Shown here: positions 1 to 64,000 of the stretch, one piece after another
Numbering within the stretch: the stretch's first letter is position 1
Layout of the letters: the number at the start of each line of letters is the position of its first letter
Source: an uncultured bacterium
Lineage (GTDB): Bacteria > Bacteroidota > Ignavibacteria > Kapaibacteriales > UBA2268
Direction of reading: 5' to 3'
Length of the DNA stretch: 64,000 nt
NCBI GenBank assembly: GCA_942492935.1
Contig: OW818654.1
Location: forward strand, 1,515,219 to 1,579,218
The notes under the pieces: model-generated
What the model was told of the DNA's origin: nothing
The model's database searches: none
Seen by the model: the letters and a program-made list of their open reading frames with translations, nothing else
Program-made: the position numbers and the translations under genes

Positions 1-2099
1 CTAAACAAGACTTATTATCAGTAGTTGGTGATTGGACAAAAGACTATACAACATTTGGCAATGCACCTTATACTTATAGAGTAAAAAATAGCCCAATGCC
101 TTTAAATTCAATATTGAATAATAGAGGTAAAAATATTGCTGAAAATCCAGTTGATATTGATGGTAATTTTAGAGGTCTTGTTGGCGAACGTTATGATATT
201 GGAGCTGTTGAGTTCTCTGGTATGTCATTATCAAGAGATATGGAAGTAATTGGTATTTCTGAGCCAGGTAGATACAAAGCTACTCCTGGAATGGCTTTTG
301 ACGATGCAGAGTATATCATGACTACTTCTCCTGTTAATGTTATTTCAAACGTTAGAAGTAACGGTTTAATGATTGAAACTAATACAAAAGTTAATCTTAA
401 AATTTACAGACAGAATCCAACTGGTGCTTGGGACCAAGAATTGAATGTTGACTCAAATATTGAAGAATTATTCTTTAGCGATAACGCAAAAATCAACTTC
501 AAACTTGCTGATGGTATTAATAATCCACCATCAAATCCTGAATTTTTCCCAAAAACTTATGGTGACTTGAAGAACTTAAACTATACAATTCCTCCACAAT
601 TCCAATTTATGGTTGCAAACGTTACACCACTTTATAAACTTGTAGTGTCTGTACCGTTTGATGAATATAATGCTAACAATAAATGGGAAAAAGTAGTAAG
701 ATTTTATATTCAAAAATCACCAATTAGCTTGATGGTTTCTGCTGAAAATATTATGCCTATTACAAAAACTTCACCACTTGAAAACATTGCTTCAAACTTA
801 AATCTTGATACTCTTGTTAAAGGTTTTAATTACCTTGGTTGGAGAATTGATTTGAATCTTGAACAACCTAAAATTGACATCGACATTTTTGACAGAATGA
901 AATGGGAACCACGTTCAATTGATTACACAATCTATCGTTCATTATTCTGGGTTGATGCTCACGATACCAAAGCTGATGGTTCTACTTCATTATTGAGAAG
1001 AACTGACAGAGAAAATATCAGCAGTTTCTTAAATTCAGGAAGTGTTGAAGTGAAGAAAAACTTTGTGATTGCAAGTCAGGAAATTGTACGCAATGAAAGT
1101 CAATTAAACGCTCCTTGGGTCAAGAATGTTTTGAATGCTAAAGCTGCTACTCCAAATAATCCTGCAGGACCTAACGGCTCTTATAATAATTTGAGAGTTA
1201 AAGGCGTAAAACTTGCGATTAATCAGTACTTTACTATCAATTCAACTCTATTTGAAAATGATGAATTTCCTAAAGCTGGTTTATTCGATATGAGTAATGC
1301 TGGTTTTGGTGAATCAAGAATCGGTTTCCAATATGAATATCACTATCAAGATGACCCATTAAAGAAAATTGTTGATTCTAAGAGAATTTCTTCAATTGCT
1401 ACTACTACAATTCCTTATAATGTAATTTATTTAGGTATTGATTGGAGACATTGGGGAGATATCCAAAAAGTTCTCAGAGCAATTATTGACTATGTAATTT
1501 ACGAAGGTGGTACTATTGTACCTGTTGAATTACTTTCATTTGATGCAAATCAAGCTGGTAAGAGAGTTGATTTAAGCTGGACTACTGCAAGTGAAAAGAA
1601 TGCTGGATATTTTGAAATTCAGAAAGCAAATGTAAATACTTCTGGAATTACAGAATTTACAACTATTTCTAACGAAAGAGCAATTGGAAACAGTTCAGTT
1701 ACTACTTACTACGGACCAATTGCAGATAAAAATGTTGAATATGGTAATATGTATGCATACAGATTGAAAATGGTTGATAATGATGGTTCATTTAGTTATA
1801 GTGAAACAAAATTTGTATCAGTTAGTGGTTTGTATAGCAATATTCAAATGACTGATGTTACTCCTAATCCAGTTTCTAACAGTTCTACATTTGATTATAC
1901 ATTAACAAATGCACAACCAGTTAAAATTAGTATTTTTGATAATAATGGTAATGAAGTTATGGTATTATTTGATGGAAATCAAAGTGCTGGTACATTTACT
2001 ATGAATATTAAAGCAGCTGATTTAACAAGTGGTACATATACAGTTGTTCTTAATTCAAATGATATCTTACTGATGAAGAGATTTACAGTAATTAAATAA
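1..2099 (+). CDS. Secreted protein of unknown function with a T9SS (Por) C-terminal sorting domain; 5'-partial
   Basis: The reading frame stays open from position 3 to the window edge, upstream of the first ATG at 96. The C-terminal ~80 aa (…ISIFDNNGNEVMVLFDGNQSAGTFTMNIKAADLTSGTYTVVLNS…) fits the T9SS type-A CTD pattern. A rho-independent terminator follows immediately. Confidence 0.7.
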   Translation, partial: KQDLLSVVGDWTKDYTTFGNAPYTYRVKNSPMPLNSILNNRGKNIAENPVDIDGNFRGLVGERYDIGAVEFSGMSLSRDMEVIGISEPGRYKATPGMAFDDAEYIMTTSPVNVISNVRSNGLMIETNTKVNLKIYRQNPTGAWDQELNVDSNIEELFFSDNAKINFKLADGINNPPSNPEFFPKTYGDLKNLNYTIPPQFQFMVANVTPLYKLVVSVPFDEYNANNKWEKVVRFYIQKSPISLMVSAENIMPITKTSPLENIASNLNLDTLVKGFNYLGWRIDLNLEQPKIDIDIFDRMKWEPRSIDYTIYRSLFWVDAHDTKADGSTSLLRRTDRENISSFLNSGSVEVKKNFVIASQEIVRNESQLNAPWVKNVLNAKAATPNNPAGPNGSYNNLRVKGVKLAINQYFTINSTLFENDEFPKAGLFDMSNAGFGESRIGFQYEYHYQDDPLKKIVDSKRISSIATTTIPYNVIYLGIDWRHWGDIQKVLRAIIDYVIYEGGTIVPVELLSFDANQAGKRVDLSWTTASEKNAGYFEIQKANVNTSGITEFTTISNERAIGNSSVTTYYGPIADKNVEYGNMYAYRLKMVDNDGSFSYSETKFVSVSGLYSNIQMTDVTPNPVSNSSTFDYTLTNAQPVKISIFDNNGNEVMVLFDGNQSAGTFTMNIKAADLTSGTYTVVLNSNDILLMKRFTVIK

Positions 2100-2123
2100 T
2101 TTGATTTAATGAAAATTATTATA

Positions 2124-2152
2124 AAACCTCTCATTTCGAGAGGTTTTTTTTT
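2124..2152 (+). terminator. Rho-independent terminator
   Basis: aaacctctcatttcgagaggttt hairpin followed by a T9 run, directly after the stop at 2099. Confidence 0.75.
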
Positions 2153-2212
2153 GTATCTAATTAAAAGCTGTAGCAACATAGGGCTTGCAAAAGTGCGGAG
2201 TTTCGTAAATAT

Positions 2213-2236
2213 TCATTCTGAACTCGTTTCAGAATC
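2213..2236. repeat. REP-like palindromic unit (CATTCTGAAC-N3-GTTTCAGAATCC family), single copy plus a degenerate half-copy at 2250-2266
   Basis: Same 24-26-bp dyad unit as the copies at 11477-11552, 12979-13007 and 15109-15270. Confidence 0.7.
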
Positions 2237-2544
2237 CATTCTTCATATTATGTCATTCTGAACCTGTTATTCCGAACATCGTGAGGAAACCAGAAATTGT
2301 TCATTTATATATTATTACTGGATTTTTCGTAAAAGCTATAAATGAAGAAATGCCATATAAAAATACATCCGTAGGTTGATTTGTTCTTGGATTTTCATGT
2401 TCTACTAAGGTTTATAAGTGCTCAGATTTTTAAATACCTTTATTTTAATTATTAACCTTAGTAGAAAGCAAAAAACCAATGACAATTAACCTTATTATTT
2501 ATATTGCTTTAATTTATTTTCAATTCTTGAAACTAAGAAGTTAT

Positions 2545-2820
2545 TTCGAAAGAAGACCTCAAAGAGGTCGAATGCTTATAGTAACTTTAATTTATATATG
2601 AATTCGACCTCGAAGTGGTCGTATCGTAGTAATTTCAGATTCAATTCTATAATCATTGAATCTCTTTGAGATTAAAAATATTCCTTTGAATAAAGACCTC
2701 GAAGAGGTCAAATGCTTATAGAATGTATAATTGACACATAAATTCGACCTCGCTGAGGTCGTATCGTAGTAATTTCAAATTATTTTCTATAATTATTGAA
2801 TCTCTTTGAGATTTAGTAAG
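2545..2820. repeat. Tandem duplication (2 x ~140 bp) of an intergenic module carrying three short hairpins per unit
   Basis: Two near-identical units. Each contains GACCTC-aaa-GAGGTC, CGACCtcgaagtGGTCG and AATCTC-ttt-GAGATT stem-loops. No ORF covers the region. Confidence 0.7.
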
Positions 2821-2946
2821 AAAATAAATTAAAATATATGCTTTTTGGAGCAGTGAAAATATTTTTTATTTTTTTTCATTCCTATGAAACGAAAAGTACT
2901 TTCATGTGTCATTATATATGTGAGAATTGCAAAGTTGGAAAAAGTT

Positions 2947-4221
2947 ATGAAGAATTTAGTTTTGTTATTAATGCTACTTTTTTGCGGCAGTAGTTTATTT
3001 GCGGAAGAAATCCCAAATGGTGATGGTGACTTGATTTGGGAGCAGGACATTTCGCCCAGATTTGTTAGAGATGCAAAGTTCCATCCTATCACGGGAAATA
3101 TAATTGCTGCTGTGAATCATGAAATATGGGAAATTGATGTGAAAGATGGGCACAAAATCAGAGTTTTTGAAGGTGGACCCGCTACAGGACCTTATGACCA
3201 ATTTGAAAGACTACAAATAACAAGCGATGGAAAGACAATGGTTACTGGCATGGGAGGTGGAATAAAAGGACTAATTATTTGGGATTATGAAAGTGGGAAA
3301 ATTAGACGTGTTTTTGATAAAGTTTTTCCTTGGCAAAAGTGTTTAGGAATCTTTCCTGACAACAATAGGGTTGTTTTATTCTGTACATCAATACCGAATT
3401 CTACTGGAAAGCATTACTTAGTAATTTATGATATGCTAAAAGACTCAATAATTAAATCCGAAAATACTAATTCAAAATTAATACAGCAAATGTCCTTATC
3501 AAAGGATGGTAAATATTTAGCCGTAGGTTGTTGGAATTCAAATGAAAATAAGTACAAAATGGAACTCTGGGATGCAGAAACACTAACACACATAAGAGAT
3601 TTTGGCGAGGCATTTTCTGCAAATGAATTTTGGGACGTAAAAATCTCAAACGATAACAAATATTTTGGGTTCTTGGCGAATAACAAATATTATTTTTATG
3701 ATTTTGATGGAAAAGTTATAAATCTAGCTCCAAATGCAGAAACATACTCTTTTTGTTTCGATGATAGTAATAAATTTATTGTTTACGGTGATGTTATTGA
3801 TAATATATATCAAGTAAATGTGAAACAGATATCTAATAATAAAATTAAGTATCAATATATAAAAACACAACCTTTTTTAAATTTTACATTAAACTCAAAA
3901 AATCAATTTTTTTCTGGATATTCAACTTTGCGTTTGTTCTCAAATCATTGGTTTACAGTAGATGTAAATGAAGAAAATCCAGAGGTATTTAAAATAAACT
4001 ACTTTAATAACAAATTAACAATAGAAAACTCAATTGGTTTAATGATTAATAAAATAAATATTACTGATATTACTGGTAAAATTATCTATTCAAAAAAAAA
4101 CGAACTCAATTCTATAGATATTGTAACATTAGATATGTTATTGAAAAATGGAGTTTATTTTGCAACAATACATACAGCAAATGGAAAGATTTATTCACAA
4201 AAATTTATTGTTATTGAATAG
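2947..4221 (+). CDS. Secreted protein with N-terminal signal peptide and T9SS C-terminal sorting domain
   Basis: The start is taken at the internal Met, MKNLVLLLMLLFCGSSLFA, which is a signal peptide. The C-terminal …ITDITGKIIYSKKNELNSIDIVTLDMLLKNGVYFATIHTANGKIYSQKFIVIE is CTD-like. Confidence 0.65.
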   Translation: MKNLVLLLMLLFCGSSLFAEEIPNGDGDLIWEQDISPRFVRDAKFHPITGNIIAAVNHEIWEIDVKDGHKIRVFEGGPATGPYDQFERLQITSDGKTMVTGMGGGIKGLIIWDYESGKIRRVFDKVFPWQKCLGIFPDNNRVVLFCTSIPNSTGKHYLVIYDMLKDSIIKSENTNSKLIQQMSLSKDGKYLAVGCWNSNENKYKMELWDAETLTHIRDFGEAFSANEFWDVKISNDNKYFGFLANNKYYFYDFDGKVINLAPNAETYSFCFDDSNKFIVYGDVIDNIYQVNVKQISNNKIKYQYIKTQPFLNFTLNSKNQFFSGYSTLRLFSNHWFTVDVNEENPEVFKINYFNNKLTIENSIGLMINKINITDITGKIIYSKKNELNSIDIVTLDMLLKNGVYFATIHTANGKIYSQKFIVIE

Positions 4222-4554
4222 GTGAAATATGAAAAAAATATTAATTTTAAGTGTTATTGCAACAATTTCTATTTGCAATTTAATTTTACAAAATAGTGAA
4301 CTTATACAAATTTGACCAAAAATTAATTATTAATTATGAATAAAATAAATATGTATTCTACAATAGAGAATTATGTGAATTTAACTACAGATAATTGATT
4401 TTTTTATAAATAGTATGATTTTTTTTCTATTTTATTGCTATTTAATGAAATAAGTGAATTTTTTATTTTTCTATTCTAATTGAGTTTGTTAATTTTGTTT
4501 TTTTAAATATAAATTAATTAAATATTAAGTTTTAATAATCATTTTAGGTGTATA

Positions 4555-4851
4555 ATGACAAAAGCAGATATTGTTGATGAAATTGCAAAAGCAACGGGAT
4601 TGACAAAGATCGAAACAAAATCAGTGGTAGATGGTGTATTTTCAAGTATTGTAAATGCTATTGCGGAAGGAAAGAGAATTGAATTACGCGGTTTTGGTGT
4701 TTTCAAACAAAAAAGCCGTAAACCAAGAATGGCAAGAAATCCAAAAACTGGTGAATTAGTGCCATTGGAAAAGAGATTTGTACCGGTATTCAAACCATCT
4801 CCAGAGTTTTTAAATAAAGTAAATGAGAATATGAAAGGTTCTGAAGAATAA
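4555..4851 (+). CDS. HU/IHF-family nucleoid DNA-binding protein
   Basis: MTKADIVDEIAKATGLTK…RIELRGFGVFKQKSRKPRMARNPKTGELVPLEKRFVPVFKPS is a canonical HU fold signature (RNP-G-F arm motif). A terminator follows. Confidence 0.9.
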   Translation: MTKADIVDEIAKATGLTKIETKSVVDGVFSSIVNAIAEGKRIELRGFGVFKQKSRKPRMARNPKTGELVPLEKRFVPVFKPSPEFLNKVNENMKGSEE

Positions 4852-4870
4852 GCTATTCTTTATTAAACAT

Positions 4871-4902
4871 AAAAAAATGCCTCATTTAGAGGCATTTTTT
4901 TT
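4871..4902 (+). terminator. Rho-independent terminator after the HU gene
   Basis: atgcctcatttagaggcat hairpin followed by a T8 run. Confidence 0.75.
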
Positions 4903-4970
4903 AAAATTATGAAACTTTTTTTGCATTAATGTTTAATTAATATTTTGAATCATATATAAATGGTAAAGTT

Positions 4971-6875
4971 ATGAAAAAATACTTAGTTGCTGCTTTATTG
5001 TTCACTTGTTTTTTTGATTTATATTCACAGGATAATGAAAATCCTCTGAAAGAATTCTGGAAAAAAGAAAAAATTAAAATTAATGTGGAAGAAGCACTTA
5101 AAATTATCAATAGTCCTGAATATCAGGCAAATAAGCGACTTTTGGATAAGCGAACGAATAATGATGTATTACAAGCAGATAAATCAATTTTCAATGATAA
5201 TCAATCAAACATACCAGAATCTGAAATTCATTCAGCTATAAACCCAACAGACCCTTTGAACGTTGTAGTATCCCCTATCAGACAAAATCGTTTAGACCCT
5301 ACTGCTTCAATTACATGCCCGATTTATTATACTAAAGATGGTGGCAAAACTTGGAGTTTAAGTTCATTCCAAACTTCTCCTCCTGCTAAAGATTTTATGT
5401 TAGCTGGTGGTGGTGACCCAGTGTTTGCTTTTGATGCTAATGGAGTTTTATTTATGTCTTGGATACATTTGTATTTAACTTTACGAAATGTTGGAGAACC
5501 AAATAATCCAAATTTTACACCTGATTCGTTAATGGTTGGACTTTTTTATGCAAAATCAACTGATGGTGGTGCATCTTGGAATTATACTGGCTCAAGTATT
5601 GAATCAATTCAAAAATCAAAATACACCCAAAACCAAAATCCATCTTGGGATTTTATGCTTGATAAACAATGGATGGCAACTGATTTATCTAATTCTCAAT
5701 ATCGAAATTCTGTATATATGTCTGCTGTAAAAATAAGTTTTAAAACAGGCAAATATCAAATGGTTTTATACAGAAAAGAACCCAACTCAGATGAATTTTT
5801 AACAACACCTACTTTAATTAATACAGCTGGTTTTGCATCAGTTCAGTTTGGAAACGTTGATGTTGACAATGATGGGAATGTTCATTATACTTTTATGGGA
5901 ACAAATAGTTCAAATCAGTTCTTTCTTTATCATTGTATATCTGAAGACGGTGGAGCTACTTTTTCAAATCCTGTAAAAATTACAGAATTTACTGGCTCAA
6001 TGAGGCAATCTAATGGTTTTCAATTAATTGATGGAATCTCTGAAAGTAGATTATACCCTTCACCATATATGGCAGTTGATAAATCAAATGGAAAAAATAG
6101 TGGAAATATTTATATCACATGGACTGCAAATGGAATTACAAGTAATGTAGGCGCTGGTCATGATGTATATTTTTCATTTTCAGAAGACCAAGGAAAAACT
6201 TGGAGCAATCCAAGTGTTGTGAATGATAATTTCCCAAATGACAACACACATAGCTTTTATTCTAATATAGCTGTAAATGATAGTGGAGTAGTTGCAGTAA
6301 CTTTTTATGATAGAAGAAGTGATTTAGTAAATAATGTACAAACCGACTATTATATAGCATTTTCTTTTGATGGTGGAAATACTTTTGATAAAAACATAAA
6401 ATTAACTTCATCACCTTCAAATTTTCTTTATATTGGAAATCAAAATAACGGCTTTGGGATTGGTGAATACAATGGCGTAGTAATGACTGATAAATTTGCA
6501 TATCCATTTTGGGCTGATGGAAGAACCAATAACGGAGAAATTTTAATTTATACAGCTGAAGTTCCTATTGAAAAAAATGCTGGAGCTGTAAACTCATTAA
6601 ATCCAATAAATAATAAAATCAAAATTGATAACATAAGTCCAATTCCAGCAAATTCAAAATTATTGATTGATTTTACATTAGAATCTGAATTAGAATTGTC
6701 TTATGATATTATTGATTTAAAAGGAAATATTATTAAATCATTAGAAAATTCATATTTTAAAACTGGGGTAAATTCTTTTGAAATCAATCTTTTCGATATA
6801 ATTACAGGAACATATTTATTGAGAATAAATTCAAAAGTTGGTTATTTAATCAAAAAATTTACTGTTAAAAAATAA
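4971..6875 (+). CDS. BNR/Asp-box repeat (sialidase-fold) secreted protein with T9SS C-terminal domain
   Basis: Signal peptide MKKYLVAALLFTCFF. There are at least five S-x-D-x-G-x-T-W/F Asp-box motifs (DGGKTWS, DGGASWN, DGGATFS, DQGKTWS, DGGNTFD). The C-terminal region has a CTD-like beta-sandwich sequence. Confidence 0.7.
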   Translation: MKKYLVAALLFTCFFDLYSQDNENPLKEFWKKEKIKINVEEALKIINSPEYQANKRLLDKRTNNDVLQADKSIFNDNQSNIPESEIHSAINPTDPLNVVVSPIRQNRLDPTASITCPIYYTKDGGKTWSLSSFQTSPPAKDFMLAGGGDPVFAFDANGVLFMSWIHLYLTLRNVGEPNNPNFTPDSLMVGLFYAKSTDGGASWNYTGSSIESIQKSKYTQNQNPSWDFMLDKQWMATDLSNSQYRNSVYMSAVKISFKTGKYQMVLYRKEPNSDEFLTTPTLINTAGFASVQFGNVDVDNDGNVHYTFMGTNSSNQFFLYHCISEDGGATFSNPVKITEFTGSMRQSNGFQLIDGISESRLYPSPYMAVDKSNGKNSGNIYITWTANGITSNVGAGHDVYFSFSEDQGKTWSNPSVVNDNFPNDNTHSFYSNIAVNDSGVVAVTFYDRRSDLVNNVQTDYYIAFSFDGGNTFDKNIKLTSSPSNFLYIGNQNNGFGIGEYNGVVMTDKFAYPFWADGRTNNGEILIYTAEVPIEKNAGAVNSLNPINNKIKIDNISPIPANSKLLIDFTLESELELSYDIIDLKGNIIKSLENSYFKTGVNSFEINLFDIITGTYLLRINSKVGYLIKKFTVKK

Positions 6876-7274
6876 ATGAATAATAAGTAAAAAAATTGCT
6901 TTATTGGGATTAATAATTTTTATAGATGGGCGCCACTTCAATAATGGCGTCCATCTGTTCAAAAAAATATCAAAGAACTTCAATATATATTCATCTTCCA
7001 AATTCAATATAAATGATTCAGTGCATATATACGAACAAAATATATCAGTAACTTAGTAATAGTTATGAATCAAATCATTTCAAATATTTCATTGAATTTT
7101 TTGAAATTATGTCATTCAATTCACGTCAATTGTGAATATTTTGTCATAATATATAAAATTAGTTTTGCTATATTAACAATAAGTGCTAATTTTCGTTTTT
7201 AGTTAGTGCAATTTTCAAAAATGTTTTTTGAAATTGCAATTTAAAAGTTATTATTTATATTAGGTATAATTAAA

Positions 7275-8546
7275 ATGCAAATTTCAGGTTTAAGGTACGG
7301 TCAGCAACTATTGGATTTAGTGGAATTTCCACATTCAAAAGTACTGCTTGGAAGTGCCACAAATGAAGATATTGAGCAATTAATGAAAGCTACCGGTAAG
7401 GTAGTAGTTAAACCCTTCTTTTCCGGTGGAGTAGGAAAAAAAGGGAAAGCTGGTTTGGTAAAAGTAGCAAAATCATTGGAAGAAGCTATGAAAGCCAAAG
7501 AAGAGCTTTATTTTGCAAGTCATTTCTATGGTACAAAACCAATAAAATCTAATGGCATTACTTTTGAAGAATTTGTTCCGTCTGATTCTGATATGGAGTT
7601 ATATTTTAGCATAACTGATTCTACTGTCGAACGTAAACCAATCTTTACAATCACTCCTTATGGCGGAGTTGATATTGAAGAATTACCAGCCGATAAAAAA
7701 GCAGTTGTATGGATAGACCCTCTTATCGGAATTAAATCTTTCGATATTACAAACGCATTGAATGACCTTGGTTGTCCTGAAAAATATATTTCTCCTTTGG
7801 TTCAGCATATACCTAAATTATGGGATTTATACTATAATTTCGGTGTTTCAACTCTTGAAATCAATCCATTAAGAATAAAGAAAGTTGGCTCAAATTATAT
7901 TCCTGTTGCTTGCGATTTGAAAGCTTCATTCGACCAAGATAATCCAGATTGGAAACGTATTGGTTTGCCTCCTTCAATTTTTGTTAATGATTCTACAAAA
8001 TTTGAAACTGAAATCAATAAACTACGAACTTATCAAGGTCAAAGCGATGTTGTTGAAATAAATTCTAAAGGTACAATCATTCCTTATATGTTTGGTGGTG
8101 GTGCAAACTCTGCAGCTACTGAAACTCTCGGTGCTAAGGCAATTTTTGCATCTGACTTTGGTGGAAATCCTCCTTATGAAAAGATATATGAAATAAGTAA
8201 AATAGTATTTAATAATTGGATTAATCAGGCAAATGTATTGTTGATTATCGGTGGTAAAGCTAATAATACTGATATTTACGTTACATTGAAAGGTGTATTT
8301 GATGCTTTACGTGATGATATTGCATTAAATGGCAAAAAGCCGATTTATACTGTTATTGGCAGAGGTGGTCCAAATCTTATACAAGGTATGTTTTATGCAA
8401 AAGATATACTTGATACTTTAAAATTGCCATATAAATTCTTTGGATATGATTCTTCAATGATAAAAGTACTTGATTATGCTAAACGAATTGATGACTGGTG
8501 GGGTTTGGAAGGTAAAAATGATTATATCAATAAATATATTTTATAA
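7275..8546 (+). CDS. aclB: ATP-citrate lyase beta subunit-like (ATP-grasp, succinyl-CoA-synthetase-beta-like)
   Basis: ATP-grasp N-terminal pattern (…KVVVKPFFSGGVGKKGKAGLVKVAKSLEEA…) resembling SucC/AclB. It sits immediately upstream of a CoA-ligase-alpha/citrate-synthase fusion gene. Confidence 0.65.
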   Translation: MQISGLRYGQQLLDLVEFPHSKVLLGSATNEDIEQLMKATGKVVVKPFFSGGVGKKGKAGLVKVAKSLEEAMKAKEELYFASHFYGTKPIKSNGITFEEFVPSDSDMELYFSITDSTVERKPIFTITPYGGVDIEELPADKKAVVWIDPLIGIKSFDITNALNDLGCPEKYISPLVQHIPKLWDLYYNFGVSTLEINPLRIKKVGSNYIPVACDLKASFDQDNPDWKRIGLPPSIFVNDSTKFETEINKLRTYQGQSDVVEINSKGTIIPYMFGGGANSAATETLGAKAIFASDFGGNPPYEKIYEISKIVFNNWINQANVLLIIGGKANNTDIYVTLKGVFDALRDDIALNGKKPIYTVIGRGGPNLIQGMFYAKDILDTLKLPYKFFGYDSSMIKVLDYAKRIDDWWGLEGKNDYINKYIL

Positions 8547-8584
8547 TTTCAATTAATTAAGAAAATAATTCAGGTTAAAATAAA

Positions 8585-18670: not shown

Positions 18671-20791
18671 ATGAAAGATATAGATAAAATATTGAATAAT
18701 GTAAAATCATCAAGCATTCCCGAATTTCCATTTTCTGATTCGCAAGTCCGGACTGTGATTGAAAATGTGGATTCTAAAAATAATTTTCAAATAATTAAAA
18801 AAGGAGCAATAATTATGACTTTTCTTATTTCACTTGTAGCATTTATGCTGTATTTGGGAGTCGATTCAGCGTCTGATTTAATAAACAATAAACAGTCGAA
18901 TTTTTTAGATTCACAAACAAAAATCATAACACAATTAGAATCTACTGCAAACATTGATAATGAACAGCAAAAGGAAGAATCTACTTTTAACCAAAATAAT
19001 CAGCAAACTTCGGACATTAAAAAACAATCCAAAATCTATGATATTGCAATGAATGAAGTTCAAGCAGATGCAAAGAATGTTTTTACTATTTTCATTCCAG
19101 ATAAAAGTGAAATGGACAAATTGTTTATTAGAAAAACAAATTGTGGATATGTAATAATGACTGAAGAAAACTATCCAATTAACCAATTTAAAGTGCAAAT
19201 GGAACAAATCTACAAAAATAATTACCCCAAAAAAGGTTACAAAAGAGCAATTCAAGTTTTAAATTTTGATGATATTCAGGAAATTGGAATTGCTAATTAT
19301 ACTGGCTGGGAAATGGATAATTCTGCAGGAATTTTTCCAATTATGGCAAAACTTATCAACATTGATAAAAAATTCAAAAACACCAGAAGGTTTCTTAGCA
19401 AAGCATCCCCCGGTCCAATTGATATTTCAGAACTAAGTGATATTGTCAATAGCAAGTTTTTGAGATTTATTCATAATACACTTGAAAAGTTGGATGATAA
19501 AAATGCTGGAAATGAGTTAAAAATTACTTACAATAAAGATGAAAATGAGTATTTATCGCAGGTAAGTATTGTTCTTTTGGATTTGGATAATGATTCTACA
19601 AGTTCATTTTGGCTGTTGGTTTATCCAAATACGAGAAATTTTGTTAAACTTCTTCCAAATAGATTTAATAAAGAATCAGATTTTGATTTATTTTCAGATT
19701 TTGGAATGGACTATAATGAAAGTGAAATAAATAGTGAAATTAACTTAGCTATTAATAATTTAGATGTAGAATGCAAAAACAAAATAAATGAAATTAAACA
19801 AAATGCACCAAAAACAGTTTCAAAAATTAGTGGTATTGAAAAAATAATATTGACAAATGAAGAAGCAAAACAAATTGGTATTAATATTGAAAAAAGTATA
19901 ATTTCATTCGAAGCAGAAGAATATTCTGATTTGTCAGTTTTACCTGATAAAATTCAAACATATATACAAACTGAGTTTAATTATAATACAACGGGTTTTG
20001 CCCTTCTTAAGGAAAGAATTGAATTTGATATGAATAATACTAACAATATGATAAAACCTGTTGTACAAAAATATTCAGGTTGGGAACATAATTTATGGTC
20101 TAACATTTCTCCGGCTTGCATTACAGTAAATAGAACTCTACAAATCGGCAACATTGTATCGTTAAGCCAAATCTTTCAATCTCCGCATTTAGTTAGAGAT
20201 TCAGCATACTATTATTTAAATAGTGATGATATTATTGTTAGAGATTCATTAGGGAAATACAAAGCAAAGATTCCAAATTTAATTCCTGTCAATTTTAAAG
20301 AAATTTCTTATAATAATAATGGAGATTCAATAGTAAATAACATTGATATCTGGTATGTTATTACAAGAGAATTTGCAAATAGATTACCTAATAGATACAA
20401 ATTACCTTTAATCAAGGAACTCGATTTGCTAAGCAATATTGAAAATGGTTCTACCACTATTGATGATGCTTGTGAGGTATTGAAAGGTGAGAAATCTTAT
20501 TTAGGAATTTGCGAAATTCAAGGTGAATTATCAATTCTAAATATTTTTCCAAATCCAATTACAGAAAGTACAGCCACAATTAAATTTATTCTTAAAAGTG
20601 ATAAAAAATTAAAAATTGAACTTTTCAATTCAAATGGAGAATTATTAGAAACAGTAAAGGACTATTCAGAATACAATACAGGTATCAATAGTGTGAATCT
20701 TGAATTTTTTGATTTATCAAAAGGAGTAGTTTTAATTTCATTGACAGATGAAAGCAATCAAAGAGCAATAATCAAAGCTATTAAAAATTGA
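18671..20791 (+). CDS. Membrane-anchored anti-sigma-factor-like protein with a large extracytoplasmic domain and a T9SS C-terminal sorting domain
   Basis: Its start lies 10 nt after the sigma-factor stop. A ~45-aa N-terminal cytoplasmic segment precedes a single TM helix (AIIMTFLISLVAFMLYLGV). The C-terminus …LSILNIFPNPITESTATIKFILKSDKKLKIELFNSNGELLETV… is a canonical Por_Secre_tail. Confidence 0.55.
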   Translation: MKDIDKILNNVKSSSIPEFPFSDSQVRTVIENVDSKNNFQIIKKGAIIMTFLISLVAFMLYLGVDSASDLINNKQSNFLDSQTKIITQLESTANIDNEQQKEESTFNQNNQQTSDIKKQSKIYDIAMNEVQADAKNVFTIFIPDKSEMDKLFIRKTNCGYVIMTEENYPINQFKVQMEQIYKNNYPKKGYKRAIQVLNFDDIQEIGIANYTGWEMDNSAGIFPIMAKLINIDKKFKNTRRFLSKASPGPIDISELSDIVNSKFLRFIHNTLEKLDDKNAGNELKITYNKDENEYLSQVSIVLLDLDNDSTSSFWLLVYPNTRNFVKLLPNRFNKESDFDLFSDFGMDYNESEINSEINLAINNLDVECKNKINEIKQNAPKTVSKISGIEKIILTNEEAKQIGINIEKSIISFEAEEYSDLSVLPDKIQTYIQTEFNYNTTGFALLKERIEFDMNNTNNMIKPVVQKYSGWEHNLWSNISPACITVNRTLQIGNIVSLSQIFQSPHLVRDSAYYYLNSDDIIVRDSLGKYKAKIPNLIPVNFKEISYNNNGDSIVNNIDIWYVITREFANRLPNRYKLPLIKELDLLSNIENGSTTIDDACEVLKGEKSYLGICEIQGELSILNIFPNPITESTATIKFILKSDKKLKIELFNSNGELLETVKDYSEYNTGINSVNLEFFDLSKGVVLISLTDESNQRAIIKAIKN

Positions 20792-20821
20792 CGAAATGAA
20801 AAGTGGGAAAATTAATATTAC

Positions 20822-20853
20822 AAACTTGGCAAGTCATCATGACTTGCCAAGTT
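20822..20853. terminator. Bidirectional hairpin terminator between convergent genes
   Basis: AAACTTGGCAAGTCAtcaTGACTTGCCAAGTTT has a ~14-bp stem with A/T-rich flanks on both sides. Confidence 0.7.
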
Positions 20854-20938
20854 TATGTAAATATTTTTTGTGATTCTTCAGTAGCTATTATTTATTTTAA
20901 ATTTGCTAATTCAATGAGTGCTATTCACAAAATTTCTT

Positions 20939-21196
20939 TTATTTGAAGAGTTTATTATATTCTTCATGAGTACCTATCCAGAACCATATAATTACATCTA
21001 CGTCTATTGTACCAACTGCTCTATAATGTTCTCCTATTCTTACCGACCTTAGATTATTTCCAACATCTTTATATCGTATTGATGGGTGCAGGTGATTGGT
21101 TTTCCAGAGCAAATAATTTTTATTTGCAAGTCTTTGAATGTTTGATGGCAGTTTGGAAAACAATTTATTAAAATTAGGACTTCTGAAAGATTTCAT
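20939..21196 (-). CDS. Type II toxin of the HigB/RelE superfamily (resembles E. coli HigB/YgjN)
   Basis: …GEHYRAVGTIDVDVIIWFWIGTHEEYNKLFK resembles the …NELRVVAMVFFESQKCYIREVMTHKEYD… C-terminus of HigB-family toxins. The start is taken at MKSF so that TGATG overlaps the stop of the upstream small gene. Confidence 0.6.
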   Translation of the reverse strand: MKSFRSPNFNKLFSKLPSNIQRLANKNYLLWKTNHLHPSIRYKDVGNNLRSVRIGEHYRAVGTIDVDVIIWFWIGTHEEYNKLFK

Positions 21197-21456
21197 CAAA
21201 AACCAAACCCTCCTGGCTCGCATTTTCCTTCTCTAAATTCTTTTTTTGCTTCTTCTGCCATTTGCAATAATAATTTTTTAGATTCAGGACTTGCTAATAA
21301 TTCATCCCAAATTTCATCCCCGCTTTTTTGTCTTTTTGCATGACCGTTTGTGTGAATTTTATTTGATTTTGTTTCTTCTTTTGCTAACACAGTTACACCT
21401 TTAAAAATCAACTTAAATAAAAAATTATTGAATGATGAACAAGAAAAATATTGCAA
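21196..21456 (-). CDS. Putative cognate antitoxin (small acidic protein; the true start is probably internal)
   Basis: Translationally coupled to the toxin with a 1-nt stop/start overlap. The C-terminal …SGDEIWDELLASPESKKLLLQMAEEAKKEFREGK is helical and acidic. No homology is established. Confidence 0.4.
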   Translation of the reverse strand: MQYFSCSSFNNFLFKLIFKGVTVLAKEETKSNKIHTNGHAKRQKSGDEIWDELLASPESKKLLLQMAEEAKKEFREGKCEPGGFGF

Positions 21457-21473
21457 TATATAATAAAAACAGG

Positions 21474-21557
21474 TTTAATAGTCTGTTGATAAAATAAAAA
21501 TTTAATCTTCTATCAAGTGGTTAAAGCACCTGAAAGATGATTAAATTTATACTTTAT
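21474..21557. other. Candidate attL of the integrated element (imperfect copy of the 62159-62254 sequence; 21-bp identical core at 21537-21557)
   Basis: tttaaTagtctgttg … gtggTtaaagcac … ATGATTAAATTTATACTTTAT is matched in the same order at 62159-62254. Confidence 0.55.
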
Positions 21558-21881
21558 CAACAATTATTTAATTTATTAATGATATAAGAATCATTTTGAA
21601 TTTAATTATTAGAAAAGTAATAAACAATTTTAATTTTCATAACATCTTTGGGATATGTAGGATTAATAGGAATAGTATTTCGATAATCTATATAAATATA
21701 ATCATCATCATTTGAATACCAAATTTCATCAGTATATAGGGTGCCATCATCAAAGCAAAATTTTTTGTGGGGGGGGGTGGCTTCCCTATGTTTTTTTTTA
21801 TAAAAAAAAAAAATAATAAAATAATAATATTATAAAAAAAAAGTTATAAAAAAAAAAAAATATTTTTTTTTATATAATATA

Positions 21882-22037
21882 TGTTGTGTTGTTTTAATGG
21901 TTTTTTGGATAAAGTGTTACATATTCGACCCTAATATCTTCATTATCATCAATATAAGTTGGATTTTCAATTGTACATGAATTGATTATTATTGAAACAA
22001 AAATTATGAATCCTAACAAATATAAATTCTTTTTCAT
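21882..22037 (-). CDS. Small lipoprotein (51 aa), possibly the N-terminal part of a gene disrupted by the homopolymer tract at 21760-21900
   Basis: MKKNLYLLGFIIFVSIIINSCT… is a lipobox-like signal. A coding-looking fragment (…FCFDDGTLYTDEIWYSNDDDYIYIDYRNTIPINPTYPKDVMKIKIVYYFSNN*) continues downstream at 21602-21770 after the G9/T11/A13 tracts. Confidence 0.35.
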
Positions 22038-22234
22038 TTTTCATTCTCCAAATTAATAAACAAACATACTTACGTTACAAACAGTAATTATATTGTGTTA
22101 TAATTTTTTGTGTGGCTTGTATGTCTGCAATATCCGCATCTATTCTATGTTTTGTATTTTTTTTGTTCTGTTATTATACGTTGTTATTCGTTACTCTGTG
22201 TTTTGGTCGTTGCAATTACGTTGCAATTATTTTT

Positions 22235-23344
22235 TCAATTTACATATTTCCCGAGTTCATCACTATCTGTATAAGCATAATATTTCATTACTGTATCTAA
22301 ACTATCTCTTGATAATTTGCTAACTATTTGAGGAGTTAATTTTTCTGTATATAACCATTCTGATATTCTTGTTTTTCGCAAAGTATGAATACAACGACCA
22401 TAGACTGCTTTTCGTTTTCTTTCTATGCCTGATATATTCATTTGTTTTGTGTTCCCATCTCCTACGGTATATTTTGGAATATTTAATGCTTCCAATCCCT
22501 TATTAAACCTATAGTCAATCGTTCTTGAATAATCTGATATGTTGAATATTTTACCTTTGCTTTCTTTCCTACTTTCTACTTGGTCAAATATATTTTTCAA
22601 TTTATCTGTCAATGGAAATTTGTCGGGCTTGTTACCAAATTTTGATTTTTCAAACATTATACTTTGTCTGTAATCACCATCTGTATTTAAGACTTGGTCC
22701 CATTCCATATTAACCGCTTCATTTTTACGCAATGCACAAATATAGATAGTTTGTATTAATAGATAAAATTGATAATTCTTTTCTTGCCAATAATCAAATA
22801 TTTTTTTTATTTCCTCTGGAGTATATATTTCAATTATTTTTTCTGTTTTTTTAGGTTTTAATGTTTTAATAATTGGATTTTTCCGCATCCATTCTCTTTC
22901 GATACAGTAATTGAAAAAACTTGATAACCTAATTAAATTAACCGTTGCCGTTTTTGAAGCGTGATTTCGTTTCAATAAATTATTTTCTATATGCAGAGTA
23001 ATTTTATTATCGTCATTCAAAATTAAATCTTCTGTAATATATGATTTGAATGAATAAATGTATTGCTGAAGTGTGTTTTTATGCTTAGTATTTTTCGATT
23101 GCTCAATGAAGATTTTGAACGCTTGAATGATTGTTACAGGATGATTTTCATTTCTGAAATGTTCTGGGCTTTCACTTTCTGCAATTATATCACCTGCGAT
23201 TTTACGATTTTTACGATTATAAATCAAACCGCAGGATTTCATTCTATTGCCTACTTTGTACCATATAATGCTCTTTTTACCACGAACAAAAAACCGTCCT
23301 TTACAGCCGGGCATTGAGTACGGTTTTTCTGGTGCTTTTTCCAT
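22235..23344 (-). CDS. int: Tyrosine site-specific recombinase (phage integrase family)
   Basis: The C-terminal catalytic region contains …GRCIHTLRKTRISEW (the H-x-x-R box) and …LDTVMKYYAYTDSDE, which carries the catalytic Tyr. An N-terminal SAM-like domain is present. 369 aa. Confidence 0.85.
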   Translation of the reverse strand: MEKAPEKPYSMPGCKGRFFVRGKKSIIWYKVGNRMKSCGLIYNRKNRKIAGDIIAESESPEHFRNENHPVTIIQAFKIFIEQSKNTKHKNTLQQYIYSFKSYITEDLILNDDNKITLHIENNLLKRNHASKTATVNLIRLSSFFNYCIEREWMRKNPIIKTLKPKKTEKIIEIYTPEEIKKIFDYWQEKNYQFYLLIQTIYICALRKNEAVNMEWDQVLNTDGDYRQSIMFEKSKFGNKPDKFPLTDKLKNIFDQVESRKESKGKIFNISDYSRTIDYRFNKGLEALNIPKYTVGDGNTKQMNISGIERKRKAVYGRCIHTLRKTRISEWLYTEKLTPQIVSKLSRDSLDTVMKYYAYTDSDELGKYVN

Positions 23345-23802
23345 TATATGTAATATACTTTAACAGTTATATCATACCATATATTATTCTTTTTAAATAT
23401 ATAAAATATATGATAATTAGAAGAATATTTATCATACAGTTTATAATTTACACGAGCAATATATTTGATATCTTCATATATTAACTTCCCCTCCGAATAT
23501 TTCAATTCAGAGAATCTAACATCAACACCACAATATTGATTTCCTACAAAAGAATATATTTTTTTTGCAACTTCCTGCGTTAATTCATCGCCAATTAAAT
23601 TGGATGTATCTATCAGTGAATTTAGATATTTACTTAGTGATATATCCCAATAACCAGAATAACCTGTCGCAATTAATTCTTTTTTTTGTATTTCATATTC
23701 CTTAGCATCCAAGTCCATTTGTGATACATTTGGACCCGTTGCCTCTTCCGAGCAACTAATAAACATTACTGCTATTGCAATAATTAGTAACAACTTTTTC
23801 AT
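23344..23802 (-). CDS. Prophage-encoded lipoprotein (moron; possible superinfection-exclusion candidate)
   Basis: MKKLLLIIAIAVMFISCSEE is a lipoprotein signal with a Cys lipobox. It lies between the integrase and the repressor-like genes. Confidence 0.5.
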   Translation of the reverse strand: MKKLLLIIAIAVMFISCSEEATGPNVSQMDLDAKEYEIQKKELIATGYSGYWDISLSKYLNSLIDTSNLIGDELTQEVAKKIYSFVGNQYCGVDVRFSELKYSEGKLIYEDIKYIARVNYKLYDKYSSNYHIFYIFKKNNIWYDITVKVYYI

Positions 23803-24188
23803 TGTTTTAAATTCCTATATGTTTTTAAAAACTCTAATAATTGACGAATTTCATTTTGATACATTTTTATTTTTTCTTCTACTTTTTTCTCAATTTCATC
23901 ATCGTAATAATCACCTTCACGCATCATTAAATTACTATCTGGAATAGTTTGCTCTTCATAATTTGCAACTGCACTATTAAATCTTTGTTCTGTCTGATAA
24001 CGATTTAATAACCAATTCATATCCAATTTTGGTGCTATTTCTGCTATTCTCACTAAATCAATATTATTTTTTTTAATCCAAGAATATAGAGTGCTGTTAG
24101 ATATATTCATCATCTCTGCTAATTGAGCTGGATTATCACAATCATAATATTTATATAATTTATTCACTATGGAAATTGTTTTTATCAT
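23799..24188 (-). CDS. HTH DNA-binding regulator, repressor-like; paralog of the next gene
   Basis: …NPAQLAEMMNISNSTLYSWIKKNNIDLVRIAEIAPKLDMNWLL is a helix-turn-helix with the same layout as 24185-24586. It is transcribed away from the Xis-like gene. Confidence 0.55.
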   Translation of the reverse strand: MIKTISIVNKLYKYYDCDNPAQLAEMMNISNSTLYSWIKKNNIDLVRIAEIAPKLDMNWLLNRYQTEQRFNSAVANYEEQTIPDSNLMMREGDYYDDEIEKKVEEKIKMYQNEIRQLLEFLKTYRNLKQ

Positions 24189-24586
24189 TTCATTTCGCTA
24201 TATGTTTTTAAAAAATCTTTTAAGGTTTTTATTTTCGCTTCTAAAATTAAAATTTCATTTTGAATAGATTTTTCAACACTATTTTCTGAATTTTTTAATT
24301 GCTGTAAATTCTCTTCCATATTATCTATTTCACGTTTGTAATACTGTTGAGTAGGATTTGTCGATACATAAACATCATTCTTCACTGGTTCTATTCCCAT
24401 TAACCAATTTAAATCAATCTTATTATTAATCTGCATTATTCGCATTAAATCAATATCCCTTTTTTTTGTCCAAGTATAAATTGTACTGACAGGAATATTC
24501 ATTTTACGTGATAAATCTGTTGGATTATCGACTTCATAAAGCGTAAATAACCGTTCTAATACCTTTTTAAATTGTTCCTCGTTCAT
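24185..24586 (-). CDS. HTH DNA-binding regulator, repressor-like; paralog of the previous gene
   Basis: …NPTDLSRKMNIPVSTIYTWTKKRDIDLMRIMQINNKIDLNWLMG. It is the first gene of the leftward operon at the divergent switch. Confidence 0.55.
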   Translation of the reverse strand: MNEEQFKKVLERLFTLYEVDNPTDLSRKMNIPVSTIYTWTKKRDIDLMRIMQINNKIDLNWLMGIEPVKNDVYVSTNPTQQYYKREIDNMEENLQQLKNSENSVEKSIQNEILILEAKIKTLKDFLKTYSEMK

Positions 24587-24812
24587 TTTATACCTCGTAA
24601 ATAAAAAAAATTTTCTTTTTTTTAAAATATTTTTACGATTTTGTTTGGAAAACTCGTAAAAACGTTTTAATTTTAAATGTTGTTAGTTTTCAATTCTTAA
24701 AATTCTTTTTTGTTCTTTAACAACTTTTGTTTTCACGAAAATATACGATAATTATTTTTAGATTTTTCATAATTATAATTTATTTTTTCAAAACTATTTT
24801 AGGAGTTCACAA
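24587..24812. promoter_or_regulatory. Divergent promoter/operator region of the lysogeny switch
   Basis: 226-bp ORF-free AT-rich spacer between oppositely oriented regulator genes. It contains reiterated TTTACGA/ TCGTAAA-containing motifs (cctcgtaaat, ttttacgatttt, actcgtaaaaacg, cacgaaaatatacgataa). Confidence 0.5.
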
Positions 24813-25100
24813 ATGAGTGAAATTATTAGATGGTACAGCATACCAGAAGCAAGCAAAATGACAGGTCTTGATGATGAATTTATTCGTCAAGCAATTGCTC
24901 AAAAGCTACTTATAACCGCTAAGACAGGGCGTCTCGGTAGTAAGGAAATTATTTCTAATGTTGAATTGAATCGTTTTTCGATGCAACTTCAATATGGTAA
25001 AAAATTCAAAAATGCAAAATTACAGGCAAGGGAAAACACGAATATTCAAAACGAAAATGCGTTTCATAAGCAACTCGATGATTTATTAGCAACAGTATAG
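24813..25100 (+). CDS. Excisionase/MerR-type HTH protein (Xis-like)
   Basis: …WYSIPEASKMTGLDDEFIRQAIAQKLLITAK… is an excisionase-family HTH pattern. It is the first gene of the rightward early operon and is preceded by the SD-like sequence TAGGAG. Confidence 0.5.
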   Translation: MSEIIRWYSIPEASKMTGLDDEFIRQAIAQKLLITAKTGRLGSKEIISNVELNRFSMQLQYGKKFKNAKLQARENTNIQNENAFHKQLDDLLATV

Positions 25101-25459
25101 GTGATGATATGAATGAGAAAATTTTAGCAACAATATTACTTTTCAGTTTTTTTTTAATAATTGTATTTGCTTATTGTTTTTCGATGTATTTGGAATATTT
25201 GGAATATAAAGAATTAAATAATTTTAAAAAAGAATATTATATTAAATTTATTAAAGAGAAAATAAAAGATGATACAAAATAATCAAAAACCTGTGTTAGA
25301 CTTCCCGAAAATGAAAGAACTGAAGCAAGAGCATTTTGATTGGCAAACTATTAATTTTTTTCATAATATGTCAATCTGTGCTATTAGTGAAACACACAAG
25401 AAAATTTATGCTCAAGTTTATAAATTACTCAATCCAGTAAAAAATTTATAGGTGAGAAA

Positions 25460-25747
25460 ATGAAAATTAAATTTGAAATAAAGAAAGAAATTGAAGTTGA
25501 TTTCTATGGGCAACATTGCAATTCTCAAAGTGGATTTTGTCAGTATTTGTTCGTATCACATATAACTACGCAAGCTCAATGTTTGTTGTTTACTAATACT
25601 TTGCATTACGAACCTGCAAATTACATTAAACGATGTGAAAAATGTATCAGATATTTTGATACTGAATTAATGACAATTAACATAGAAAAAGAAAAAGATG
25701 TGTTATTTACTGAAATGAGTAAAATAGAAATTAAAAAATCAACATAG
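25460..25747 (+). CDS. Hypothetical early protein, Cys-rich
   Basis: ORF in the compact co-directional early operon. An SD-like sequence is upstream. Confidence 0.4.
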   Translation: MKIKFEIKKEIEVDFYGQHCNSQSGFCQYLFVSHITTQAQCLLFTNTLHYEPANYIKRCEKCIRYFDTELMTINIEKEKDVLFTEMSKIEIKKST

Positions 25748-25926
25748 CCGAAGGAGTGAGAAAATGAATGACAAAATTGAATCTGAAATGAAGAAAAATA
25801 AAGAGACAATAATACGTATCGGAAAAAATTTGAAAGATTTAGGAGTGATTAAAATGCAAATCAAAGGAATCAAAAAAAACACAATTGTAAAAAAAATTAT
25901 CAAATAAAGAGCCGAAGGAATAAATT

Positions 25927-26115
25927 GTGAAACTCACTTGTGAAACTTGCAATAAGCAATATGAATTTGAAGATGATATGGATAAATTTCCATTAGAAAT
26001 GAAATGCAATTGGTGTCCAGTTTGTGAAGATACTGCTACAGATGTTTATTTTGAGTGGTATGTAGATATTAACAAGCAAATTACAGATGATCCAAATCAA
26101 ATAGGTTTGTTTTGA
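25927..26115 (+). CDS. Small zinc-ribbon protein
   Basis: CETC…CNWCPVC is a pair of CxxC motifs. Confidence 0.45.
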   Translation: MKLTCETCNKQYEFEDDMDKFPLEMKCNWCPVCEDTATDVYFEWYVDINKQITDDPNQIGLF

Positions 26116-26153
26116 TTATGAATTATTGATTATTAATTATTTCGGAGTTAGAA

Positions 26154-26546
26154 ATGTTTGAAATAAAATCTTATGAAGAGATGGAAAGACTTCCTCTCTC
26201 AAAAAAATATGAATATGCTGCATATTGGCAGGCAAAGTTAGAAGATGGAAATAAATTAATTACAAGAGATTTTAATAAAATTGATTGGTATGATGTTCTT
26301 TATTATGTTGAGACAGGTGCTATCTATGATTTAAAACTTACACAAAATTTAATTCCACTTGATGACAGCGACCAGTTGATTGGTGAAATTATTGTTGATC
26401 CACGTTCTAATGAACGGTTTATGATTATAGAACAAGATAAACTATTTGTACACGTAAAAAATTATATAATATCGTATCGTTATCTTCAAGAATATTACAC
26501 CCGCCTTGATGGTTCACGTTTTGAAAAATTAGCAGTGGAAGAATAA
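26154..26546 (+). CDS. Hypothetical early protein
   Basis: ORF preceded by an SD-like sequence, in the operon. Confidence 0.4.
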   Translation: MFEIKSYEEMERLPLSKKYEYAAYWQAKLEDGNKLITRDFNKIDWYDVLYYVETGAIYDLKLTQNLIPLDDSDQLIGEIIVDPRSNERFMIIEQDKLFVHVKNYIISYRYLQEYYTRLDGSRFEKLAVEE

Positions 26547-26759
26547 CCTATGGAAAAATATATAATTACAGAAGGGCAATTATCAATGTTAAGAAGTAGA
26601 TATTTAATACTTGCAGAACAATTAGAAAATGCAATTAACAGTGATAAAAGTGGTTTAGCATTAGGTTTTGAACTTGGTAGGATACACAGAAACATTTTTT
26701 TATATTGTTCGGAAATTCTTGATATTCAATTTGAAAATATTTTTACAGAGGAATAATCT

Positions 26760-27104
26760 ATGCAAAAACTAAAAATATATATTTCCGGCAAAATGAATGG
26801 TCTTAATAAAGAGCAATATTTTATGCTGTTTTTTGATAAGTATAATGAATTAAGAAAAAAATATCCTGATGCAATTATTATCAATCCTGTTTTTGTGGGC
26901 TACGAACTTGAATTAATTATTGAATTGAAATATGGTCGCAAGCCCACATACAGCGAATATTTGATGTATGATTTATATTATTTGTCAATGTGTAATGCTA
27001 TTTATATGCTATCTAATTGGCATAATTCAAATGGTGCTAAGACAGAGCTTGCTTATGCTCAAGCGTGTAATTTCCAAATTTACTATCAAGACTTGGAGGA
27101 GTGA
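26760..27104 (+). CDS. DUF4406-family protein (nucleoside 2-deoxyribosyltransferase-like fold)
   Basis: IYISGKMNG near the N-terminus and …NWHNSNGAKTELAYAQACNFQIYY at the C-terminus match the DUF4406 pattern common in phages. Confidence 0.55.
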   Translation: MQKLKIYISGKMNGLNKEQYFMLFFDKYNELRKKYPDAIIINPVFVGYELELIIELKYGRKPTYSEYLMYDLYYLSMCNAIYMLSNWHNSNGAKTELAYAQACNFQIYYQDLEE

Positions 27105-27289
27105 TGTACTTATCATTCAAAGACAAAGAACGCAGGGACAACCAAAATAGAATTAACCAAACTGTTACAAAATTAGTTACTGTTAAATCTAAATGTTGCA
27201 ATGCCAAAATTATTTATTACGATAAACAAAATTTCGCATATACACAAGATAGAATTTGTTCAAAATGCAAGGAGATTGTTTCTATATGA
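27101..27289 (+). CDS. Small zinc-finger protein
   Basis: CCNAK…CSKC. ATGA-type overlaps occur at both ends. Confidence 0.4.
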   Translation: MMYLSFKDKERRDNQNRINQTVTKLVTVKSKCCNAKIIYYDKQNFAYTQDRICSKCKEIVSI

Positions 27290-27741
27290 GAAAGACTGAA
27301 TATCACGATTCGCACTTGCAAGCATTTGAAAATGTAGTAAATTATGTTTGCAAAAATTTAAAGTTAGACAGACAGAAATTATTTTCTAAAGGTCGTTATC
27401 GTTACAGTACTTTTGGTAGATATTTCATAGCTTATTTGTTGAATAAAAAAGAAAAATTAGATGTATCATTAATTGCAGATATGATGAATACGGATAGAAC
27501 AAATATTTACGATTTTGTTTTATCGGCAGAATATAATTGTAAGCAAATTGAAAAATATAAAAAATTAATTAATGATTATATTCCAATTATGCCAATTAAT
27601 GTGTATTGCACAGTATTTCTAACAAATGATAGATTGTTTATTCAGAAAAAAGTGTGTACAGATGATGTAATATTGAGACATACAATTGAAAAGATTGAGG
27701 AGCAGGTTGATATTTATAATTTAATACAGAGTGCAAAATGA
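27286..27741 (+). CDS. Hypothetical early protein (possible DnaA-C-terminal-like HTH)
   Basis: Start chosen at the ATGA overlap with the upstream gene. …RYSTFGRYFIAYLLNKKEKLDVSLIADMMNTDRTNIYDFV is HTH-like. The similarity is weak. Confidence 0.35.
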   Translation: MRKTEYHDSHLQAFENVVNYVCKNLKLDRQKLFSKGRYRYSTFGRYFIAYLLNKKEKLDVSLIADMMNTDRTNIYDFVLSAEYNCKQIEKYKKLINDYIPIMPINVYCTVFLTNDRLFIQKKVCTDDVILRHTIEKIEEQVDIYNLIQSAK

Positions 27742-28082
27742 AAGATTTTTATGTAGAAGAATTAAAAGTATGTGTAGGTGCAATTCTGGCTGATATTCGT
27801 TTGCATCCACATACTTCATTGGAATATCGGTTTACAATTGTATTTGGTTTGTTAGATATGCTAATGTTGATTGACACAGATAATGAATATTTGTACAGCA
27901 AAGATTATGGAGTTTGTTTGCAAACTTCAATGAAACGACAGAAGGATTTTACACGATTACGTGATGAATGTCATTTGTATAATTACTATTCACAAACAGG
28001 CAGGAGTGATAGAGTTATGAATTACTTAGCCGAAAGATTACAAAATTTTCAATTAATATGGTTTCAGCAATGGCAAAGGTAG
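27738..28082 (+). CDS. Hypothetical early protein
   Basis: ATGA overlap with the upstream gene. Confidence 0.4.
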   Translation: MKDFYVEELKVCVGAILADIRLHPHTSLEYRFTIVFGLLDMLMLIDTDNEYLYSKDYGVCLQTSMKRQKDFTRLRDECHLYNYYSQTGRSDRVMNYLAERLQNFQLIWFQQWQR

Positions 28083-28422
28083 AAAAATGGTAACAGTTAC
28101 TACAACAACGACTGGGACAAGCCCAACATCACCAAGCATTGATATAAATTTTAGGTATGAAGAAATTTATAAAACTCGTGGTTTTTGGTGTGGGACAGGA
28201 ATATGGAACTCCCAAAATAATCACAAGAATACAAAAGTTTCGATTGAAAAATTAATTAAAAGAAATAAGCAAAAATTTAAAAAAGGGTAGAAAAATGTTT
28301 GTAATTAATATGATTTTTGTATTTGCTTTGGGATTGGCTTTTATATTTACAGCTTACAAAATAGGTCATTATTTTTTGAAGGAAAAACCTCAAAAAAAAA
28401 AAAAAAAGAAAAAAAGCAGGAA

Positions 28423-28893
28423 TTGACTGAAGCAGAGGATTATGTTAGTGAAGATGACAAAAATTTAACTCGTGAGATAACTCGGGCTTATTCAAATTAT
28501 CTTTTTGAATTAGCAGAAATTGAGAAGCAAAAGAGATTAGCATTAGAAGCAGAGAAATTACAAAAGAAAAAAAATGATGTAGAGAACAATCCTGATTTAT
28601 GGGAAAGAGTATTAATTGAAAACAGGGATATGATGTTTGATTTACGTGGTTACGGTGCGTGTAGTGGTTTCAGTGCAATTGGTAATTATAATTATAATCC
28701 AATAGGTGGTTACGATGAAATGTTTATTAAAAAAGATAGTGCAGAGTATGAGCTGTACAAAACATCTAATATATGCTTGGACTTTCATAATGCAGATAAT
28801 GTACTGTATATTCGCTTTATTCCAAGCAATACAAGGGCAAGAGATATACACACAATTACTGGGAGTGGTTGTGTTTTTCGTCCTTCGCATTGA
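28423..28893 (+). CDS. Hypothetical early protein
   Basis: The ORF follows an A15-rich homopolymer at 28389-28413 that ends a small membrane ORF. Confidence 0.4.
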   Translation: MTEAEDYVSEDDKNLTREITRAYSNYLFELAEIEKQKRLALEAEKLQKKKNDVENNPDLWERVLIENRDMMFDLRGYGACSGFSAIGNYNYNPIGGYDEMFIKKDSAEYELYKTSNICLDFHNADNVLYIRFIPSNTRARDIHTITGSGCVFRPSH

Positions 28894-28934
28894 ATTAAAA
28901 ATTAATGATTTAAATAATAAAATGGAGCTTAAAA

Positions 28935-29189
28935 ATGACTGAATTGGATTTTTATAAATTTATCACTAAAAACAAACTTGAATATCATTGGGAAATAAAT
29001 GCAGGTTATGAAGATGTTATTTTATTTCTTAATTATTCACAGTTAAAAGATATTGATAAACTTCTTTCACGTGATTTATTTGATGAAGGTGGTATAATAT
29101 GCCATTGGACGAATGGCTGTATAGGTTTTTGGGCAAGTGTTATTGCGGATCATTATGATTTAGATTTAACAAAAATTTTCGAAAAATAA
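28935..29189 (+). CDS. Hypothetical early protein
   Basis: ORF in the operon. Confidence 0.4.
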   Translation: MTELDFYKFITKNKLEYHWEINAGYEDVILFLNYSQLKDIDKLLSRDLFDEGGIICHWTNGCIGFWASVIADHYDLDLTKIFEK

Positions 29190-29636
29190 TAGGAAAAGGG
29201 TAGAAAAATGATAACAGTATATATAATAACACATATCATATTTTCAACATTTGTGTTTTTTGTGATGATAAATATTAACTATACAAAAGAATTTGCTTGG
29301 AATTATGATGATAAGAAAATATTAATATGGACTATCATTATAACAGCATCTATTGCAGGACCAATATTTTTAGTAATAGCAATATTTAATAAAATAATTA
29401 AACACGTAAGGAGCAAAAATGTGTAATGAATCTGAAATACCAGAAGAATTAATTGCTAAATATATAGTTGAATTGATGAGAGAAGATCCAATAAAATTAA
29501 CACAGTATGTATTAAGTGTAATTGCACAAGATATTTACAAAGCTAATGTAGGTACATTTACTTTTTCTCAAAATATGGATTTAGACGGCAAACGAATTAA
29601 TGTAAAAATTGTTGGTAAAATTAAGGAATTATAAAA

Positions 29637-29927
29637 ATGACTGAATTAATTCAATTAAGGCATAATGTTATCGGCACAAATGAAGCTGATAAAATAATGG
29701 AATTAATATTTCTTACTCACGAAATGGAGTATGAAATGAAATTTAATAAAGATGACAAAGTTGAAATTGTCAAAAAAAATAAGTGTAAAACACATAGGTT
29801 TATGGCTTCTTATGATGCTCTTGTTTCAGTAATGTTAGAAATTGGAGCATTAATTGAACAAGAATTTCCTGAACAATATAAAAAAGCATTTGAAAAAAGT
29901 AAAACTCAAACTAATTTGGAATTATAA
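29637..29927 (+). CDS. Hypothetical early protein
   Basis: ORF in the operon. Confidence 0.4.
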   Translation: MTELIQLRHNVIGTNEADKIMELIFLTHEMEYEMKFNKDDKVEIVKKNKCKTHRFMASYDALVSVMLEIGALIEQEFPEQYKKAFEKSKTQTNLEL

Positions 29928-30139
29928 ATATGCGTACAGATATTTATGAATGTCCTGATACACTTGTTTCTCTTTTGAATAGAATTAAAAAGATTAACAA
30001 GAAATTGCAAGAGCATTACGAACCAGATTCACCTCTGATTGATATAATGCTAAGATTATCATTTGAGCTTTTGGATTTAAAGTACAAACAGTATCAGAAA
30101 AAATAAACAGTATTTGAACACACTTTTTTTGAGAATAAT

Positions 30140-31078
30140 ATGAATAATTGGATTAAATTATACAGAGCATTAAATAAGCATTGGGTTTTTGATAATTCCG
30201 ATTATTTAAAATTGTGGATTTATATACTGACTACTTGTGAGTATGAAACGGCGATCCGTAATTCTAATACTAAAAAAATAGAACTTCAACCGGGACAAAT
30301 GCTTTTCACTTTGGAAAATATGAGTGAGGTTTGCAATATGCCATACATAAAAATCAGACGGTTTATTGACAGGTGCATAAAGGACGATATGATAAGTATT
30401 AAGCTAAATTGTAAACAAAATTCAGTGCTAAGTGTTTTAAATTGGGAGACTTACCAATCTGTAAATGTCAATGAAAATAACGAAAAAACATTGAGCAGTC
30501 ATTTGAGCAGTCATTTGAGCAGTCATTTGAGCAGTCATTTGAGCAGTCATTCTGACGTTGTAAATGATGAAATACCAAAGAGTTATAAAGATGACGAAAA
30601 TAATTTGAGCAGTCATTTGAGCAGTCATTTGAGCAGTCATTTGAGCAGTCATTTGAGCAGTTCATATAATGATAAAGAGAATCCTAAGAATCCTAAGAAT
30701 AAAAAGAAAGAAGAAATAACTACTTTCTCTACTGCAAAAATGAATTTTTTAAATTTTGATTTTGTTTTGGAATTTGTAATTAATTCAATTCCAGAATCAA
30801 AAGTAATTTCAGAAGAGAATTTAAAATTTTCAGTAGAGAAGTGGTTAAATCTTAGAACTAATTCCGAATGGCGAAATAAAAATGGTGTTTTGATTTCCGA
30901 TTGGAAACAGGACATTAAAACTTGGATCAAAAATGAAATTATTTATCAACAAAATTTAAAAGGAAATAAAAATGATAGAAGCACAAGAGCTGGCAAGCAT
31001 ATTGACGAACCACAACAGGTCAATATCGAAGACACACTCCGAAAATTCGAGCAATGGAGAGAGAAAAATAACACTTGA
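30140..31078 (+). CDS. Replication initiator/replisome-organizer-like protein with internal (SSHL)n repeats
   Basis: N-terminal winged-helix-like segment (…LKLWIYILTTCEY…QPGQMLFTLENMSEVCNMPYIKIRRFIDRC…). Two blocks of 5 x 12-bp direct repeats lie within the ORF. Confidence 0.45.
   Translation: MNNWIKLYRALNKHWVFDNSDYLKLWIYILTTCEYETAIRNSNTKKIELQPGQMLFTLENMSEVCNMPYIKIRRFIDRCIKDDMISIKLNCKQNSVLSVLNWETYQSVNVNENNEKTLSSHLSSHLSSHLSSHLSSHSDVVNDEIPKSYKDDENNLSSHLSSHLSSHLSSHLSSSYNDKENPKNPKNKKKEEITTFSTAKMNFLNFDFVLEFVINSIPESKVISEENLKFSVEKWLNLRTNSEWRNKNGVLISDWKQDIKTWIKNEIIYQQNLKGNKNDRSTRAGKHIDEPQQVNIEDTLRKFEQWREKNNT
30487..30663. repeat. Iteron-like tandem repeats (two clusters of 5 x AGCAGTCATTTG separated by ~55 bp) inside the replication-initiator-like gene
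   Basis: Perfect 12-bp direct repeats at 30487-30546 and 30604-30663. Confidence 0.8.
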
Positions 31079-31586
31079 ACAGTGGTTTATGGATATAGTT
31101 TTCAAAAAACTACCTCTTTATCAAGCTGTAACTTGCGATGAAGCAACTGCATTTGCTATTCTTGAAGAGTTACGCAGACAAGATTTTCAAGATTGGCAAC
31201 GTGAAGTAGCTGAATGTTGGATATTGCAAGGTAATTGGCAATACAAAAGCCCAAAAAAATTAACAGTAAAAGATTTTTTTCCATCAGAAAAAGAAATCGC
31301 TGGTTTTGATGCTTTTATGTCCGTTGAGGTCGTTCAAGCAAAGTTACGAGAACTTGGAAACTACTACAAACAACAGTACGTGGCGAGTATCAGAGCAGAG
31401 ATTGAAGAAAAAAATTTAAAAGAATATGTTAATTTAAGAAAAAACTATTTGTCATTGTGGAAAAAAATCGTAAGTTTGCAATTTGATAATTCTACATTGC
31501 AAGATGAAATTATCACTTTAAAAAATTTATTAGAAACAGCAAAAAATAGAATTTCAAATTTAGAGGAGAGACTAAAAAATGACTAA
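30972..31586 (+). CDS. Hypothetical protein with C-terminal coiled coil (alternative start at 31089)
   Basis: As drawn, it overlaps the upstream gene by 107 nt. The internal Met at 31089 lies 10 nt after that gene's stop. …LQDEIITLKNLLETAKNRISNLEERLK is coiled-coil-like. Confidence 0.4.
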   Translation: MIEAQELASILTNHNRSISKTHSENSSNGERKITLEQWFMDIVFKKLPLYQAVTCDEATAFAILEELRRQDFQDWQREVAECWILQGNWQYKSPKKLTVKDFFPSEKEIAGFDAFMSVEVVQAKLRELGNYYKQQYVASIRAEIEEKNLKEYVNLRKNYLSLWKKIVSLQFDNSTLQDEIITLKNLLETAKNRISNLEERLKND

Positions 31587-32202
31587 TCCAGAAAAATATA
31601 AAAACATTTTCGGTTGGTTTAATTTTGAAGCAGTTTATGATATGATTTATAATTCAATCGTAAATAATGGCACGTTTATTGAAGTTGGAGTTTTTGAAGG
31701 TAAATCTCTTTGCTATATGGCGGAGTTAAACCAGATTTACGGCAAAAACTTGTCAATCATTGGAGTAGATCATTTTCGAGGAAGTGATGAGCCACTTCAC
31801 CATTTAATGTTAGCTAACAGTCAGATTACACTTGCAGATAAGGCATATCAAAATCTTCAGAACGCACAAGTTTTGAGGGATATTGTTTTGTTGCCGTTTG
31901 CTTCAGAAGAGGCGAAAGACTTGTTCAATGACAACAGTGTTGATGCTATTTTCATTGATGCAAGCCACGATTACGAAAATGTGAAAGCTGATATTCTTCA
32001 TTGGTTGCCAAAAGTCAAGGACGGCGGAATACTTGCGGGACACGATTATTACGGAAATCATAAAGAAGTGAAATTAGCTGTAGATGATAGCTTGCACAAT
32101 TACGAAATTTTCAGTTCTGTACAAACGGAGTGCTGGTGGATTTATAAAACGCCAAAAAATCAAACTTCTGCAAGCGTGGTTAAACGTTCTTGTTGTAATT
32201 AG
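31579..32202 (+). CDS. Class I SAM-dependent methyltransferase, TylF/Methyltransf_24-like
   Basis: …GTFIEVGVFEGKSLCYMAEL… is the SAM motif I region. …DAIFIDASHDYENVKADILHWLPKVKDGGILAGHDY matches the conserved C-terminal block of TylF-type O-methyltransferases. Confidence 0.6.
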   Translation: MTNPEKYKNIFGWFNFEAVYDMIYNSIVNNGTFIEVGVFEGKSLCYMAELNQIYGKNLSIIGVDHFRGSDEPLHHLMLANSQITLADKAYQNLQNAQVLRDIVLLPFASEEAKDLFNDNSVDAIFIDASHDYENVKADILHWLPKVKDGGILAGHDYYGNHKEVKLAVDDSLHNYEIFSSVQTECWWIYKTPKNQTSASVVKRSCCN

Positions 32203-32246
32203 TATAAAATATCAAAAAAATTTTAAAAATTCAACAGAGAGGATTT

Positions 32247-33392
32247 ATGACAGAAATAATTAATTTAAGAGAAGACCTTTTAAGGCAAATTGAAAATAAT
32301 GAAGTAATTAAGCCGAAAGTTACTGTAACTGCTTATACTTCAACGAGAGACAGACATTTTACAACTTTACCATTGTTGCTGTTTGGTTTGCTTCATCAAA
32401 CACGGAAGCCCGACAAAATCGTTATTTATGACGATAGCCCGAACAAACCTGACTTGCAAAATCATTGGATGTTCAAACATATTTTTGGAATTTGCAACAT
32501 TTTGAATGTTCCGTATTACGTTTTTTACGGACAGGGAAAGGGACAAGTTCTAAACCACCAGCACGCATTAATGACGGCTGATACAGACATTGTGTGGCGA
32601 TTAGATGATGATAATTATCCAGAGCCGAATGTATTGGAAACACTTTTACGAAAATTAGAAGATGACACAGTAGGTGCGGTTGGTTGCAATGTTTGGCATC
32701 CTGACCGTCCAATTTATCCTGTTCCGAGCTATGCGTTTGGAAAAATGACAAAAGGTGTATTTCACCAAGTGCCTGAATGGTTTTATATTCAAGATGGGCA
32801 AGATAGATTTACAGAACATTTATATTCAACTTTTGCATATAAAACCAAAATAGCACGAACTACACCGGGTTATCCAATGGATTTAAGCCCAGTTGGGCAT
32901 CACGAAGAAACAATTTTCTCGCATCAAATTTACAGAACAGGGCATAAATTAGTTGTTACTCCCGATTGTAAAGTTTGGCATTTACGCAATCCAGAAGGTG
33001 GAATAAGAGCTTACAGAGACGAGTTTTTGTGGAAGCACGACCAAGACAAGATGGATGTTTATATGAAAAATTGGGGTTACAACGATAAACCGACAAAATT
33101 TGCAATACTGAAAAATGGTATTGGCGACCAATTTGCATTTAAAACCATTTTACCAGAGTTTGTTGCTAAATACAAAGATACTCACGACTTAGTAATTTCG
33201 AGCAGTAATCCAGATGTTTTCCACGATTCAAAGGATGTGTTTGTAATGAATTTGAATGAAGTTACTTACTTTGTACCTCAAGACAAATGGGAAGAATACA
33301 ATGTTTACAGAATTATGGCAGAACAGGAAAGTAAAGGACAAGTGTTAAATTTAATTGACAGTTATAGAAAATTATATCAATTGGAAAATTAA
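32247..33392 (+). CDS. Family 2 glycosyltransferase (GT-A fold)
   Basis: VTVTAYTSTRDRHFTTLPLLLFGLLHQTRKPDKIVIYDDSPNKPD matches the GT2 N-terminal signature. The DxD region is …DIVWRLDDDNYPEPNVLETLL. Confidence 0.6.
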   Translation: MTEIINLREDLLRQIENNEVIKPKVTVTAYTSTRDRHFTTLPLLLFGLLHQTRKPDKIVIYDDSPNKPDLQNHWMFKHIFGICNILNVPYYVFYGQGKGQVLNHQHALMTADTDIVWRLDDDNYPEPNVLETLLRKLEDDTVGAVGCNVWHPDRPIYPVPSYAFGKMTKGVFHQVPEWFYIQDGQDRFTEHLYSTFAYKTKIARTTPGYPMDLSPVGHHEETIFSHQIYRTGHKLVVTPDCKVWHLRNPEGGIRAYRDEFLWKHDQDKMDVYMKNWGYNDKPTKFAILKNGIGDQFAFKTILPEFVAKYKDTHDLVISSSNPDVFHDSKDVFVMNLNEVTYFVPQDKWEEYNVYRIMAEQESKGQVLNLIDSYRKLYQLEN

Positions 33393-33940
33393 AATGTGTG
33401 AAATAAAACAAATCAATAAAGAAGAAGTAATTTTTTTACAGCAAAATGCAACTTATTCACTTGTGGAGTTCATTGATATATTTAAAAAGTCGCTTGGGTA
33501 TGGTGGACAGCAAGTATTAAGCCCAATAGTTCTTAGCAATGGAAAAATAATGTTTACTTTTAATGTAATAAATACAAATAAACCTTTATCAAAAATATTA
33601 TTAGAGCAAAATGGATTAATGCAGGGAAATTCTAAATGAGTGAAGAATTAAAAGTAAAAAGTCAAATTCATATTGCTTTGATGGAAAATAACACAATTCA
33701 AGTTTCTCACGATGAAATTGAGAAAGCGGGAGTTGCTACTGAATTGCTATTTGGAGCATTAGTTTTATTTTGGCAGTATTCGGAATTTAAAGAAATAGAC
33801 GGATTTGTTGATCATTGTGAGAAAGCAAAAGAATTATTCCAAAGTAATTTTGTAGAATATTTGGAAAATTATCTCACAAAAAGAAATCATAAAGTTGAAT
33901 TAGTAAATAAATTTTTCAATCAATTGCAGGAAGTGAAGTA

Positions 33941-34414
33941 ATGAATACTATCATCATCAGTCCATTTTCAAACAAATTGGGCGATAAACAAAATGCAAAA
34001 AATTATCCATATTGGCGAGAGCTTGTAGGCAGGTTGCGTCTTGCGGGTATGTACGTGATACAGTTGGGTGCAGGTGATGAACCCAAAATAGGTGCAAATG
34101 GTTACTTGTATAATCAGAAATTTGATGAAATTGCAAAGTTAATCAGAAACAGTCATTTGTGGTTATCTGTAGATAATTTTTTGCATCATTTGGTAAAAGC
34201 GGAATGTCCCGAGAAACCGGGCATTGTCATTTGGGGTCCATCGGATCCCGAGCTGTTTGGTTATCCAGAGCAGATTAATGTTTTGAAATCACGTGCTACA
34301 TTAAGACCGAGACAATGGGCTATTTGGAATGAATGTGAGTTTAATCCAGATATATTTCCCGATTATAACGAGATAATGGATATAATTAAAAACAAATTAT
34401 TTGCTACTGTTTAA
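33941..34414 (+). CDS. Possible glycosyltransferase-9 (heptosyltransferase)-like C-terminal-domain protein
   Basis: …LIRNSHLWLSVDNFLHHLVKAECPEKPGIVIWGP… weakly resembles the GT9 donor-binding region. It lies downstream of the methyltransferase and GT2 genes. Confidence 0.3.
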   Translation: MNTIIISPFSNKLGDKQNAKNYPYWRELVGRLRLAGMYVIQLGAGDEPKIGANGYLYNQKFDEIAKLIRNSHLWLSVDNFLHHLVKAECPEKPGIVIWGPSDPELFGYPEQINVLKSRATLRPRQWAIWNECEFNPDIFPDYNEIMDIIKNKLFATV

Positions 34415-34555
34415 TTTCAATATGTGCAGGCGATACAAAGGGAAAGTAAACTATTGTAAGACAAATTTGCACGAAATACTCATAATTCAAGCTAATTAAC
34501 TACGAATTAAGAGAAAATAAGAGTAAACATAAATACAAGGTAAACAAGGTAAATT

Positions 34556-34861
34556 ATGAAAGAAAAAACAAATAAAAAAACTTCAAAAACGGCATCTAAT
34601 CAAGAAAAATTAGCTTTTGAAGATATAGATGGAAATACTTTTGCAAAGGTAGTAAAGAGAATTGGTTTTCATTACTCCGAGTTTAGCCGTTCAATTGGTT
34701 ATTCGGGAGGATATTTGTATAGAATGATAAGGTTTAAAAAGCAAGTGCCAATCAAGTTTATAAGGGAATTACAACTACAAGTTGGTTACGAAGATTTGTT
34801 ACTTGCATACAATCAAGTTATAGAAGAAATTGAAAAAAATAACGTAAGGTATGAAGATTAA
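34556..34861 (+). CDS. Hypothetical protein (possible HTH)
   Basis: ORF after a 140-bp gap. Confidence 0.35.
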   Translation: MKEKTNKKTSKTASNQEKLAFEDIDGNTFAKVVKRIGFHYSEFSRSIGYSGGYLYRMIRFKKQVPIKFIRELQLQVGYEDLLLAYNQVIEEIEKNNVRYED

Positions 34862-35306
34862 TTATAGATTTGTAGTTTAAATATGAATATAGTAAAATGC
34901 AATAATGGTGCTTGCAGTCGCAAAAATAAATGTTATAGGTACAGTATGCCTACTATATTTCCCGTTATTGCAAAAACAATCATACCTACCTATTGGAAAG
35001 GTAAATTTCACTGTAAATATTTTATGAAACTTAAAAAAGAAGTGAAAGATGGAGTTTGAATTTATTTATAATTTTTATAACAAAGAAGCCATTGCTATAA
35101 AAATTGATGGAATCAAACCGGAGGAGATTACGGACAGAGAGATGATTTTCCAATTGGGCTTAACACTGTTGAGCAGAATTGAAAAAAATCATTTGAAAAG
35201 TATGAATTGTACTTTTTTATATCACAGTGACCGCCCAAATGAACTCAAGCAATTGCCACGTACATATTGGGAAGAATCACATTTTTATCAAAAAATCAGA
35301 GGAAAT

Positions 35307-35502
35307 AATGAACACAGTTAGAACAGGTTGGGAATGCCCTCGTTGCAATGCTATACTAAGCCCAGACGCAACATTTTGTACTGTTTGTCAAGACAAAAAG
35401 AAAACAGCACCAAAGCCACAGGAAAGCCCAAAAGAGACTATTGCACCAGCAACAAAACCTATTCCAAAAAAGAAACTTGAAAAACCAAAAAGTAATTGGT
35501 AA
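35307..35502 (+). CDS. Small zinc-ribbon protein with a Lys/Pro-rich tail
   Basis: MNTVRTGWECPRCNAILSPDATFCTVCQDKK. It is the last gene before the GC-rich terminator element. Confidence 0.45.
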
Positions 35503-35573
35503 ATCCCCCTGCCCCCTTTTAAAAAAGGGGGAAAAGAAAAATCCCCTTAGAAAAAGGGGGAAGGGGGATTTCC
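35501..35573. terminator. GC-rich three-hairpin element (copy A), probable bidirectional terminator at a convergent junction
   Basis: aaatccccctgcccccttttaaaaaagggggaaaagaaaaatccccttagaaaaagggggaagggggatttcc contains three C5 and three G5 runs that can pair as a Y-shaped junction. A near-identical copy is at 39713-39785. Confidence 0.6.
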
Positions 35574-36098
35574 TAAACTGTGTGTATTACCTGCACTCCA
35601 TTTTCACTGAATTTTATTTTTACTTTTTCATTCAAAAAATCGTAAACCTCTATCAAAAAACCGATATAAAATTGATTTATAGGATTGTTTATATTTACTT
35701 TATTTTCTAAAATATTTGCAAATTGCAAAGTGTCAAGCTCCGAATTAATCGGAGCATATTTTTTATAAATATTGATAGTATCAAATAATGTTTGGTAGTA
35801 TAACATTTTTAAGCACCTTTTTTGATAAAATAATAATTTGCAATATTGCTAATTTGTTCTTGTGGAGTTAAAAATTTGAAACTGTTTTCATTCCATAAAT
35901 CAAACGTCTCAATGTAAATATCGGAGTAATTTTCTTGAGTTTGTTTAAAGAAATTATAAACTATGTTTATATCGTAAATTTCTTGATTTTCCTGCGTTCT
36001 AATAGCTTTATTTGTTCTATTTGATTGAATGTAATATAATAGAAAATTTAAAAATATTTTACTTTTATTCTTAAAAATATATTCTTTATGAATTAAAT

Positions 36099-36587
36099 CT
36101 AATAATGTTTGGTCATCATAAGACCAAGTTTATCAATTGAATGCTCAATCATATATTTAATTTCTGGAATAGTAATTTTAAAGAATTTTAATTCATTTAT
36201 CAAAAAATCTAATGTTTTTTGATATTTGTAATTAGATATTTTTTCAATCTTTATATCTGGGAGATTTAATTCATTTTTATAGCTATTATAAATTTTCAAA
36301 ATTTTGTCAATAGGTCCGATATAGCAATTTTTTCTATAAATAAATTCAATAAAAACATTTTCATAATTATCAATTGTAATTTGTTCAAATTCAATTTGAA
36401 ATTGATAATTATTAAAAGCATTATAGCGACTAACATTTTTTTCTTGAGTAGGAATTTTAGTAATTACATCACTACTCCAAATTTGATTTTCTTTAGTATT
36501 GATAAGCAAAAATATTGCTAATCTATAGTTTTTAAAAGCAACGTTTTGCAACGTTGCTATTACTTTTTTAGTTTCATTTAAATTCAT
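36099..36587 (-). CDS. Hypothetical protein
   Basis: ORF abutting the J-domain gene, separated from it by 1 nt. Confidence 0.4.
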   Translation of the reverse strand: MNLNETKKVIATLQNVAFKNYRLAIFLLINTKENQIWSSDVITKIPTQEKNVSRYNAFNNYQFQIEFEQITIDNYENVFIEFIYRKNCYIGPIDKILKIYNSYKNELNLPDIKIEKISNYKYQKTLDFLINELKFFKITIPEIKYMIEHSIDKLGLMMTKHY

Positions 36588-36588
36588 T

Positions 36589-37140
36589 TTAAGCTCCTTT
36601 CAATTCTTTTTTTGAATAACTATTCATAATTTTTGAACCGTATTTATTTCTAATATCAATAATGTTTTGTGGTTTACTTTTAAATGATTTTTTCAATTCA
36701 TTAGGACGCCAAAACCACATTTTTTTGCCCGGAGCAAATAAAAACCCAATTTCTTTTAATTCGTTTTTAATTGGAAAAGTAGCACCACTTAACCAAATCC
36801 ACGAGCCGATTAATTCAATAATTACAAATTCAAAATTGATAATTTTATTAATAATTTCTTTATATTCCATTTCTAAATCAATATCAATAAAATCATTTTC
36901 TACATTTGAATTATTCATAGTAGCAATATTTAACAATAAATATTCATATTCATTATTTATTTGTTGCATTATTGAAGTAGCTTGAGGATCTTTATTTATA
37001 TCGGGATGCCAAATTTTAGCGAGCCGTTTATATTCATTTTTCAATGAATTTAAATCATAGCAATTTTTTAAATATTCAATTTCAATCTTTTTCATTTTTT
37101 TATTCCTATATCTAAATTTAAATTTTCTTTTTAGTAACAA
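36589..37140 (-). CDS. J-domain (DnaJ-like) protein
   Basis: …YKRLAKIWHPDINKDPQATSIMQQINNEYEYLL shows the HPD tripeptide inside a helix II/III J-domain context. Confidence 0.65.
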   Translation of the reverse strand: MLLKRKFKFRYRNKKMKKIEIEYLKNCYDLNSLKNEYKRLAKIWHPDINKDPQATSIMQQINNEYEYLLLNIATMNNSNVENDFIDIDLEMEYKEIINKIINFEFVIIELIGSWIWLSGATFPIKNELKEIGFLFAPGKKMWFWRPNELKKSFKSKPQNIIDIRNKYGSKIMNSYSKKELKGA

Positions 37141-37493
37141 ACTTTGTTACAAATATAGTAACGTATTAGTTTCAAAAAAGTTTCAAAGAAAATAAAAATA
37201 ATTTTCAAAAAAAATATTTTTAAATCTTAATCCTATGAAAAATATAATACTTAGTATTAGAAAATAATTTTTAAGAAAAAAAAATAAAAATAATTTGAAA
37301 CATTTTGAAACTAAAAACGTATATATAAATGTAATCAAAATGATTACAAAAAAAATAAAGTAAATAATTTTATGAATAAAGTAATATTTCAATAAAATAA
37401 TTTGCAACAAATTGAAACTAAAATCGTATATAAAAAAGTAACAAAGTATGTTACGGAAAAGAATTTTTAAAATTAATATAAGGAATTAAAAAA
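37141..37493. promoter_or_regulatory. Divergent regulatory region with three copies of a TTTGAAACTAA(A/T)ACGT(A) motif
   Basis: The motif occurs at 37165-37180 in inverted orientation and at 37305-37322 and 37410-37426 in direct orientation. GTAAC/GTTAC dyads are also present (gttacaaatatagtaac). Confidence 0.5.
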
Positions 37494-37754
37494 ATGTATA
37501 GCTATGAATTATTAGAAAATGGAATTTTTATCAAGGGAGATTTTTCGCAATATCTAACCGGACCATACTTAGATTTAGAATTTAGTTTGATTGAAATTAA
37601 CGGAGATTCGGGGATAGAATATACTCCAGAAGGTTTGTTTGTTTATAATATTGTGGATAATAATCCAGAATATTTTTACATAATTGAAAAAAATTCAATA
37701 GGTGAAACTATTGCAAAAATTACAATTGAAAATAATAAATTATTAATTATTTAA
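37494..37754 (+). CDS. Hypothetical small protein (first of four cassette-like genes)
   Basis: ORF followed by the conserved hairpin-SD cassette. Confidence 0.4.
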   Translation: MYSYELLENGIFIKGDFSQYLTGPYLDLEFSLIEINGDSGIEYTPEGLFVYNIVDNNPEYFYIIEKNSIGETIAKITIENNKLLII

Positions 37755-37797
37755 ATCATCGCCCGGCTCGTGCCGGGCTATATAAGGAGCAGAAAAA

Positions 37798-38031
37798 ATG
37801 GAATATTTAATTAATGAAGATGACCATGTTTTAATAGAATTTGATAATTCTATCACAGTAGATATGGATTTAAGAATAGATTATAAAGATTCAAACGAAG
37901 GAGTTGGATTTTGGAATATCGAAATTTTAACTCCAGATTTTAAAATTCTTTTAGAAGATGACACAAAAGAAAATGCACTCACAAAATCATTAAATATGGT
38001 TAAAAGTTTAAATTATTATTATAGTCTTTAA
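37798..38031 (+). CDS. Hypothetical small acidic protein
   Basis: Starts at the ATG of cassette 1. Confidence 0.4.
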   Translation: MEYLINEDDHVLIEFDNSITVDMDLRIDYKDSNEGVGFWNIEILTPDFKILLEDDTKENALTKSLNMVKSLNYYYSL

Positions 38032-38078
38032 TTTAATCACCGCCCGGCTCGTGCCGGGCTATATAAGGAGCAGAAAAA

Positions 38079-38432
38079 ATGAAATCCAATTTAGATTTTT
38101 TAATAGGTGTTTCAATTAGAAAAAACACAAATACCACAGATGTATTTAAGATCTTAAAATTTATTTGGTCAGAGGATGATAAAATTTGCTGGGTTTGGGG
38201 TGAAATAAGCGATTTTAAAACCTCAATTGTAAGTAGTTATGTTAAATTTGCTATATTTACGGAATCATCTATTTCAAGCGAAGAGTTTGATTTTTTGTCG
38301 GAACAATCGGAAGCAATAAACGTTGCAACAGATATAAATGAAACTATTACATTGATAAAAATTTTAGTATGGGCGGAAAGTGATTGTTTTAATGAAGAAA
38401 GATCATTTTATCATATTGTAAATAATATTTAA
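38079..38432 (+). CDS. Hypothetical small protein
   Basis: Starts at the ATG of cassette 2. Confidence 0.4.
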   Translation: MKSNLDFLIGVSIRKNTNTTDVFKILKFIWSEDDKICWVWGEISDFKTSIVSSYVKFAIFTESSISSEEFDFLSEQSEAINVATDINETITLIKILVWAESDCFNEERSFYHIVNNI

Positions 38433-38474
38433 TCACCGCCCGGCTCGTGCCGGGCTATATAAGGAGCAGGAAAA

Positions 38475-38885
38475 ATGGAAATCATTTTAGATAAAACTTT
38501 GATTAAAGATGTTCCAAATACACAGTATAAAATTAGTATTACAAGAGACAAAAATGTTAGATTTAGCAAATATTTGTCTCAAGAATTAAATTATAAATTT
38601 GCTATTACTAAAAATGGAAATGATTTATTTCTTTTCAGTATAGGAAGTGGTTTAGAAATTGCAAATAATCACTATTGCAAGGTAAAAATCGCAGGTGAAA
38701 TTCTTTTAGAAAATTCGAATTTAAGAGATTACGGTGCTTGGGATCTATTGGCAGAAAAAACGGAAATTGACAATGAAACTTATTGGAAATTATCAATTCC
38801 AGAATCAACATTAGAACTATATAGAGAAATTGACGCAAGAAATGAAGAGTGGGCAAAAGACGAAGAGACAGAAGAGGCAGAATGA
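38475..38885 (+). CDS. Hypothetical small acidic protein
   Basis: Starts at the ATG of cassette 3. Confidence 0.4.
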   Translation: MEIILDKTLIKDVPNTQYKISITRDKNVRFSKYLSQELNYKFAITKNGNDLFLFSIGSGLEIANNHYCKVKIAGEILLENSNLRDYGAWDLLAEKTEIDNETYWKLSIPESTLELYREIDARNEEWAKDEETEEAE

Positions 38886-39397
38886 ACTACATTAGAACCG
38901 CAGAAACTTTAGAGCCGGAGTATAATGACCCGGCTCTCGGAGTATATTATCATTTAGAAAATGATGAATCAGCTTATATTGAAATTAAAATGCAAAAAAA
39001 AGCTACTCAATACTACTTTTCAGGGCTTGTTAGTATTCCAAATTTGCTCCATATTTTGCATTGGTTGCATTCTGGAGTTGATAACGTGAAAAAGTTCTAT
39101 GAAATGCTAAACAGTGGGGAGATTGAAGTTTTCCCGCAGGAAATGCTCGAATATATGCAAGAAGAAAACGAATTATTTGGTGATGATGATAATTTCCCGC
39201 GATGGATTAAGGATTATAATTTATGTGAAGATGTGGAATTTCCAGAATTTGAATCTAAAGAAATAATATTAAGTTTACCACCAAAACCAACTGAAAAAAA
39301 ATATTCACGTTCAGATTGGGGTAGTATGAGTGGTATAGGTACTGAAGAATTTTATAATTTGTATCTCAAAAAAAATGAAAAAGTATCAACAAAATAA
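38882..39397 (+). CDS. Hypothetical protein
   Basis: Start chosen at the ATGA overlap with the upstream gene. Confidence 0.4.
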   Translation: MNYIRTAETLEPEYNDPALGVYYHLENDESAYIEIKMQKKATQYYFSGLVSIPNLLHILHWLHSGVDNVKKFYEMLNSGEIEVFPQEMLEYMQEENELFGDDDNFPRWIKDYNLCEDVEFPEFESKEIILSLPPKPTEKKYSRSDWGSMSGIGTEEFYNLYLKKNEKVSTK

Positions 39398-39463
39398 TTT
39401 AGAAGCATACACAGTAATATTTCTTATTGTGGTTGTCGGATATTTGATTTATAAACTATTTGA

Positions 39464-39709
39464 ATGGATTTTAAAATGAGAAATGATATATTTTTGAAAG
39501 GGAAATATAGAGGTTTACTGACTAAGCTATCAAAAGAATACGGCAAAACAAGACCATATTTGAGGAAGTGTTTTTTCACTCCCGAAAATGATAATATGCT
39601 CGAAATAAAAGCAAAAATTATTGAAGAAATGAAATTGATAAATGAAGATAACAGTTTTGCAGATAAAAATAAAGAGCTTGACAAAGTTGTAAGCTCGCTG
39701 ATGAAGTGA
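39464..39709 (+). CDS. Hypothetical small protein
   Basis: Last rightward ORF before GC-rich element copy B. Confidence 0.35.
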   Translation: MDFKMRNDIFLKGKYRGLLTKLSKEYGKTRPYLRKCFFTPENDNMLEIKAKIIEEMKLINEDNSFADKNKELDKVVSSLMK

Positions 39710-39712
39710 GGA

Positions 39713-39785
39713 AATCCCCCTGCCCCCTTTAATAAAGGGGGAAAAGAAAAATCCCCCTTAGAAAAAGGGGGAAGGGGGATTTTTC
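39713..39785. terminator. GC-rich three-hairpin element (copy B), probable bidirectional terminator
   Basis: ggaaatccccctgccccctttaataaagggggaaaagaaaaatcccccttagaaaaagggggaagggggattttt is near-identical to 35501-35573. Confidence 0.6.
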
Positions 39786-40111
39786 TATATTTTCTTTATA
39801 TAATGGCTGGCAACGTTGTCAAAAAACGCATTGAATATGCTTTTTGCGAAGTTCCCGCCTGTTTCTTTCAATTCCATTTCAGTCTCTTTTGTCATACGTA
39901 TTCGCTTGCGTTTACGTTTCATTTGAGTTTCAATTTTCGTTTCTTTTGCTGGAAATTCTATATCTTTGATTACTTGAGCATACTCAACATTAATCTCTGA
40001 CATAATTTCATTGCTACCACCTTTGTCTGGGTGATGTTCCTTTGCTAATGTCCTGTACAGTTCATCGGCTTCAGTCAATGTTTTGACCATTTTGAAATAT
40101 TTATAATCCAT
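39785..40111 (-). CDS. J-domain (DnaJ-like) protein, second copy
   Basis: …YRTLAKEHHPDKGGSNEIMSEINVEYAQVIKD is an HPD motif in J-domain context. Confidence 0.65.
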   Translation of the reverse strand: MDYKYFKMVKTLTEADELYRTLAKEHHPDKGGSNEIMSEINVEYAQVIKDIEFPAKETKIETQMKRKRKRIRMTKETEMELKETGGNFAKSIFNAFFDNVASHYIKKI

Positions 40112-40131
40112 TACTCCTCCGGTTTGTTAAA

Positions 40132-40413
40132 TCAATCTGCGAATCTACCACGACCACGGCTTAATGCTTTTTTCCTTAGCAATTGTTTTTTAGTCATACG
40201 CTTTGCTTTACCCGCTGATTTCTTATATTTTTTCTTGATAAATGCACTTAACTGTGTATCATAAGGTTGAGCTTTTTCAATTCCCATACCTTTTACACGC
40301 TTTTTAGCAAATTTTCCTTTTTTCCATAAATCACCGTTCCACTGCATACGAGCTGCTGCTGCTCTTTGTTGCGTTTTTGGAATTTTGCCAAATTTTCTAC
40401 CTGTCTTAGCCAT
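40132..40413 (-). CDS. Very basic Lys/Arg-rich small protein (histone-like or DNA-condensing candidate)
   Basis: 93 aa, about 35% K+R (…KKGKFAKKRVKGMG…KKKYKKSAGKAKRMTKKQLLRKKALSRGRGR…). Confidence 0.45.
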   Translation of the reverse strand: MAKTGRKFGKIPKTQQRAAAARMQWNGDLWKKGKFAKKRVKGMGIEKAQPYDTQLSAFIKKKYKKSAGKAKRMTKKQLLRKKALSRGRGRFAD

Positions 40414-40437
40414 TTTACTGCTCCGAATAATGAATTA

Positions 40438-41061
40438 TTAATTATTAAAGATTGGAAATTCCATATCTTTTTTGATTTTTTTGTAAAGATAACGATTTTT
40501 GGTATGACAATCTGCAATACCATCTTCTGCGTGAATAACAACTTCAGCTAAATGCAGAACGTCATTTTCACCTTTAAAACTTTTTCCACCTTTCAATGAG
40601 AACAAAACACTTATAAAACTAATAGCTTGCTCTTTATAATCATTGTGAAGCATAAACAGATCCATTACAGTTTTTTGGTTAAACATAGCAATTTTTGAAA
40701 TACTGTCCATAATTACAAACTTATATTTGCCTGTATCAATCTGCTGTTTGATTGAATTTAATTCGCAATTATCCCAAAAATGAATTGTAGGACTGCTGAT
40801 TTTCAAAGCCCTTGCTTTACTTTGAATTGTACCACCTGCGAGGTTTTCCTCCGCATTTATGTACAAAACCCTGCCACTCCTTGAAAGCATATCAGCAAGT
40901 TTTAAAGCAAATGATGATTTACCTCCAAATGATGGACCAGTTAATAACATTGTCCATTGAACATTTGAAGGAATTTGACCTAAGAATTTGTTCCATTTTA
41001 ACGGCATATTCAGAGGTTTTACTTTGTAACCAATTGTATGAGATAATGGTGTTGCTTTCAT
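40438..41061 (-). CDS. RecA/KaiC/DnaB-C-terminal-like P-loop ATPase (207 aa)
   Basis: Walker A LLTGPSFGGKSSFALKL. Walker B …YKFVIMDSISKI (hhhhDS type, RecA-like rather than FtsK/HerA DE type). Confidence 0.55.
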   Translation of the reverse strand: MKATPLSHTIGYKVKPLNMPLKWNKFLGQIPSNVQWTMLLTGPSFGGKSSFALKLADMLSRSGRVLYINAEENLAGGTIQSKARALKISSPTIHFWDNCELNSIKQQIDTGKYKFVIMDSISKIAMFNQKTVMDLFMLHNDYKEQAISFISVLFSLKGGKSFKGENDVLHLAEVVIHAEDGIADCHTKNRYLYKKIKKDMEFPIFNN

Positions 41062-41669
41062 AAATATTTCTTATAAAGTGCATAAGCTGTTGTAATACCT
41101 ACAGTTGCTATTGTAGCACCTGCAATTCCCAATGTAACATCTTCAAACCCTGCCATAAACTCATACAAAAATCCCGGCAAGTTATATGAAATTTGTCCTT
41201 CATCGGCTCTACCTTGTATTTTGGGCATTTCTTCAGTGTGAATAAATTTATATCCAGACAATGAAGAATGACTTGCCCAAGTTACTGAATCATTATTATT
41301 TCCTTCAATACATTTAATAGTGCCGTTTCTGACTTCTACTACCAAACCAACGTGTCCGCCACCACTACGAGTACGAAAGAAAATTGATCCGGGCTTAGCT
41401 GTTGTATCAACACGCAAACCCTTTTTGCTTGCAGAATTAACCATCGTTACTGTAGATGCGGTTTTTGGTAGTAAATTTTTAATTCCAAAATCCTTTGCAG
41501 TCAAATCAGCTACCATCCAAACGAACTTTGCACACCAATGCTCATTAGTTTGCTTTCCGTTGAAATACTCTGTAATTTCATTCAAGCAAGGAGATGAACC
41601 CGCTAATTTCAATTCTTTACAGCCAAGCCACAATTCCGCTTTTTTAGTTAATCCTGTTGCAAAATTCAT
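41058..41669 (-). CDS. CHAP-domain peptidoglycan hydrolase with C-terminal TM anchor
   Basis: Cys context …HWCAKFVWMV…. His context …GGGHVGLVVEVRNGTIKCIEGNNNDSV. The C-terminus VTLGIAGATIATVGITTAYALY is hydrophobic. Confidence 0.55.
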   Translation of the reverse strand: MNFATGLTKKAELWLGCKELKLAGSSPCLNEITEYFNGKQTNEHWCAKFVWMVADLTAKDFGIKNLLPKTASTVTMVNSASKKGLRVDTTAKPGSIFFRTRSGGGHVGLVVEVRNGTIKCIEGNNNDSVTWASHSSLSGYKFIHTEEMPKIQGRADEGQISYNLPGFLYEFMAGFEDVTLGIAGATIATVGITTAYALYKKYL

Positions 41670-41866
41670 ATTAATTTTTTCAACCCAAATTTTTTGTAAT
41701 ATTTAGTTTTAAAAACTTTGTGAATACCAGCACTCAACAAACCAACAATTGCACCATTTCCAATTGACTTCGGGATAGAATTTTTTGCAATTAAATTAGA
41801 TGCCACCGCTGTAATTCCACCGCTTATAACTGGTGTTTGTACATATTCGCCAACTGATTTAGACAT
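41666..41866 (-). CDS. Small membrane protein
   Basis: 66 aa with one or two TM helices. Overlaps with neighbours indicate translational coupling. Confidence 0.4.
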   Translation of the reverse strand: MSKSVGEYVQTPVISGGITAVASNLIAKNSIPKSIGNGAIVGLLSAGIHKVFKTKYYKKFGLKKLI

Positions 41867-42404
41867 TTTGCCCTCCTAAATTGCACTTTAATCTATCAAT
41901 CATATTTGGTTGTAATACTTGAACTACTGTACCTGCCAATATGCTTGCACCAAAACCATAAAGAACAGATTTTCCTGTTGATTTTTTATATTTCTTACTT
42001 GCAACTATACCTGTACCTACGCCTGCAATCAGAGGAACTAAAGTTAATAATTTATCTTCAGTAGAATAATTACATTTGTTTTGGCTGTACGATGGACTTA
42101 ATGATATATTCGCCGCTTCCAATAATTGCACTTCGCTTGGAAGACCGTAATTGTGTTTAATTTTTAACCAAGACATTACACTTTGTCTGAAAATTATATC
42201 ACTTGTTAAAGCTGTTATAAGCTCTGATTGCGATAATTTTTTTTGATCAACGGCTGTCATTGCTACTAAAACATCTGTTCCTTTCACTCTTATATTTAAT
42301 TTATCAATTGTCCTGATAAATAAAGAAACGTCTGCTTTTTGAGGTACAATTTGTTCACTTGGTAATGTGTCCCAAACTGTTCCATCTTGTTTTGATTGGA
42401 TCAT
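41859..42404 (-). CDS. Membrane protein
   Basis: 181 aa. The C-terminal region has TM helices (…LTLVPLIAGVGTGIVASKKY… and …SVLYGFGASILAGTVVQVL…). Confidence 0.4.
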   Translation of the reverse strand: MIQSKQDGTVWDTLPSEQIVPQKADVSLFIRTIDKLNIRVKGTDVLVAMTAVDQKKLSQSELITALTSDIIFRQSVMSWLKIKHNYGLPSEVQLLEAANISLSPSYSQNKCNYSTEDKLLTLVPLIAGVGTGIVASKKYKKSTGKSVLYGFGASILAGTVVQVLQPNMIDRLKCNLGGQNV

Positions 42405-42766
42405 TTCTTTCTCCCTGCATAATAACCAATAATTCCACCCAAAATCATTGAACCACCGAACAATGCTAATAAAGTGGGTAAATAAATTCTAATTGCATCA
42501 TCTGTTACTTCTTTTCCAGCTGATGATAATACTCTGCTAATTGTATCATACTTACTGAAAACGGCTTCACCTGTGATTTTATACCAATCTTGAGCCGATA
42601 ACGTAGATAATTTTTCTTTCAATGTTTGAACTGCACTTTCACTCAACAACTGATTTTTGTTTTGAATGAATTTGGGCAATTGTATTTCTTTTTTCTGCTC
42701 TGTCATCTTGTAACCGCAATAATAGTGAATATCTGAACTGCTGTTCCCGCTGTCCACCATACCCAA
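42401..42766 (-). CDS. Membrane protein
   Basis: 121 aa with a C-terminal TM helix (…LPTLLALFGGSMILGGIIGYYAG…). Confidence 0.4.
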   Translation of the reverse strand: MGMVDSGNSSSDIHYYCGYKMTEQKKEIQLPKFIQNKNQLLSESAVQTLKEKLSTLSAQDWYKITGEAVFSKYDTISRVLSSAGKEVTDDAIRIYLPTLLALFGGSMILGGIIGYYAGRKK

Positions 42767-43323
42767 CCTTTTTCATACCACTTGTCCTCTTTAATTGTAG
42801 TGTCTTGATATGGAATATATTTGTGTAGCACTACTGAATCAATAGAAGAATTAATTCCCCATTCAAACCTATTTGATGGATATGAAAAACGTGAGAAAGC
42901 TGTATCGTGTTGAGTAAAACTTAATTCAACATTATCTGTTTTAATTACACTTTTTCTGTGTAGAATTGTATCCACATTTGATAGAAATGGAACAATTCGC
43001 TGTATGATTGTATCTCTCAAACTATCTTTCACAATTATAACTGTATCAAGAACTGTTTTATTATCGTAAATGATTTTTGTAGTACCAGTTACATAATATG
43101 GTTCTTTCACAATTACAATTCGAGTAGTATCGTAAATATAACCTTTTGTCTTTTCAATTACAACTGTTTCTGATTTATTGAAAAAAACAAGATATGCAAT
43201 TAAAGCAATTATAAAAGTTGCCATAATTACAATTATATAATTTTTAAAATCTGTCATCACCATTTCCCAATTGGACATTTTTGAGATTGAACTTTTGTTT
43301 TTAACTGTAAAAAACACCCGCAT
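42703..43323 (-). CDS. Membrane-anchored protein
   Basis: 206 aa with an N-terminal TM helix (…IIVIMATFIIALIAYLVFF…). Confidence 0.4.
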   Translation of the reverse strand: MRVFFTVKNKSSISKMSNWEMVMTDFKNYIIVIMATFIIALIAYLVFFNKSETVVIEKTKGYIYDTTRIVIVKEPYYVTGTTKIIYDNKTVLDTVIIVKDSLRDTIIQRIVPFLSNVDTILHRKSVIKTDNVELSFTQHDTAFSRFSYPSNRFEWGINSSIDSVVLHKYIPYQDTTIKEDKWYEKGWVWWTAGTAVQIFTIIAVTR

Positions 43324-43563
43324 TTTCTACATTGAACAGTTGAATTATTAATATTTCCCGAAACGTGAATACACAAAGCACAAATTGACAACCTTTGCAA
43401 CCTGCGTTGATTAATTTCTTGTGTATTTCCTGTAATATCCCCGAAAAAGCTCACTGTATCAACCTTTTAAATATGACTTTCATAAATCAATTCTAAGCAA
43501 CGTTTTGAGGGTAAGCATACATTAACCTACCCCCAATTTTATTAGTTTCAGCTAAAATTATTA

Positions 43564-46500
43564 TTAAGCACCAATTGACCACTTATTAACTGGTGCGGCT
43601 TCATTGTAAACGATATTGCAAGCATTAAGCAATGCAACTAATTCCACACAATTATAGCAACAACCACTCGCACCACTCGCACCATCTAAACCATTTTGTC
43701 CGCTGTAACCAGAAATTCCATCTGCACCATTTTGACCACTGTAACCTGATGCACCATTAATTCCACTAAACCAGCCACTATAACCTGAAATTCCACTCGC
43801 ACCATCTTGACCATTTTGACCGCTGTAACCTGAAAGACCATCTAAGCCATTTAGACCGCTGTAACCCGAAATTCCATTGCTTCCATTTTGACCACTGTAA
43901 CCTGAAATTCCGTTTGTACCATTTTGACCACTGTAACCTGAAATTCCACTTTGAGCTTGACCATTTGCACCCGAATAACCACTTAGTCCATCTGTACCAT
44001 TTTGACCACTTATTCCTGATTCGCCTTTTGCACCACTCGCACCTGACGCACCCGAAAAACCACTTTTTCCTGATGCTCCACTCCAGCCCGAATAACCACT
44101 GTAGCCACTAAGTCCTGATTTGTCCACCCACAATTTTAATGAAATATCGCCTGTGAATCCTGATATTCTTGTGTAGTCTTCAGTAGCTCCACTATATCCC
44201 GAAATTTGCCATTGTCCGTAAACTGTGAGAGGTTCTGCAACTGTACCCGAGAAGTCTTTGAAGTTTGCAGTTTGCCAATTCTTTTTACTGTCAATAATTG
44301 TATTGTTATGTCTCAATGTATTTGTTTGCATTGTATTTGGAATAATCGGATGCGAGAAATATGGTGTAATTAATGGATCTGTTGAATTACCAACTTTAAA
44401 TCCAGTAACTCCACCTGTTTGCTCAACTTTTACAACTAATCTGTGTCCGCTTTCCCAACTGAAACAACTTAAATCTGCTAAAAATGTATATATGCCACTA
44501 ACCGGTAATGTATCGGTAGAAATTTGACCTTTGTATGTTTCAGTACCATCTGCTTCTAAAGCATAGAATTTAAATGTTAAATATGCACTTCCTGATGAAG
44601 TAACATTCAAATTGAAAAACCATTTACCAAATGGGAAAATATCACCTGCTGGCTCAAAAGCATTTGCTAAGAATTTCAAATTTGTGAATGATGTGAAATT
44701 CACTTCTGCGTGAGATGGTTTACAACGTGAAATTACACGGAAACCTGCTTTGTCTGATGCGTCATTTGTGAAGAAAAATGTTTCATTTCCTGCACCGCCA
44801 TCACTACTTGCTCCACTATAACCACTATATCCCGATGCTCCCGCTGTACCTGTATCGCCTTTTGGTCCAGTTGCTCCACTTGTTCCAACTCCACTGTAAC
44901 CCGAAATCCCGTCTTGTCCTGAATAACCGCTGAATCCACTTCTTCCCGAAAATCCTGATGTTCCTTGTGTGCCTTGCTGTCCCGAATAACCACTAAATCC
45001 CGATGTTGATTGTCCCGAATAGCCACTAAATCCAGAAGTTCCAATTCCTGATTTACCACTCCAGCCCGAGAAACCACTTTTCCCTGACCAGCCCGAAAAT
45101 CCAGAAGTTCCAATTCCTGAATAACCTGATATACCACTTTCGCCTTGAATACCATTTTGACCACTGAAGCCCGAAGTTCCAATACCTGAATAACCACTAA
45201 AGCCCGATGTACCTACTCCAGAGAAACCGCTATAACCACTATATCCTGATGTTGAAGTTCCTGAATAACCACTAAAGCCCGATTCGCCCGGAATACCAAT
45301 ACCTGAACCATCTTGACCGCTGAAGCCCGAAAGCCCACTTTCGCCTTGAATACCTTGCTCACCTTTTTCGCCACTGTAACCACTAAAGCCCGATATTCCC
45401 GGTACGCCAATACCTGAACCATCAAGTCCACTATATCCACTATAGCCCGATGTTCCAATACCACTGTAACCCGAGAAACCGCTTATTCCTTGCGTTCCAA
45501 TTCCCGAAAATCCGCTGAACCCACTTGTTCCAATTCCCGAGAAACCACTTAGTCCTGATGTTCCAATTCCCGAATAGCCACTAAATCCTGATGTGCCTAC
45601 TCCCGAAAATCCACTTAGACCTTGCTCACCTTTTTGACCGCTGAAACCTGAAAAACCACTTATTCCCTGCGTTCCAATTCCCGAAAATCCACTAAGACCT
45701 GTATCGCCTTTTTGTCCACTGTACCCAGAAAAGCCCGAACTTCCAGCTCCACTAAACCCGCTATAGCCACTTGTTCCAATTCCTGAATAACCACTGAACC
45801 CACTTCTTCCCGAAAATCCTGATGTTCCAATTCCTGAATAGCCACTTTTGCCACTCCATCCACTGAAGCCCGAAGTTCCAATTCCCGAAAAACCACTTAT
45901 ACCTTGATCGCCTTTTTGTCCGCTGTAACCACTAAACCCGCTTGTTCCTATTCCCGAATAACCACTTTTGCCACTCCATCCACTGAAGCCCGAAGTTCCA
46001 ATTCCTGAATAACCACTAAAGCCCGATTCTCCCGGAATACCAATACCTGATCCATCTTGTCCTGAATAACCACTTTTGCCACTCCAACCACTGAAGCCCG
46101 AAGTTCCAATTCCGCTGTAACCCGAAAATCCACTTAATCCATCTTGACCACTGTAGCCCGATGTAGAAAGTCCTGAATAACCCGAGAAACCACTTGTTCC
46201 CGGAATACCAATACCTGAACCATCTTGTCCTGAATAACCACTTACGCCACTCCAACCACTGAAGCCCGAAGTTCCAATTCCAGAATAGCCACTGAATCCG
46301 CTTGTTCCAATTCCCGAATAACCACTGAACCCACTTGTTCCAATTCCCGAATAGCCACTGAATCCACTTGTTCCAATTCCTGAATAACCCGAAAATCCGC
46401 TTGTTCCTTCTGCACCATCTTGACCGCTGAAGCCCGAAATTCCACTTTCGCCATCTGTTCCATCTTGACCTGAATAACCTGATATTCCACTTTCGCCATC

Positions 46501-47475
46501 TATTCCATCTTGACCGCTGAAACCACTATAACCCGATGTAGAATTTCCCGAATAGCCACTAAATCCCGATGTTCCCGGAATACCAATTCCCGAACCATCT
46601 GCACCTGAATATCCCGAAAATCCACTTTCGCCTTGAATACCTTGATCGCCTTTCTCGCCACTGAAGCCCGAATAACCACTCAAACCTAAGCCCGAATAGC
46701 CACTGAAGCCCGAAGTTCCAACTCCACTGTAACCCGAAATTCCTCTCGAACCAACTGCACCCGAAAAACCGCTATATCCACTTGCACCATCTGAACCCGA
46801 ATAACCAACTCCCGAAAATCCACTTAGACCTTGCTCGCCTTTTTGTCCGCTGTAGCCACTAAATCCTGATGTTGCAATTCCCGAATAACCACTGAATCCA
46901 CTTGTTCCCGGAATACCAATACCTGAACCATCTGCACCCGAAAAGCCCGAATAACCACTGAAGCCACTTGGTCCATTTGCACCAATAATTCCATCTTGTC
47001 CCGAATAACCGCTGTAACCCGAAACTGAAATTCCCGAATAACCACTATACCCTGATGTAGAAACTCCACTGTAGCCCGAAAATCCACTTGTTCCCGGAAT
47101 ACCAATACCCGAACCATCTGCACCCGAATAACCGCTGTATCCACTTTCGCCAGAATAACCAACTCCCGAATAACCACTGTAGCCCGAAGTTGATAATCCA
47201 GAATATCCGCTGAAGCCACTTTCACCCGAAAATCCAAGTCCGCTGAAACCCGAAAAGCCCGATGTTCCCGGAATACCTACACCTGAACCATCAAGTCCAC
47301 TATATCCTGACATCCCAGAAAATCCTGAAAAACCACTGAACCCCGATCCTCCAGAATAGCCACTGAAACCGCTTTCTCCGTCATAACCACGTGGACCAAT
47401 TGGACCAACTGAACCACCGCCACCACCGCCGAAGCCGTTACCTTCTGTCCCAATTGGGATTGTTGAGCAACTCAT
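43564..47475 (-). CDS. Giant collagen-like repeat protein (1303 aa), candidate fibre/spike
   Basis: Hundreds of SG(F/Y/W)SG and G-X-Y units (…GFSGYSGIGTSGFSGYSGQKGEQG…, …GPKGDTGTAGASG…). A ~230-aa non-repetitive central domain lies around 44.1-44.8 kb. The C-terminal tail CCYNCVELVALLNACN is Cys-rich. Confidence 0.75.
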   Translation of the reverse strand: MSCSTIPIGTEGNGFGGGGGGSVGPIGPRGYDGESGFSGYSGGSGFSGFSGFSGMSGYSGLDGSGVGIPGTSGFSGFSGLGFSGESGFSGYSGLSTSGYSGYSGVGYSGESGYSGYSGADGSGIGIPGTSGFSGYSGVSTSGYSGYSGISVSGYSGYSGQDGIIGANGPSGFSGYSGFSGADGSGIGIPGTSGFSGYSGIATSGFSGYSGQKGEQGLSGFSGVGYSGSDGASGYSGFSGAVGSRGISGYSGVGTSGFSGYSGLGLSGYSGFSGEKGDQGIQGESGFSGYSGADGSGIGIPGTSGFSGYSGNSTSGYSGFSGQDGIDGESGISGYSGQDGTDGESGISGFSGQDGAEGTSGFSGYSGIGTSGFSGYSGIGTSGFSGYSGIGTSGFSGYSGIGTSGFSGWSGVSGYSGQDGSGIGIPGTSGFSGYSGLSTSGYSGQDGLSGFSGYSGIGTSGFSGWSGKSGYSGQDGSGIGIPGESGFSGYSGIGTSGFSGWSGKSGYSGIGTSGFSGYSGQKGDQGISGFSGIGTSGFSGWSGKSGYSGIGTSGFSGRSGFSGYSGIGTSGYSGFSGAGSSGFSGYSGQKGDTGLSGFSGIGTQGISGFSGFSGQKGEQGLSGFSGVGTSGFSGYSGIGTSGLSGFSGIGTSGFSGFSGIGTQGISGFSGYSGIGTSGYSGYSGLDGSGIGVPGISGFSGYSGEKGEQGIQGESGLSGFSGQDGSGIGIPGESGFSGYSGTSTSGYSGYSGFSGVGTSGFSGYSGIGTSGFSGQNGIQGESGISGYSGIGTSGFSGWSGKSGFSGWSGKSGIGTSGFSGYSGQSTSGFSGYSGQQGTQGTSGFSGRSGFSGYSGQDGISGYSGVGTSGATGPKGDTGTAGASGYSGYSGASSDGGAGNETFFFTNDASDKAGFRVISRCKPSHAEVNFTSFTNLKFLANAFEPAGDIFPFGKWFFNLNVTSSGSAYLTFKFYALEADGTETYKGQISTDTLPVSGIYTFLADLSCFSWESGHRLVVKVEQTGGVTGFKVGNSTDPLITPYFSHPIIPNTMQTNTLRHNNTIIDSKKNWQTANFKDFSGTVAEPLTVYGQWQISGYSGATEDYTRISGFTGDISLKLWVDKSGLSGYSGYSGWSGASGKSGFSGASGASGAKGESGISGQNGTDGLSGYSGANGQAQSGISGYSGQNGTNGISGYSGQNGSNGISGYSGLNGLDGLSGYSGQNGQDGASGISGYSGWFSGINGASGYSGQNGADGISGYSGQNGLDGASGASGCCYNCVELVALLNACNIVYNEAAPVNKWSIGA

Positions 47476-47478
47476 AAT

Positions 47479-47748
47479 TTACCTTCCCTTTTCAATATCA
47501 ATTATTCTTTTTTCGTGATCCGTAACGATAGTTGTTAATTTTATCACAGATTCAGTAAAACTTTTGTGGTCGTGCTTGTTATCGTTGAACTGCAATACAA
47601 ACTTATTATTTGCATTTAAAATTCCTTCTAACAAGGTTACAATTTTATTAAAGCCTGCTATTGTTATTTTCCATAATATTACAGCTAAAATAATAAGCCC
47701 AATTATCAATGCGGGCTTTGATATTTGTTGTAATAAATTATCTTCCAT
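47479..47748 (-). CDS. Small membrane protein
   Basis: 89 aa with the TM helix ALIIGLIILAVILWKITIAGF. Confidence 0.4.
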   Translation of the reverse strand: MEDNLLQQISKPALIIGLIILAVILWKITIAGFNKIVTLLEGILNANNKFVLQFNDNKHDHKSFTESVIKLTTIVTDHEKRIIDIEKGR

Positions 47749-47823
47749 TTCTTTATTCCTGTTTTAAAAGCCCGCTTTCACGAGCTTATTATAATTTATG
47801 TTTTTATCAAATTGTAATCTGTA

Positions 47824-48150
47824 TCAACAATCTACCCATCCAGTAAATATATCATTTTTCAAAGCCGTATAAGCTGCATTGAACATAGCTTGTTTTGTAG
47901 ATTCTAAACCGTTTGGCAAAACAGCCAACGCATCGTTAATGTGTCCATAGCCGTTATACTGTCCTTGTTTGTATTTTTCGTACTCACTTAATCCTGCATC
48001 ATATCTTTGCCTTTGGTCTGCATTTGCAAAAATCAAAAAAGTTATATGATGATTACCCTTTGCAAAATCATATTGCATAGAGGTTATTTTTAAATATTCG
48101 CCTGTTGTTGCGTTTTGAATAGCCATTATAATCTTGTCTCCGTTGCCCAA
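47824..48150 (-). CDS. Hypothetical protein
   Basis: 108-aa ORF between the two collagen-like genes. Confidence 0.4.
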   Translation of the reverse strand: MGNGDKIIMAIQNATTGEYLKITSMQYDFAKGNHHITFLIFANADQRQRYDAGLSEYEKYKQGQYNGYGHINDALAVLPNGLESTKQAMFNAAYTALKNDIFTGWVDC

Positions 48151-49523
48151 ATATTTAATGAAAATCTTACTGAATTTGCACTATCGTGCTTCACTTCAAT
48201 CTTTAATGATTCGTTTGTATCGTCAGCTGTAACTTGACAATCCCAATTTGTAGTTCCACTATCAGCACCAACTACGGTTTTTGTTACAGAACCGACTAAT
48301 GATGTGTTATTACTTGCATCTCTTTTAATAGCACCAATTAACTCCCAAGTTTTCACACTAAAATCAGTTGCGTCAATAGCATTTAATTGTATTCTGAATT
48401 GATAAACTGAACTTGCAATTATTGTTAATCTTGCACTTGTAGCATCAACGAATAATTCTTGCCAAGCTGCCGAATTAGTAGTTAAATCTTTACTTGCATA
48501 TTTTTGCACAGCCAAATAAGACTTCCCATTAGCAATATAATCACCATTAATAGCCAATTCATTCGCTCTTTCGTTTACAGAATACGCTCCAAAAGCTATA
48601 GCACCTGGTCCAACTCCATTATAATTTGCTGATTTGCCTATAGCTACATCTCCACTGTTTGTGCCAGTATTTGCACCTATAGACACACCTTCGTTATATC
48701 CGTACGCACTTTTTCCAATAGCTACTCCATAGTTAAAAGATTTTGCACTGCCCCCAATCAACACTGACTCTTTATTTGCAAATACCCAATCTGTCCCATC
48801 ATAATAATATGTGCGTATTGCACCAGACCCCAAAGTATCAACTGCATTTCCTACACTTTTATAAACATACAATGCACTATTGGAATCAGCGTTATTATTC
48901 ATCACCGTAATTTTGTACCCTGCGGTGATACCTGTCGTTGGCAAATAAACATACTTGTCTGAGGTATTGTTCGGATTTAATATCTGTATTGTCGGACTAC
49001 TCGAAGTTAGTGTCTTATCAGCAGACAATGTTTCAATATTTACAGATTCACCGCCATTATTGCCACTATATCCACTGATTCCTGATGTTCCTATTCCACT
49101 ATATCCACTAAATCCCGATGTTCCTATTCCACTATAACCACTGAAGCCCGAAGTTCCTACTCCAGAATAACCTGAAATACCACTATCGCCTTGAATACCT
49201 TGTTCGCCATTTTGACCACTATATCCACTAACATTTGCACCACTATATCCACTAAATCCTGATATGCCCGGAATACCAATACCTGAACCATCTGCACCAG
49301 AATAACCTGATGTTCCACTTTCGCCTTGAATACCTTGTTCGCCTTTTTGACCACTGTAACCACTAAAGCCAGATGTTCCTACTCCCGAATAACCACTTAT
49401 TCCACTTACCCCGAAGCCCGAAAATCCAGAAAAACCAGATCCGCCACTAAATCCACTGAATCCACTCCAGCCCGAAAAACCCGATGTATCAGCCATTTGT
49501 CCTCCTAAATCCAACAAGCCCAC
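48126..49523 (-). CDS. Collagen-like repeat protein 2 (465 aa), paralogous N-terminal GYSG-repeat shaft plus a C-terminal globular domain
   Basis: The N-terminal ~190 aa carry the same SGFSGYSG/GxxGxQG repeats as the 1303-aa protein. The ~270-aa C-terminal domain is non-repetitive. Confidence 0.7.
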   Translation of the reverse strand: MGLLDLGGQMADTSGFSGWSGFSGFSGGSGFSGFSGFGVSGISGYSGVGTSGFSGYSGQKGEQGIQGESGTSGYSGADGSGIGIPGISGFSGYSGANVSGYSGQNGEQGIQGDSGISGYSGVGTSGFSGYSGIGTSGFSGYSGIGTSGISGYSGNNGGESVNIETLSADKTLTSSSPTIQILNPNNTSDKYVYLPTTGITAGYKITVMNNNADSNSALYVYKSVGNAVDTLGSGAIRTYYYDGTDWVFANKESVLIGGSAKSFNYGVAIGKSAYGYNEGVSIGANTGTNSGDVAIGKSANYNGVGPGAIAFGAYSVNERANELAINGDYIANGKSYLAVQKYASKDLTTNSAAWQELFVDATSARLTIIASSVYQFRIQLNAIDATDFSVKTWELIGAIKRDASNNTSLVGSVTKTVVGADSGTTNWDCQVTADDTNESLKIEVKHDSANSVRFSLNIWATETRL

Positions 49524-50082
49524 GAATCCGCAAGCTCAATAATGGATGATAAATATTTCTCTGTCTTACAAATACTCCGTTGCCGTTGCTTTGTGAACCA
49601 GCTTTTCCGTTTGATGTATTAAATGCAATTGTTTGAACCCATCCAGCTTTTCCAACTTTGATAACTCTTTCGATATGTCCATTGTAGCTTTTTGGATTAA
49701 TCCAAGTAATTAAATCGTGAATATTTGCTATGTAATTTGTTCTGTAATTGAATTTCTTCGCATAATTAAACGCAGAATTTGCCATTCCAGATTTTGGAAT
49801 AGGAATAGAATTTCTGTTTAATTTTAATTGATTTATAGCTTGTAAAAATGCCCAATATTGACCTGCATAACAGTACGGATTACCTTTTTTTAATCCTACT
49901 GAATGTAAGTATTTTTCAACTTCACCATCATTTTTATTCGTTTTTTCTGTAATTCCAATTTGAGAAATAGCAAAATCCTCTGAAATTTCAAGAATTTCAA
50001 AGTTACTAATTGGAATTTCATAACGAATTTGTGAAAATAAGTTGGCAGTAAGCAATAATATGAAAAATAATGACTTTTTCAT
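49489..50082 (-). CDS. Secreted CHAP-like cell-wall hydrolase candidate
   Basis: Signal peptide MKKSLFFILLLTANLFSQ. Cys context …KKGNPYCYAGQYWAF…. His context …NGHIERVIKVGKAGWVQTIAFNT…. Confidence 0.4.
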   Translation of the reverse strand: MKKSLFFILLLTANLFSQIRYEIPISNFEILEISEDFAISQIGITEKTNKNDGEVEKYLHSVGLKKGNPYCYAGQYWAFLQAINQLKLNRNSIPIPKSGMANSAFNYAKKFNYRTNYIANIHDLITWINPKSYNGHIERVIKVGKAGWVQTIAFNTSNGKAGSQSNGNGVFVRQRNIYHPLLSLRIRGLVGFRRTNG

Positions 50083-50090
50083 ATTTTAAC

Positions 50091-50426
50091 CTACATTTTA
50101 AATTGTGCAATATAAATGCCCAATACGACAATACCGACCAGTAGATGAACGGCTATCCAGACATTTCCTATCATTTTTACGAAACTGTGTTGCTCGGTTG
50201 AGCTTAGTTTTGAATCTGTACCATAAACTATTGCCTGAATGAAAGCAAATTTGGAAATTAACCAAACATTAAGCAATGACAAACCAATTGCCAAACTCTC
50301 AAAAAACAGAACATACACGATTGTACGTTGCTCTTCAATGAGTGGCTGTAAGAAAATTAGTGCTATTGTGGCGATTACTATCCACGTTAAATTCTGCACT
50401 ACCCAAGTTGAAATATCTTTTATCAT
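50091..50426 (-). CDS. Holin-like small membrane protein (3 TM helices)
   Basis: 111 aa with three hydrophobic helices. It is adjacent to the hydrolase genes. Confidence 0.4.
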   Translation of the reverse strand: MIKDISTWVVQNLTWIVIATIALIFLQPLIEEQRTIVYVLFFESLAIGLSLLNVWLISKFAFIQAIVYGTDSKLSSTEQHSFVKMIGNVWIAVHLLVGIVVLGIYIAQFKM

Positions 50427-50728
50427 TTTAATAATCCATTTTTATATAAATATGCTTCAATATATCCAATTGCAATTTTTTTTGTAATTGAACCGTATTT
50501 TGAGAAGTCTAAACCTGAAATTAATGTTGCCAATTCTTGCGGACAGCCCTGTAATTCTAATTGAATTGGAATAGCTTTTCCTACTCGTTTTGGTATGTTG
50601 TAACGTATGACTAATTGCTTAATCTGTTCAATTTTAGTTGCTACCTGTTGTTTTGGAACTCTCGAAAAATCTATTTTCTTAGCAAGTTCCAACAGTTCTT
50701 TAGGTAAATCAGATGCAATACTTATCAT
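50423..50728 (-). CDS. Hypothetical protein
   Basis: 101 aa. Start/stop overlaps on both sides. Confidence 0.4.
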   Translation of the reverse strand: MISIASDLPKELLELAKKIDFSRVPKQQVATKIEQIKQLVIRYNIPKRVGKAIPIQLELQGCPQELATLISGLDFSKYGSITKKIAIGYIEAYLYKNGLLK

Positions 50729-51510
50729 TAGAAAACCTCATTCTGATTTGTAGAATATTGCGGAGGAGCTTGTGGAATTTGTTGCGTTTGTGGTTGTGGT
50801 GCTGGTTGCCCCACATTCCAATCACGCATTTTCTTTTCTGCAAATGCTCCAAGTATTTGACCACCTAATGACAATATTCCTGCAACTGCGGGATGTGCTA
50901 AACCACTCGAAAGAGCATCAGCAAGAGCTTCACCGTCCTGTTGCTTGTCAATTACTGACTGAAATCTTGCTTTGAAATCTTCAAATTCTTTATTTCTAAG
51001 TTCCAATTCCTTGAGTATAGCTTCTTTTTCACTTTGTAATTTTATAATTTGTCTATCAGAATCCAAAATATGATCCCGAAGTTCAGTTTCTGTTTTTTCA
51101 AGATTGTAAATTCTTTTTTCTTTAATTGATAATTGTTCTTTTATTGTCTTATTATGTTCAATATTAGCTTTGTTGTCGCTGTAATTGTATGCGGAAGGTA
51201 CGAAAGAACTACCATTATCAGCTAAGCCCTCTGGCTTAGGATTGAACGGCATCGGCATACCTTCACCAATATATTTCCTGTCCCCATTTTCAATTTGGGA
51301 AACAGTAATTTTGTCCCTTGCAGAATATTTGCAGGGATTTTTTTCCAAGAACTCCTCGAAATCCGAAACATTAAATCTATCCAATAATTGTTGTCCGCTG
51401 TAGCTATAATTCATAGGATTATTGGTATATTCCACATTATGATTATTGGTACAGTTTAATTTTCTTTTACCAAATGAATAGGTTTTTTCTGGATTAAATG
51501 TAAGTGGCAT
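50728..51510 (-). CDS. Coiled-coil protein with a Q/P-rich C-terminus
   Basis: …KEQLSIKEKRIYNLEKTETELRDHILDSDRQIIKLQSEKEAILKELELRNKEFEDFKARFQSV… is a coiled coil. The tail PAPQPQTQQIPQAPPQ is Q/P-rich. Confidence 0.45.
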   Translation of the reverse strand: MPLTFNPEKTYSFGKRKLNCTNNHNVEYTNNPMNYSYSGQQLLDRFNVSDFEEFLEKNPCKYSARDKITVSQIENGDRKYIGEGMPMPFNPKPEGLADNGSSFVPSAYNYSDNKANIEHNKTIKEQLSIKEKRIYNLEKTETELRDHILDSDRQIIKLQSEKEAILKELELRNKEFEDFKARFQSVIDKQQDGEALADALSSGLAHPAVAGILSLGGQILGAFAEKKMRDWNVGQPAPQPQTQQIPQAPPQYSTNQNEVF

Positions 51511-52196
51511 TAGTAAAACTCCTTATAAGTCGCTGTAGAACTATCAAAATTTAATTTTGATGATGTTTTTTCATTGGATGCAAGATTACCACCGGGAACA
51601 AAACCAAGTGAAGCAAATACTTTGTCTTTATATTTTGCACCTTCTTTTTTGTTACCACCGGGAAAACTGCCTTGATTATAAGCTGTAACTGCTTTAGTCA
51701 TATCGTTTTTGTAACGTTTAGTCTGATAAGCAAGTTCGTAAACTGACAACATAATTGCATAATCGGGATCGTTCAAAATACGGTCCTGATTTTCTGCAAC
51801 TGTTGATGTTGGATAGACTTTTGAACAACTAAACATAGCTGGAGCAAATTCTACCTTGAGTCTTTTCTTTTCATTTTCACGTTGAGTACAAATTAGCATC
51901 TGCATAATTCCACGTGCTGTGCTTTTTTTATTACGAGCCGTAGTATTATAGCTTGATTCTACATTTGCAATAGCTACAACGTGAGAAGCAATTGTTTCTG
52001 GTTTAATTCCATACGTGCCTGCAATGTTTTTTGCGTGCTTTAATGCAATGGAATATACTGTATTTTTATCCATTTTTGGCATTGACTGTACCTGTTCCTG
52101 TCCAAAAAGTAACGACACAAATAATTGGGTATCTCTGAAGATGATTATAAGCATCACGTAAATCAATTCTTTGCCATACTGCTCCGTGTGCTTCAA
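51510..52196 (-). CDS. Lytic transglycosylase (SLT domain); the start is probably internal, near 52073-52082
   Basis: …IANVESSYNTTARNKKSTARGIMQ… carries the catalytic E-S and the A-x-G-x-MQ motif. …TAYNQG is also present. The protein ends in …TYKEFY. Confidence 0.7.
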   Translation of the reverse strand: MKHTEQYGKELIYVMLIIIFRDTQLFVSLLFGQEQVQSMPKMDKNTVYSIALKHAKNIAGTYGIKPETIASHVVAIANVESSYNTTARNKKSTARGIMQMLICTQRENEKKRLKVEFAPAMFSCSKVYPTSTVAENQDRILNDPDYAIMLSVYELAYQTKRYKNDMTKAVTAYNQGSFPGGNKKEGAKYKDKVFASLGFVPGGNLASNEKTSSKLNFDSSTATYKEFY

Positions 52197-52866
52197 CAGT
52201 ATTCACTTTGCCAAGTTCTCTGTCCAAATTAACACAAAATGGTAATGGTAAACCAATTGACATATCGCCTTCATTGCCTTTATTCCCATAATTTGAACTT
52301 GTCATTCCTTTTAGAATAAATTGGTCATTGATAATTATTTGCGGTCTAAATCCGTTAGGTTGCCAATTTACAGATAATAAACCGTTTTTATAAACAGACT
52401 GTGCATAAGTTTTTGAGTACAATGGCGGTGGAGTTTGCTCTTCACCGGGTCCGATTTGTTGCGGAAAACTTTCATCTGCTGATGTAGGAATCCTACTTGC
52501 TTTAATTACATTCCAAAGGTCTTCATTTTGATATGTAGAACCTTCATACATTGAATCATAAGCGTAAAATTCTGCTTTTTCAATATACACTTTCTGTGCT
52601 TTGAAAATTTCACTCAAGTCTGTTAGAGGTCGTAAATAAGTTGAATAAGGATTATTACCTGCGTGATTATTTTTTCTTGTGGGAATTGAATCACTGTCCT
52701 GTCCGCATTTATTAAACTCGTTAATATAACCTAATGGATTACTTGTAATAAAATAATCTTTGTCATCATCAGTAACAACAATATTATTTTCTGTACTTGA
52801 CGCAAATATAGCAACTACCGTCTCTGGATAGAACCTTCTTATTTCACTATTTAATCCACAATCCAT
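52066..52866 (-). CDS. Hypothetical structural-module protein
   Basis: 266-aa ORF. Confidence 0.4.
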   Translation of the reverse strand: MDCGLNSEIRRFYPETVVAIFASSTENNIVVTDDDKDYFITSNPLGYINEFNKCGQDSDSIPTRKNNHAGNNPYSTYLRPLTDLSEIFKAQKVYIEKAEFYAYDSMYEGSTYQNEDLWNVIKASRIPTSADESFPQQIGPGEEQTPPPLYSKTYAQSVYKNGLLSVNWQPNGFRPQIIINDQFILKGMTSSNYGNKGNEGDMSIGLPLPFCVNLDRELGKVNTVEAHGAVWQRIDLRDAYNHLQRYPIICVVTFWTGTGTVNAKNG

Positions 52867-52867
52867 A

Positions 52868-53329
52868 TTATTGTATTCCTAATAATCTATATCCAATGAA
52901 TGAAATATAAACATTGTAAGGTGCAGTACCTACGGCTGATGTTGGTTTTCCATCGCCTGTAACTTCTACATTAATTTTAGTTCTTGCTGGGAATATCCAA
53001 CCTTTAAATCTAATTGAATGAACAAGATTTTTTAAATTTTCTAAATTAATTGGTTTATTAAAATAGCTTTCACCATCTTCATTTTTCAATTGCATTAGGA
53101 AATTTTGTGCTTGTTCTCTGTCTTGCAATTTATAACCACTTGCATCAGTAATATGAATTTGCAAATCTTCTACCCAAAAATCATCACTACCAATTAATAA
53201 ATCTTCACTTTGATTATCAGTAACAGTTGCTAAATCCAATCGCATATTATAAGCAAATGGGTCGTTATAATTCACTCTTGAAGCTAATTCGTTAGCTTGA
53301 ATTACTCGCCTTGCTGTTCTATTTGACAT
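52868..53329 (-). CDS. Hypothetical structural-module protein
   Basis: 153-aa ORF. A terminator lies between it and the upstream gene. Confidence 0.4.
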   Translation of the reverse strand: MSNRTARRVIQANELASRVNYNDPFAYNMRLDLATVTDNQSEDLLIGSDDFWVEDLQIHITDASGYKLQDREQAQNFLMQLKNEDGESYFNKPINLENLKNLVHSIRFKGWIFPARTKINVEVTGDGKPTSAVGTAPYNVYISFIGYRLLGIQ

Positions 53330-53356
53330 TTTAATTTCCTATTTAATTAATTATTT

Positions 53357-53405
53357 AAAAAAGTAGTGAGAGCTGGGAGTATCCTATAATCGTCAGCTCT
53401 CACTT
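53357..53405 (-). terminator. Strong rho-independent terminator on the minus strand, immediately after 53437-54072
   Basis: AGTGAGAGCTG…CAGCTCTCACT has an 11-bp stem and is followed on the minus strand by a T6 run. Confidence 0.7.
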
Positions 53406-53436
53406 GCCACACCGGAGGAGTTCCGGTAAATTTTCC

Positions 53437-54072
53437 TTAGCCGTTTACTTTAGATTTAACGCCTTTAAATTCTACCATAATATAATTGCCTTGATCAGCT
53501 GTTGAAAGAGCTGAACCTGCTTTTTTAATATATGGTGAAAGAGTAGCACTATAAGCGGCTGTAGATACTTCTTTAGCTGGAACGATTTTAACATCTGGTC
53601 TGCCACCTGCTGGCACGATAACGGGCTTAGCAAGTTTGAAAATATTGTTAAATTTATCTCTAATTCCGTAGAAAGAAGCTGTACCATTTTGATTGTCTGC
53701 CTGACGAATTTCAAAATTCACCAATTCATACAATGGAATCTTAACAACATCATCACCTTCATTTGAAATATGAAGTACAGAGTTGTTTAAGAAATATTTC
53801 AATTTAGCATTGTTCAACAATGGATCAGTATTACTAAATAAAATACCAAAATCAATGCGTAAATGAGTTAATGCAAATGCTTGAGTGTTTGATGGGAAAA
53901 CCTTACTTTTCCACATTTCATCTTTTGCATCGTTACCAAAGAAATCCATATCAACTAATGCTGTAGATGGATTAATAAACACTGTATCTCTTATCCATAC
54001 TTCATCGTTCTGGAATTGAGCGCCGTTTGAGCTACCAACGGCTTGCAAAGTTTGTTTTGCTTGAAATGACAT
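53437..54072 (-). CDS. Candidate major structural (capsid-like) protein, 211 aa
   Basis: Predicted beta-rich protein. A dedicated strong terminator follows it, which is typical of abundantly expressed structural genes. It is adjacent to a second protein of similar size. Confidence 0.35.
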   Translation of the reverse strand: MSFQAKQTLQAVGSSNGAQFQNDEVWIRDTVFINPSTALVDMDFFGNDAKDEMWKSKVFPSNTQAFALTHLRIDFGILFSNTDPLLNNAKLKYFLNNSVLHISNEGDDVVKIPLYELVNFEIRQADNQNGTASFYGIRDKFNNIFKLAKPVIVPAGGRPDVKIVPAKEVSTAAYSATLSPYIKKAGSALSTADQGNYIMVEFKGVKSKVNG

Positions 54073-54126
54073 TTTTTTGTCCTTATGAATAATTTTAAAA
54101 TAAATAAATAAATTTCTTTGTCGTGC

Positions 54127-54789
54127 TTACAGAGTTATATTTCCATAAGCTACACCATTAGCAAATTCTTCCCAATCGTCATTCAAGGATGCGGCATTGA
54201 ATCCTGCGAGATTGAAAGGATTATTTGAGTAATCAGCGAGTGGATTTGGACCATAACGAACATTCGCACTTGCAACATTAGCTGGTTCAAGCTGTAAAGG
54301 CATTGAATCATTTACAGTTTCACCACTTGGACCCGATGACACTAATATTTTAGTTCCATCTGGTCGAGTAACATATTCCATACCCGCAGGTGCAGGCATA
54401 TCATCTTGTACACCTACCGCAGGCAATGAAGCACTCACTTGAATAGAGTTCTTTGTTGCTGGTGGAATAGGTGAATTAAAAATCTTTGCTATGTATGGAT
54501 TTCCATAAACATATAACAATTTAGTACCTTTTGTAATCAAAGTACCAAGAGCAATGTAAGGTTTATCGAAGCCCAAGCCAATAGCTGTTACAATTGAACC
54601 CGAAGCAAAGTTTCCTAATGCTCCTGACATATCAATTCTGTAATTTCCATCTTCTTTACGTCCTCCCAAGCCCTGAATCATTGCGGGCAATACTTCACCT
54701 GCAACTGCACCAAGAGCCGTATAACCTGCTTTAGACCAAAATTCCTTTTGCCCTAAATAGCGACCAATCAGTTTAAAGTCAAATTTCAT
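54127..54789 (-). CDS. Candidate structural protein, 220 aa, Gly-rich N-terminal region
   Basis: Located immediately upstream of the 211-aa candidate. Confidence 0.35.
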   Translation of the reverse strand: MKFDFKLIGRYLGQKEFWSKAGYTALGAVAGEVLPAMIQGLGGRKEDGNYRIDMSGALGNFASGSIVTAIGLGFDKPYIALGTLITKGTKLLYVYGNPYIAKIFNSPIPPATKNSIQVSASLPAVGVQDDMPAPAGMEYVTRPDGTKILVSSGPSGETVNDSMPLQLEPANVASANVRYGPNPLADYSNNPFNLAGFNAASLNDDWEEFANGVAYGNITL

Positions 54790-54800
54790 TCTTCTTATCC

Positions 54801-55253
54801 TTATAATAGTTTTTTAACTGCATAGTGAGACGCAAAGCCTGTTCCTGTACCAACAAGCAAAGATGTTATCCACCCTGTTTTAAATCCATATTTAGCAATA
54901 GCTGTTGCACCTGCACCGAGAGCAACTGAAGTAATCATTTTCATATCATCGGGCATAGAAAGGGATGAAAACTTTGCCACTTGTGGTGCTGGTTCACCTG
55001 TAACCGGCGGGTAGTCCGGTGTTGGTAAATTATTAACCGGTACTGCTTCCTGCGGTCCATATACTTGCGGTGCATTATTCGGATTGGCTGGAGATTTTAT
55101 TCCAATTTGATCCTGAACCCATTTATCACCTTCATTTATGATACCACCAGCGATGTTGTTCCCGGCTTTTTCTATTCCACTCCAAATGTTATCGAAGAAA
55201 TTTTCCTCATCTTGCAAGGAAAATACTTCTGGAGTATTAGAAAATCTGTTCAT
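54801..55253 (-). CDS. Membrane protein (C-terminal TM helices), proline-rich centre
   Basis: …MITSVALGAGATAIAKYGF…WITSLLVGTGTGFASHYAV is hydrophobic. Confidence 0.4.
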   Translation of the reverse strand: MNRFSNTPEVFSLQDEENFFDNIWSGIEKAGNNIAGGIINEGDKWVQDQIGIKSPANPNNAPQVYGPQEAVPVNNLPTPDYPPVTGEPAPQVAKFSSLSMPDDMKMITSVALGAGATAIAKYGFKTGWITSLLVGTGTGFASHYAVKKLL

Positions 55254-55269
55254 TTTTAAACCTCATAAA

Positions 55270-58200
55270 TTAACAATCATTACAATCACAATCATCTGAA
55301 TTGCAGTCGCAATCACAATTTTTTCTTTTTCTATTTTCAGTAACCGGTGCATATTCAAATACAGTTTTTTTGTATTCTTCAACCATTGCCGGAATTTTCT
55401 TTTTATCACAATCAGTACATTCACCACTAATATTACTTTGTGGCATATATGGATCTACACTTGGTATATTTGGAGTAACTTGTGGAGCATAAGGAGTAAC
55501 ATCTGGTACATAAGGAGTTCCTTGTGGTACGTAAGGTGGTATAACATCTGCTGGTACGTAAGGAGTAACTTGCGGAACATAAGGTTCTACAGTAGGTACA
55601 TAAGGAGTAACTTGCGGAACATAAGGCTCTACATTTGGTACATACGGAGTTACTTGCGGAACATAAGGTTCTACAGTTGGTACATACGGAGTTACTTGCG
55701 GAACATAAGGTTCTACAGTAGGTACATAAGGAGTAACTTGCGGAACGTAAGGTTCTACAGTTGGTACATAAGGAGTAAAACCACTTTGAGCTACAAAACC
55801 GCTATTACTTTCTTTAATTATAATTACACAATTTGCAGTATCTACCTCGTAAGCTGTACCATTAATCACCACAAAATACTTGCTTGTACCTCCAACTTGT
55901 CTATATGCTTTAATTCGTGTAGTTGGCTGTTCATCATTCAATGTTACTTTGAATGGTGGCAATGTTGGCATTGCTCTGTTTTGTGTATCTGTCGGACTTG
56001 GCATTAACACATCTTGCGGAGGAGTGATGAACAAATTAGTATTTGGATTTGCTGGAGATTTAATTTCCGGCATAACTCTATTTGTATTGTCCGCAGGAAT
56101 AATATTAACAGTTGGAAATACGCTTGTAACGGGATTATTTACTGGACTTTGCATAATTTCATTGCCTACTGATTGAGTAAACAATGGATTAGTTGGAATA
56201 ATCGGCATTGTTGTTAAAGTTGCTTTCGCTGACTTTGGAACAAACCAATATTGACCATCAATAATTTCAATACAAGGAGGTAAATTATAATCTACACTAC
56301 CTGAATAGCCACTAAATCCACTTTGTACCAAATAACCGCTGTTACTTTTTACATCAAAATTATTAACATCCTTACTTGAATATCCTGATACATTTGTATT
56401 AGTGTTTGTATTAGTATTTGTATTTGTATTAGTATTTGTATTAGTATTTGTATTGGTGTTTGTATTAGTATTTGTATTGGTATTTGTATTGGTATTTGTA
56501 TTAACATCTTTATCAATACGAATATCTTTATTTACAGTAACCGTTGTATTTTCACTAACACAAGACCGTTTCATTGCATCATAAGTATATCCCGGAGGAC
56601 AGTAAATGATTTTCTTCTTAACTTCTTTTTCTAATTCAATTTTAAAACATTCTGCTTCTTCTGGACAGATATTTGGAGGAAGAATAAATATATCAGTTGA
56701 AGTACCTAAAGCATTTGCTTGACTTTTTAATGAATCATATAAAAATGGTTTAAATATTGAATTATTTGGAATATGCCCGAATACACTTTGAATTAATCCT
56801 GCGTGAATTTCTGCGTTACTACTGCCATCTTTCCATCCTAAATTTGTATCGTAAGCATTTTTATTCCCAAGTATAGCAATTGCAAATTTATCTATACTCG
56901 GCATCATTGGTAATATAGTTTGATTTGAGCCAGCAATAAATAAATCTCTTACAATTGGAATATCAGTAATAAATTGTTGGTCTGCAATTGCACTTACAAG
57001 AGTTTGAGAATCTAAACTTCTACCTATTTTATTAATCATTTGCATAGTTTTAGTATTTTCAACTAATTTCTGCACATATTTAAAACTTTTAGAATCAGTA
57101 TATTGTGATAAATCAATATTAATGGCATTACCAATATTGCTATAAGCATTTCTTATAGCTAATCCTAATTCTTCATTTATACCTAATTTCTCAAATTCTA
57201 CTACTGAACCTTTCCATATTTTATCTAATGCCACTTGTGCATCTTGAAGTATTGGACCAAATGTTGTTTTCAATGATTTACCAACACCATCAGCCCAAGT
57301 CATAATCCCACCTTTAATATTTTCTGGAATTATATAATCTGCTGTTTGAGCAAGTGTTGTAATTGCACTAAAGGCGTTTATTTCACCACCATTAGCATAA
57401 TTTTGTAAGTTTTGAGATATTCCTTTTAAAATAGCAGGGTCAAACGCATTAGCTAACCCGGGTATTCCGGGTAATATACTTGCTACAGTTGAAATAACAG
57501 TTGCTAACTCCCTTTTCCACTTGTCGCCATCTTGCTTGTTAATAACCCAAACGAAATTAAATGGTATTTTCTTTTTAAACTGATAGCCCATTGTAAATAG
57601 TTCTACTTGTTTAATCATACCCGGCAAATTTCCTCTTTGGCTCATAATCATATCTTTTAATGCTTGAGCTTTTCCTTTCTCCCAACCAATTGATACTGCT
57701 TTCATATATGGATTTCTTGTATTTCTATCATCCATAGACAATGCAAATGAACCTGAAGAGCTAAATGCTTCGTAACCACCAATACGGTCAGCCATTCTTT
57801 CTGCCCAACCGTTACCAGTACTGCTATCCCAATTTAATTCTACTAAACAAAAATCTGGACCAATTAAACCACTTTCTACTAAATATTTAGTTTGTGCATT
57901 TGGCTGTGATAATATGAAATGTAAATTTCCATAATTATCTTTAAATATTCCAAATCCCGTATGTGTTTCTGATGGTCTTTGGCTATTGAAAACAGCACCA
58001 CGAGGATCACCACCTGCATAACTATTGCTTGCTTTTGTTATATCAGCTAATACTCTTTTATTTTTTAATTGTGAATAATGCAATAAATTACCAGTAGATG
58101 GTACTTTAATTGTATATTCTTTACAATTCGGAATAGGCGGACAAGGTATTGGCTCTTTCGCTGGTGGAGGTGGAGGAGGAGTTTCAACTACATCAGTTGT

Positions 58201-59004
58201 GCCACTATAACCACTATAAACATTTATTCCACTATAGCCACTACTGCCCGATTTGCCAACATTAATTTCATCTTTTACAATTTCACTTTCAGTAATTTTT
58301 GCTTGAAAACAATCACGACCTTTGTAAGGTTTGTATGTTCCTGAACAATTTTGCTTTTCAATATGTGAAAATAATATGCCTGTTGTTCTTTGATAGCAAT
58401 GTGAGATTGGATATTCATAAACTGCAATACCATCTTGAGTAGTATCGCCATCACCAGACAAGCCCGTAGTACCAACTTTTACATTACCTTCAACTGTAAT
58501 AAATCTTGCATCATCAACATAAATCACTATTCCCATATGTCCCGAATTGTTTGAACTTGTAGAATAACGATAAAATATTGACCCAACAGCTGGGTAGTAA
58601 TCTGTTTGATAAACTGATTGTAATTTTTTAATGGTATCGAATGCGTTACCTGATAAGTTTCTTGGGAATTTATCAATTGATTGGCAACCTATTAATTTTG
58701 TTGCTTCTCTAATTACATAAGCTGGAAAATAAACACACCACGCTTCGCCTTTAGCTTTTTCACTTGGGGTTAAGCCCTTATAATCTCTAATAAATGTTTC
58801 TACACAACTATTTGGCTCTGTAAAATTTCCATTTCCGTCATATTTTTCATAACATTGTGCTTCCGCCCACCAACGAGCTACGCAAACTATTTGATTACCA
58901 ATTTCTGACTGTGTTTTCTTGGTAAAAAAATACTTGCTCAATAGTGTATTATCTACAAGAGCAATGCTTTTAGCTAAATTACTTGGGTAAGCTGAATAAG
59001 CCAT
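55270..59004 (-). CDS. Giant multidomain protein (1244 aa) with N-terminal CHAP peptidase domain, poly-Pro linker, large central domain, (TN)~20 and 14-aa PYVPxVxPYVPQVT repeats, and a Cys-rich tail
   Basis: CHAP Cys context …GEAWCVYFPAYVIREATK…. CHAP His context …NSGHMGIVIYVDDARFITVEGNVKV…. PPPPPPAKEPIPCPPIP. NTNTNT… x20. Five to six PYVP repeats. C-terminal CDCDCNSDDCDCNDC. Confidence 0.7.
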   Translation of the reverse strand: MAYSAYPSNLAKSIALVDNTLLSKYFFTKKTQSEIGNQIVCVARWWAEAQCYEKYDGNGNFTEPNSCVETFIRDYKGLTPSEKAKGEAWCVYFPAYVIREATKLIGCQSIDKFPRNLSGNAFDTIKKLQSVYQTDYYPAVGSIFYRYSTSSNNSGHMGIVIYVDDARFITVEGNVKVGTTGLSGDGDTTQDGIAVYEYPISHCYQRTTGILFSHIEKQNCSGTYKPYKGRDCFQAKITESEIVKDEINVGKSGSSGYSGINVYSGYSGTTDVVETPPPPPPAKEPIPCPPIPNCKEYTIKVPSTGNLLHYSQLKNKRVLADITKASNSYAGGDPRGAVFNSQRPSETHTGFGIFKDNYGNLHFILSQPNAQTKYLVESGLIGPDFCLVELNWDSSTGNGWAERMADRIGGYEAFSSSGSFALSMDDRNTRNPYMKAVSIGWEKGKAQALKDMIMSQRGNLPGMIKQVELFTMGYQFKKKIPFNFVWVINKQDGDKWKRELATVISTVASILPGIPGLANAFDPAILKGISQNLQNYANGGEINAFSAITTLAQTADYIIPENIKGGIMTWADGVGKSLKTTFGPILQDAQVALDKIWKGSVVEFEKLGINEELGLAIRNAYSNIGNAINIDLSQYTDSKSFKYVQKLVENTKTMQMINKIGRSLDSQTLVSAIADQQFITDIPIVRDLFIAGSNQTILPMMPSIDKFAIAILGNKNAYDTNLGWKDGSSNAEIHAGLIQSVFGHIPNNSIFKPFLYDSLKSQANALGTSTDIFILPPNICPEEAECFKIELEKEVKKKIIYCPPGYTYDAMKRSCVSENTTVTVNKDIRIDKDVNTNTNTNTNTNTNTNTNTNTNTNTNTNTNTNTNTNTNVSGYSSKDVNNFDVKSNSGYLVQSGFSGYSGSVDYNLPPCIEIIDGQYWFVPKSAKATLTTMPIIPTNPLFTQSVGNEIMQSPVNNPVTSVFPTVNIIPADNTNRVMPEIKSPANPNTNLFITPPQDVLMPSPTDTQNRAMPTLPPFKVTLNDEQPTTRIKAYRQVGGTSKYFVVINGTAYEVDTANCVIIIKESNSGFVAQSGFTPYVPTVEPYVPQVTPYVPTVEPYVPQVTPYVPTVEPYVPQVTPYVPNVEPYVPQVTPYVPTVEPYVPQVTPYVPADVIPPYVPQGTPYVPDVTPYAPQVTPNIPSVDPYMPQSNISGECTDCDKKKIPAMVEEYKKTVFEYAPVTENRKRKNCDCDCNSDDCDCNDC
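55440..55800. repeat. 42-bp tandem repeat, about 6-8 units (encodes the PYVPxVEPYVPQVT repeats)
   Basis: ggttctacagt(a/t)ggtacata(a/c)ggagt(a/t)acttgcggaac(a/g)taa units. Confidence 0.8.
56395..56520. repeat. Hexanucleotide (TN-dipeptide) tandem repeat, about 20 units
   Basis: (gtattagtatttgtattggtatttg…), period 6. It encodes (NT)n in the 1244-aa protein. Confidence 0.85.
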
Positions 59005-59378
59005 TAATAAAATTCCTTATAAGTTGAAATTTTTTCATTGTGGGCTTTTTTGTCCGAACTACGTAAAATTCTTGTAGGAACAGATGGATTAAATCCCGTT
59101 CTGTCTGCCCAAACTAATAAATCTTCTGGATCGCTACCTACATTTTTAATTACAGGATATGGAACACCAACTTTCTTCTCAACAGGTACGTGAACAATTT
59201 GTGTTTCTTTGTTCTGACCTTGATTTTCAACCGAATTTTCATAATTAGAATGTAAAATATCGTTACCAATATTGATTACATTATAATTCCCTGAATTTTT
59301 ATCATTACAATTTTTGCAAGGTGGTTTTTTCGTGCCACACCCGCAATCCTCTAATGTATCTACCTGTAAATTTGCCAT
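59004..59378 (-). CDS. Small Cys-rich protein ending in …TYKEFY
   Basis: N-terminal …DCGCGTKKPPCKNCNDKN. The C-terminal STYKEFY is shared with the SLT protein (…ATYKEFY). Confidence 0.45.
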   Translation of the reverse strand: MANLQVDTLEDCGCGTKKPPCKNCNDKNSGNYNVINIGNDILHSNYENSVENQGQNKETQIVHVPVEKKVGVPYPVIKNVGSDPEDLLVWADRTGFNPSVPTRILRSSDKKAHNEKISTYKEFY

Positions 59379-59445
59379 TTTATTTATACCTTTTTTCTCT
59401 AATTACTTTTAATTCCTGACCACCAAAACCCTGTGCTTTTTTAGA
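59378..59445. repeat. 68-bp direct repeat, copy 1; copy 2 is at 59811-59880
   Basis: gccattttatttatacctttttttctctaattacttttaattcctgaccaccaaaaccctgtgctttt. Copy 2 spans the last 19 codons of the transglutaminase-like gene plus the start codon of the next gene. Confidence 0.85.
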
Positions 59446-59604
59446 TTTTAGATTTACAATATTCATTTAATTGTTCACCAAGCGTAATTAAACCAACACC
59501 AATAATTCCGTTTAATTCTACAATTATATCAATCAAATCAGTAATTGTTAATCCTTTTTCTAAAATAAGTTTCTTTAATTCTTCTTTGTCCATTTTGGTA
59601 TAAT

Positions 59605-59814
59605 TTAATAAGTAAAACCAATTTCTACAATTCTGTCCGTTTTTGTGGTATGGTAATCGTTAGAATCATCATCAGCGTAATAGTGGAATCCTCTAACCTT
59701 GCCACCACCATCAAACTTGTAAACTTTACGTTTGCCTACAAATCTAAACCACTCACCTCTTTTCAGTTTAGAAAATCTACTTTCTTGCAGTTCGACTGCG
59801 AATTTTTTTGCCAT
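59605..59814 (-). CDS. Hypothetical small protein
   Basis: 69 aa. Its start codon lies inside copy 2 of the 68-bp repeat. Confidence 0.4.
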   Translation of the reverse strand: MAKKFAVELQESRFSKLKRGEWFRFVGKRKVYKFDGGGKVRGFHYYADDDSNDYHTTKTDRIVEIGFTY

Positions 59815-59815
59815 T

Positions 59816-60319
59816 TTATTTATACCTTTTTTCTCTAATTACTTTTAATTCCTGACCACCAAAACCCTGTGCTTTTCTCGTTGCATCAAGTACAATCCAT
59901 TTTCCACTTTCAAATTCTGCTTCACATACAACGTGAGTGTAACTGTGTTTTCGCCACGCAATAGTTTTGATTAAACAATTAATTCCATTAGCTTTCAGAA
60001 GTGAGCAAATCAATGTAACCATCTCATCGCAATCCATATATTGAGTTTGTACACCCGATAATATATGAACAGGTGCGGTTAAATGTTCAATTCCTTGAGG
60101 ATCAGCTTTATATGGAAAATTTTGCCAAACATAATCATAAACCGATTTAATAGTGTCGAATTTATTACCTTTTTTCAAACTTTGTGCTAATTGCTTCACA
60201 ATCGGAGCAGAATAATCTCTATTAATCAATTTCCATATTTTCGCAACAATTTTATCAGTAATTTCATCTTGTGAACCTGTTAAAATATCCGTTGTTTTCT
60301 GTGGTGATGTTTGAGACAT
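59816..60319 (-). CDS. Transglutaminase-like cysteine peptidase domain protein
   Basis: …YMDCDEMVTLICSLLKANGINCLIKTIAWRKHSYTHVVCEAEFESGKWIVLDAT gives a Cys…His…Asp spacing and context typical of the transglutaminase-like core. Confidence 0.55.
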   Translation of the reverse strand: MSQTSPQKTTDILTGSQDEITDKIVAKIWKLINRDYSAPIVKQLAQSLKKGNKFDTIKSVYDYVWQNFPYKADPQGIEHLTAPVHILSGVQTQYMDCDEMVTLICSLLKANGINCLIKTIAWRKHSYTHVVCEAEFESGKWIVLDATRKAQGFGGQELKVIREKRYK

Positions 60320-60323
60320 TCAA

Positions 60324-61004
60324 TTAATCCGTTAATTTCTTAGATACATTTCTTAATGCTGGTCCAAAATAGAATAATCCACCCAAAACAACAGCACCAC
60401 CCAAAACCCAACCAATATTATTAAAACCCCAGCCAAGAGCATTAGTTATATCCCAATTTTTATAACTGTCTGCATCGGGAGGCGTATCTCTCATTTCAAC
60501 ATTAGCTTTAGCATTTCGAGGATTTATTATTTCATTTGTTGGAATTGTGCCGTCATCAGTCGCCCAAGCAAGATGATCCAAAATTATTCTAACTTGATTA
60601 TCTTTATATGTAGAAATTTGAGCAACTTTTTTTATCATATTCCAAATAGCTTTATCGCCATTTTTGGCAAGCCACGAATGATATACAGGCATTGATGAAT
60701 CTTTTTGTTGAAGATTGACATAAGCATTAATAACTTTTTGTACTGCTTCTAATCGTTGTTCACGAGGACTAACAGGAGACCAAAATACAATTTTATCTAC
60801 CCAACTAAGTGAGTTCCATTCTACCCTTGCCCATACAGTACAAATAGCTTTATCATAAGTGGTAATAGTCGCATAAGCAACACCACATTCTAATTCAGCT
60901 TTAAATGGATAATCAGCTAAACCATTGAAAGGAGCATTTTCAAACTGCCTTGCAAAGATCGCTAAATTTTGGTTTTCTTGACCGTTCATTTCTTGGTAAT
61001 TCAA
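60324..61004 (-). CDS. Hypothetical protein with C-terminal TM helix
   Basis: …IGWVLGGAVVLGGLFYFGPAL is hydrophobic. Confidence 0.4.
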   Translation of the reverse strand: MNYQEMNGQENQNLAIFARQFENAPFNGLADYPFKAELECGVAYATITTYDKAICTVWARVEWNSLSWVDKIVFWSPVSPREQRLEAVQKVINAYVNLQQKDSSMPVYHSWLAKNGDKAIWNMIKKVAQISTYKDNQVRIILDHLAWATDDGTIPTNEIINPRNAKANVEMRDTPPDADSYKNWDITNALGWGFNNIGWVLGGAVVLGGLFYFGPALRNVSKKLTD

Positions 61005-61104
61005 GCCCGTAATCCTTCAACTGTTTACGCAATTCCCTTTCGTGATTTTTCTCACTTTTGGCAATTGCATCATATTTTTTAACTTTACTCACACTTATAA
61101 GTAG

Positions 61105-61440
61105 TTAGAAAATATTTGTTGAATAGTCGTAATCTTGTAACTCTTCTGGAATGAATGACTTAGAATTTTTTTCTGTGTGAATTTTTGTGAATTTATTCCT
61201 AAACTGTCTAAGATTGGAATAAAATTTGTCGGGAGAATTAAGAATGAAACCGCAGTTAGCTTTTTTCTTTTTGCACTTATGATAAAATTGAAAACAAGCG
61301 TCTTTCAGAGACAGATATTTGCCGTCATTAATCCACTCATCAATAATGGCTACAGTAGTTATTTTTAATCGAAAAGTAACAGGATTCTCTGACTTCATTG
61401 TAAAAACCGTTGCAATTCCGTTGCAAAAAAGTAATTGCAA
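61105..61440 (-). CDS. Hypothetical protein, the first gene of the long leftward block
   Basis: 111-aa ORF. No ORF lies upstream for about 1.5 kb. Confidence 0.35.
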   Translation of the reverse strand: MQLLFCNGIATVFTMKSENPVTFRLKITTVAIIDEWINDGKYLSLKDACFQFYHKCKKKKANCGFILNSPDKFYSNLRQFRNKFTKIHTEKNSKSFIPEELQDYDYSTNIF

Positions 61441-61462
61441 AACTACAACGAAAAAACAAAAA

Positions 61463-61494
61463 AAGCAAGTAGAATTTTCAACTACTTGCTTTTT
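61463..61494. terminator. Hairpin with A-run and T-run flanks (bidirectional terminator-like) at the edge of a 1.5-kb non-coding tract
   Basis: AAGCAAGTAGaattttcaaCTACTTGCTT followed by TTTT. Confidence 0.5.
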
Positions 61495-62158
61495 AATGAC
61501 TTACAATTTTTATTTTTTATTTTTTAATGCCGTTTTTTGTACTTTACGAGTAATATTCACTACAGTAATTATGTTTCAAAATAAATTGTGTAATTCGTAA
61601 CTACCCAGTCCCTAAATGAAAAAATTACGTGCTATTTACGGCTAACTATTTTATAAATCATCCAATGTTTTGAAAAAATAGGATATTTGACTACAAGATT
61701 TGATTAGAAAGATGTATTCTTATAATTGAATTTTTATTATGAAAAATCCTTGAACATCCCAGCGGGATTGAATAGTTCAAATACATATTCATCACCTACG
61801 GTGTTGCAGGAGGCGATGGGAGATTCTTCAGTTAAAAACATTAATTCCCTACGGGAATTTCAAGGAATTTTTAAAAAATAACAAAAATTCTAAATGATCT
61901 ATAAGCGACTGAGTGGTTACAATTTATTTTGTTAAAAATTATAAAAATTTAAAATATTCCTTGAAAATCCCATAGCGTTTAAATTACTTTTAAATAATTT
62001 CAGGAAAAGGTAACTCGTAGGGACAAGTCGCGACCTGTCTTAACAAAAGACCTGTCTCTACATAAGACCAATCCTGCATTTTATTATTTTTACAAAAATC
62101 CAAGTTGGGTATTCATGGAATTTTTTTTATTTTTTTCAGAAATTTAGTATTATTAGTT

Positions 62159-62254
62159 ATTTAACAGTCTGTTGCTCAAGTAATATAGAAATGCTCTTGT
62201 TCGTGGCTAAAGCCACGAGTTGATTACTGAATCTGAAACACGTGGCTTTAACCA
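62159..62254. other. Candidate attR (longer version of the 21474-21557 sequence; two internal hairpins; 21-bp identical core at 62233-62253)
   Basis: tttaaCagtctgttg…CGTGGCtaaaGCCACG…CACGTGGctttaaCCACGTG…ATGATTAAATTTATACTTTAT. It is bracketed by AACAGTCTGTT at 62163 and AACAGACTGTT at 62287. Confidence 0.55.
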
Positions 62255-62954
62255 CGTGAATTATGATTAAATTTATACTTTATAAACAGACTGTTTACGA
62301 GCAAATGCTTAATAAATTAAATCTTCATAGTAGTTTCATTTTAAGTTTTATACTTAAAAAGTATAGTTGCACTCTAATTTGTTGATAAATTGCAATACAT
62401 AATTTATATTATAAAAAATTACATAATATTTGAATTGATTATGTTAAAATTTTAAATAACATCTTTATATATTAATCAAAAATATTTTTTGAGGTGAAAT
62501 ATTTTTCTTGGATATTTCATTGAAAATTGAAATTGTTGATTGTAAGCAAGTTTCAAAAATAACAATTTCCAAAATGCTGATTGAATGGGCATTTTGAGGT
62601 ATGAATGAAGAGATATTTTTACTAATAGTGATAACTTATTGAATTTAAAACAAGTAATCAATTGTTAAAAAAAAGTTAAAAAATGATTAACTTATAAGTC
62701 TTTGTATAACTAATACTTAAAATATCCAAAAGAAAAAAGTTCAAAAAAAAAATTAAATTTGTTGTATTATTTGAAAAAAAATTGGAAATTTAAATAAGGA
62801 AAAAAATGAAATTTTAAAAAAGTTATTTGATTGATTTCATTTTTTACAATGATGAGAGAGATGATTATTGCCCAAATTTATTTTGGGTAATAGAATTTTC
62901 GGGGAAAATATTTTAATAAAGGAAGAGAAAGTGAATTATACTAACAGTATTACA

Positions 62955-64000
62955 ATGGATTTGTTTACTTTTACAAGTACGGCAGAGAGTACTCTGACAA
63001 AATCAAGTTGTACTGATAAGATTCAAAAACCAGCTACAGCATTATGGAACAAATGCCTGAAAATTATCAAAGATAATGTAAATGATTCAGTTTATAAAAC
63101 TTGGTTTAAACAGATTGAAGCTCTTAAGTGGGAAAGAAATAGATTAACCCTTATGGTACCAAGTCAGTTTTTTATTGAATGGATAGAAGAGCATTATTAC
63201 GATTTGTTAAAGAATACTGTGTCGAAAGTCTTAGGGGATGATGCAGGTATTATTTACCAAATTGTAATTGATGATAGTAGTAATGACTCACTCGAAGAAA
63301 GAACTATTAAGGTGCCAGGTTTTAAATTTAATCCCAAAACCACTCAAAATAGTCTTCAATTTGCAGACCCCAAACCAGAACCTCCGTTTGAGACTAATTT
63401 GCAAGCCAGATACTCATTTGAGAATTTTGTAACAGGTGATAGTAATCAATTAGCATCATCGGCTGCAATTGCTGTAGCTCAGAAACCAGGCGGAACTAAA
63501 TTTAATCCATTGGTAATTTATGGCGATACTGGTCTTGGCAAAACACATCTTGCACAAGCTATAGGTAATTATATCGCTCACAATAGCCCTAAATTAAGAA
63601 TATTATTTACTAATAGCGAGAAATTCTATTTTGATTTTATCAATGCTATTCAAAATAATAAAACTCGTGAATTTGTAAATTTTTATCGTTCTATTGATGT
63701 ATTGATTGTTGATGATATACAGTTTTTTGCAGGTAAAGGTAAAACTCAGGATAATTTTTTCCATACTTTCAACGCATTGCATCAAGCTGGTAAGCAATTG
63801 ATATTTACATCCGATAGACCGCCAAGAGAACTAAAAGATGTTGATGACAGACTTATATCACGCTTTCAATGGGGTTTAACTGTTGATATTCAGCCACCTG
63901 ATCTTGAAATGCGTATGGCTATTTTGCAAAAGAAGAGTTTAGATGAAGGTATTGAAATTCCACATGATATCATCGACTACCTTGCAAGAAATGTCAATTC
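62955..64000 (+). CDS. dnaA: Chromosomal replication initiator DnaA (3'-partial; runs off the window)
   Basis: The N-terminal region …LWNKCLKIIKDNVNDSVYKTWFKQIEALKWERNRLTLMVPSQFFIEWIEEHY… is DnaA-like. The AAA+ Walker A is NPLVIYGDTGLGKTHLAQAIG and the Walker B region is VLIVDDIQFFAGKGKTQDNFFHTFN. Confidence 0.9.
   Translation, partial: MDLFTFTSTAESTLTKSSCTDKIQKPATALWNKCLKIIKDNVNDSVYKTWFKQIEALKWERNRLTLMVPSQFFIEWIEEHYYDLLKNTVSKVLGDDAGIIYQIVIDDSSNDSLEERTIKVPGFKFNPKTTQNSLQFADPKPEPPFETNLQARYSFENFVTGDSNQLASSAAIAVAQKPGGTKFNPLVIYGDTGLGKTHLAQAIGNYIAHNSPKLRILFTNSEKFYFDFINAIQNNKTREFVNFYRSIDVLIVDDIQFFAGKGKTQDNFFHTFNALHQAGKQLIFTSDRPPRELKDVDDRLISRFQWGLTVDIQPPDLEMRMAILQKKSLDEGIEIPHDIIDYLARNVN

Follow-up and report, generated by a model that had tools for sequence, protein, structure and literature searches.

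What kind of mobile element carries phage-like lysogeny and lysis genes over some 40 kb and encodes no recognizable terminase, portal or tailed-phage capsid? We addressed this question for an integrated element within a 64-kb stretch of bacterial DNA, called the window here. As judged from its sequence and a structural model, it is quite likely that the element is the provirus form of a tailless dsDNA virus that is temperate and has a single-jelly-roll capsid, similar to Salisaeta icosahedral phage 1 (hereafter SSIP-1).

Ends and flanking DNA of the element

An exact 21-mer direct repeat, ATGATTAAATTTATACTTTAT, was found at 21537-21557 and 62263-62283, bounding ~40.8 kb. No further copy was present elsewhere in the 64-kb window with up to two mismatches permitted, and a shuffle control gave 0 matches in 100 shuffles. 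The 21-mer forms the 3′ terminus of a larger direct repeat that is imperfect (left ~21474-21557, right ~62161-62283), the right copy of which has a 40-nt insertion relative to the left copy.

21474..21557, no strand: attL, imperfect direct repeat whose end is formed by the 21-bp exact core (21537-21557)
62161..62283, no strand: attR, imperfect repeat that includes the 21-bp exact core (62263-62283)

Because the 21-bp core is the end of this longer repeat, the coordinates 21474-62254 given by the original prediction were essentially right, and the right end is now set at 62283. The left flank carries a ParE-like toxin gene (20939-21223), while on the right the element lies immediately upstream of dnaA, which starts at ~62.9 kb. 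Both flanks look like DNA of the host, whose chromosome is low-GC and Ignavibacteria-like.

Lysogeny, replication and early genes

The integrase gene sits just inside the flanking 21-bp repeat, and its presence, proposed earlier, was borne out by two Pfam matches that are weak but typical, both falling just under the curated cut-offs. The predicted repressor/Xis switch was confirmed in its repressor part by two CI-type genes divergent from the rightward early operon, with the presence of Xis unconfirmed.

22235..23344 (-): tyrosine integrase, 369 aa (Pfam Phage_integrase 1.2e-5, Phage_int_SAM_5 2.3e-4)
23799..24586 (-): tandem pair of HTH proteins of the CI-repressor type, 129 and 133 aa long (Pfam Phage_CI_repr 1.4e-6 and 1.1e-5)
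24813..35710 (+): early/middle operon of ~30 small genes (ORF list, Pfam and PHROGs scans), including the next five
26760-27104 (+): DUF4406 gene
30140..31078 (+): DnaD-like helicase loader / replication initiator, 312 aa (phrog_2514 3.3e-18)
31579-32202 (+): methyltransferase gene
32247-33392 (+): GT2 glycosyltransferase, 381 aa
33941-34414 (+): GT9-like protein, 157 aa
36099..37410 (-): reverse-strand insert of low GC (21%), containing a J-domain protein gene (36589-37140)

An iteron-bearing replication gene was also correctly foreseen: the DnaD-like gene matches phrog_2514 and contains tandem repeats of a 12-nt unit (13.8 copies, 30491-30661), the probable origin of replication. A related contig, L019, shares the GT2 and the 157-aa protein of the early operon (52%) and encodes a 42% identical homolog of the J-domain protein at 36589-37140.

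Organization of the late operon

The late operon runs leftward over ~21 kb (61.0 to 39.8 kb) and ends at a strong terminator. In order of transcription, its features are:

60324..61004 (-): 226-aa protein with a C-terminal TM segment, product of the first of the conserved late genes (conservation and TM prediction)
59816..60319 (-): transglutaminase-like (cysteine protease fold) protein, 167 aa (Pfam Transglut_core 6.9e-9)
55270..59004 (-): 1244-aa protein with N-terminal CHAP (Pfam 2.4e-6), (Asn-Thr)n and PYVP tandem repeats and a Cys-rich tail
54127..55253 (-): 220-aa Gly/Ala-rich protein (54127-54789) and a protein of 150 aa whose C-terminus is hydrophobic; both are conserved and lie upstream of the putative capsid gene
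53437..54072 (-): single-jelly-roll protein, 211 aa, putative major capsid protein (predicted structure)
53345..53436 (-): two hairpins and a U6 tract, terminator or attenuator (-28 kcal/mol, z = -4.49)
52066..53329 (-): 266-aa and 153-aa proteins directly downstream of the putative capsid gene (conservation in related loci)
51510..52196 (-): SLT lytic transglycosylase (Pfam SLT 1.6e-12)
50423..51510 (-): 101-aa and 260-aa (coiled-coil) proteins (conservation in related loci)
50091..50426 (-): 111-aa protein with three TM segments (TM prediction; conserved in L027)
49489..50082 (-): secreted CHAP-like hydrolase, 197 aa (weak Pfam CHAP match)
48126..49523 (-): collagen-like protein, 465 aa, with a globular C-terminal domain (Pfam and PHROGs scans)
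43564..47475 (-): collagen-like protein, 1303 aa (Pfam Collagen 7.5e-76)
41666..43323 (-): four small proteins, three with transmembrane segments (TM prediction)
41058..41669 (-): peptidoglycan hydrolase of the CHAP type whose C-terminal tail is hydrophobic (Pfam CHAP 2e-10)
40438..41061 (-): RecA/RadA-like P-loop ATPase, 207 aa, homolog of SSIP-1 gp40
39785..40413 (-): J-domain-like protein (108 aa) and 93-aa protein of net charge +27 (profile scans, sequence features)
39738..39772 (-): strong hairpin and T-run at the late-operon end, where early and late transcription converge

The lysis toolkit claimed earlier was found as the SLT protein, three CHAP proteins (one of them a weak match) and the 111-aa protein with three TM segments, which may be either holin-like or a virion membrane protein. 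The SLT protein is 40-61% identical in related loci L001, L027, L029 and L032, and it probably starts in reality at about residue 40. As for the CHAP proteins, the one at 41058..41669 is conserved in L019 and L027, the 197-aa protein is matched in L027 by a CHAP-domain homolog (43%), and the 1244-aa protein has a 1347-aa counterpart in L027 and is the positional equivalent of the giant virion protein gp43 of SSIP-1. The 1303-aa collagen-like protein, to which a 659-aa collagen-like protein corresponds in position in L001, is a candidate fibre or spike, and the 465-aa one a candidate receptor-binding fibre.

At least 7 late proteins, all small, have hydrophobic segments according to TM prediction, and those encoded at 41666..43323 are candidate virion-membrane proteins. 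The 108-aa J-domain-like protein is conserved in L019, and the 93-aa protein is a candidate for genome condensation. Downstream of the putative capsid gene, the 266-aa gene recurs in all of L001, L023, L027, L029 and L032, and the 153-aa gene in L001, L023, L029 and L032, with only a positional 146-aa counterpart in L027. PDB and profile searches gave no match for these two proteins, which are candidates for penton or minor capsid proteins.

A single-jelly-roll capsid candidate and homologs of SSIP-1 virion proteins

Two adjacent beta-rich proteins had been put forward as capsid candidates, and this proposal held for one of them. Structure prediction gave a model of the 211-aa protein consisting of one beta-sandwich, a single jelly roll, while its 220-aa neighbour is Gly/Ala-rich; no profile relationship to the 211-aa jelly-roll family was found for the neighbouring 153-, 220- and 266-aa proteins. 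The closest structural matches of the model were capsid proteins of tailless, membrane-containing viruses, and its top BFVD match was I1ZBH9, an unnamed viral protein of exactly 211 aa. The dedicated terminator described after this gene is real (z ~ -4.5), and a terminator of its own fits a highly expressed structural gene. The suggestion of a tectivirus- or corticovirus-like virus was unsupported, since the model has a single sandwich and no late ORF matched double-jelly-roll capsid families in Pfam or PHROGs.

Two further late proteins connect the element to SSIP-1. The 207-aa ATPase, the sole P-loop protein of the late operon, is homologous to gp40 (hhalign 97.7%, P 1.7e-12; blastp 4.8e-9; tblastn against SSIP-1, 26% identity with 78% of the query covered), and both match AAA_25-type models. 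Its greatest similarity is to the RadA/Sms RecA domain (3e-10) and AAA_24/AAA_25. The open reading frame had been singled out for structural checks, in which an A32/FtsK-HerA packaging ATPase was to be looked for; it does encode a P-loop homolog of gp40, but one that is RecA/RadA/KaiC-like by sequence and not A32/FtsK-HerA-like. The gp40 protein belongs to the SSIP-1 virion and is predicted to be its packaging ATPase (PMC4124505). We infer a packaging role for the 207-aa protein from SSIP-1 alone, because the RecA/RadA/Sak4-like family is also found in tailed phages, as recombination or replication proteins. The 167-aa protein is related to gp34 (blastp 29% over 123 aa, 2.4e-11; hhalign 97.5%), and a Transglut_core domain is present in both; gp40 and gp34 are each annotated as SSIP-1 structural proteins.

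For the capsid protein itself, the profile of its family (~65 clusters) aligned with SSIP-1 gp45/gp46 over 149 collinear columns with P 0.0053, a weak signal with an hhalign probability of only 6.8%; P was above 0.1 for all the other family pairs compared, and an HMM search returned no significant match. Alternatively, the element could belong to an independent new jelly-roll-capsid lineage that obtained its ATPase and transglutaminase-like genes by horizontal exchange or common recruitment, with a capsid protein not homologous to gp45/46 and nearer, for example, to the Portogloboviridae type. Transglutaminase-core domains are widespread, and the 211-aa model resembles the single-jelly-roll capsid protein VP4 (PDB 6oj0), with 11% identity in the structural alignment. 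We consider this explanation unlikely in view of the two virion-protein homologies with SSIP-1, the equal length of 211 aa, the similar local gene order and genome size (40.8 vs 43.8 kb), and the same host superphylum. In addition, the top BFVD match has exactly this length, and the gp45/46 comparison stands apart from all control pairs.

Distribution of the late module and nature of the element

The late-gene order is conserved and collinear in six other independent loci, including those whose capsid proteins share only ~21-28% identity. One of the six is on a 3.0-Mb assembled contig and is presumably a second chromosomal copy, and the module also occurs on short metagenomic contigs from many samples. 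When the window proteins and one related capsid protein were used as queries, no relative was retrieved from IMG/VR viral contigs. The element exposes a virus family absent from the phage databases searched.

Could the element be non-viral, or no longer viral? It might, for instance, be a remnant that has become defective, a particle or secretion-like system that has been domesticated, or an island for collagen-like surface fibres in which the jelly roll is a lectin or adhesin. Surface structures would equally account for the large number of cell-wall hydrolases, membrane proteins and collagen-like products, carbohydrate-binding proteins often have jelly rolls, and the capsid-family members tested were absent from IMG/VR viral contigs. 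This is nevertheless very unlikely, given that the lysogeny, replication and late modules look intact with no obvious pseudogenes, two SSIP-1 virion proteins have homologs here, the top structural matches are capsid proteins and a terminator is dedicated to the putative capsid gene. The spread of the module over short metagenomic contigs of many samples points the same way, and Pfam searches detected no conjugation genes (VirB4, coupling protein, relaxase).

As the original prediction claimed, no Pfam or PHROGs match to terminase, portal or HK97 capsid was obtained among ~28 late and ~20 early ORFs. Only six ORFs of the element exceed 300 aa (the integrase, the replication protein, GT2, both collagen-like proteins and the CHAP protein of 1244 aa), and all are otherwise assigned, leaving no protein of that size that resembles any of the three; the longest unassigned ORF has 266 aa. 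An ordinary tailed prophage with structural genes too divergent for recognition is hardly credible: most late proteins do lack any database match, and PHROGs 'tail fiber' families match the 465-aa protein (via collagen repeats only), but terminase, portal and HK97 families match nothing, unassigned ORFs of at most 266 aa are too short for a large terminase, portal or tape-measure protein, the conserved and putatively abundantly expressed capsid candidate is a jelly roll and not an HK97 fold, and the small-gene layout is the same across the module in six loci.

Proposed life cycle of the probable provirus

Our preferred reading remains an SSIP-1-like provirus. The jelly roll, the gp40-homologous ATPase and the lack of any tailed-phage hallmark support the earlier view of a non-tailed, possibly membrane-containing virus, and we believe that an internal membrane is probably present. 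Upon induction, the element would be excised at the 21-bp core and replicate from the iterons. The 211-aa protein would build an icosahedral shell around a vesicle in which the small membrane proteins are embedded. Packaging of the DNA would fall to the RecA-like ATPase, which in SSIP-1 is part of the virion, and the +27 basic protein may aid DNA condensation. Collagen-like proteins could act as vertex fibres in adsorption, and peptidoglycan may be breached at entry and exit by the SLT enzyme and the CHAP enzymes, including the one within the 1244-aa protein.

Comparison with known viruses

Tectiviridae, Corticoviridae and Autolykiviridae have double-jelly-roll capsid proteins of 270-400 aa, genomes of 10-15 kb and an FtsK/HerA ATPase, none of which the element has, and the protein-primed PolB of tectiviruses is also absent from it. 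Helvetiavirae-type viruses (Sphaerolipoviridae, Simuloviridae, the Thermus phages P23-77/IN93) have two distinct capsid proteins beside an FtsK/HerA-type ATPase and 16-30 kb genomes (PMC12642351, PMC12643093, bioRxiv 10.1101/741942). Whereas their single-jelly-roll capsid genes lie side by side and adjacent to the ATPase gene, the 40.8-kb element has one demonstrated jelly-roll gene with a RecA/RadA-like ATPase ~12 kb away, and no FtsK/HerA (A32-like) ATPase was found next to the capsid gene in its late operon. Portogloboviridae (Sulfolobus polyhedral virus 1, VP4) have an archaeal host and a linear genome of ~20 kb; they show no sequence similarity to the 211-aa protein and no demonstrated shared ATPase or other genes.

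A broader proposal, which we offer tentatively and would sooner doubt than assert, is that this provirus, the ~65-cluster capsid family and SSIP-1 form an undefined widespread group, of at least family rank, of temperate tailless viruses of FCB-group bacteria, with a single-jelly-roll capsid nearest to the fold of archaeal SPV1 VP4 and a virion ATPase of the RecA/RadA type, not the FtsK/HerA type. If true, the lineage would stand apart from Helvetiavirae and newly link bacterial and archaeal viruses of the jelly-roll type. Viral marker sets may be overlooking this group as well, given that the window proteins and the related capsid protein drew no relative from IMG/VR.

Under the preferred reading, SSIP-1 is the only cultured relative of the element, and a distant one, with only two or three proteins recognisably related at 26-29% identity. 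It is tailless, with an internal membrane, T=49 geometry and a circular genome of ~44 kb; its major capsid proteins are of two types, presumed to be single beta-barrels (PMC6356626, PMC4958249, PMC6260650). Several differences are apparent: SSIP-1 has two paralogous capsid genes (gp45/gp46) where one jelly-roll gene was found here, its giant protein gp43 carries methyltransferase and ParB_N domains instead of CHAP, its endolysin is GH108 in place of SLT and CHAP, and its scanned proteins gave no collagen-repeat match, in contrast to the two collagen-like proteins of the element. A hypersaline site yielded SSIP-1 as a free phage, while the element is integrated in a low-GC, Ignavibacteria-like chromosome. 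On the other hand, the 43.8-kb SSIP-1 genome has an annotated integrase and transcriptional regulator, as the element has an integrase and regulators, and both encode a RecA/AAA_25-type ATPase and a transglutaminase-core protein, which are virion proteins in SSIP-1. The capsid-gene candidates gp45 and gp46 encode 210 and 211 aa, compared with 211 aa here, and both genomes have the local order giant protein, ~220-240-aa proteins, ~211-aa gene(s), ~256-266-aa protein. An entirely new kind of integrative element had also been envisaged; SSIP-1, a tailless internal-membrane phage with an integrase, is a precedent, and therefore a 40-kb element of this type is rare and very divergent, not wholly new in kind. 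We place the element within the SSIP-1 kind as a very divergent variant, in a class that is rare and not unprecedented.

Integration site and host setting of the element

A 21-nt sequence is found in two identical copies, at 21537-21557 and at 62263-62283, and at no other place in the window; 100 shuffles gave 0 matches. It forms the closing part of a longer imperfect direct repeat, whose onset lies near 21474 on the left (attL) and near 62161 on the right (attR). With this exact 21-bp repeat at both ends and an integrase gene just inside the left one, the original prediction of an integrated element was borne out. The insertion point is located ~650 bp upstream of dnaA, presumed to be close to the chromosomal origin. 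Since no tRNA genes are present in the window, integration was not into a tRNA; an Rfam search of the whole window returned no RNA family. Just inside attR, at ~62203-62259, are two palindromes rich in GC, cgtggctaaagccacg and cacgtggctttaaccacgtg. The non-coding gap between attL and the integrase gene (21557-22235) contains long homopolymer and AT tracts, including a run of G (gtgggggggggtgg, near 21765), stretches of A/T at 21790-21870 and a TRF repeat of period 14 at 21804-21857.

The left 21 kb and the right end of the window, which has a GC content of ~28%, look like host DNA.

Features of the host flanks
7275-11311: ATP-citrate lyase, two-subunit (host gene)
12008-12973: IS110-family transposase (host gene)
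15550-17781: nitric oxide reductase, quinol-type (host gene)
20939-21223: ParE-like toxin, directly outside attL
62901-64000: dnaA, starting at ~62.9 kb, with DnaA_N and Bac_DnaA domains

Two-subunit ATP-citrate lyase suggests a reductive TCA cycle in the host. Its large subunit showed 92% identity to one MAG and 66-67% to MAGs labelled Ignavibacteriales or Ignavibacteriae, with relatives at 63-66% also among Chitinophagaceae and Holophagaceae MAGs, and on the basis of these relatives we take the host to belong to the FCB group and to be Ignavibacteria-like. Proteins of the host flank also carry T9SS-type C-terminal sorting domains. Just beyond attL, an 86-aa ORF with no Pfam match overlaps the ParE-like toxin gene (region 20939-21456), and is its probable antitoxin. 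Proteins of the element occurred a single time in the protein collection, on a 4.49-Mb NCBI contig.

Lysogeny, replication and early genes

Lysogeny and replication genes occupy the left part of the element, where the repressors and the iteron-bearing replication gene that had been predicted were both located.

Features of the early region
22235-23344: tyrosine integrase, just inside the left repeat
23799-24586: two CI-type repressor genes in tandem, divergent from the rightward small-gene block
30140-31078, rightward: DnaD-like helicase-loader/replication-initiator (phrog_2514, 3e-18)
31579-34414: methyltransferase, GT2 glycosyltransferase and GT9-like protein, in the early/middle region after the DnaD-like gene
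36589-37140: J-domain protein (DnaJ, 9e-8), in a 21%-GC island

The iterons consist of 13.8 copies of a 12-nt unit, TTGAGCAGTCAT, at 30491-30661, inside the coding sequence of the DnaD-like initiator. Between the integrase and the repressors, a 152-aa protein (23344-23802) with no Pfam match carries a lipoprotein-type signal sequence, MKKLLLIIAIAVMFISCSE, and may serve in superinfection exclusion or lysogenic conversion. The methyltransferase, GT2 and GT9-like enzymes may either alter the surface of the host or glycosylate virion proteins or the collagen-like ones. The run of rightward early genes is broken at 36000-37500 by the 21%-GC island, which lies on the opposite strand and encodes a 162-aa protein in addition to the J-domain protein. 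The last gene of the late operon encodes a second J-domain-like protein, and two DnaJ-like co-chaperone genes within one phage-like element are unusual.

Late operon

The late operon runs leftward from ~61.0 kb to 39785, and a strong hairpin with a T-run (39772-39738) marks its end.

Features of the late operon (leftward; Pfam matches except the first line)
39785-40111: second J-domain-like protein, last gene of the operon
40438-41061: P-loop, weak
41058-41669, N-terminus of 55270-59004 and, weakly, 49489-50082: CHAP
43564-47475 and 48126-49523: collagen repeats
51510-52196: SLT
59816-60319: transglutaminase core

The SLT and CHAP domains correspond to the lysis toolkit that had been expected. 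Also in agreement with the original prediction, no ORF among all those scanned matched terminase, portal or HK97 capsid families in Pfam or PHROGs, and the longest unassigned ORF of the element does not exceed 266 aa. Most late proteins had no match in PHROGs, and when the element was compared with GenBank phages by megablast, neither of its halves gave a match. Hydrophobic TM-like segments were observed in at least 7 late proteins, including one 3-TM protein, and a 93-aa late protein has a net charge of +27; we infer that these features are in keeping with a tailless virion that contains a membrane. Vertex fibres are a plausible role for the two collagen-like proteins, and collagen-like genes occupy an equivalent position in a related locus (L001). 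One murein hydrolase domain is embedded in the 1244-aa protein, an arrangement that resembles the virion-associated lytic enzymes of membrane-containing phages. The gene for this 1244-aa CHAP protein contains 7.8 copies of a 42-nt unit at 55447-55778, which encode peptide repeats of the form PYVPxVxPYVPQVT, and 18.5 copies of a hexanucleotide at 56392-56502, which encode (Asn-Thr)n. Both repeats could change in length by slippage, and thereby vary the protein.

A predicted single jelly roll in the 211-aa protein

For the 211-aa protein at 53437-54072, a word-indexed search of 5.8 billion proteins returned three relatives only, and HMMER, run exhaustively over 1.84 billion cluster representatives, returned 65 clusters, with lengths of 184-264 aa, nearly all ~200-230 aa. 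None of the 62 family members tested matched PHROGs, and tblastn against GenBank phages gave no match at E <= 1. When IMG/VR was scanned with the 211-aa protein, the 207-aa ATPase (40438-41061) and a related protein (P0031) as queries, zero relatives were found, and the sole match to gp46 of SSIP-1, the Salisaeta icosahedral phage 1, was SSIP-1 itself. Scanning with the capsid alignment yielded nothing in the genome collection and one 2.2-kb fragment in metagenomes. No significant match was obtained in PDB sequence-profile searches with the capsid family or the families of the neighboring 153-aa and 266-aa proteins.

AlphaFold2 run on a 4-sequence alignment gave a poor model (pLDDT 50.5), and was replaced by a run on a 62-sequence alignment, which reached a pLDDT of 91.4 and a pTM of 0.84. 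The modelled structure is one eight-stranded beta-sandwich with a long helix. We are confident in a single jelly roll as the predicted fold of this family, one of the two capsid folds that the original prediction had proposed looking for in this gene. Among the predicted viral structures of BFVD, Foldseek ranked an unnamed 211-aa entry, I1ZBH9, first (E 7.5e-6, probability 1.0), with capsids of CRESS-DNA viruses next; the length of I1ZBH9 equals that of SSIP-1 gp46. The dedicated terminator noticed earlier was also recovered: two hairpins and a U6 tract lie directly 3′ of the 211-aa gene (-28 kcal/mol, z -4.5), which fits a structural gene expressed above its downstream neighbors. Profiles of the 153-, 220- and 266-aa families were set against the capsid family and against gp44, gp47, gp48, gp41, gp53, gp37 and gp1 of SSIP-1, and since all P values were above 0.1, the comparisons identified no second capsid protein or penton.

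The ATPase and the relationship to SSIP-1

[quoted passage not shown] Its gp40 is a predicted packaging ATPase (PMC4124505). These and other facts on SSIP-1 were drawn from its GenBank record and later reviews.

In tblastn against GenBank phages, the 207-aa ATPase matched SSIP-1 gp40 with 26% identity over 78% of the query, supported by blastp (4.8e-9) and hhalign (97.7%, P 1.7e-12). Likewise, gp34 was matched by the transglutaminase-like protein at 59816-60319 (blastp 2.4e-11, hhalign 97.5%), and both gp40 and gp34 are annotated as structural in the SSIP-1 record. SSIP-1 gp45 (210 aa) and gp46 (211 aa) are paralogous (1.35e-12), and their genes come directly after those of gp43, a giant structural protein, and of gp44. 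This order parallels that of the window, where the 1244-aa protein is followed by the 150- and 220-aa proteins, the 211-aa jelly roll, and the 153- and 266-aa proteins. The giant proteins are only positional analogues, with CHAP in the 1244-aa protein and methyltransferase and ParB_N in gp43. Alignment of the 62-sequence capsid profile with a gp45+gp46 profile gave 149 collinear columns at P 0.0053, a weak match (probability 6.8%); the other nine family pairs among the five profiles, and 21 of 21 control comparisons of the 153-, 220- and 266-aa families with single SSIP-1 proteins, had P values of 0.12-0.86.

A search for an A32 or FtsK/HerA packaging ATPase had also been proposed for the element, and here the outcome differed. 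The 207-aa protein has Walker A (GPSFGGKSS) and Walker B (FVIMDS) motifs, its best match among PDB structures is RadA/Sms, in the RecA domain (3e-10), and Pfam assigned AAA_24/AAA_25 to it and AAA_25 to gp40. Judged by sequence it is RecA/RadA-like and not recognisably FtsK-, HerA- or A32-like, which sets the group apart from the PRD1 and sphaerolipovirus lineages. Because its tailed-phage relatives are annotated as Sak4-like or RadA-like, the putative packaging role is based on the presence of gp40 in the virion and on the place of the ATPase gene, where the late operon ends. The family raises the question of whether a RecA-type ATPase can package DNA into a membrane-containing capsid, replacing the FtsK/HerA enzymes of the PRD1 lineage.

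Conservation of the late-gene module

Gene neighborhoods were compared among related loci (L001/L002, L023, L027/L028, L029-L031, L032 and L035), over which capsid identity falls from 50% to ~21%. Their common order is transglutaminase-like, giant CHAP, ~150 aa, ~220-250 aa, capsid, ~150 aa, ~250 aa, SLT, ~260 aa, 101 aa, 111 aa, CHAP, fibre-like, hydrophobic-tail CHAP and ATPase. L027 sits on a 3.0-Mb assembled contig, and is presumably a second chromosomal copy. An ATPase relative (P0006) is encoded on the 40,455-bp metagenomic contig L019 (JGI 3300001765, MIS_1001117), the first 12.4 kb of which match the region where the end of the late operon meets the reversed early genes, with J-domain proteins and glycosyltransferase. 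Both J-domain proteins of the element are conserved there, and GT2 and a 157-aa protein show ~52% identity to their counterparts (11541-12427). Since L019 starts inside the late operon and almost equals the element in length, it may represent a relative, free or excised, whose complete genome is circularly permuted in the contig.

Proposed life cycle and comparison with known viruses

We propose that the element would integrate by tyrosine recombination at the 21-bp core upstream of dnaA and be silenced by the CI-type repressors. Induction would lead to excision, then replication from the iteron-bearing initiator gene, after which the late operon would direct a jelly-roll shell built on a protein-studded vesicle, with DNA loaded by the RecA-like ATPase. 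Adsorption would occur via the collagen-like fibres, and the cell wall would be opened by the CHAP and SLT enzymes.

To our knowledge, SSIP-1 has been alone in its kind since 2012, and its capsid fold has merely been presumed. In the literature on SSIP-1, proviruses, jelly-roll capsids and Helvetiavirae, we found no description of an SSIP-1-like provirus or of the 211-aa capsid family, and searches of IMG/VR, PHROGs and GenBank phages retrieved no tailless proviruses of this module type, SSIP-1 itself excepted. The model of the 211-aa protein offers a confident predicted fold for the probable capsid family of the SSIP-1 lineage. Our results also provide evidence for temperate, chromosome-integrating viruses, here upstream of dnaA and apparently again on the 3.0-Mb contig, and widen the lineage beyond a hypersaline Rhodothermota host, to take in Ignavibacteria-like bacteria and many metagenomes. 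The conserved late-gene module can be used as a search profile for tailless proviruses.

Among known groups, Portogloboviridae include the closest fold to the capsid candidate, SPV1 VP4, and nothing else ties the element to that family. The adjacent FtsK/HerA ATPase that defines Helvetiavirae was not found in the element, nor were the defining features of double-jelly-roll phages and of tailed phages. Two protein markers of an SSIP-1-like group, the gp40-type ATPase and the gp34-type transglutaminase-core protein, were found. Known here from sequence and predicted structure, the element resembles SSIP-1 and, more broadly, single-jelly-roll tailless phages; it is very divergent, yet SSIP-1 is a clear precedent.

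Follow-up and report, generated by a model that had tools for sequence, protein, structure and literature searches.

Within the window, by which we mean the whole stretch of 64,000 nucleotides (64 kb) analysed, a forward-strand open reading frame at 30140-31078 (rep) encodes a protein of 312 amino acids that PHROG, hhalign and BFVD matches point to as a replisome-organizer-type initiator. The protein matches PHROG 2514 (3e-18; label 'DnaD-like helicase loader'), the match being limited to aa 1-201, as well as PHROG 17768 ('replication initiation protein') and, by tblastn, phage replication proteins. It has 2905 relatives in the representative library, the nearest one found in the protein, library and contig searches showing 35% identity, over the N-terminus only. 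The exact rep sequence is absent from the protein collection. Neither the full protein nor its N-terminal domain found a match in word-indexed protein searches, the full-length search having probably been swamped by SSHL words. Viral contigs scanned with the single protein likewise gave no match, and the protein alone had no Pfam match over threshold, PF09681 included. A scan for sigma-70 promoters around rep, a search that does not cover Bacteroidota-type promoters, gave no excess over shuffled sequence (17 sites compared to 13.1 ± 3.5).

The encoded protein is laid out as an N-terminal winged-helix domain, a disordered linker and a small C-terminal helical domain. The first of these (aa 1-110; 30140-30469, forward strand) is predicted from AF2, profile match and Foldseek to be an origin-binding domain. 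AF2 assigns it pLDDT values of 84-98 over aa 1-100 and ∼81 over aa 101-110, and the helix/strand pattern is typical of a winged helix. A winged-helix-like N-terminus had been noted from the letters of the DNA, and the confident model bears this out, as do the Foldseek and HMM searches, in which winged-helix proteins and replisome organizers of phages were matched. The BFVD fold search returned 51 'Replisome organizer' or 'Replication initiator' matches at E<=1e-3, with E down to 1e-13. Matches of the fold in the PDB were weak and generic (MarR-, GntR- and CAP-type regulators), and the structures matched there included no solved member of the rep family. Between two confident domains, AF2 predicts a disordered linker at aa 112-201, the segment that the repeats encode. 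The C-terminal domain (aa 202-278; 30743-30973, forward strand; pLDDT 72-92) has the pattern ...EKW...EW..NG..ISDWKQDIKTWIKN and aligns by hhalign (93%, E 3e-7) with a 'GW..G..MKDWKAAVRTW' domain that is C-terminal in ∼20 of 150 family representatives and bears no Pfam name. Neither the whole protein nor its C-terminal 117 aa had any Pfam match, DnaB_2 (PF07261) included, even at E<=10, and a BLASTP comparison of the C-terminus with P0019 was negative. For this protein the label 'DnaD-like helicase loader' is misleading.

Two clusters of a 12-bp tandem repeat lie inside rep. Cluster 1 (30491-30550, forward strand) consists of five exact copies of TTGAGCAGTCAT encoding (LSSH)5 at aa 118-137 in the frame of the ORF; it begins at gene nt 352, within the family-wide iteron zone. 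Cluster 2 (30605-30661, forward strand) consists of four exact copies ending at 30652, then a 9-nt partial copy, TTGAGCAGT, that runs to 30661; it encodes (LSSH)4-LSS at aa 156-174. The sequence-only reading had described five perfect repeats, twice. The repeats are real and their place within the ORF was given correctly, but in the register used there (AGCAGTCATTTG) each cluster holds four exact copies and one imperfect copy, and the cluster boundaries were off by 1-4 nt. Arrays of TTGAGCAGTCAT occur in this ORF and are absent from the rest of the 64-kb window, and the repeats are far beyond chance. The 9-nt core AGCAGTCAT, scanned for over the whole 64 kb, was found nine times, on one strand, with every copy in this array; when up to two mismatches were allowed, six scattered single matches appeared elsewhere, with ∼6 expected by chance. 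TRF reports a 114-bp period at 2.0 copies across 30480-30703, which means that a tandem duplication took in the entire cluster and its flank; the resulting pair of 114-bp units can be aligned at ∼80%. The 54-bp A-rich spacer between the clusters (30551-30604, forward strand) resembles, in degenerate form, the 9-bp-periodic region downstream of cluster 2, suggestive of a decayed 9-mer array. The locus thus has its peculiarities: a 12-bp in-frame unit, perfect identity of the copies, and two clusters by way of the 114-bp duplication, together outnumbering the usual 3-8 sites. At a spacing of 12 bp, neighbouring sites are ∼50 degrees off helical phase, the family norm being 11 bp. A scan of genome contigs and viral contigs for the exact 24-nt iteron sequence gave no match. 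A CRISPR-like or contingency-locus reading was rejected, for the units are contiguous, without spacers, and changes of 12 bp never shift the frame.

Downstream of the duplicated cluster, from gene nt 538, stands a 9-bp-periodic A-rich array (GAGAATCCT AAGAATCCT AAGAATAAA AAGAAAGAA; 30677-30712, forward strand; TRF period 9 at 30678-30700) that represents the AAGAA-type element of the family and presumably marks the start of an unwinding element. The putative DNA unwinding element (DUE) at 30670-30800, ∼76-80% A+T, is the least stable extended stretch adjoining the iterons, but in nearest-neighbour and A+T profiles it lies only ∼1 SD below the mean stability of the early region, and the prophage contains DNA of lower stability; the assignment is a tentative one, made by analogy with the DUE of SPP1. 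Two DnaA-box-like 9-mers (30943, 31456), each with one mismatch, were the only ones detected and are given no weight.

To place the initiator, we used a profile of the window protein with 100 relatives (101 sequences, 7 of which match PF09681 directly), and a narrower alignment was searched against viral contigs. The profile aligns with SPP1 G38P at an hhalign probability of 99.6% (E 5e-25) over 122 N-terminal columns, corresponding to G38P residues 4-130. By this comparison, the N-terminal domain of the window protein and the domain with which G38P binds its origin are homologous.

The survey of this family shows that in-gene arrays are a conserved feature of position. All 13 annotated phage homologues, whose hosts are Staphylococcus, Lactobacillus, Listeria, Anoxybacillus, Enterococcus, Pseudomonas, Vibrio and Shewanella, possess an array that begins at gene nt 323-353 and has a period of 11, 12 or 22 bp. 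Of 68 distinct IMG/VR loci, 64 carry an array in gene nt 290-470, compared to 34 of 1934 control bins of the same size (1.8%), an enrichment of ∼50-fold over flanking DNA. The period is 11 bp in 55 of the 68 homologues, and the sequence of the unit varies between phages. An AAGAA-type 9-bp array follows the iterons in 12 of the 13 annotated homologues and in 52 of the 68 IMG/VR loci; the 9-mers are read in two frames (43 loci vs 25), and the element recurs in most of 80 distinct homologous loci, which come from Bacillota and Pseudomonadota phages and uncultured viral contigs. Because the period is mostly 11 bp and hence not a multiple of 3, because the units differ and because the 9-mers occur in two frames, selection acts on the DNA and not on a peptide repeat. 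In the nearest relatives by tblastn, Pseudomonas phages Orisa and KLEP17-4, the iterons (GAACCAGCAGT and GAACAGCAGGT) contain a related AGCAG core.

A 12-bp unit is found in other members of the family, namely Lactobacillus phage iA2, the IMG/VR loci L039, L040 and L046, and Siphoviridae sp. ctekg1. In these, in-frame units occupy the matching place in the gene (AACGATCTGAAC at 4.8 copies, AACAACGAACTG at 5.3-7.3 copies and AACAACGAGCTG at 2.3 copies), but their copies are imperfect (73-88% matches), they form a single cluster and the units are unrelated to that of the window. Between L040 and L046, which are near-identical, the iterons differ by an indel of 24 bp, that is, two units. The comparison of repeat number among related elements that had been proposed earlier does reveal a difference within the family, and in combination with the predicted disorder of the segment it supports the notion of a linker of variable repeat length.

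The proven precedent is SPP1, in which oriL, embedded in gene 38, comprises G38P-bound AB-box iterons and an AT-rich DUE, and in which 356 bp are enough for in vitro theta replication (PMC5737612; PMC6316719). In gene 38 an 11-bp array occupies nt 360-410 and one of 9 bp occupies nt 418-449, so that in SPP1 and the window alike direct repeats begin ∼350 nt into the initiator gene and lead into a region of 9-bp periodicity that is A-rich or AT-rich. A single cluster of ∼4.6 imperfect 11-bp units in SPP1 contrasts with two clusters totalling 9.75 perfect 12-bp units in the window; the C-terminal domains of the two proteins are not alignable; the loader G39P and the helicase G40P are encoded immediately downstream in SPP1, a place taken in the window by nothing but an orphan coiled-coil ORF; and the SPP1 host belongs to the Bacillota, that of the window to the FCB group. 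Staphylococcal phages provide genetic evidence, in that the G38P homologue ORF20 of 80alpha is essential for replication and its deletion is not complementable in trans, which implies an origin embedded in the gene (PMC5499656). ORF20, phiNM3 gp23, phiN315 SA1791 and PVL orf46 match the N-terminus of the window protein by tblastn at 25-30% identity. Their arrays of 6.7-7.9 copies start at nt 343-347 and are followed by AAGAATGTA or AATAATGAG 9-mers. The iterons are imperfect at an 11-bp period, compared to the perfect 12-bp copies of the window, and the initiators (labelled 'DnaD-like helicase loader') have a DnaB_2/DnaD-type C-terminus, whereas the window protein is without a Pfam DnaB_2 match.

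Lambda O, on which the idea of an origin within the initiator gene had originally been modelled for this locus, is an analogue of the window initiator. The lambda iterons are dyad-symmetric. They lie in the middle of the initiator gene (O-gene nt 349-433), followed by an AT-rich tract, at the same relative position as in the window, and the N-terminal folds are alike (BFVD 'GpO N-terminal', E 4e-6; phage ECP1 'O protein', TM 0.90 over 81 aa). Sequence homology of the window protein to lambda O was undetected (hhalign probability 0.3%, no Pfam match), and SPP1 G38P is the proper reference. As in the family of the window protein, iteron number varies among the relatives of lambda, which has four where the Stx phages have six. 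The four lambda iterons are annotated as 18 nt each and spaced 20-24 bp from start to start, and lambda has the P loader, where the window has no recognisable loader. The resemblance to lambda O is a functional analogy only. In RepA_N plasmids, too, the iterons of the origin lie midway through the rep gene. RepA of pSK41 and pTZ2162 (PDB 4pt7, 4pql) gave a weak, non-significant Foldseek match (probability 0.84-0.90, E ∼0.05-0.09), and RepA_N had no sequence match to the window protein; these are plasmid replicons, whereas that of the window is a phage.

The gene downstream of rep (31089-31586, forward strand) is an orphan with a coiled-coil C-terminus, 100% identical to the NCBI product P0151 of 165 aa, which starts at an internal ATG at 31089, 11 nt past the rep stop. 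The longest ORF in that frame (30972-31586) would overlap rep, whose stop is at 31078, by the 107 nt reported earlier; the overlap is true of that ORF but doubtful for the gene, and is possibly an artefact of ORF calling because P0151, the sole database product, starts at 31089. The product had no PHROG match, its Pfam matches were weak leucine-zipper ones of which none was significant, and its sole database match was its own sequence. It occupies the slot where relatives have a helicase loader or helicase, and may belong to the replication module. No helicase or loader was found when 26 early-region ORFs (22235-38885, the shortest left out) were compared with the PHROGs. Because family members from phiNM3, phiN315 and StB27 are likewise without a helicase or loader gene downstream, such a gene is no strict requirement of the family.

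Based on this evidence, the TTGAGCAGTCAT repeats are best understood as the replication origin of a prophage, placed within its own initiator gene and served by a distant member of the SPP1 G38P family; the phage is a temperate one, and the chromosome that carries it is of the FCB group (Kapabacteria-like). We consider this reading highly likely, and G38P homology together with comparative anatomy supports the original proposal of an origin made of initiator-binding iterons inside the initiator gene. Upon induction, the early rightward operon would express the 312-aa protein, whose N-terminal winged-helix domain would bind the ten head-to-tail sites (5 + 4.75) and build a multimeric nucleoprotein complex. 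This complex could then destabilise the adjacent A-rich DNA, comprising the AAGAA-type 9-mers and ∼30670-30800. The small C-terminal domain, possibly together with the downstream orphan protein, might bring in the replicative helicase, conjecturally that of the host, since neither a helicase nor a loader is recognisable among the phage genes. Replication would then begin in the theta mode, and we infer that the site serves as the sole origin. The same DNA also codes the predicted disordered linker that joins the two protein domains, and since such a linker tolerates gain and loss of repeats, a cis element can sit in the gene.

Different roles of the repeats were weighed against the origin reading. 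The initiator could bind them for control or pausing (by autoregulation, by handcuffing for copy control or incompatibility, or as an oriR-like fork barrier), with initiation elsewhere, for example at 37.1-37.5 kb. SPP1 lends some substance to this idea, in that G38P binds two regions there and its binding to oriR is proposed to stall forks (PMC6316719). Two clusters exceeding the usual number of sites would suit it, and the DNA at 36-38 kb has the highest A+T content in the prophage (GC 0.21) and ranks with its least stable stretches. The window, however, is without a second iteron site of the oriR kind, and an initiator without iteron-like sequence at 37 kb or elsewhere would have no site from which to act. 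The 37-kb region, with paired ∼30-bp repeats and a small palindrome after each, looks like promoter or operator DNA. As the in-gene site initiates in SPP1 and the genetics of 80alpha imply the same, we consider this reading very improbable.

Alternatively, the repeats could be a feature of the protein only, a slippage-generated (LSSH)n linker devoid of a cis role, the origin lying elsewhere. A 12-bp in-frame unit coding a disordered segment, the labile repeat number in relatives and copies as identical as recent slippage predicts all conform to it. Indeed, 12-bp in-frame copies that are 100% identical would, on their own, fit a young slippage-generated peptide repeat and so count against the origin model. 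The family argues otherwise: 11-bp arrays at the same position in most homologues cannot be peptide repeats and are proven G38P sites in SPP1, their enrichment at that position is strong, and AAGAA 9-mers follow the array in the window as they do in its relatives. A role in the protein alone is accordingly judged highly improbable. That rep encodes a winged-helix transcription regulator and no initiator, the repeats being its operator or unrelated, might be read from the annotation 'regulatory protein' on some homologues and from the PDB matches to regulators, but is hardly credible given that the specific match is to G38P and 'replisome organizer' models and not to generic regulators, that homologues stand directly upstream of DnaB- or DnaC-type genes, and that 80alpha ORF20 is essential for replication.

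Within the preferred origin reading, the AAGAA 9-mers may be a specific recognition element instead of a generic DUE, for example a single-strand binding site of the organizer or a landing site of the helicase. We view this as a possibility, if a doubtful one, and the judgement applies jointly to what would follow from it. The 9-mers would be comparable in logic to DnaA-trios; the 114-bp duplication would have created two tandem origin modules, each of iterons plus 9-mers, with the upstream 9-mers of the window now decaying; and ten perfect 12-bp sites, out of phase with the helix, would form a spiral and not a one-face initiator array.

Lastly, the element will not surprise specialists in phage replication, for the in-gene origin layout is already proven for the Bacillus phage SPP1 and the window presents a clear, if ordinary, case of it in a host that has received little study. 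Its importance is in locating a probable origin and initiator in an otherwise unannotatable prophage, of a Kapabacteria-like host lineage without phage genetics. The rule that origins in this phage family can be predicted from a tandem array of 11/12 bp within nt 320-470 of the G38P-like gene held in 94% of the homologous loci checked. The SPP1-type layout of an origin inside the organizer gene is thereby extended to the FCB group, with the implication that a three-part arrangement, consisting of a winged-helix domain, iterons plus AAGAA 9-mers that code a disordered linker, and a C-terminal domain for recruitment, would be common to phages of Bacillota, Pseudomonadota and Bacteroidota-related hosts.

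Our analysis supports the window locus as a predicted origin inside an initiator gene. The candidate, rep, is an intact ORF of 312 aa (30140-31078, + strand) in which two clusters of 12-bp repeats are embedded on the same strand. Cluster 1 (30491-30550, +) consists of five exact head-to-tail copies of TTGAGCAGTCAT, and cluster 2 (+) of four exact copies (30605-30652) and a partial one of 9 nt that runs to 30661, so that (LSSH)5 and (LSSH)4-LSS are encoded in frame. The sequence-only reading had described five perfect repeats twice; the clusters are present, but its coordinates were 1-4 nt off, and in its register each cluster holds four perfect copies and one imperfect copy. All nine copies of the core AGCAGTCAT in the 64-kb window fall within the rep arrays and on a single strand. 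A search allowing up to two mismatches returned six scattered singletons beyond the arrays in the window, which is chance level, and no second binding region. The 114-bp period (x2, TRF) over 30480-30703 marks cluster 2 as a tandem duplicate of cluster 1 with its flanks, and the 54-bp spacer between the clusters resembles a degraded version of the 9-mer region that follows them. Given that the window copies are all identical, as opposed to matches of 65-97% in family arrays of at least four copies, a recent expansion of the array is indicated. The exact 312-aa product is absent from a collection of 15 billion proteins in which the adjacent 165-aa product from the same NCBI contig is present; in the source record rep may lack an annotation, have a different start or be marked as a pseudogene, possibly owing to the repeats.

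By sequence comparison, the rep protein belongs, as a remote member, to the very large family of SPP1 G38P, the replisome organizer encoded by gene 38. A Pfam scan of the protein gave no match. PHROGs placed aa 1-201 in phrog_2514, 'DnaD-like helicase loader' (3e-18), with a weaker second match to a 'replication initiation protein' family, and in tblastn the N-terminal 105-117 aa matched replication proteins (21-32% identity) of phages of Staphylococcus, Lactobacillus, Listeria, Anoxybacillus, Enterococcus, Pseudomonas, Vibrio and Shewanella. Scanned exhaustively with HMMER, 1.84 billion representatives yielded 2905 relatives, all at 35% identity or less and nearly all matching the N-terminus only. 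The profile of rep with 100 relatives aligned to the N-terminal 122 residues of G38P with a probability of 99.6% (E 5e-25) and gave no match to lambda O (probability 0.3%). The AlphaFold model built with the same alignment comprises a confident winged-helix domain (aa 1-110; pLDDT 84-98 to aa 100 and ~81 for aa 101-110), as had been suspected from sequence, a disordered segment (aa 112-201; pLDDT ~40) and a helical C-terminal domain (aa 202-278; pLDDT 72-92). Its 51 matches among predicted viral structures (E<=1e-3), headed by proteins named 'Replisome organizer', 'DnaD domain-containing' or 'Replication initiator', include two lambda-O-type N-terminal domains (E 4e-6 and 1e-4; TM 0.90 over 81 aa), and O therefore has the same fold despite undetectable sequence homology; PDB matches were weak, generic winged-helix proteins. 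Lambda O, the comparison proposed earlier, is a functional and fold-level analogue; the family itself is that of G38P. The C-terminal domain, ruled out as the DnaB_2 domain of staphylococcal proteins, matches instead an unnamed domain (hhalign 93%, E 3e-7) that ends ~20 of the 150 best family representatives, with the consensus ...GW..G..MKDWKAAVRTW..N and the window counterpart EW..NG..ISDWKQDIKTWIKN.

The position of the repeats supports their interpretation as the family's origin element. SPP1 oriL, the origin inside gene 38, combines direct repeats ('AB boxes', iterons) specifically bound by G38P with an adjoining AT-rich DNA unwinding element (DUE), and a 356-bp fragment is enough to support reconstituted theta replication (PMC5737612; PMC6316719). 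Phage 80alpha cannot do without its G38P homologue, ORF20, and supplying the gene in trans does not rescue the deletion, which places the origin within the gene (PMC5499656). TRF detected in SPP1 gene 38 an 11-bp array (x4.6; nt 360-410, counted from the gene start) and a 9-bp array AACAATGAT (x3.6; nt 418-449); the first begins at gene nt 360, compared to 352 in the window. Arrays of period 11, 12 or 22 bp start at gene nt 323-353 in 13/13 annotated phage homologues, and 12 of the 13 have a 9-bp AAGAAT- or AATAAT-type array directly afterwards. Among 80 IMG/VR loci gathered with a narrower alignment, 68 of them distinct, a tandem array (period not 9, score >=40, start in gene nt 290-470) was found in 64/68, 55 of these with period 11, compared to 34/1934 (1.8%) of other 181-nt bins of the same loci; a 9-bp array lies just downstream of the iterons in 52/68. 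Unit sequences vary between phages, and a period of 11 bp is incompatible with a peptide repeat. The 11-bp arrays surface as an 11-aa periodicity at residues ~110-140 of the 150 representative proteins (e.g., QQTNNKQTTNEQQTNNK); a minority of 4- or 8-aa repeats reflects units of 12 or 24 bp. The 12-bp unit is a minority state in the family, shared with Lactobacillus phage iA2, Siphoviridae sp. ctekg1 and IMG/VR loci L039, L040 and L046, and it sets successive sites ~50 degrees out of helical phase. The initial reading of an initiator-like gene with embedded iterons is supported by the G38P profile match and by the same array position across the family.

By homology, the N-terminal winged-helix domain would bind the ten 12-bp sites, the complex would open the adjoining A-rich region, and the C-terminal domain would recruit the host helicase, the last because no helicase or loader could be recognised among the early ORFs scanned. 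The slot of the DnaB- or DnaC-type gene in relatives is taken in the window by an orphan coiled-coil ORF. The downstream ORF had been said to overlap rep by 107 nt, which holds for the longest ORF but is doubtful since the sole database entry starts at 31089. The predicted origin DNA doubles as the coding sequence of the disordered inter-domain linker, which would explain tolerance of repeat gain and loss. The suggested length-variable linker agrees with two ~99% identical IMG/VR genes that are a 24-bp (two-unit) indel apart in their 12-bp array. Lambdoid phages have four or six iterons (PMC7466680).

The prophage contained in the window comprises a tyrosine integrase (22235-23344, -), repressor-like genes (23799-24586, -), the rightward early operon with rep inside (~24.8 to 35.5 kb, +) and leftward structural genes (~39.8-61 kb, -). 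The protein of a flanking host gene (15550-17778, -) is closest, at 84% aa identity, to one from a Candidatus Kapaibacterium MAG, followed by Bacteroidales and Cytophagales (64-68%; Bacteroidales ~67%). The host, with a G+C of ~31%, accordingly belongs to the FCB group, probably as an uncultured Kapabacteria-like lineage. A 161-aa early-operon ORF (27256-27741, +) weakly matches the DnaA C-terminal (domain IV) helix-turn-helix (Pfam Bac_DnaA_C, E 1.7e-4, below threshold); its product could bind DnaA boxes or disturb host initiation. ORFs of 1303 aa (43564-47475, -; many tandem repeats, periods 33, 51 and 66 bp) and 1244 aa (55270-59004, -; 42-bp-period repeats in the first half), with internal G+C up to 0.43-0.47 against 0.31 overall, may from size and position encode a tail-fibre-like and a tape-measure protein. 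Host-side DNA carries a 140-bp tandem repeat (x1.9; 2553-2813) with GACCTC..GAGGTC palindromes and a 38-bp repeat (x2.1; 11476-11556). The intergenic DNA at 36-38 kb is less stable than the putative DUE beside the iterons and has no iterons. The prophage's most A+T-rich intergenic region has two ~30-bp direct repeats (TTGAAACTAAAAnCGTATATA...) at 37300-37450, each with a small palindrome behind it (GTAATCAAAATGATTAC and GTAACAAAGTATGTTAC); the two resemble paired promoter/operator units of a divergent junction. At 37760-37801 and 38041-38081, ~280 bp apart in DNA of 25% G+C, a G+C-rich hairpin (CGCCCGGC-TCGT-GCCGGGC) followed by TATATAAGGAGCAGAAAAAATG runs each time into a small ORF, forming a repeated terminator-plus-ribosome-site cassette.

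Lastly, the region after the iterons, termed simply an AT-rich DUE (PMC5737612; PMC6316719), holds in the window a 9-mer array GAGAATCCT AAGAATCCT AAGAATAAA AAGAAAGAA (30677-30712), directly followed by DNA of 76-80% A+T. The DUE assignment in the window is weak on thermodynamics, the putative element lying ~1 SD below the regional mean stability. In the majority of G38P-family genes, spanning three phyla, the iterons are directly followed by AAGAA(T)NNN arrays with a 9-bp period (loci L001-L014 and L016-L095, ~gene nt 385-480), which sometimes change frame via 8- or 10-bp spacings. The 9-periodic AAGAA motif, present in 68/80 distinct loci, is read in two frames (K-N-x in 43 loci, x-E-x-K in 25), which argues for a DNA-level element; the sequences point to a conserved DNA element, more than A+T richness. 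The layout of an origin inside its initiator gene has long been known; the host here is unusual. Of the side results, the AAGAA 9-mer element beside the iterons, family-wide and independent of reading frame, is the most interesting.

Follow-up and report, generated by a model that had tools for sequence, protein, structure and literature searches.

The locus analysed here occupies positions 31579-34414 of the window, the 64,000-nucleotide stretch of DNA examined as a whole, and carries genes for a methyltransferase, a 381-aa glycosyltransferase and a 157-aa protein, with two small open reading frames (ORFs) lying between the last two. Its features are as follows:

31579-32202, + strand: class I SAM methyltransferase of the Methyltransf_24 type (Pfam PF13578), 207 aa, predicted sugar O-methyltransferase
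32247-33071, + strand: GT-A (GT2) glycosyltransferase domain, about residues 1-275 of the 381-aa protein
33093-33392, + strand: C-terminal ~100 residues of the 381-aa GT2 protein, putative compact N-lobe of a split GT9-like GT-B enzyme, with invariant G291-x-G293-D294
33355 or 33394 to 33639, + strand: small ORF between the GT2 and GT9-like genes, 94 aa if started at TTG 33355, 81 aa if started at an in-frame ATG at about 33394
33636-33941, + strand: 101-aa small ORF that shares 4 nt and 1 nt with the genes on either side
33941-34414, + strand: 157-aa protein, putative stand-alone C-lobe (nucleotide-sugar-binding) of the split GT9-like enzyme, from its family profile against WaaC

An earlier note on this DNA had described a methyltransferase, a GT2 glycosyltransferase and a possible GT9-like protein, and all three ORFs are present where it had placed them, all on the + strand, with the whole GT2 protein of 381 aa encoded at 32247-33392 (+ strand). 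The two small ORFs between the GT2 and GT9-like genes are absent from that description; the ATG at about 33394 that starts the 81-aa form of the first was placed by reading the translation. The first small ORF had no Pfam or PHROG match, the second had only sub-threshold matches to either collection, and blast found no homologue of either in the first 92 related loci. An upstream 204-aa ORF overlaps the start of the methyltransferase gene by 8 nt, the gap between the methyltransferase and GT2 genes is 44 nt, and the layout is consistent with a tight operon of the methyltransferase, GT2 and 157-aa genes. Between the methyltransferase gene and the end of the early genes, the only terminator-like sites scored are inside coding sequence, at 31854 (methyltransferase gene) and 34230 (157-aa gene), and a cleaner one lies at 35737-35755, 3' of the early genes. 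A scan for sigma-70 promoters returned 25 sites against 27 expected, Bacteroidota promoters deviating from the scanned consensus. A DnaD-like replication gene (30140-31078) is a neighbour in the early operon, a DUF4406 protein is encoded upstream of the cassette, and the element is a prophage that has an integrase at 22235-23344 and lies on a 4.49-Mb NCBI contig. T9SS sorting domains were found among the proteins encoded in the window and point to a Bacteroidota/FCB-like host.

The methyltransferase matched Pfam PF13578 over the full profile (positions 1-105 of 105) with E=3.7e-19 and 70 bits, against a cut-off of 26.3. It had been called TylF/Methyltransf_24-type, and the second half of that name is borne out, whereas the TylF match (E=0.084 only) does not go beyond a generic similarity to class I O-methyltransferases. 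Searches of the PDB gave weak matches to CmcI and caffeoyl-CoA O-methyltransferase (CCoAOMT). From the weak CmcI, TylF and CCoAOMT similarity and from natural fusions to glycosyltransferases, the protein is predicted to O-methylate a sugar. The best PHROG for it, 2675, is labelled "DNA methyltransferase", and we rejected this label as a transferable annotation because the profile was matched only in part.

The assignment of the 381-aa protein to GT2 was upheld by profile search, with PF00535 matched at E=3.4e-9 and 37.3 bits, above the cut-off of 23.3. The N-terminal domain fits the GT-A fold, and the DxD motif (D120-D121-D122) is invariant across 30 homologues. The nearest solved GT2 enzymes by sequence include the wall-teichoic-acid enzymes RmlT and TarP (E about 1e-3), and the domain resembles ppGalNAc-T1, a protein-serine O-glycosyltransferase, most closely, by a small margin over other enzymes. 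The GT2 domain is predicted to carry out inverting glycosyl transfer from a nucleotide sugar.

The 157-aa protein alone matched PF01075 (GT9) at E=0.0015 and 18.3 bits, below the 22-bit cut-off and only over profile positions 117-218 of 247, and many of its homologues carry a precomputed PF01075 match. A tblastn search with it found Salmonella heptosyltransferase I at E about 1e-4. The profile of its family (A5) matched residues 181-297 of E. coli WaaC, the C-lobe of that enzyme, with E=2.6e-6, and the conserved K20, E47 and D78 of the 157-aa protein align with K192, E222 and D261 in the donor-binding lobe of WaaC. The GT9 relationship that had been suggested is significant through the family profile, and the description of a "GT9-like protein" is half right, because the 157-aa protein is one lobe of a split enzyme. 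The missing N-lobe would be formed by the final ~100 residues of the GT2 protein, a piece with three strands. The profile of this piece (A4) found no relative in the PDB (best E=1.1), so its assignment as an N-lobe rests on natural fusions, the GxGD motif and the fold. The piece is contiguous with the 157-aa family in at least 22 clusters of 400-1700-aa proteins, and single-chain fusions of this kind include P0181, P0234, P0240 and P0247. An AlphaFold2 model of P0240 (pLDDT 92.7, pTM 0.86) folds confidently into the GT9 fold, a two-lobe GT-B; TibC, a protein-serine heptosyltransferase, ranks first among its matches, although the margin by which the GT9-like module is closest to TibC over other enzymes is small. 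To align the halves with the fusions we used A6, which started from five natural fusions as its seed and came out correct; two MAFFT alignments of the halves with a fusion (A2 and A3) were discarded, N-lobe sequences having been misaligned onto the C-lobe. Separate genes encode the two lobes in the window, as they do in 120 of 122 loci, and the 381-aa and 157-aa polypeptides are predicted to pair physically.

The cassette is a common phage gene set. IMG/VR contains more than 558 confirmed matches to the family, and on the cellular side only 11 MAG contigs were found in 185,579 species genomes; the family is restricted to phages and essentially absent from cellular genomes. Most members are on lytic-looking viral contigs, inside structural modules, and in most phages the cassette is placed in the fibre module. 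In 86 of 92 loci, the gene after the GT2 homologue is a homologue of the 157-aa gene. The two genes abut or overlap in 94 of 119 other loci, and an insert of more than 500 nt between them, as in the window, occurs in 12 of the 119. Of 140 cassette loci, 111 have a methyltransferase domain no more than 5 kb away, and 74 have it on one ORF with the GT2. The genes of phage P19250A, which is recorded with a named host strain, likewise run in the order methyltransferase, GT2 and 157-aa gene, with a homologue of the 157-aa protein that is 39% identical and a methyltransferase that is non-orthologous. In P0011, Methyltransf_24 is fused N-terminally to a GT2 homologue, P0343 is a single 1700-aa chain that combines Methyltransf_24, GT2 and the GT9-like module, and P0325 is a further natural domain fusion within the family. 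The statement that such sets are not typical early-phage cargo is wrong in general, because the cassette is common in phages; what is unusual is its position in an early, replication operon. Hydropathy analysis with a 19-residue window gave maxima of 0.77-1.04 for the methyltransferase, GT2 and 157-aa proteins and revealed no transmembrane or hydrophobic segments in any of them, and the three enzymes are, by this prediction, soluble.

Two genes of the same prophage encode the predicted acceptors:

43564-47475, - strand: collagen-like fibre of 1303 aa with SGFSGYSG (G-[F/Y]-S) repeats in its translation, predicted acceptor
48126-49523, - strand: tail fibre of 465 aa, collagen-like SGFSGYSG stalk at the N-terminus, globular domain at the C-terminus, also a predicted acceptor

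The 1303-aa fibre contains 273 in-register G-X-Y triplets, with Ser at the Y position in 63% and Pro in 4%. The 465-aa fibre contains 37 such triplets, matches Pfam Collagen (PF01391) with E=1.7e-8 and belongs with the PHROG tail-fibre and collagen-like minor-tail families. Both have the repeat features of collagen, and a triple helix is predicted for them.

When the 1303-aa fibre was used as the query, 77 viral loci were retrieved and 48 of them contained the cassette. In the other direction, a protein with G[YFW]SG repeats was found within 10 kb in 36 of 92 cassette-anchored loci. The association of the cassette with G-X-Ser fibre genes is thus seen in both search directions. The endolysin of the window had no relatives in IMG/VR and could not anchor a control set, so internal controls were used instead, namely distance bins and the comparison of Ser-type with non-Ser collagen loci. 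The density of G[YFW]SG ORFs was 8.8 per 100 kb at distances of up to 1 kb from the cassette versus 2.1 at 7.5-10 kb, and 41 of 44 such ORFs were on the strand of the cassette. The cassette was present in 46 of 58 Ser-type collagen loci versus none of the 12 loci with non-Ser collagen (Fisher p=2.5e-7, a value that overstates independence because the loci are phylogenetically related); at 70% identity the GT2 proteins of the fibre-anchored loci fall into 9 clusters, and at 50% into 2. Twelve Ser-type fibre loci had no cassette within reach, four of the 12 with full flanks, and in about half of the cassette loci a G-X-S ORF was not seen within the sequence available. In the window itself, 9-13 kb separate the cassette from the fibres, and it is on the opposite strand, in the early operon.

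The earlier note had offered glycosylation or methylation of virion proteins such as the collagen-like fibres, conversion of the host surface and hypermodification of DNA as possible functions, and the Ser-type specificity, together with the agreement of the two search directions, favours the fibres, while serotype conversion and DNA modification found poor support. We consider it rather probable that this phage-specific cassette O-glycosylates the collagen-like fibres of the same prophage in the cytoplasm, with a methylated glycan. In the proposed mechanism, the 381-aa protein would combine a GT-A (GT2) domain with a small GT9-type N-lobe that carries the putative catalytic Asp of the invariant GxGD, and the 157-aa protein would supply the matching nucleotide-sugar-binding C-lobe. 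The two proteins would form a soluble heteromer with two transferase sites (GT-A and GT9-like). Upon infection or induction, this heteromer would assemble a short O-linked glycan on the Y-position serines of the G-[F/Y]-S repeats in the fibres encoded at 43564-47475 and 48126-49523, and O-methylation of one of its sugars would be the task of the upstream SAM methyltransferase. We infer the acceptor protein and residue from gene neighbourhood only; the donor sugars of the cassette enzymes and the biological role of the fibre glycan are likewise putative. ADP-heptose or another GT9-type donor may be missing in some hosts. The probable role of the glycan is to stabilise or shield a triple helix that is poor in proline, or to tune adsorption.

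An alternative is that the cassette glycosylates one or more other virion proteins (the capsid, the tail tube or a conserved 297-aa protein), and that its adjacency to fibre genes reflects a hypervariable structural and fibre region. In about 21-23 loci the cassette stands between scaffold/capsid and portal genes and the 297-aa protein comes after it, and this is the placement in a podovirus-like lineage (L068 and its relatives), in which the L068 contig has no G-X-S ORF in 29 kb and the relatives with such an ORF have no cassette in the stretch seen. Sets of glycosyltransferases and O-methyltransferases in mycobacteriophages also modify capsid and tail-tube subunits, according to the part of Freeman et al. 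2023 quoted in PMC12619734. On the other hand, some podovirus-like relatives (L178, L188 and L194) do have G-X-S proteins elsewhere on their contigs, and the specificity for Ser-type collagen in both search directions speaks against this alternative, which we regard as unlikely.

Slightly less probable still, in our judgement, is that the target of the enzymes, in lysogeny or infection, is a glycan of the host envelope (LPS, capsule or another surface polysaccharide), for superinfection exclusion or serotype conversion, as do Gtr or the prophage-encoded TarP. The element is a prophage with its cassette in the early rather than the late operon, GT9 relatives act on LPS cores, RmlT and TarP are among the nearest solved GT2 enzymes, and papers on aquatic phages assume a host-glycan role for fibre-adjacent glycosyltransferases (PMC7029224). 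However, the enzymes have no transmembrane segments, there is no flippase and no GtrA/GtrC-like partner among the neighbours, the family is almost absent from cellular genomes and is found mostly on lytic-looking contigs in structural modules, and a host-glycan function would leave the Ser-type collagen specificity unexplained.

That the enzymes hypermodify phage DNA with glycosylated and methylated bases against restriction is very improbable: the cassette adjoins replication genes (DnaD-like), has a DUF4406 protein upstream and includes a methyltransferase with the PHROG label mentioned above, but hydroxymethylase or nucleotide-modifying genes were absent from the 18 early-region ORFs scanned against Pfam, no family member was linked to nucleotide-modifying genes in the neighbourhoods examined, and the hydroxymethyl-pyrimidine synthesis genes and DNA glycosyltransferase fold of phage DNA glycosylation were not found.

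Hydroxyproline stabilises animal collagen, and in the cuticle collagen of Riftia glycosylated threonine plays a hydroxyproline-like role. Returning to fibre glycosylation, a bolder and more doubtful extension is that hundreds of mostly aquatic tailed-phage lineages carry a two-site O-glycosylation machine (GT-A and split GT9-like, encoded by translationally coupled genes and usually with a methyltransferase), and that its Y-position Ser glycans are required to fold or stabilise the proline-free G-[F/Y]-S triple helices of tail fibres. If this is true, Ser glycans on phage fibres would take the part that hydroxyproline has in animal collagen, and fibre assembly and host recognition would include an obligatory, previously unrecognised post-translational step. 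The usual explanation for glycosyltransferases beside tail-fibre genes is DNA protection or modification of the host O-antigen (PMC7029224 for aquatic phages), and many metagenomic phage annotations would be affected if the cassette decorates its own collagen-like fibres. Virion glycosylation would then extend well beyond mycobacteriophages, and a GT9-like enzyme split over two genes and fused to a GT2 domain would be a new enzyme architecture. Ser-linked glycosylation of collagen could also bear on host-range engineering, on immune shielding of therapeutic phages and on designed collagen-like materials.

BclA of B. anthracis is glycosylated on Thr of GPT repeats, and the gene sets for virion glycosylation in mycobacteriophages include O-methyltransferases. 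BclA is an O-glycosylated collagen-like surface filament whose glycan ends in O-methylated anthrose (PMC6222408, PMC7793302), but it is cellular, its enzymes are unrelated to the cassette, and the phage repeats are G-[F/Y]-S with almost no proline. Mimivirus L230 is a virus-encoded enzyme that glycosylates the virus's own collagen-like proteins (PMC9614988), although it acts on hydroxylysine and is unrelated to the cassette enzymes. Mycobacteriophages show that tailed-phage glycosyltransferases decorate virion proteins; the targets given in the part of Freeman et al. 2023 cited in PMC12619734 are the C-termini of capsid and tail-tube subunits. Gtr systems combine a membrane-anchored GtrB-like GT2 with a GtrA flippase and GtrC, a composition that the cassette does not share. 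Compared with WaaC and WaaF (CAZy GT9), the cassette enzyme has an N-lobe of about half the size, is split over two genes, is confined to phages and is not linked with lipid A-core genes, whereas CAZy GT9 enzymes have both lobes, with a full-size N-lobe, on one chain of ~320-350 aa. TibC and AAH of the BAHT family heptosylate protein serines, to which the genomic association of the cassette with G-X-Ser fibres may be compared, and have an N-terminal beta-barrel and a thumb formed by a beta-hairpin, along with a Cys4 iron-finger (PMC4358343); the cassette enzyme is without the N-terminal barrel, and no conserved cysteines were found among the invariant or near-invariant columns of alignments A5 and A1. 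The chlorovirus PBCV-1 proteins A064R (GT-GT-methyltransferase) and A061L provide a virus-encoded cytoplasmic multi-activity enzyme system that caps a virion-protein glycan (PMC9614988), and the cassette family has the same kind of domain fusions as A064R (P0011, P0325 and P0343), although the A064R domains are not homologous to the cassette as far as compared and the target is the N-linked capsid glycan of a eukaryotic virus. The split itself has its closest parallel in ALG13/ALG14 and the bacterial Cps14F/G, in which a GT-B enzyme is cut at the inter-lobe linker and an N-lobe protein must pair with a donor-binding C-lobe protein (PMC9527342, PMC8993221), and the cassette enzyme would be split alike.

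The methyltransferase, GT2 and GT9-like trio that the earlier note placed at 31579-34414 was confirmed by ORF calls and Pfam as part of a run of five tightly packed plus-strand ORFs, and the two small ORFs at 33355-33941 are an addition to it.

Features of the cassette and of the prophage around it
22235-23344: prophage integrase
30140-31078, plus strand: DnaD-like loader, upstream of the cassette
31579-32202, plus strand: 207-aa methyltransferase (Pfam Methyltransf_24, E = 3.7e-19; TylF, E = 0.084)
32247-33392, plus strand: 381-aa glycosyltransferase (Pfam GT2 PF00535, 37.3 bits; cut-off, 23.3)
33355/33394-33639, plus strand: small ORF, 94/81 aa, between the halves of the proposed split enzyme
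33636-33941, plus strand: small ORF, 101 aa, between the same halves
33941-34414, plus strand: 157-aa GT9-like protein (Pfam GT9, 18.3 bits against 22; profile positions 117-218 of 247)
41058-41669: prophage endolysin
43564-47475, minus strand: 1303-aa fibre with SGYSG/SGFSG-type repeats
48126-49523, minus strand: 465-aa fibre with a globular C-terminal domain (Pfam Collagen; PHROG tail-fibre and collagen-like minor-tail families)

The previous label "TylF/Methyltransf_24-type" is supported for Methyltransf_24 but not for TylF, and the GT9-like label has a Pfam match behind it, but one that is sub-threshold and covers only part of the profile. A PHROG "DNA methyltransferase" label for the cassette methyltransferase was rejected, being a partial profile match only. 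The two small ORFs matched no Pfam or PHROG family, and homologues were absent from the first 92 related loci. A coiled-coil protein gene lies upstream, running 8 nt past the methyltransferase start.

These genes belong to a prophage, which carries the cassette in its early operon and, on the minus strand, its tail-fibre genes together with a probable tape measure. The 1244-aa tail-module protein (55270-59004, minus strand) has an endolysin-like domain at its N-terminus and probably combines a tape measure and a lytic domain. The DnaD-like loader contains two runs of SSHL tandem repeats, around 30437-30665, and the MTAQ- and NDCS-repeat ORFs called antisense to this stretch look like artefacts of the repeats. 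An early-operon protein (26760-27104, plus strand) matches DUF4406 (E = 6.8e-16), a nucleoside deoxyribosyltransferase-like family. An island of 21% GC at 36000-38000 separates the early and late modules, and a DnaJ-domain protein is encoded inside it on the opposite strand (36589-37140, minus). Among the host genes upstream of the prophage, all on the plus strand, are an IS110-family transposase (12008-12973, E = 1.5e-53) and four large proteins with terminal T9SS type-A sorting domains (96-2099, 2884-4221, 13180-15045 and 18671-20791). These sorting domains suggest that the host is a member of the Bacteroidota/FCB group. A succinyl-CoA ligase beta-like gene (7275-8546) is adjacent there to a succinyl-CoA ligase alpha subunit-like gene fused to a citryl-CoA-lyase-like domain (8585-11311); such an ATP-citrate-lyase-like pair would hint that this T9SS-bearing host has an activity of the reverse-TCA type.

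The trio forms a conserved cassette that is restricted to phages. A word-indexed search found 142 homologues of the GT2 protein at about 93% length coverage, many of them fused to methyltransferase domains or additional GT2 domains, and a pattern scan of IMG/VR gave more than 558 confirmed relatives among the matches listed. In prokaryotes (185,579 species, one genome each) only 11 relatives were found, all on MAG contigs. A homologue of the 157-aa protein was present in 86 of 92 GT2 loci, nearly always directly downstream on the same strand. Of 122 loci in the enlarged set, 120 had the two genes as separate ORFs; the genes abutted or overlapped in 94 of 119, and 12 loci had inserts longer than 500 nt, like that of the window. 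Of 140 loci, 111 had a SAM-methyltransferase domain within 5 kb (74 of them within the GT2 ORF itself), and the commonest neighbour was an extra GT2 protein, with or without a methyltransferase domain (86 of 140).

Within the phage collection, the GT2 protein occurred in one record only, Methylophilaceae phage P19250A, which has the same cassette order as the window (class-I methyltransferase, GT2, 147-aa protein) directly after its fibre genes. The 147-aa protein shares 39% identity with the 157-aa protein of the window, and the methyltransferase belongs to a different Pfam family from the window's. At 12405-19355 of this phage, the genes deposited as "PE family protein" and as a further "tail length tape-measure protein" encode collagen-like repeat proteins. 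Because the 1201-aa "tail length tape-measure protein" has 125 G[YFW]SG motifs, the deposited annotation looks wrong.

The profile of the 157-aa family matches residues 181-297 of E. coli WaaC (E = 2.6e-6), the ADP-heptose-binding C-lobe, and the alignment places the invariant K20, E47 and D78 of the family on WaaC K192, E222 and D261. A match to Salmonella heptosyltransferase I was also found by tblastn. At its length, the 157-aa protein is without an N-lobe. The C-terminal ~100 residues of the GT2 protein form a distinct conserved block with an invariant G291-x-G293-D294 (alignment of 30 homologues). In the AF2 model (pLDDT 93.9) the block is a small beta-alpha unit whose GD loop follows the first strand; alone, the block had no significant sequence match in the PDB. 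Natural fusions of the block to the 157-aa family occur in proteins P0181, P0234, P0240, P0247 and P0211. With P0240 as query, an exhaustive HMMER search gave 787 clusters (E<=1e-3), and in at least 22 of these both pieces are contiguous at the C-terminal end of 400-1700-aa proteins. The modelled fusion matched the folds of TibC (4rap; 17.2, 234 of 277), Veillonella GT9 (3tov; 16.7, 226), WaaF (1psw; 16.0, 217) and WaaC (2h1f; 15.9, 215), the next after WaaC scoring 13.0 and then 10.6. Because of these fusions and fold matches, the two pieces are jointly predicted to be a compact GT9-fold enzyme. We infer that in the window and in most of the phages this enzyme is cut at the inter-lobe linker, with the N-lobe fused to the GT2 domain, and that the 381-aa and 157-aa polypeptides of the window would pair.

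Judged from gene association, the likely acceptor of the cassette is the Ser-repeat collagen-like fibre. Long proteins with SGYSG/SGFSG repeats are the second commonest family of cassette neighbours. A repeat-protein ORF lay within 10 kb in 36 of 92 cassette-anchored loci. Up to 1 kb from the cassette their density was 8.8 per 100 kb, versus 2.1 at 7.5-10 kb, and 41 of 44 repeat ORFs shared the cassette orientation. When the N-terminal 400 residues of the window fibre were used as query, 48 of the 77 loci retrieved, on mostly truncated contigs, had GT2, and 40 had the C-lobe gene too. As an internal control, the retrieved collagen-like ORFs were divided into two classes, Ser-type being those in which half or more of the G-X-Y triplets have Ser at Y. 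The cassette accompanied 46 of 58 Ser-type loci (12 were without it) versus 0 of 12 other collagen-like loci, with flanks scored to 10 kb, so that the window itself (cassette 9-13 kb from the fibres) would score as cassette-less. Fisher's exact test gave p = 2.5e-7 for loci that are related, their GT2s collapsing to 9 clusters at 70% identity.

The association favours fibre glycosylation, one of the options in the earlier note, but a podovirus-like lineage (L068 6799-9391; L043, L060, L171) shows no G-X-S ORF in 29 kb. Its cassette lies between scaffold/capsid and portal genes, together with an extra GT2 and two more small GT2-like genes, then a conserved 297-aa protein, and its acceptor may differ from the G-X-S fibres. 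These loci speak for modification of other virion proteins, above all in this lineage, a reading that we consider unlikely overall. Modification of a host surface glycan, including the serotype conversion suggested before, is the customary reading in the literature; we think it quite improbable, as membrane components are missing at this locus and both the phage restriction and the Ser-collagen specificity would be left unaccounted for. Hypermodification of phage DNA, also suggested before, is highly improbable, since the scanned early-region ORFs include no hydroxymethylase-type genes and the methyltransferase relatives are O-methyltransferase-like.

For fibre glycosylation, the methyltransferase, the GT2 protein and the 157-aa protein would work in the cytoplasm, since hydrophobic segments are absent from all three. 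An invariant DDD motif is present in the GT-A domain, which among solved folds comes closest to polypeptide GalNAc-transferase 1. The GT9-like module comes closest to TibC, an enzyme that adds heptose to serines in a repetitive adhesin (PMC4358343). Because both window fibres are proline-poor (3-4%), it is plausible, if speculative, that the glycan stabilises them, by analogy with BclA, a glycosylated collagen-like protein (PMC6222408).

Fusion proteins that link the activities
P0011: Methyltransf_24, GT2 and N-lobe piece
P0274: FkbM methyltransferase and C-lobe
P0285: pyruvyltransferase and C-lobe
P0325 (1186 aa): three GT2, methyltransferase and GT9-like
P0343 (1700 aa): GT2, TOD1-like, GT17, Methyltransf_24, GT2 and GT9-like

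By domain content, this set is a signature of variable glycan-building, with predicted decoration by O-methylation and sometimes pyruvylation. P0343, P0325 and P0333 (1220 aa) are single chains with 3-5 glycosyltransferase domains (GT2, GT17, TOD1/MUCI70-like, GT9-like) plus methyltransferase domains.

Viruses are already known to encode glycosylation of their virion proteins and of their collagen-like proteins, for instance PBCV-1 and mimivirus L230 (PMC9614988) and, as cited in PMC12619734, mycobacteriophages. Full-text literature searches turned up neither a description of a split GT9 nor a paper tying collagen-like fibres to GT9-like or GT2 cassettes of phages. ALG13/ALG14 (PMC9527342) has a similar split layout, although its GT-B family differs from that of the cassette, and PBCV-1 A064R, a GT-GT-MT protein (PMC9614988), is comparable in domain make-up to the cassette fusions.

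Follow-up and report, generated by a model that had tools for sequence, protein, structure and literature searches.

The locus raises the question of what a short unit does when it recurs three times between small genes, each time running from the end of one gene through a G·C hairpin and a Shine-Dalgarno (SD) sequence to the ATG of the next. The array sits in an integrase-bearing prophage-like element covering about 22.2-61.5 kb of the window, meaning the whole 64-kb stretch of DNA that was analysed. The element carries a repressor-like gene and is not T4-like, and the window also holds 23 kb of DNA from a host with type IX secretion (T9SS) genes. The original prediction had described an array of four small genes at 37494-38885; these four are indeed joined by the linkers, but the operon runs on through two more genes, forming a six-gene accessory operon on the + strand (37494-39709). 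Its genes and flanking signals are as follows.

37305 to 37325, + strand: promoter- or operator-like 21-mer TTGAAACTAAAAACGTATATA, copy 1, then the AT hairpin TGTAATC-AAAA-GATTACA (motif repeat; putative function)
37412 to 37432, + strand: promoter- or operator-like 21-mer, copy 2, then the palindrome GTAAC-N7-GTTAC (motif repeat)
37494 to 37754, + strand: g1, 86 aa, pI 4.1, ORFan, with its own ribosome-binding site (RBS) ATATAAGGAATTAAAAAAATG and no hairpin (ORF, codon usage, protein searches)
37798 to 38031, + strand: g2, 77 aa, pI 4.1, singleton at 90% identity, no family match (ORF, codon usage, Pfam/PHROG)
38079 to 38432, + strand: g3, 117 aa, pI 4.4, ORFan (ORF, codon usage, HMMER search)
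38475 to 38885, + strand: g4, 136 aa, pI 4.7, ORFan (ORF, codon usage, protein search)
38882 to 39397, + strand: g5, 171 aa, pI 4.6, start overlapping the g4 stop (ATGA), no cassette (ORF, codon usage)
39464 to 39709, + strand: g6, 81 aa, pI 9.4, last gene of the operon and its sole basic product (ORF, codon usage)
39709 to 39785, either strand: long G5/C5 hairpin at the operon end, -48 to -49 kcal/mol, with A/T runs at its flanks (folding, terminator scan)

Scored with the codon usage of the prophage itself, each of the six ORFs does best in its annotated frame, and g1-g6 have no match in Pfam, PHROG or PADLOC. The proteins of g1-g4 are all acidic and share no pairwise similarity, bearing out the expectation that the genes flanking the units are unrelated. 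The products of g1-g5 are all singleton clusters; those of g1, g3 and g4 have no homologue besides themselves in very large protein collections, with g3 matching nothing but itself when HMMER was run exhaustively over 1.84 billion cluster representatives. Single-sequence AlphaFold2 models of g4 and g3 are of low confidence (pLDDT 48 and 41, respectively), and like the family searches they lend no support to the anti-defence or host-takeover character suggested for the locus. Judging by the ATGA overlap, g5 is translationally coupled to g4.

Upstream of the operon, the 21-mer occurs in two exact + strand copies and one related - strand copy (37160-37175), all within the divergent intergenic region 37141-37493. 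At the other end, the hairpin at 39709-39785 is probably a bidirectional terminator; a second copy lies at 35503-35575, and where operons of the element really end, the hairpin is 70 nt long (-45 to -49 kcal/mol). Canonical sites composed of a hairpin and a T-run were found elsewhere in the same element.

The repeated unit contains a 32-nt core, GCCCGGCTCGTGCCGGGCTATATAAGGAGCAG, present in three exact + strand copies (37761-37792, 38042-38073 and 38438-38469; 0 mismatches) in the 64-kb window, with no further copy at up to three mismatches and a chance expectation of 0 (absent from 100 of 100 shuffles). The hairpin core CCGGC-N4-GCCGG gave the same outcome, with three sites only in the window, and an nhmmer profile built from the three copies found no degenerate fourth cassette there. 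One such candidate in g5 (38925-38970, with CCCGGCTC in common) was rejected as unsupported by nhmmer. Aligned with their flanks, the copies define a repeat of about 52 nt, TTTAA(A)TCA(C/T)C-GCCCGGC-TCGT-GCCGGGC-TATATAAGGAGCAG(A/G)AAAAATG, and similarity among them ends at its left edge and at the ATG. The linkers and their hairpins are located as follows.

37750 to 37800, + strand: linker cassette 1, with the g1 TAA stop, 6 nt, the hairpin, TATATAAGGAGCAGAAAAA and the g2 ATG (sequence, alignment, nhmmer)
37761 to 37778, + strand: hairpin 1, GCCCGGC-TCGT-GCCGGGC, 7 G·C pairs, -17 kcal/mol (folding, stem scan)
38031 to 38081, + strand: linker cassette 2, just downstream of the g2 stop (sequence, alignment, nhmmer)
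38042 to 38059, + strand: hairpin 2 (folding, stem scan)
38427 to 38477, + strand: linker cassette 3, containing the g3 TAA stop, with G for A in the spacer (sequence, alignment, nhmmer)
38438 to 38455, + strand: hairpin 3 (folding, stem scan)

Outside the core, the cassette copies are near-identical, not identical: copy 1 has an additional A, plus a T replacing C, at the left edge, and copy 3 a G replacing A six bases 5' of the ATG. The upstream stop codon lies within the repeat for g1 and g3, while the g2 stop (38029-38031) is 5 nt upstream of it. A 45-bp unit, repeated exactly three times and including the stop codon, had been predicted. Exact matches and alignment confirm three real copies of a fixed stop, hairpin, SD and ATG arrangement between unrelated small genes, but the unit is longer than was proposed, is identical only in its core, and takes in the stop codon in two of the three cases.

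The three hairpins are the only all-G·C stems of at least 6 bp in the 64 kb, each an all-G·C 18-mer against local DNA of 21-29% G+C. Every copy abuts or contains the upstream stop codon, forms the hairpin (-17 kcal/mol) and leaves the SD and AUG unpaired, in minimum-energy as in centroid folds of the cassette, neither of which extends the stem beyond 7 bp. Since the hairpin starts 5-10 nt 3' of the upstream stop codon, a terminating ribosome would melt it. Deleting the hairpin in silico lowered the predicted probability of an unpaired SD from 0.58 to 0.26 and from 0.79 to 0.61 in two of the three contexts and left SD accessibility unchanged for copy 1, a small effect overall. No Rfam family reached its gathering score in the window, with sub-threshold noise only at the locus.

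The 7-bp all-G·C hairpin is the new part of the unit, and the 3' half is the prophage's ordinary strong RBS. The cassette SD is strong (UAAGGAG, with GGAG 9 nt from the AUG and an A-rich spacer), and the RBS of g1 is of the same type, with the hairpin missing. The pattern TATAAGGA(G/A)-N8-ATG stands upstream of g1 and of the genes starting at 51510, 54072, 54789 and 59004 (these four on the minus strand), with differing spacers, and a GGAG, AGGA or GAGG core is found at -20 to -5 in 34 of the 64 element genes, against a background of 5.8%. A full SD precedes none of the 10 large host ORFs of the window, one of which (13180) has a weak AGGA core; the host genes there have A-rich leaders.

Several known kinds of repeat and RNA signal bear comparison with the cassette. 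REP-type hairpins, as in malE-malF, are intercistronic mRNA stabilisers belonging to host-wide repeats, and the RNase III sites between the early genes of phage T7 are extended, irregular hairpins of at least some 20 bp. The cassette is like both in placing between cistrons a stem-loop able to block exonucleases and to uncouple the fates of neighbouring cistrons, but its stem is 7 bp and fused to a fixed RBS, and no dispersed copies of the REP/BIME type were seen across the window's 23 kb of host DNA. RNase III sites of the T7 early-region type have a double-stranded stem of about two helical turns, and an RNase III processing site was rejected, the 7-bp stem being too short and gaining no extension in the folds. 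The RNA processing first suggested for the hairpins is not supported by a stem of this length or by Rfam, nor did an effect on stability find support. Integron attC sites, imperfect palindromes of 57-141 bp with RYYYAAC/GTTRRRY core sites, require the IntI integrase; they too part arrays of unrelated small ORFs by hairpin-capable repeats. An attC site was rejected, as the cassette has neither these core sites nor the length nor IntI, the sole integrase (22235-23344) being a phage- or Bacteroidota-type tyrosine recombinase 15 kb from the array. The lambda nut site combines boxB (a 5-bp stem with a GNRA-like pentaloop) with an upstream boxA, and was rejected on the 7-bp stem, the UCGU loop, and the lack of a boxA-like CGCTCTT and of an Rfam match. 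A CRISPR-like array was rejected on its spacings of 281 and 396 bp and the coding nature of the intervening sequence, and a restriction-site explanation on the finding that CCGG is not avoided in the window; a MITE was also considered and rejected.

By analogy, the cassette resembles the gene-shuffling linkers of T4-type phages, the PeSL (promoter-early stem-loop) cassettes (Arbiol et al. 2010, PMC2839356; Comeau et al. 2014, PMC4122927), whose anatomy comprises a stop codon, an AT-rich stretch, a stem-loop, an SD and an ATG between flanking ORFans, with recombination into mini-circles (PMC2839356). In both, a short conserved intergenic unit leads in AT-rich sequence from an upstream stop through a G/C stem-loop and an SD to an ATG, and is repeated between small unrelated ORFans in a plastic region; direct repeats this long may recombine, deleting or inserting the flanked gene. 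However, PeSL holds a strong sigma-70-like early promoter (-35/-10), whereas none is detectable here, searches of the cassettes for a sigma-70-type site, for the Bacteroidota-type TAnnTTTG and for the element's promoter-like motif having come up empty. The two also differ in number (three copies within 1 kb of one operon, against dozens per T4-type genome) and in carrier (an integrase-bearing prophage-like element in a T9SS-type host, against a T4-type myovirus), and PeSL has no sequence similarity to the cassette.

A second parallel is offered by the start-associated sequences (SAS) of cluster K mycobacteriophages, with the 13-bp consensus GGGATAGGAGCCC located 3-8 bp upstream of start codons, and by their extended form (ESAS), 17-bp imperfect inverted repeats with a 4-13 bp spacer directly upstream of SAS (Pope et al. 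2011, PMC3203893). Here, too, SD-containing repeats lie just upstream of the starts of unrelated genes, and the extended form adds an upstream inverted repeat. SAS and ESAS are genome-wide and conserved across subclusters, with a suspected role in translation (PMC3203893). In contrast, the cassette reads TATATAAGGAGCAGAAAAAATG and has only the GGAG core in common with the SAS consensus, and it has perfect 7-bp arms, a 4-nt spacer and three local copies, such that the arrangement is analogous and the element different.

Searches for relatives returned no close relative of the element in the phage, plasmid, IMG/VR, GTDB representative or metagenome collections. Blastn against 50,697 phage records gave no match for 36000-41000 (distant mode) or for 1-20000 (near mode), and the 58-nt unit had, among phages and plasmids, partial chance matches to one half or the other only. 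It had been proposed that metagenomes be searched for the cassette so as to catalogue the genes it drives; the exact-pattern scan gave 0 matches in metagenomes and 0 in IMG/VR, and in GTDB representative genomes it gave five single matches in unrelated, mostly GC-rich genomes. A loose pattern, GCCCGGC-N3-6-GCCGGGC-N0-6-TAAGGAG, was found in more than 120 metagenome contigs, with 86 matches from one human-gut locus and the remainder from unrelated, mostly GC-rich organisms. These contigs have one copy each except L025 (58% G+C), with two copies of an unrelated variant, and tblastn related none of them to the element. The loose-pattern contigs show that a GC stem-loop ahead of an SD and an ATG is a generic arrangement, but they supply no homologue. 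Exact-protein look-ups of the window proteins in a gene-position index gave no record. Homologues of the neighbouring J-domain protein, at most 45% identical and in unrelated mobile elements, had no comparable cassette at their loci, nor did the stretches examined of two distant relatives, L136 and L140 (49% and 38% identity), reached through the terminator element and a CHAP protein.

The reading that we prefer, still tentatively, is of the unit as a linker cassette without a promoter, set between the cistrons of a polycistronic accessory operon in the prophage-like element and spread recently by recombination. The promoter-like repeats at 37305 and 37412 would drive transcription of the operon as far as the long terminator, and on the operon mRNA each cassette would strongly and independently restart translation for the next ORFan. 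The hairpin would serve as a compact barrier shielding the RBS from pairing with arbitrary upstream coding sequence and may also block exonucleolytic decay, its attenuation of transcription being weak at most; the likely function is ordinary gene-expression plumbing. The linker copies would have been made recently, via recombination or gene conversion between linkers. Because the ORFs are unrelated and RBSs of the same type elsewhere in the element differ at every non-SD position, recent copying accounts for the identity of the copies better than constraint does, in keeping with the modular linker originally proposed. Moreover, 52-nt direct repeats could bring about the loss or gain of the genes beside them, as has been shown for PeSL cassettes of T4-type phages, and gene swapping by the cassette is suggested by that analogy. 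The evidence comprises three copies in one operon of one genome.

It is unlikely, in our view, that the hairpins are leaky intrinsic terminators (attenuators) producing a stepwise gradient g1 > g2 > g3 > g4, with possible relief when a ribosome terminating 5-10 nt upstream prevents hairpin formation. Such a role is compatible with a stable G+C-rich stem-loop of -17 kcal/mol, a stop codon 5-10 nt from the stem, and a 7-nt all-A/U tail, UAUAUAA, that could permit partial termination; PeSL stem-loops, often without a classic U-tract, terminated transcription in reporter assays (PMC2839356). Yet no U-tract lies 3' of the hairpin, three of the first eight bases of the tail TATATAAG being T, and the terminator scan reported none of the three sites. 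In addition, the element uses canonical T-run sites and its dedicated long hairpin elsewhere, and three leaky terminators in series would starve g4-g6 of transcripts. This explanation is therefore disfavoured on the missing U-tract and the operon's own much stronger terminator.

We give somewhat less credence to the copies being remnants of a local duplication of an RBS region that chanced to hold a hairpin, in which case the SD would work, the hairpin would be functionless and the identity would reflect young age. All copies do lie within one 1-kb stretch and differ by single edge substitutions, and no conservation could be demonstrated in the other collections searched. However, a local duplication would carry flanking ORF sequence too, whereas in all three copies similarity breaks off precisely at the stop codon on one side and the ATG on the other, and the ORFs are unrelated; furthermore, an all-G·C 18-mer is unlikely to persist three times at 21-29% G+C unless tolerated or selected.

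A bolder proposal, doubtful to a slightly greater degree, would have the cassette dedicated to capturing and expressing genes in a lineage of temperate phages of T9SS (FCB-group) bacteria, as an equivalent of PeSL or attC that has no promoter and needs no integrase. On this proposal a protein would specifically recognise the G·C hairpin, be it an endoribonuclease that cuts the operon mRNA into units or a recombination factor, and the extended SD would draw in ribosomes in a host with genes that do not themselves rely on SD.

Also improbable, and a shade more so, is that the 7-4-7 palindrome acts as a DNA site for a dimeric protein, be it a roadblock repressor that keeps the operon silent in the lysogen, much as at the stoperators of cluster A mycobacteriophages, or a nuclease or recombinase whose target promotes cassette exchange. 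The two arms of the inverted repeat match perfectly, the operon closes with the gene of a small basic protein (g6), other palindromes (GTAAC-N7-GTTAC) occur in promoters of the same region, and the PeSL authors speculated on a stem-binding recombination protein (PMC2839356). Nevertheless, no promoter region of the window contains the palindrome, no DNA-binding domain could be recognised in g6, operators are rarely confined to positions between cistrons, and the constant placement of the palindrome with respect to the stop codon and SD suggests that it acts as RNA. Finally, a true PeSL-type cassette with an internal promoter, making each ORFan its own transcription unit with a short A-rich leader, is very improbable: TATATAA 3' of the hairpin could serve as a -10 or -7, the anatomy otherwise fits PeSL subclasses with the stem-loop upstream of the -10, and host genes in the window have A-rich leaders without an SD, but there is no -35 or -33 partner at a permitted spacing, a start 6-8 nt past TATATA would remove an SD placed as in more than half of the element's genes, and the element's own promoter-like motif is missing from the cassette.

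If the linker does mediate both the expression and the exchange of ORFans, PeSL-type shuffling would no longer be confined to virulent T4-type phages but would also take in a temperate element of a very different host group, and the cassette would be a sequence tag for cataloguing the accessory genes of the lineage. Bacteroidia ribosomes reportedly do not respond to SD sequences (PMC7797042, PMC9976891), and the cassette SD is among the strongest in an element where more than half of the genes have one. Should the host be a member of the Bacteroidia, the working of the SD half would itself be puzzling, and the locus would provide a compact test case for the translation of such phages.

Four ORFs, g1–g4, follow one another on the plus strand between 37200 and 39200 as the sequence reads, separated by gaps of 43, 47 and 42 nt:

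37494-37754, plus strand, g1, 86 aa
37798-38031, plus strand, g2, 77 aa
38079-38432, plus strand, g3, 117 aa
38475-38885, plus strand, g4, 136 aa

Each gap carries the 32-mer GCCCGGCTCGTGCCGGGCTATATAAGGAGCAG with 0 mismatches (at 37761, 38042 and 38438), while no further match occurs in the 64 kb with 3 mismatches allowed and none in 100 shuffles; the hairpin core on its own returns the same three sites and no other in the window. Alignment of the three copies with 50-nt flanks delimits a cassette of ~52 nt, consisting of TTTAA(A)TCA(C/T)C, the hairpin GCCCGGC-TCGT-GCCGGGC and TATATAAGGAGCAG(A/G)AAAAATG, with sharp left and right borders beyond which similarity is lost at once. A profile of the three copies detected no degenerate fourth cassette in the window. 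The original prediction of a hairpin, Shine-Dalgarno (SD) and ATG unit before 37798, 38079 and 38475 is thereby borne out, although “repeated exactly” holds for the 32-mer and not for the variable positions outside it, and its interpretation is supported in part. The repeat includes the TAA stops of g1 and g3; the stop codon of g2 is 5 nt upstream of it. As had also been claimed, the hairpins are conspicuous in their AT-rich context (21–31% G+C around the array), for the whole window holds 16 perfect stems that are 6 bp or longer and contain 5 or more G·C pairs, and these three alone are all-G·C.

The operon continues with g5, whose start overlaps g4 by ATGA with no cassette at the junction, and g6, whose end adjoins a probable terminator. 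The annotated frame gives the best score under the element's own codon usage for all six ORFs, so g1–g6 are genuine genes and not obviously foreign. No protein pair among them shows significant similarity, in agreement with the earlier description of the flanking genes as unrelated. The acidic products of g1–g5 (pI 4.0–4.7; g6 is basic) are all singleton clusters from one NCBI genome. In a 5.8-billion-cluster search g1 and g4 returned only self-matches, and so did g3 when 1.84 billion representatives were scanned exhaustively with HMMER. Since Pfam, PHROG and PADLOC gave no match for g1–g6 and single-sequence structure models were unreliable (pLDDT 48 for g4 and 41 for g3), the proposed anti-defence or host-takeover label is a guess from size, charge and position. 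A 34-codon ORF at 39375-39479, bridging the g5 end and the g6 start, encodes a single hydrophobic helix (MKKYQQNNLEAYTVIFLIVVVGYLIYKLFEWILK) and may specify a small membrane peptide of this operon.

The 3' half of the cassette corresponds to the element's normal strong ribosome-binding site, because TATAAGGA(G/A), ~8 nt and ATG also precede g1, there without a hairpin, sites of this type precede several minus-strand late genes (starts 51510, 54072, 54789 and 59004), and 34 of 64 element genes have a core of GGAG, AGGA or GAGG between -20 and -5, in many cases as TATAAGGA, against a background of 5.8%. The spacer differs at each late-gene site; any spacer is evidently tolerated, but spacer, loop and linker are the same in all three cassettes, for which a recent common origin is a better explanation than constraint.

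Tentatively, we favor a promoter-less intercistronic linker in which the SD module would restart translation at the next gene, the hairpin would act as an RNA-level barrier or insulator, a weak attenuator at most, and the copies would have arisen recently through recombination between linkers. The hairpin has a folding energy of -17 kcal/mol, and the SD and AUG stay single-stranded beside it. When 160-nt contexts are folded by partition function without the hairpin, the predicted probability of an unpaired SD falls from 0.58 to 0.26 in copy 2 and from 0.79 to 0.61 in copy 3, with no drop in copy 1 (0.89 to 0.92), which weakly supports an insulating role. Because 5–10 nt separate the stop codon from the hairpin, its 5' arm would be covered and melted by a ribosome terminating there. 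At 7 bp, the stem is too short for RNase III, and Rfam holds no family matching it. A leaky terminator is unlikely, as the sequence 3' of the hairpin (UAUAUAAGG) has no U-tract and the hairpins go unreported by a scan that detects the element's canonical sites. A young duplication without function is quite unlikely, and a DNA palindrome bound by protein is improbable. That the cassette contains a promoter is highly improbable, given that it holds no sigma-70-type promoter, Bacteroidota-type -7 motif or copy of the local promoter-like motif TTGAAACTAA.A.CGT..TATAT.

In the promoter-early stem-loop cassettes (PeSLs) of T4-type phages, a stop codon in AT-rich sequence is followed by a G/C stem-loop, an SD and the ATG; these cassettes flank ORFans, and recombination between them deletes, inserts or circularizes the flanked gene (PMC2839356, PMC4122927). 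Our cassette shares this anatomy in all respects but the promoter, which PeSLs have and which was not detected here. It also resembles the start-associated sequences (SAS/ESAS) of cluster K mycobacteriophages, SD-containing repeats of unknown function that stand at the starts of genes and have an inverted repeat upstream of them (PMC3203893). It belongs to neither family, some defining features of each being absent; the cassette may be a variant of this known type of phage regulatory linker, seen in three copies in one genome. It was not found in INPHARED phages, PLSDB plasmids, IMG/VR, GTDB representative genomes or JGI/ENA metagenome contigs. A deliberately permissive pattern (GCCCGGC...GCCGGGC hairpin, then TAAGGAG and ATG) matched many contigs, in single copy in all but one and with no relatives of the element among them, which marks the arrangement in itself as commonplace; what sets this locus apart is having three identical copies of it between ORFans. 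Homologues of neighboring genes are distant (≤45% identity, apart from a CHAP protein at 49%) and lie in other contexts.

The array sits between the element's long plus-strand and minus-strand blocks, in a separate module whose edges are two copies of a G5/C5 hairpin (AAATCCCCCTGCCCCCTTT..AAAGGGGG..CCCC..GGGGGAAGGGGGATTT), one at the end of each of two plus-strand operons:

35503-35575, both strands, long G5/C5 hairpin, ~70 nt
39709-39785, both strands, long G5/C5 hairpin, ~70 nt

These fold at -45 to -49 kcal/mol and are probable bidirectional terminators. The 5' part, CCCCCTGCCCCCTTT-N-AAGGGGG, recurs in four contigs of IMG/VR (L136–L139; 34–57% G+C). L136, a viral contig of 5 kb, encodes the CHAP protein 49% identical to the element's, and its copy of the shared C5/G5 element is followed at once by a 42-nt unit repeated in tandem at least 8 times (L136:37-465). 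Within the module, two minus-strand genes (36099-37140), one encoding a J-domain protein, diverge from g1–g6. J-domain (DnaJ-like) proteins of phrog_15863 lie on both sides of the operon on the minus strand (36589-37140 and 39785-40111), with homologues in diverse integrative elements beside RadC and DUF6876 genes. The 350-nt divergent region (37141-37493) holds three copies of the promoter-like motif, each followed by a small palindrome (TGTAATC-N4-GATTACA once, GTAAC-N7-GTTAC twice):

37305, plus strand, promoter-like motif
37412, plus strand, promoter-like motif
37160-37175, minus strand, promoter-like motif

Their layout suggests that both operons are driven by a duplicated unit made up of a promoter and either an operator or a 5' hairpin.

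The element is prophage-like and extends from a tyrosine integrase (22235-23344, minus strand) to ~61.5 kb, with a repressor-like gene and a long plus-strand block encoding a DnaD-like loader and a DNA methyltransferase at its left end, and a long minus-strand block with an ATPase, an endolysin-like gene, collagen-like fiber genes and CHAP and SLT domain proteins at its right. Pfam and PHROGs recognized no capsid, portal or terminase among the ORFs tested (22200-61500); the element is possibly an atypical or defective phage, or else a locus for phage-like particles. In the DnaD-like replication gene (30140-31078), two blocks of the 12-nt tandem repeat TTGAGCAGTCAT at 30459-30673 could be iteron-like origin repeats inside an initiator gene.

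The host part (1 to ~21000) encodes proteins with type IX secretion (T9SS) C-terminal sorting domains, an ATP-citrate-lyase-like pair, an IS110 transposase and a NorB-type nitric oxide reductase. The 33-nt perfect palindrome AGATGTCCAACACTTTTAAAGTGTTGGACATCT occurs in identical form at 11399-11431 and 15181-15213, on either side of a stretch holding the IS110-family transposase gene (12008-12973) and the T9SS-domain gene that follows; it is possibly a REP-like repeat of the host or a target of IS110. Site counts in the 64-kb window (GGCC 2, GCGC 4 and CGCG 5, where the prophage part by itself should have ~28 of each; CCGG, at 59, is not avoided) suggest strong restriction-site avoidance common to host and element.

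Of the 10 large host ORFs in the window, a single one has an SD core, and that a weak one, against a background of ~5–6% in host and element alike. Bacteroidia ribosomes reportedly do not recognize SD sequences (PMC7797042, PMC9976891). If the host, characterized here by its T9SS content, belongs to the Bacteroidia, translation of an SD-reliant element needs explaining. What most deserves attention at this locus is the element's heavy reliance on SD sequences beside host genes nearly without them, rather than the hairpin.

Follow-up and report, generated by a model that had tools for sequence, protein, structure and literature searches.

BclA, the protein of the exosporium filaments of Bacillus, contains collagen-like GXT repeats, is O-glycosylated and carries a C1q/TNF-like knob, and giant viruses bear glycosylated collagen-like fibres. 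Among phages, the closest described systems are EPclA and EPclB, the prophage-encoded collagen-like side-tail proteins of Escherichia coli O157:H7, which were shown to be collagen-helical trimers and are regarded as probable tail fibres (Ghosh et al. 2012, PMC3368898). Smith et al. 1998, cited in PMC1079782, also deals with "bacteriophage collagen". In mycobacteriophages, according to work cited in PMC10955285 and PMC11256854, phage-encoded glycosyltransferases modify the phage's own structural proteins, the targets described there being the capsid and tail-tube subunits of actinophages. Given that collagen-like phage fibres are already known, two further genes of this kind are by themselves a modest find; the new point of the present analysis is the type-specific tie of one such collagen to a single pair of glycosyltransferases.

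The two genes, A and B, are located in a window of 64,000 nucleotides from an uncultured bacterium of the Ignavibacteria, within a phage-like element of about 40 kb that is integrated in the bacterial chromosome and flanked on both sides by a 21-bp direct repeat. The element also encodes a tyrosine integrase, a DnaD-like replication protein and a methyltransferase. Both genes belong to the late operon, which occupies the minus strand from about 61.4 to 39.8 kb, is bounded by the integrase and replication genes, ends with a terminator-like hairpin and includes genes for three CHAP proteins and an SLT transglycosylase (Pfam, PHROG). This location corresponds to the late/structural module of a phage. 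The relevant features are as follows.

22235–23344, minus strand: tyrosine integrase, at the left end of the element
43564–47475, minus strand: gene A, collagen-like fibre protein of 1303 aa (ORF; Pfam Collagen, E 7.5e-76)
44812–47436, minus strand: A residues 14–888, long interrupted collagen-like stalk (Gly spacing, repeat units)
44116–44811, minus strand: A residues 889–1120, embedded all-beta globular insert (structure model)
43663–44115, minus strand: A residues 1121–1271, second, nearly unbroken collagen-like segment (47 triplets, about 43 nm)
43567–43662, minus strand: A residues 1272–1303, Cys-rich tail (GCCYNC...) right behind the last triplet (sequence)
47824–48150, minus strand: small ORF of about 100–108 aa directly downstream of B (51% identity, L001 and L002)
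48126–49523, minus strand: gene B, collagen-stalked fibre, ORF of 465 aa (ORF; Pfam Collagen; homologues)
49053–49481, minus strand: B residues 15–157, collagen-like stalk of 143 residues, about 41 nm (Gly spacing; similarity to A)
48129–49052, minus strand: B residues 158–465, fibre head (fold matches, homologues)
49489–50082, minus strand: CHAP-like protein of 197 aa with a hydrophobic N-terminus, directly upstream of B (Pfam, PHROG)

The first-pass annotation described A and B as collagen-like candidate spikes or fibres, with the reservation that the long ORF might be an artefact of the repeats. Both ORFs are real and intact, and a stop-free reading frame of 3.9 kb in DNA of about 30% GC is not expected by chance. 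A Pfam search with B also identifies the Collagen family, PF01391 (E 1.7e-8), and for both proteins the match is above the gathering score. The G-X-Y triplets, the canonical GPKGDTG and the IGTS interruptions (G-I-G-T-S-G) that had been pointed out are all present. Altogether, A contains 296 triplets, with Tyr, Phe or Trp at X in 138, Ser at Y in 220, 135 G[FYW]SG motifs and Pro at just 12 X or Y positions. The long stalk is made up of G-(Y/F/W)-S triplets in 11-aa (IGTSGFSGYSG) and 17-aa units, with seven DGSGIG(I/V)PG super-repeat markers. Here, the Gly-Gly spacing is 3 in 246 cases, 2 (G-X-G) in 45 and 5 (G4G) in 8, that is, the stalk is broken about every 17 residues; if triple-helical, it would be about 250 nm long. 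In the second segment, where the best Pfam and PHROG stretches fall, the spacing is 3 in 47 of 49 cases. The PHROG tail-fibre families match the collagen segments of A (best stretches 1093–1273 and 824–897), and none of them (6320, 5073, 1806 and others) extends beyond the repeat.

Like EPclA and EPclB, A and B are prophage-encoded and combine a G-X-Y stalk with globular domains, which in the EPcl proteins serve trimerisation or binding. The differences are substantial: the triplets of A and B are Gly-aromatic-Ser and nearly Pro-free, the stalks, at up to 875 residues, greatly exceed theirs in length and have very frequent G-X-G breaks, the PfN, coiled-coil and PfC domains are missing, and A holds a globular insert inside the collagen. 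The aromatic-Ser triplets also differ from the Pro-Thr type of BclA and the giant virus fibres, and compared with BclA, the setting is a phage rather than a spore, and glycosylation would be deduced from gene linkage alone.

This unusual composition has to be considered before a triple helix is assumed. SGYSG agrees with the [G/S]Y[G/S] pattern known from phase-separating domains, and the repeats could be FUS-like stickers, disordered or cross-beta, that make an adhesive coat or gel round the particle or the lysing cell, as might be suggested by the near lack of proline, the abundance of aromatic residues at X and the number of G-X-G breaks in the long stalk of A; a literature search found no experimental study of the Gly-aromatic-Ser repeat. 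Such a role appears quite improbable, however, because Gly is strict at each third residue over hundreds of residues, the breaks are only of the types seen in non-fibrillar collagens, charged triplets of the canonical kind occur among them in phase, and the stalks join, in register, domains that work as trimers. Moreover, Lys at Y in A is followed by G-Glu/Asp in all 8 cases (8 of 10 when Arg is included, binomial P 1.6e-8), and the KGE/KGD pair is the classical interchain salt bridge of collagen. These observations are better compatible with a collagen-type triple helix, which would make the G-(Tyr/Phe/Trp)-Ser region a long flexible stalk with kinks at the G-X-G and G4G breaks, each protein most likely being a homotrimer. 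Indirect support for the helix comes from the KGE/KGD pattern, which amounts to 8 pairs only, and from the trimeric YadA-like head of B. In host-guest collagen peptides, few residues at X are as destabilising as the aromatic ones and, with little proline and frequent breaks in addition, the stability of the helix is not assured.

The structure prediction proposed earlier for the non-repeat domains yields a clear result for B, described below, and a low-confidence one for A. The first ~145 residues of the A insert are modelled as a galactose-binding-like or carbohydrate-binding-module-like (CBM-like) beta-sandwich, in a model with a mean pLDDT of 62 (below 50 across much of residues 146–209) whose underlying alignment comprises 7 weakly related sequences (hhalign probability 18%). 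By analogy with collagen III, which has a C-terminal cystine knot, the Cys-rich tail is possibly a disulfide knot or registration element. A would be a filament of about 300 nm with an embedded CBM-like beta-sandwich and a Cys-rich C-terminal clasp, and would probably make the first, reversible contact with a surface polysaccharide.

The relationship between A and B, previously viewed as paralogy, applies to the stalks, which share ancestry (68–70% amino acid and 69–72% nucleotide identity), but not to the globular parts, which are unrelated. The stalk of B is 68% identical to residues 228–388 of A, one DGSGIGIPG marker included; it comprises 41 triplets and 19 G[FYW]SG motifs, with a Gly-Gly spacing of 3 in 40 cases and 2 in 8. 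The repeat DNA had been described as highly self-similar and thereby prone to recombinational length variation. In fact, long stretches are 62–72% identical and the longest exact repeat is 44 bp; such repeats are old and diverged, and the proposed length variation by recombination finds no support in them. No related strain in which repeat copy numbers could be compared was found by searching. Likewise, the spurious ORFs in A, reported as antisense, mostly come from shifted frames of the same strand (10 of at least 50 aa, as against 5 antisense ones). Serine within the motif is encoded by codons of both families, 73 AGY and 62 TCN, which indicates that the repeat is maintained by selection at the protein level.

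The probable start codon of gene B is the ATG at 49496, which corresponds to residue 10 of the ORF listed above and gives a protein of 456 aa. Depending on the start, 3–14 residues precede the first triplet (13 in A), and neither protein has a recognisable N-terminal virion-attachment (tail or baseplate docking) domain, a point against their attachment as fibres. In the proposed reading, one end of each would be anchored to the virion. The B head is well modelled and, as judged from fold matches, consists, from the N- to the C-terminus, of a beta-sandwich, a YadA-like left-handed beta-roll and a jelly-roll knob. A search started with the 308-aa non-collagen part of B identifies 84 homologues, the 29 best of which show 41–51% identity with 91–100% coverage; the similarity spans the full length of the head, including the C-terminal ADDTNE-L motif, with conserved alignment columns, and IMG/VR contains 188 relatives. 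The best PHROG stretches are mostly within residues 14–227, chiefly the stalk, and a weak match to phrog_819 (E 0.0029) extends to residue 428. Homologues of B are located in the structural modules of phage contigs, e.g., behind the Mu-type portal and HK97-type capsid genes in locus L001. The gene context is also shared: the small ORF downstream of B is 51% identical to the gene that follows the B homologue in L001 and L002 and, by this position, is a candidate fibre assembly or accessory protein, and homologues of the 197-aa CHAP protein (38–47% identity) precede B-type genes in L001, L003 and L005. Homologues, synteny and fold matches thus support the identification of the B head as a conserved phage fibre head.

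The head repeats of B resemble those of trimeric autotransporter adhesins with YadA-type heads (PDB 1p9h, 2xqh, 3s6l), and similarity to the SclB, Lcl and SclA adhesins, below cut-offs, is detected with NCBIfam models. On these grounds, A and B could be regarded as host-surface adhesins of lysogenic conversion, similar to streptococcal Scl proteins or trimeric autotransporters, rather than virion parts. However, neither protein matches a T9SS sorting domain, membrane-anchor domain or autotransporter barrel (Pfam) or an LPXTG signal, and their N-termini, when inspected, show no apparent signal peptide; the host's own secreted proteins in the window carry T9SS domains. B further differs from the autotransporters in lacking a coiled-coil stalk, in having its head on a collagen stalk and in its C-terminus, which is modelled as a jelly-roll knob. 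In B, the YadA-like fold serves in a phage fibre, as it does in many proteins of uncultured Caudovirales. Given, in addition, the location of both genes inside the late operon and that of B homologues in phage structural modules, the adhesin explanation is very improbable. As a fibre, B would carry a trimeric head at the end of the stalk and would be the likelier receptor-binding fibre of the two.

For A, the comparable evidence comes from metagenomes, where dozens of proteins combine Gly-aromatic-Ser composition and G-X-G breaks with fused tail-fibre domains. Composition and architecture place A in this large set. Of the A-like proteins, two come from contigs of tailed phages and one more from a large contig of phage-like character; P0092 is encoded behind tail genes on a contig resembling a siphophage, and P0094 shares its contig with an SPP1-type portal. 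The B head, with its homologues and fold, and the stalk architecture of A support the label "fibres", and, together with the metagenomic set and the late-operon position, bear out the initial assignment. Accordingly placed genes would be expressed late in infection, alongside the lysis and structural genes.

The type of virion is less clear. Searches against Pfam, PHROGs and NCBIfam recognise no capsid, portal, terminase, tape-measure, tail-tube or other tail genes in the ~40-kb element, HK97-type capsid included, which speaks against virion membership of A and B and suggests that the element may carry a virion type missed by current profiles. Such a gene complement could also mean that the virus is icosahedral, tailless and membrane-containing, of the PRD1/Bam35/P23-77-like plan, with A and B as its vertex spikes, an idea with which several features agree: the late operon is rich in small proteins with hydrophobic stretches in addition to the SLT transglycosylase, three small beta-rich proteins without a family match (266, 153 and 211 aa) are clustered, and a small P-loop ATPase is encoded. 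That ATPase, the only small one found (207 aa), looks RadA/Sak4-like, however, rather than packaging-like, no PRD1-type capsid or packaging genes are recognised, and A and B show no detectable sequence relation to the PRD1 vertex spike P5 and no penton-binding N-terminal domain. Relatives of B and A-like proteins occur in tailed-phage contigs and, to our knowledge, ~40 kb exceeds the known members of these families. The vertex spike explanation is considered rather unlikely. A spike position would alter the attachment point of the fibres, not their identity.

Two genes on the opposite strand, among the early genes about 10 kb from A, are of particular interest with respect to the serines of the stalks.

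32247–33392, plus strand: GT2-like glycosyltransferase (Pfam; 33% identity to the gene downstream of fibre P0092 in locus L027)
33941–34414, plus strand: GT9-like, half-size glycosyltransferase (Pfam; 42% identity to the L027 homologue)

In L027, both homologues follow shortly behind the gene for the fibre P0092; no such pair is found within the flanks read for P0091 and P0094. The GT2-like gene has 344 relatives in IMG/VR, and in the best 80 loci containing it, the GT9-like partner adjoins it in 76, whereas two small ORFs separate the pair in the present element. The pair is often preceded by methyltransferase or additional glycosyltransferase genes. Forty-four of these 80 loci hold 52 Gly-aromatic-Ser ORFs, all co-oriented with the pair and mostly 0.03–5 kb upstream of it; of their 6517 triplets, 5710 have Ser at Y. 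As defined here, the module includes a collagen-like ORF with at least 10 G[FYW]SG motifs and Ser dominating Y, and A and B both exceed this number of motifs. The pair and the collagen coincide in 29 of 33 viral loci of at least 12 kb, whereas none of 51 control fibre loci is positive (Fisher p 1.4e-18), and 11 of 12 clusters remain collagen-positive after dereplication at 70% identity. Conversely, neither the pair nor Gly-aromatic-Ser collagen occurs in 80 loci (1.15 Mb in all) that surround B-type fibre genes. This association, which is one of genomic linkage only, suggests that fibres of this collagen type are sugar-coated by dedicated glycosyltransferases.

The pair might instead modify the host lipopolysaccharide or another surface glycan, in superinfection exclusion, or the phage DNA, its proximity to collagen reflecting the clustering of host-range genes. 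There is a precedent in pelagimyophages, where glycosyltransferases beside tail-fibre genes are interpreted as O-antigen modifiers (PMC7029224), and in the present element the pair is not co-oriented with the collagen gene within a few kb, as in the viral loci, but lies among early genes beside the DNA methyltransferase. Nevertheless, the linkage is specific to one fibre type, being absent from the 80 B-type loci, holds after dereplication and involves co-oriented genes that are usually a few kb apart, so that this explanation is rather unlikely. Fibre glycosylation would parallel the mycobacteriophage case as far as described in the works cited above, in that phage-encoded enzymes would act on the phage's own structural proteins, with a collagen-like fibre as the proposed target and a GT2-like and half-GT9-like pair, unlike the enzymes there.

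Taken as a whole, it is likely that A and B are virion fibres of the integrated element with homotrimeric collagen stalks, in which the GT2-like and GT9-like enzymes encoded by the element would O-glycosylate the serine found at nearly each third residue. More tentatively, and with somewhat less than an even expectation, Gly-(Tyr/Phe/Ile)-Ser fibres can be proposed to form a distinct, widespread class of phage fibres, co-inherited with a GT2-like gene, a split GT9-like gene and often methyltransferases, those of this window being borne by a particle with capsid genes that match none of the known families; the glycan would take the place of proline in stabilising the helix and, in addition, mediate or mask contact with the host. 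If confirmed, a near-proline-free collagen with an aromatic residue and serine in almost all triplets, abundant in uncultured phages, would challenge the usual rules of triple-helix stability and could serve as a biomaterial scaffold. It would also offer an example in which the glycosylation of a host-recognition fibre by phage enzymes can be tested directly, glycosyltransferases routinely annotated as modifiers of LPS or DNA would be reassigned, and the carrier element may represent a virion type that current profiles overlook.

The motif of the stalks recurs in one further protein of the late operon, as noted in the first-pass annotation, where it was taken to suggest co-assembly with A and B, a weaker claim than that of fibres.

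55270–59004, minus strand: CHAP-domain protein of 1244 aa with two short SG(F/Y)SG patches, at 58201–58257 and 56290–56337 (Pfam, motif count)

The recurrence is genuine and exceeds chance. Of the 155 SG[FYW]SG motifs in all six reading frames of the window, 151 are in A and B, 4 in this protein (residues 255, 264, 895 and 898; about 0.004 expected from shuffling) and 0 elsewhere; its patches are 2–3 triplets long only.

The genes A (43564-47475, minus strand, 1303 aa) and B (48126-49523, minus strand, 465 aa), both recovered by ORF listing exactly where the first-pass annotation had placed them, encode collagen-like phage fibres and thus belong to a known kind of protein. The proposed collagen-like nature of the two products is borne out by matches to the Pfam Collagen profile (E 7.5e-76 for A and E 1.7e-8 for B), and their interpretation as fibres is right, given that both genes lie in the late block of an integrated element and that the head of B has homologues in phage fibres. 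To this reading, the present analysis adds the recognition of a large class of Gly-aromatic-Ser fibres with a dedicated pair of glycosyltransferases, and of an element whose virion genes have no match among those known.

In the stalks of both proteins, glycine occupies strictly every third position, and the breaks are limited to two types, G-X-G and G4G. Residues 14-888 of A contain 246 Gly-Gly spacings of three, 45 of two (G-X-G) and 8 of five (G4G); in residues 1121-1271, 47 of the 49 spacings are of three and one is a G4G; and residues 15-157 of B include 40 regular spacings, 8 G-X-G and a single G4G. Position X of the A triplets is occupied by Tyr (69), Phe (62) or Trp (7), and position Y by Ser in 220 triplets. 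The IGTS inserts noticed in the first-pass annotation are indeed present and represent G-X-G breaks that give rise to an 11-residue unit, IGTSGFSGYSG (33-nt period); there is also a second unit of 17 residues (51 nt), and DGSGIG(I/V)PG super-repeat markers occur seven times in A and once in B. The suggested paralogy of A and B holds for the stalks, where residues 13-154 of B align with residues 228-388 of A at 68% amino acid identity, with non-trivial triplets in matching order and 69-72% identity at the DNA level, but not for the globular parts, a comparison of which rules out homology. A literature search found no paper with the string GYSGYSG.

The repeat DNA, previously described as highly self-similar, shows only modest similarity, with 62-72% identity over long stretches and no exact repeat longer than 44 bp. 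Of the motif serines, 73 use AGY codons and 62 use TCN, and a change from one codon family to the other takes two substitutions. The divergence of the repeat DNA, combined with the use of both serine codon families, implies that the repeat is old and has been kept by selection at the protein level. The possibility that A is an assembly artefact or a pseudo-ORF was rejected because the frame is intact, the repeats are diverged and even the longest exact repeat is short; assembly collapse or a very recent repeat expansion is similarly unlikely. A 3.9-kb frame without stops in AT-rich DNA is not a chance occurrence, and the GC content over the A/B region, which reaches 43% compared to ~30% window-wide, is consistent with the load of Gly and Ser codons. 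Of the numerous spurious ORFs, attributed earlier to the antisense strand, those inside A are mostly in shifted frames of the same strand. The most likely start of B is the ATG at 49496.

The window is part of a 4.49-Mb contig, and its first 21 kb belong to the host chromosome; this flank (1-21000) encodes five ORFs matching T9SS sorting domains, three of them above the Pfam gathering score, as well as ATP-citrate-lyase-like genes, an IS110 transposase and a NorB nitric-oxide reductase, which points to a low-GC member of the Bacteroidota-Ignavibacteriota-Kapabacteria group. The integrase is followed by a plus-strand block that includes a DnaD-like initiator, a methyltransferase and the two glycosyltransferases, and then by a minus-strand block that spans ~61.4 to 39.8 kb, ends at a strong terminator-like hairpin (39752-39772) and contains, in addition to A and B, cell-wall-active enzymes and many small proteins with hydrophobic stretches. 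The features of the element other than A and B include:

22235-23344, tyrosine integrase
32247-33392, plus strand, GT2-like glycosyltransferase
33941-34414, plus strand, GT9-like glycosyltransferase
39785-61440, minus strand, late operon, comprising the genes below
41058-41669, minus strand, CHAP-domain protein
41859-43323, minus strand, proteins with hydrophobic stretches
49489-50082, minus strand, CHAP-domain protein
51510-52196, minus strand, SLT transglycosylase
52066-54072, minus strand, small beta-rich proteins (266, 153 and 211 aa)
54127-55253, minus strand, proteins with hydrophobic stretches
55270-59004, minus strand, CHAP-domain protein of 1244 aa
59816-60319, minus strand, transglutaminase-like cysteine protease

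From these genes and their arrangement, A and B can be assigned to the late genes of an integrated phage-like element of ~40 kb. A conjugative element is ruled out by the lack of VirB4, VirD4 or any relaxase-sized gene. No Pfam match to a T9SS sorting or membrane-anchor domain was detected in A or B, and inspection of the N-termini reveals no obvious signal peptide, which is consistent with cytoplasmic assembly. Promoter-like sites are not above chance, and the window contains no tRNA gene. An exact 21-bp direct repeat, ATGATTAAATTTATACTTTAT, is present at 21537-21557 and 62263-62283, enclosing the integrase and the late operon, and may represent attL and attR of an element of ~40.7 kb.

The head of B, i.e., its 308 non-collagen residues, has 84 homologues, most of which lack a collagen stalk and bear other N-terminal modules. 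In a scan of genome contigs, the best named relatives of B come from Kapabacteria and Ignavibacteria MAGs. One homologue is encoded on a contig of 53 kb, where it follows the genes for a Mu-type portal, a MuF-like protein and an HK97-type capsid; both the 197-aa CHAP gene located upstream of B and the ~100-aa ORF downstream of it are conserved beside B homologues in this contig and in other loci; and in two MAG loci the fibre gene belongs to a compact cluster together with capsid, Mu gp36, CHAP and Mu portal genes. A tblastn search of 50,697 phage genomes with the B head yields no match. Comparison of the B-head family profile with known structures identifies the YadA head (1p9h, E 2.9e-13) and other adhesin heads. 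The AlphaFold2 model of the head is all-beta and confident (pLDDT 90), and a Foldseek search of viral models retrieves proteins of uncultured Caudovirales, some carrying annotations for collagen repeats, YadA heads or Mtd domains, along with the tail fibre of a Ralstonia phage. Thus, by its homologues, their phage contexts and the fold matches, B is a phage fibre in which a collagen stalk, ~41 nm long if triple-helical, carries a head that is most likely trimeric.

The two compact clusters (L003, 5481-12850, and L005, 5483-12847) are nearly identical, and the respective MAGs are labelled Kapaibacterium and Hyphomicrobiales; each combines genes for a capsid-E-like protein, Mu gp36, a CHAP protein, a B-type fibre and a Mu portal, and the L003 cluster sits between the host dnaB and dnaJ. 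Such a cluster may encode a minimal or domesticated phage-derived particle. The ORF of ~100 aa located directly downstream of B (47824-48150, minus strand) shares 51% identity with the gene found after B homologues in other contigs, has no family match and may encode a fibre chaperone or an accessory protein.

Protein A consists of 13 N-terminal residues, 875 residues of interrupted collagen (~250 nm if triple-helical), a 232-residue insert, 151 residues of near-perfect collagen (~43 nm on the same condition) and a 32-residue Cys-rich tail starting with GCCYNC. A word-indexed search with the central insert gave no matches; the two weak matches from an exhaustive search of 1.8 billion representatives are repetitive Ig-like-domain proteins that were judged spurious, so that, as far as these searches reach, the insert is a sequence orphan. 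A search with full-length A retrieves 430 collagen-like proteins, dozens of which share the Gly-aromatic-Ser composition and the G-X-G breaks. Many A-like proteins are fused to the fibre domains Peptidase_S74, Mtd_N, Collar or Laminin_G_3, and several contain globular inserts within the collagen. Among the metagenomic Gly-aromatic-Ser proteins, P0092 is encoded downstream of tail genes on a siphophage-like contig, P0094 on a contig with an SPP1-type portal, and P0091 on a large contig with cyanophage-like genes. An IMG/VR scan with the C-terminal 415 aa of A gave no matches, and a metagenome scan with the C-terminal part found one locus, with the similarity confined to collagen.

Several features bear on whether these stalks fold as collagen. 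In favour are the strict three-residue spacing of glycine and the nature of its only breaks, G-X-G and G4G being the commonest types in non-fibrillar animal collagens. In A, Lys at position Y is followed by Gly-Glu/Asp in 8 of 8 cases, and Lys and Arg together in 8 of 10 (P 1.6e-8, with the counts partly dependent owing to duplicated units); Lys-Gly-Glu/Asp in A is an interchain salt-bridge motif that is meaningful only in a triple helix. The canonical charged triplets share the phase of the surrounding repeat, and the stalks continue, in register, into domains that are probably trimeric. On the other side, proline is nearly absent from the stalks, aromatic residues at X are destabilizing in model peptides, and the long stalk of A has one break per ~17 residues. 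The stalks of A and B probably form triple helices.

A tblastn search of the collected loci with all proteins of the element detects homologues of both the GT2-like (33% identity) and the GT9-like (42%) glycosyltransferases directly downstream of the P0092 fibre gene, in an unrelated phage contig (L027). IMG/VR scans with each glycosyltransferase as a single protein produced no matches; a two-sequence GT2-like alignment identified 344 relatives. Among the 80 best loci of these 344, the GT9-like partner is adjacent in 76, mostly at 0-20 bp. ORFs containing 10 or more G[FYW]SG motifs, 52 in total, are present in 44 of the 80 loci; all share the orientation of the pair, and most lie 0.03-5 kb upstream of it. 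Their triplets have Ser at position Y in 5710 of 6517 cases and Tyr, Ile or Phe at position X. The threshold of 10 G[FYW]SG was used for the statistics because the alternative, at least 20 GxxG, also picked up poly-Gly fibre proteins. When only loci of at least 12 kb among the best 80 are counted, 29 of 33 are positive, compared to 0 of 51 long control loci (Fisher p 1.4e-18); dereplication of the GT2-like proteins (70% identity) leaves 11 of the 12 clusters with a long locus positive. None of the 26 control loci around B homologues from genomes and metagenomes is positive, and the 80 control loci taken from IMG/VR around genes for B-type fibres (1.15 Mb), which include the 51 long ones, contain neither such a collagen gene nor the pair. 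The glycosyltransferase pair is often preceded by methyltransferase genes, some of them with an additional fused GT2 domain.

The simplest reading of this linkage is that the pair glycosylates the serine-rich collagen fibre. BclA filaments, giant-virus fibres and mycobacteriophage virions are glycosylated, and the modification proposed here, from gene linkage only, would be analogous to these cases. In the window, ~10 kb separate the pair from A, which is on the opposite strand, and two other collagen loci lack it within the flanks read. For glycosyltransferases beside fibre genes, the published interpretation favours modification of the host LPS (PMC7029224). In the literature searched, we found no description of the Gly-aromatic-Ser repeat or its linkage to glycosyltransferases. 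The match of the GT9-like protein to the heptosyltransferase profile is confined to the C-terminal half of the latter (positions 117-218 of 247), and the C-terminal part of the GT2-like protein contains a conserved G-x-GD motif that resembles the N-terminal half of GT9 enzymes; hence the second enzyme (GT9) may be divided between the two genes.

Searches of Pfam, PHROGs and NCBIfam recognize no capsid, portal, terminase, tape-measure, tube or tail gene in the element, and megablast of the 40-64 kb part of the window against 50,697 phage genomes gave no match. The 207-aa ATPase looks RadA/Sak4-like, and PDB sequence searches with this protein and the 211-aa protein give no capsid, portal or terminase assignment. 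The latter, a capsid candidate, forms a singleton cluster in a collection of 15 billion proteins and had no matches in an IMG/VR scan. By exact look-up, A and B in the boundaries used here are absent from the collection. The combination of small beta-rich proteins, proteins with hydrophobic stretches and the SLT enzyme recalls tailless membrane-containing phages, and the particle that would carry the fibres may be tailless or otherwise unclassified.

The recurrence of the stalk motif in the 1244-aa CHAP protein, from which the first-pass annotation suggested a putative co-assembly with A and B, is confirmed: SG[FYW]SG occurs 155 times in the six frames of the window, with 151 occurrences in A and B, 4 in the CHAP protein (0.004 expected there by shuffling) and none elsewhere. 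These patches span only 2-3 triplets and are located in linker regions. The CHAP protein is a candidate tail lysin, internal protein or scaffold. It also contains 19 consecutive Asn-Thr dipeptides (a 6-nt repeat, 56392-56502), ~8 copies of a 14-aa Pro-Tyr-Val-Pro unit (a 42-nt repeat, 55447-55778) and a Cys/Asp-rich C-terminus (CDCDCNSDDCDCNDC). With three CHAP-domain proteins, the SLT transglycosylase and the transglutaminase-like protease in one operon, the number of cell-wall-active domains is unusually high.
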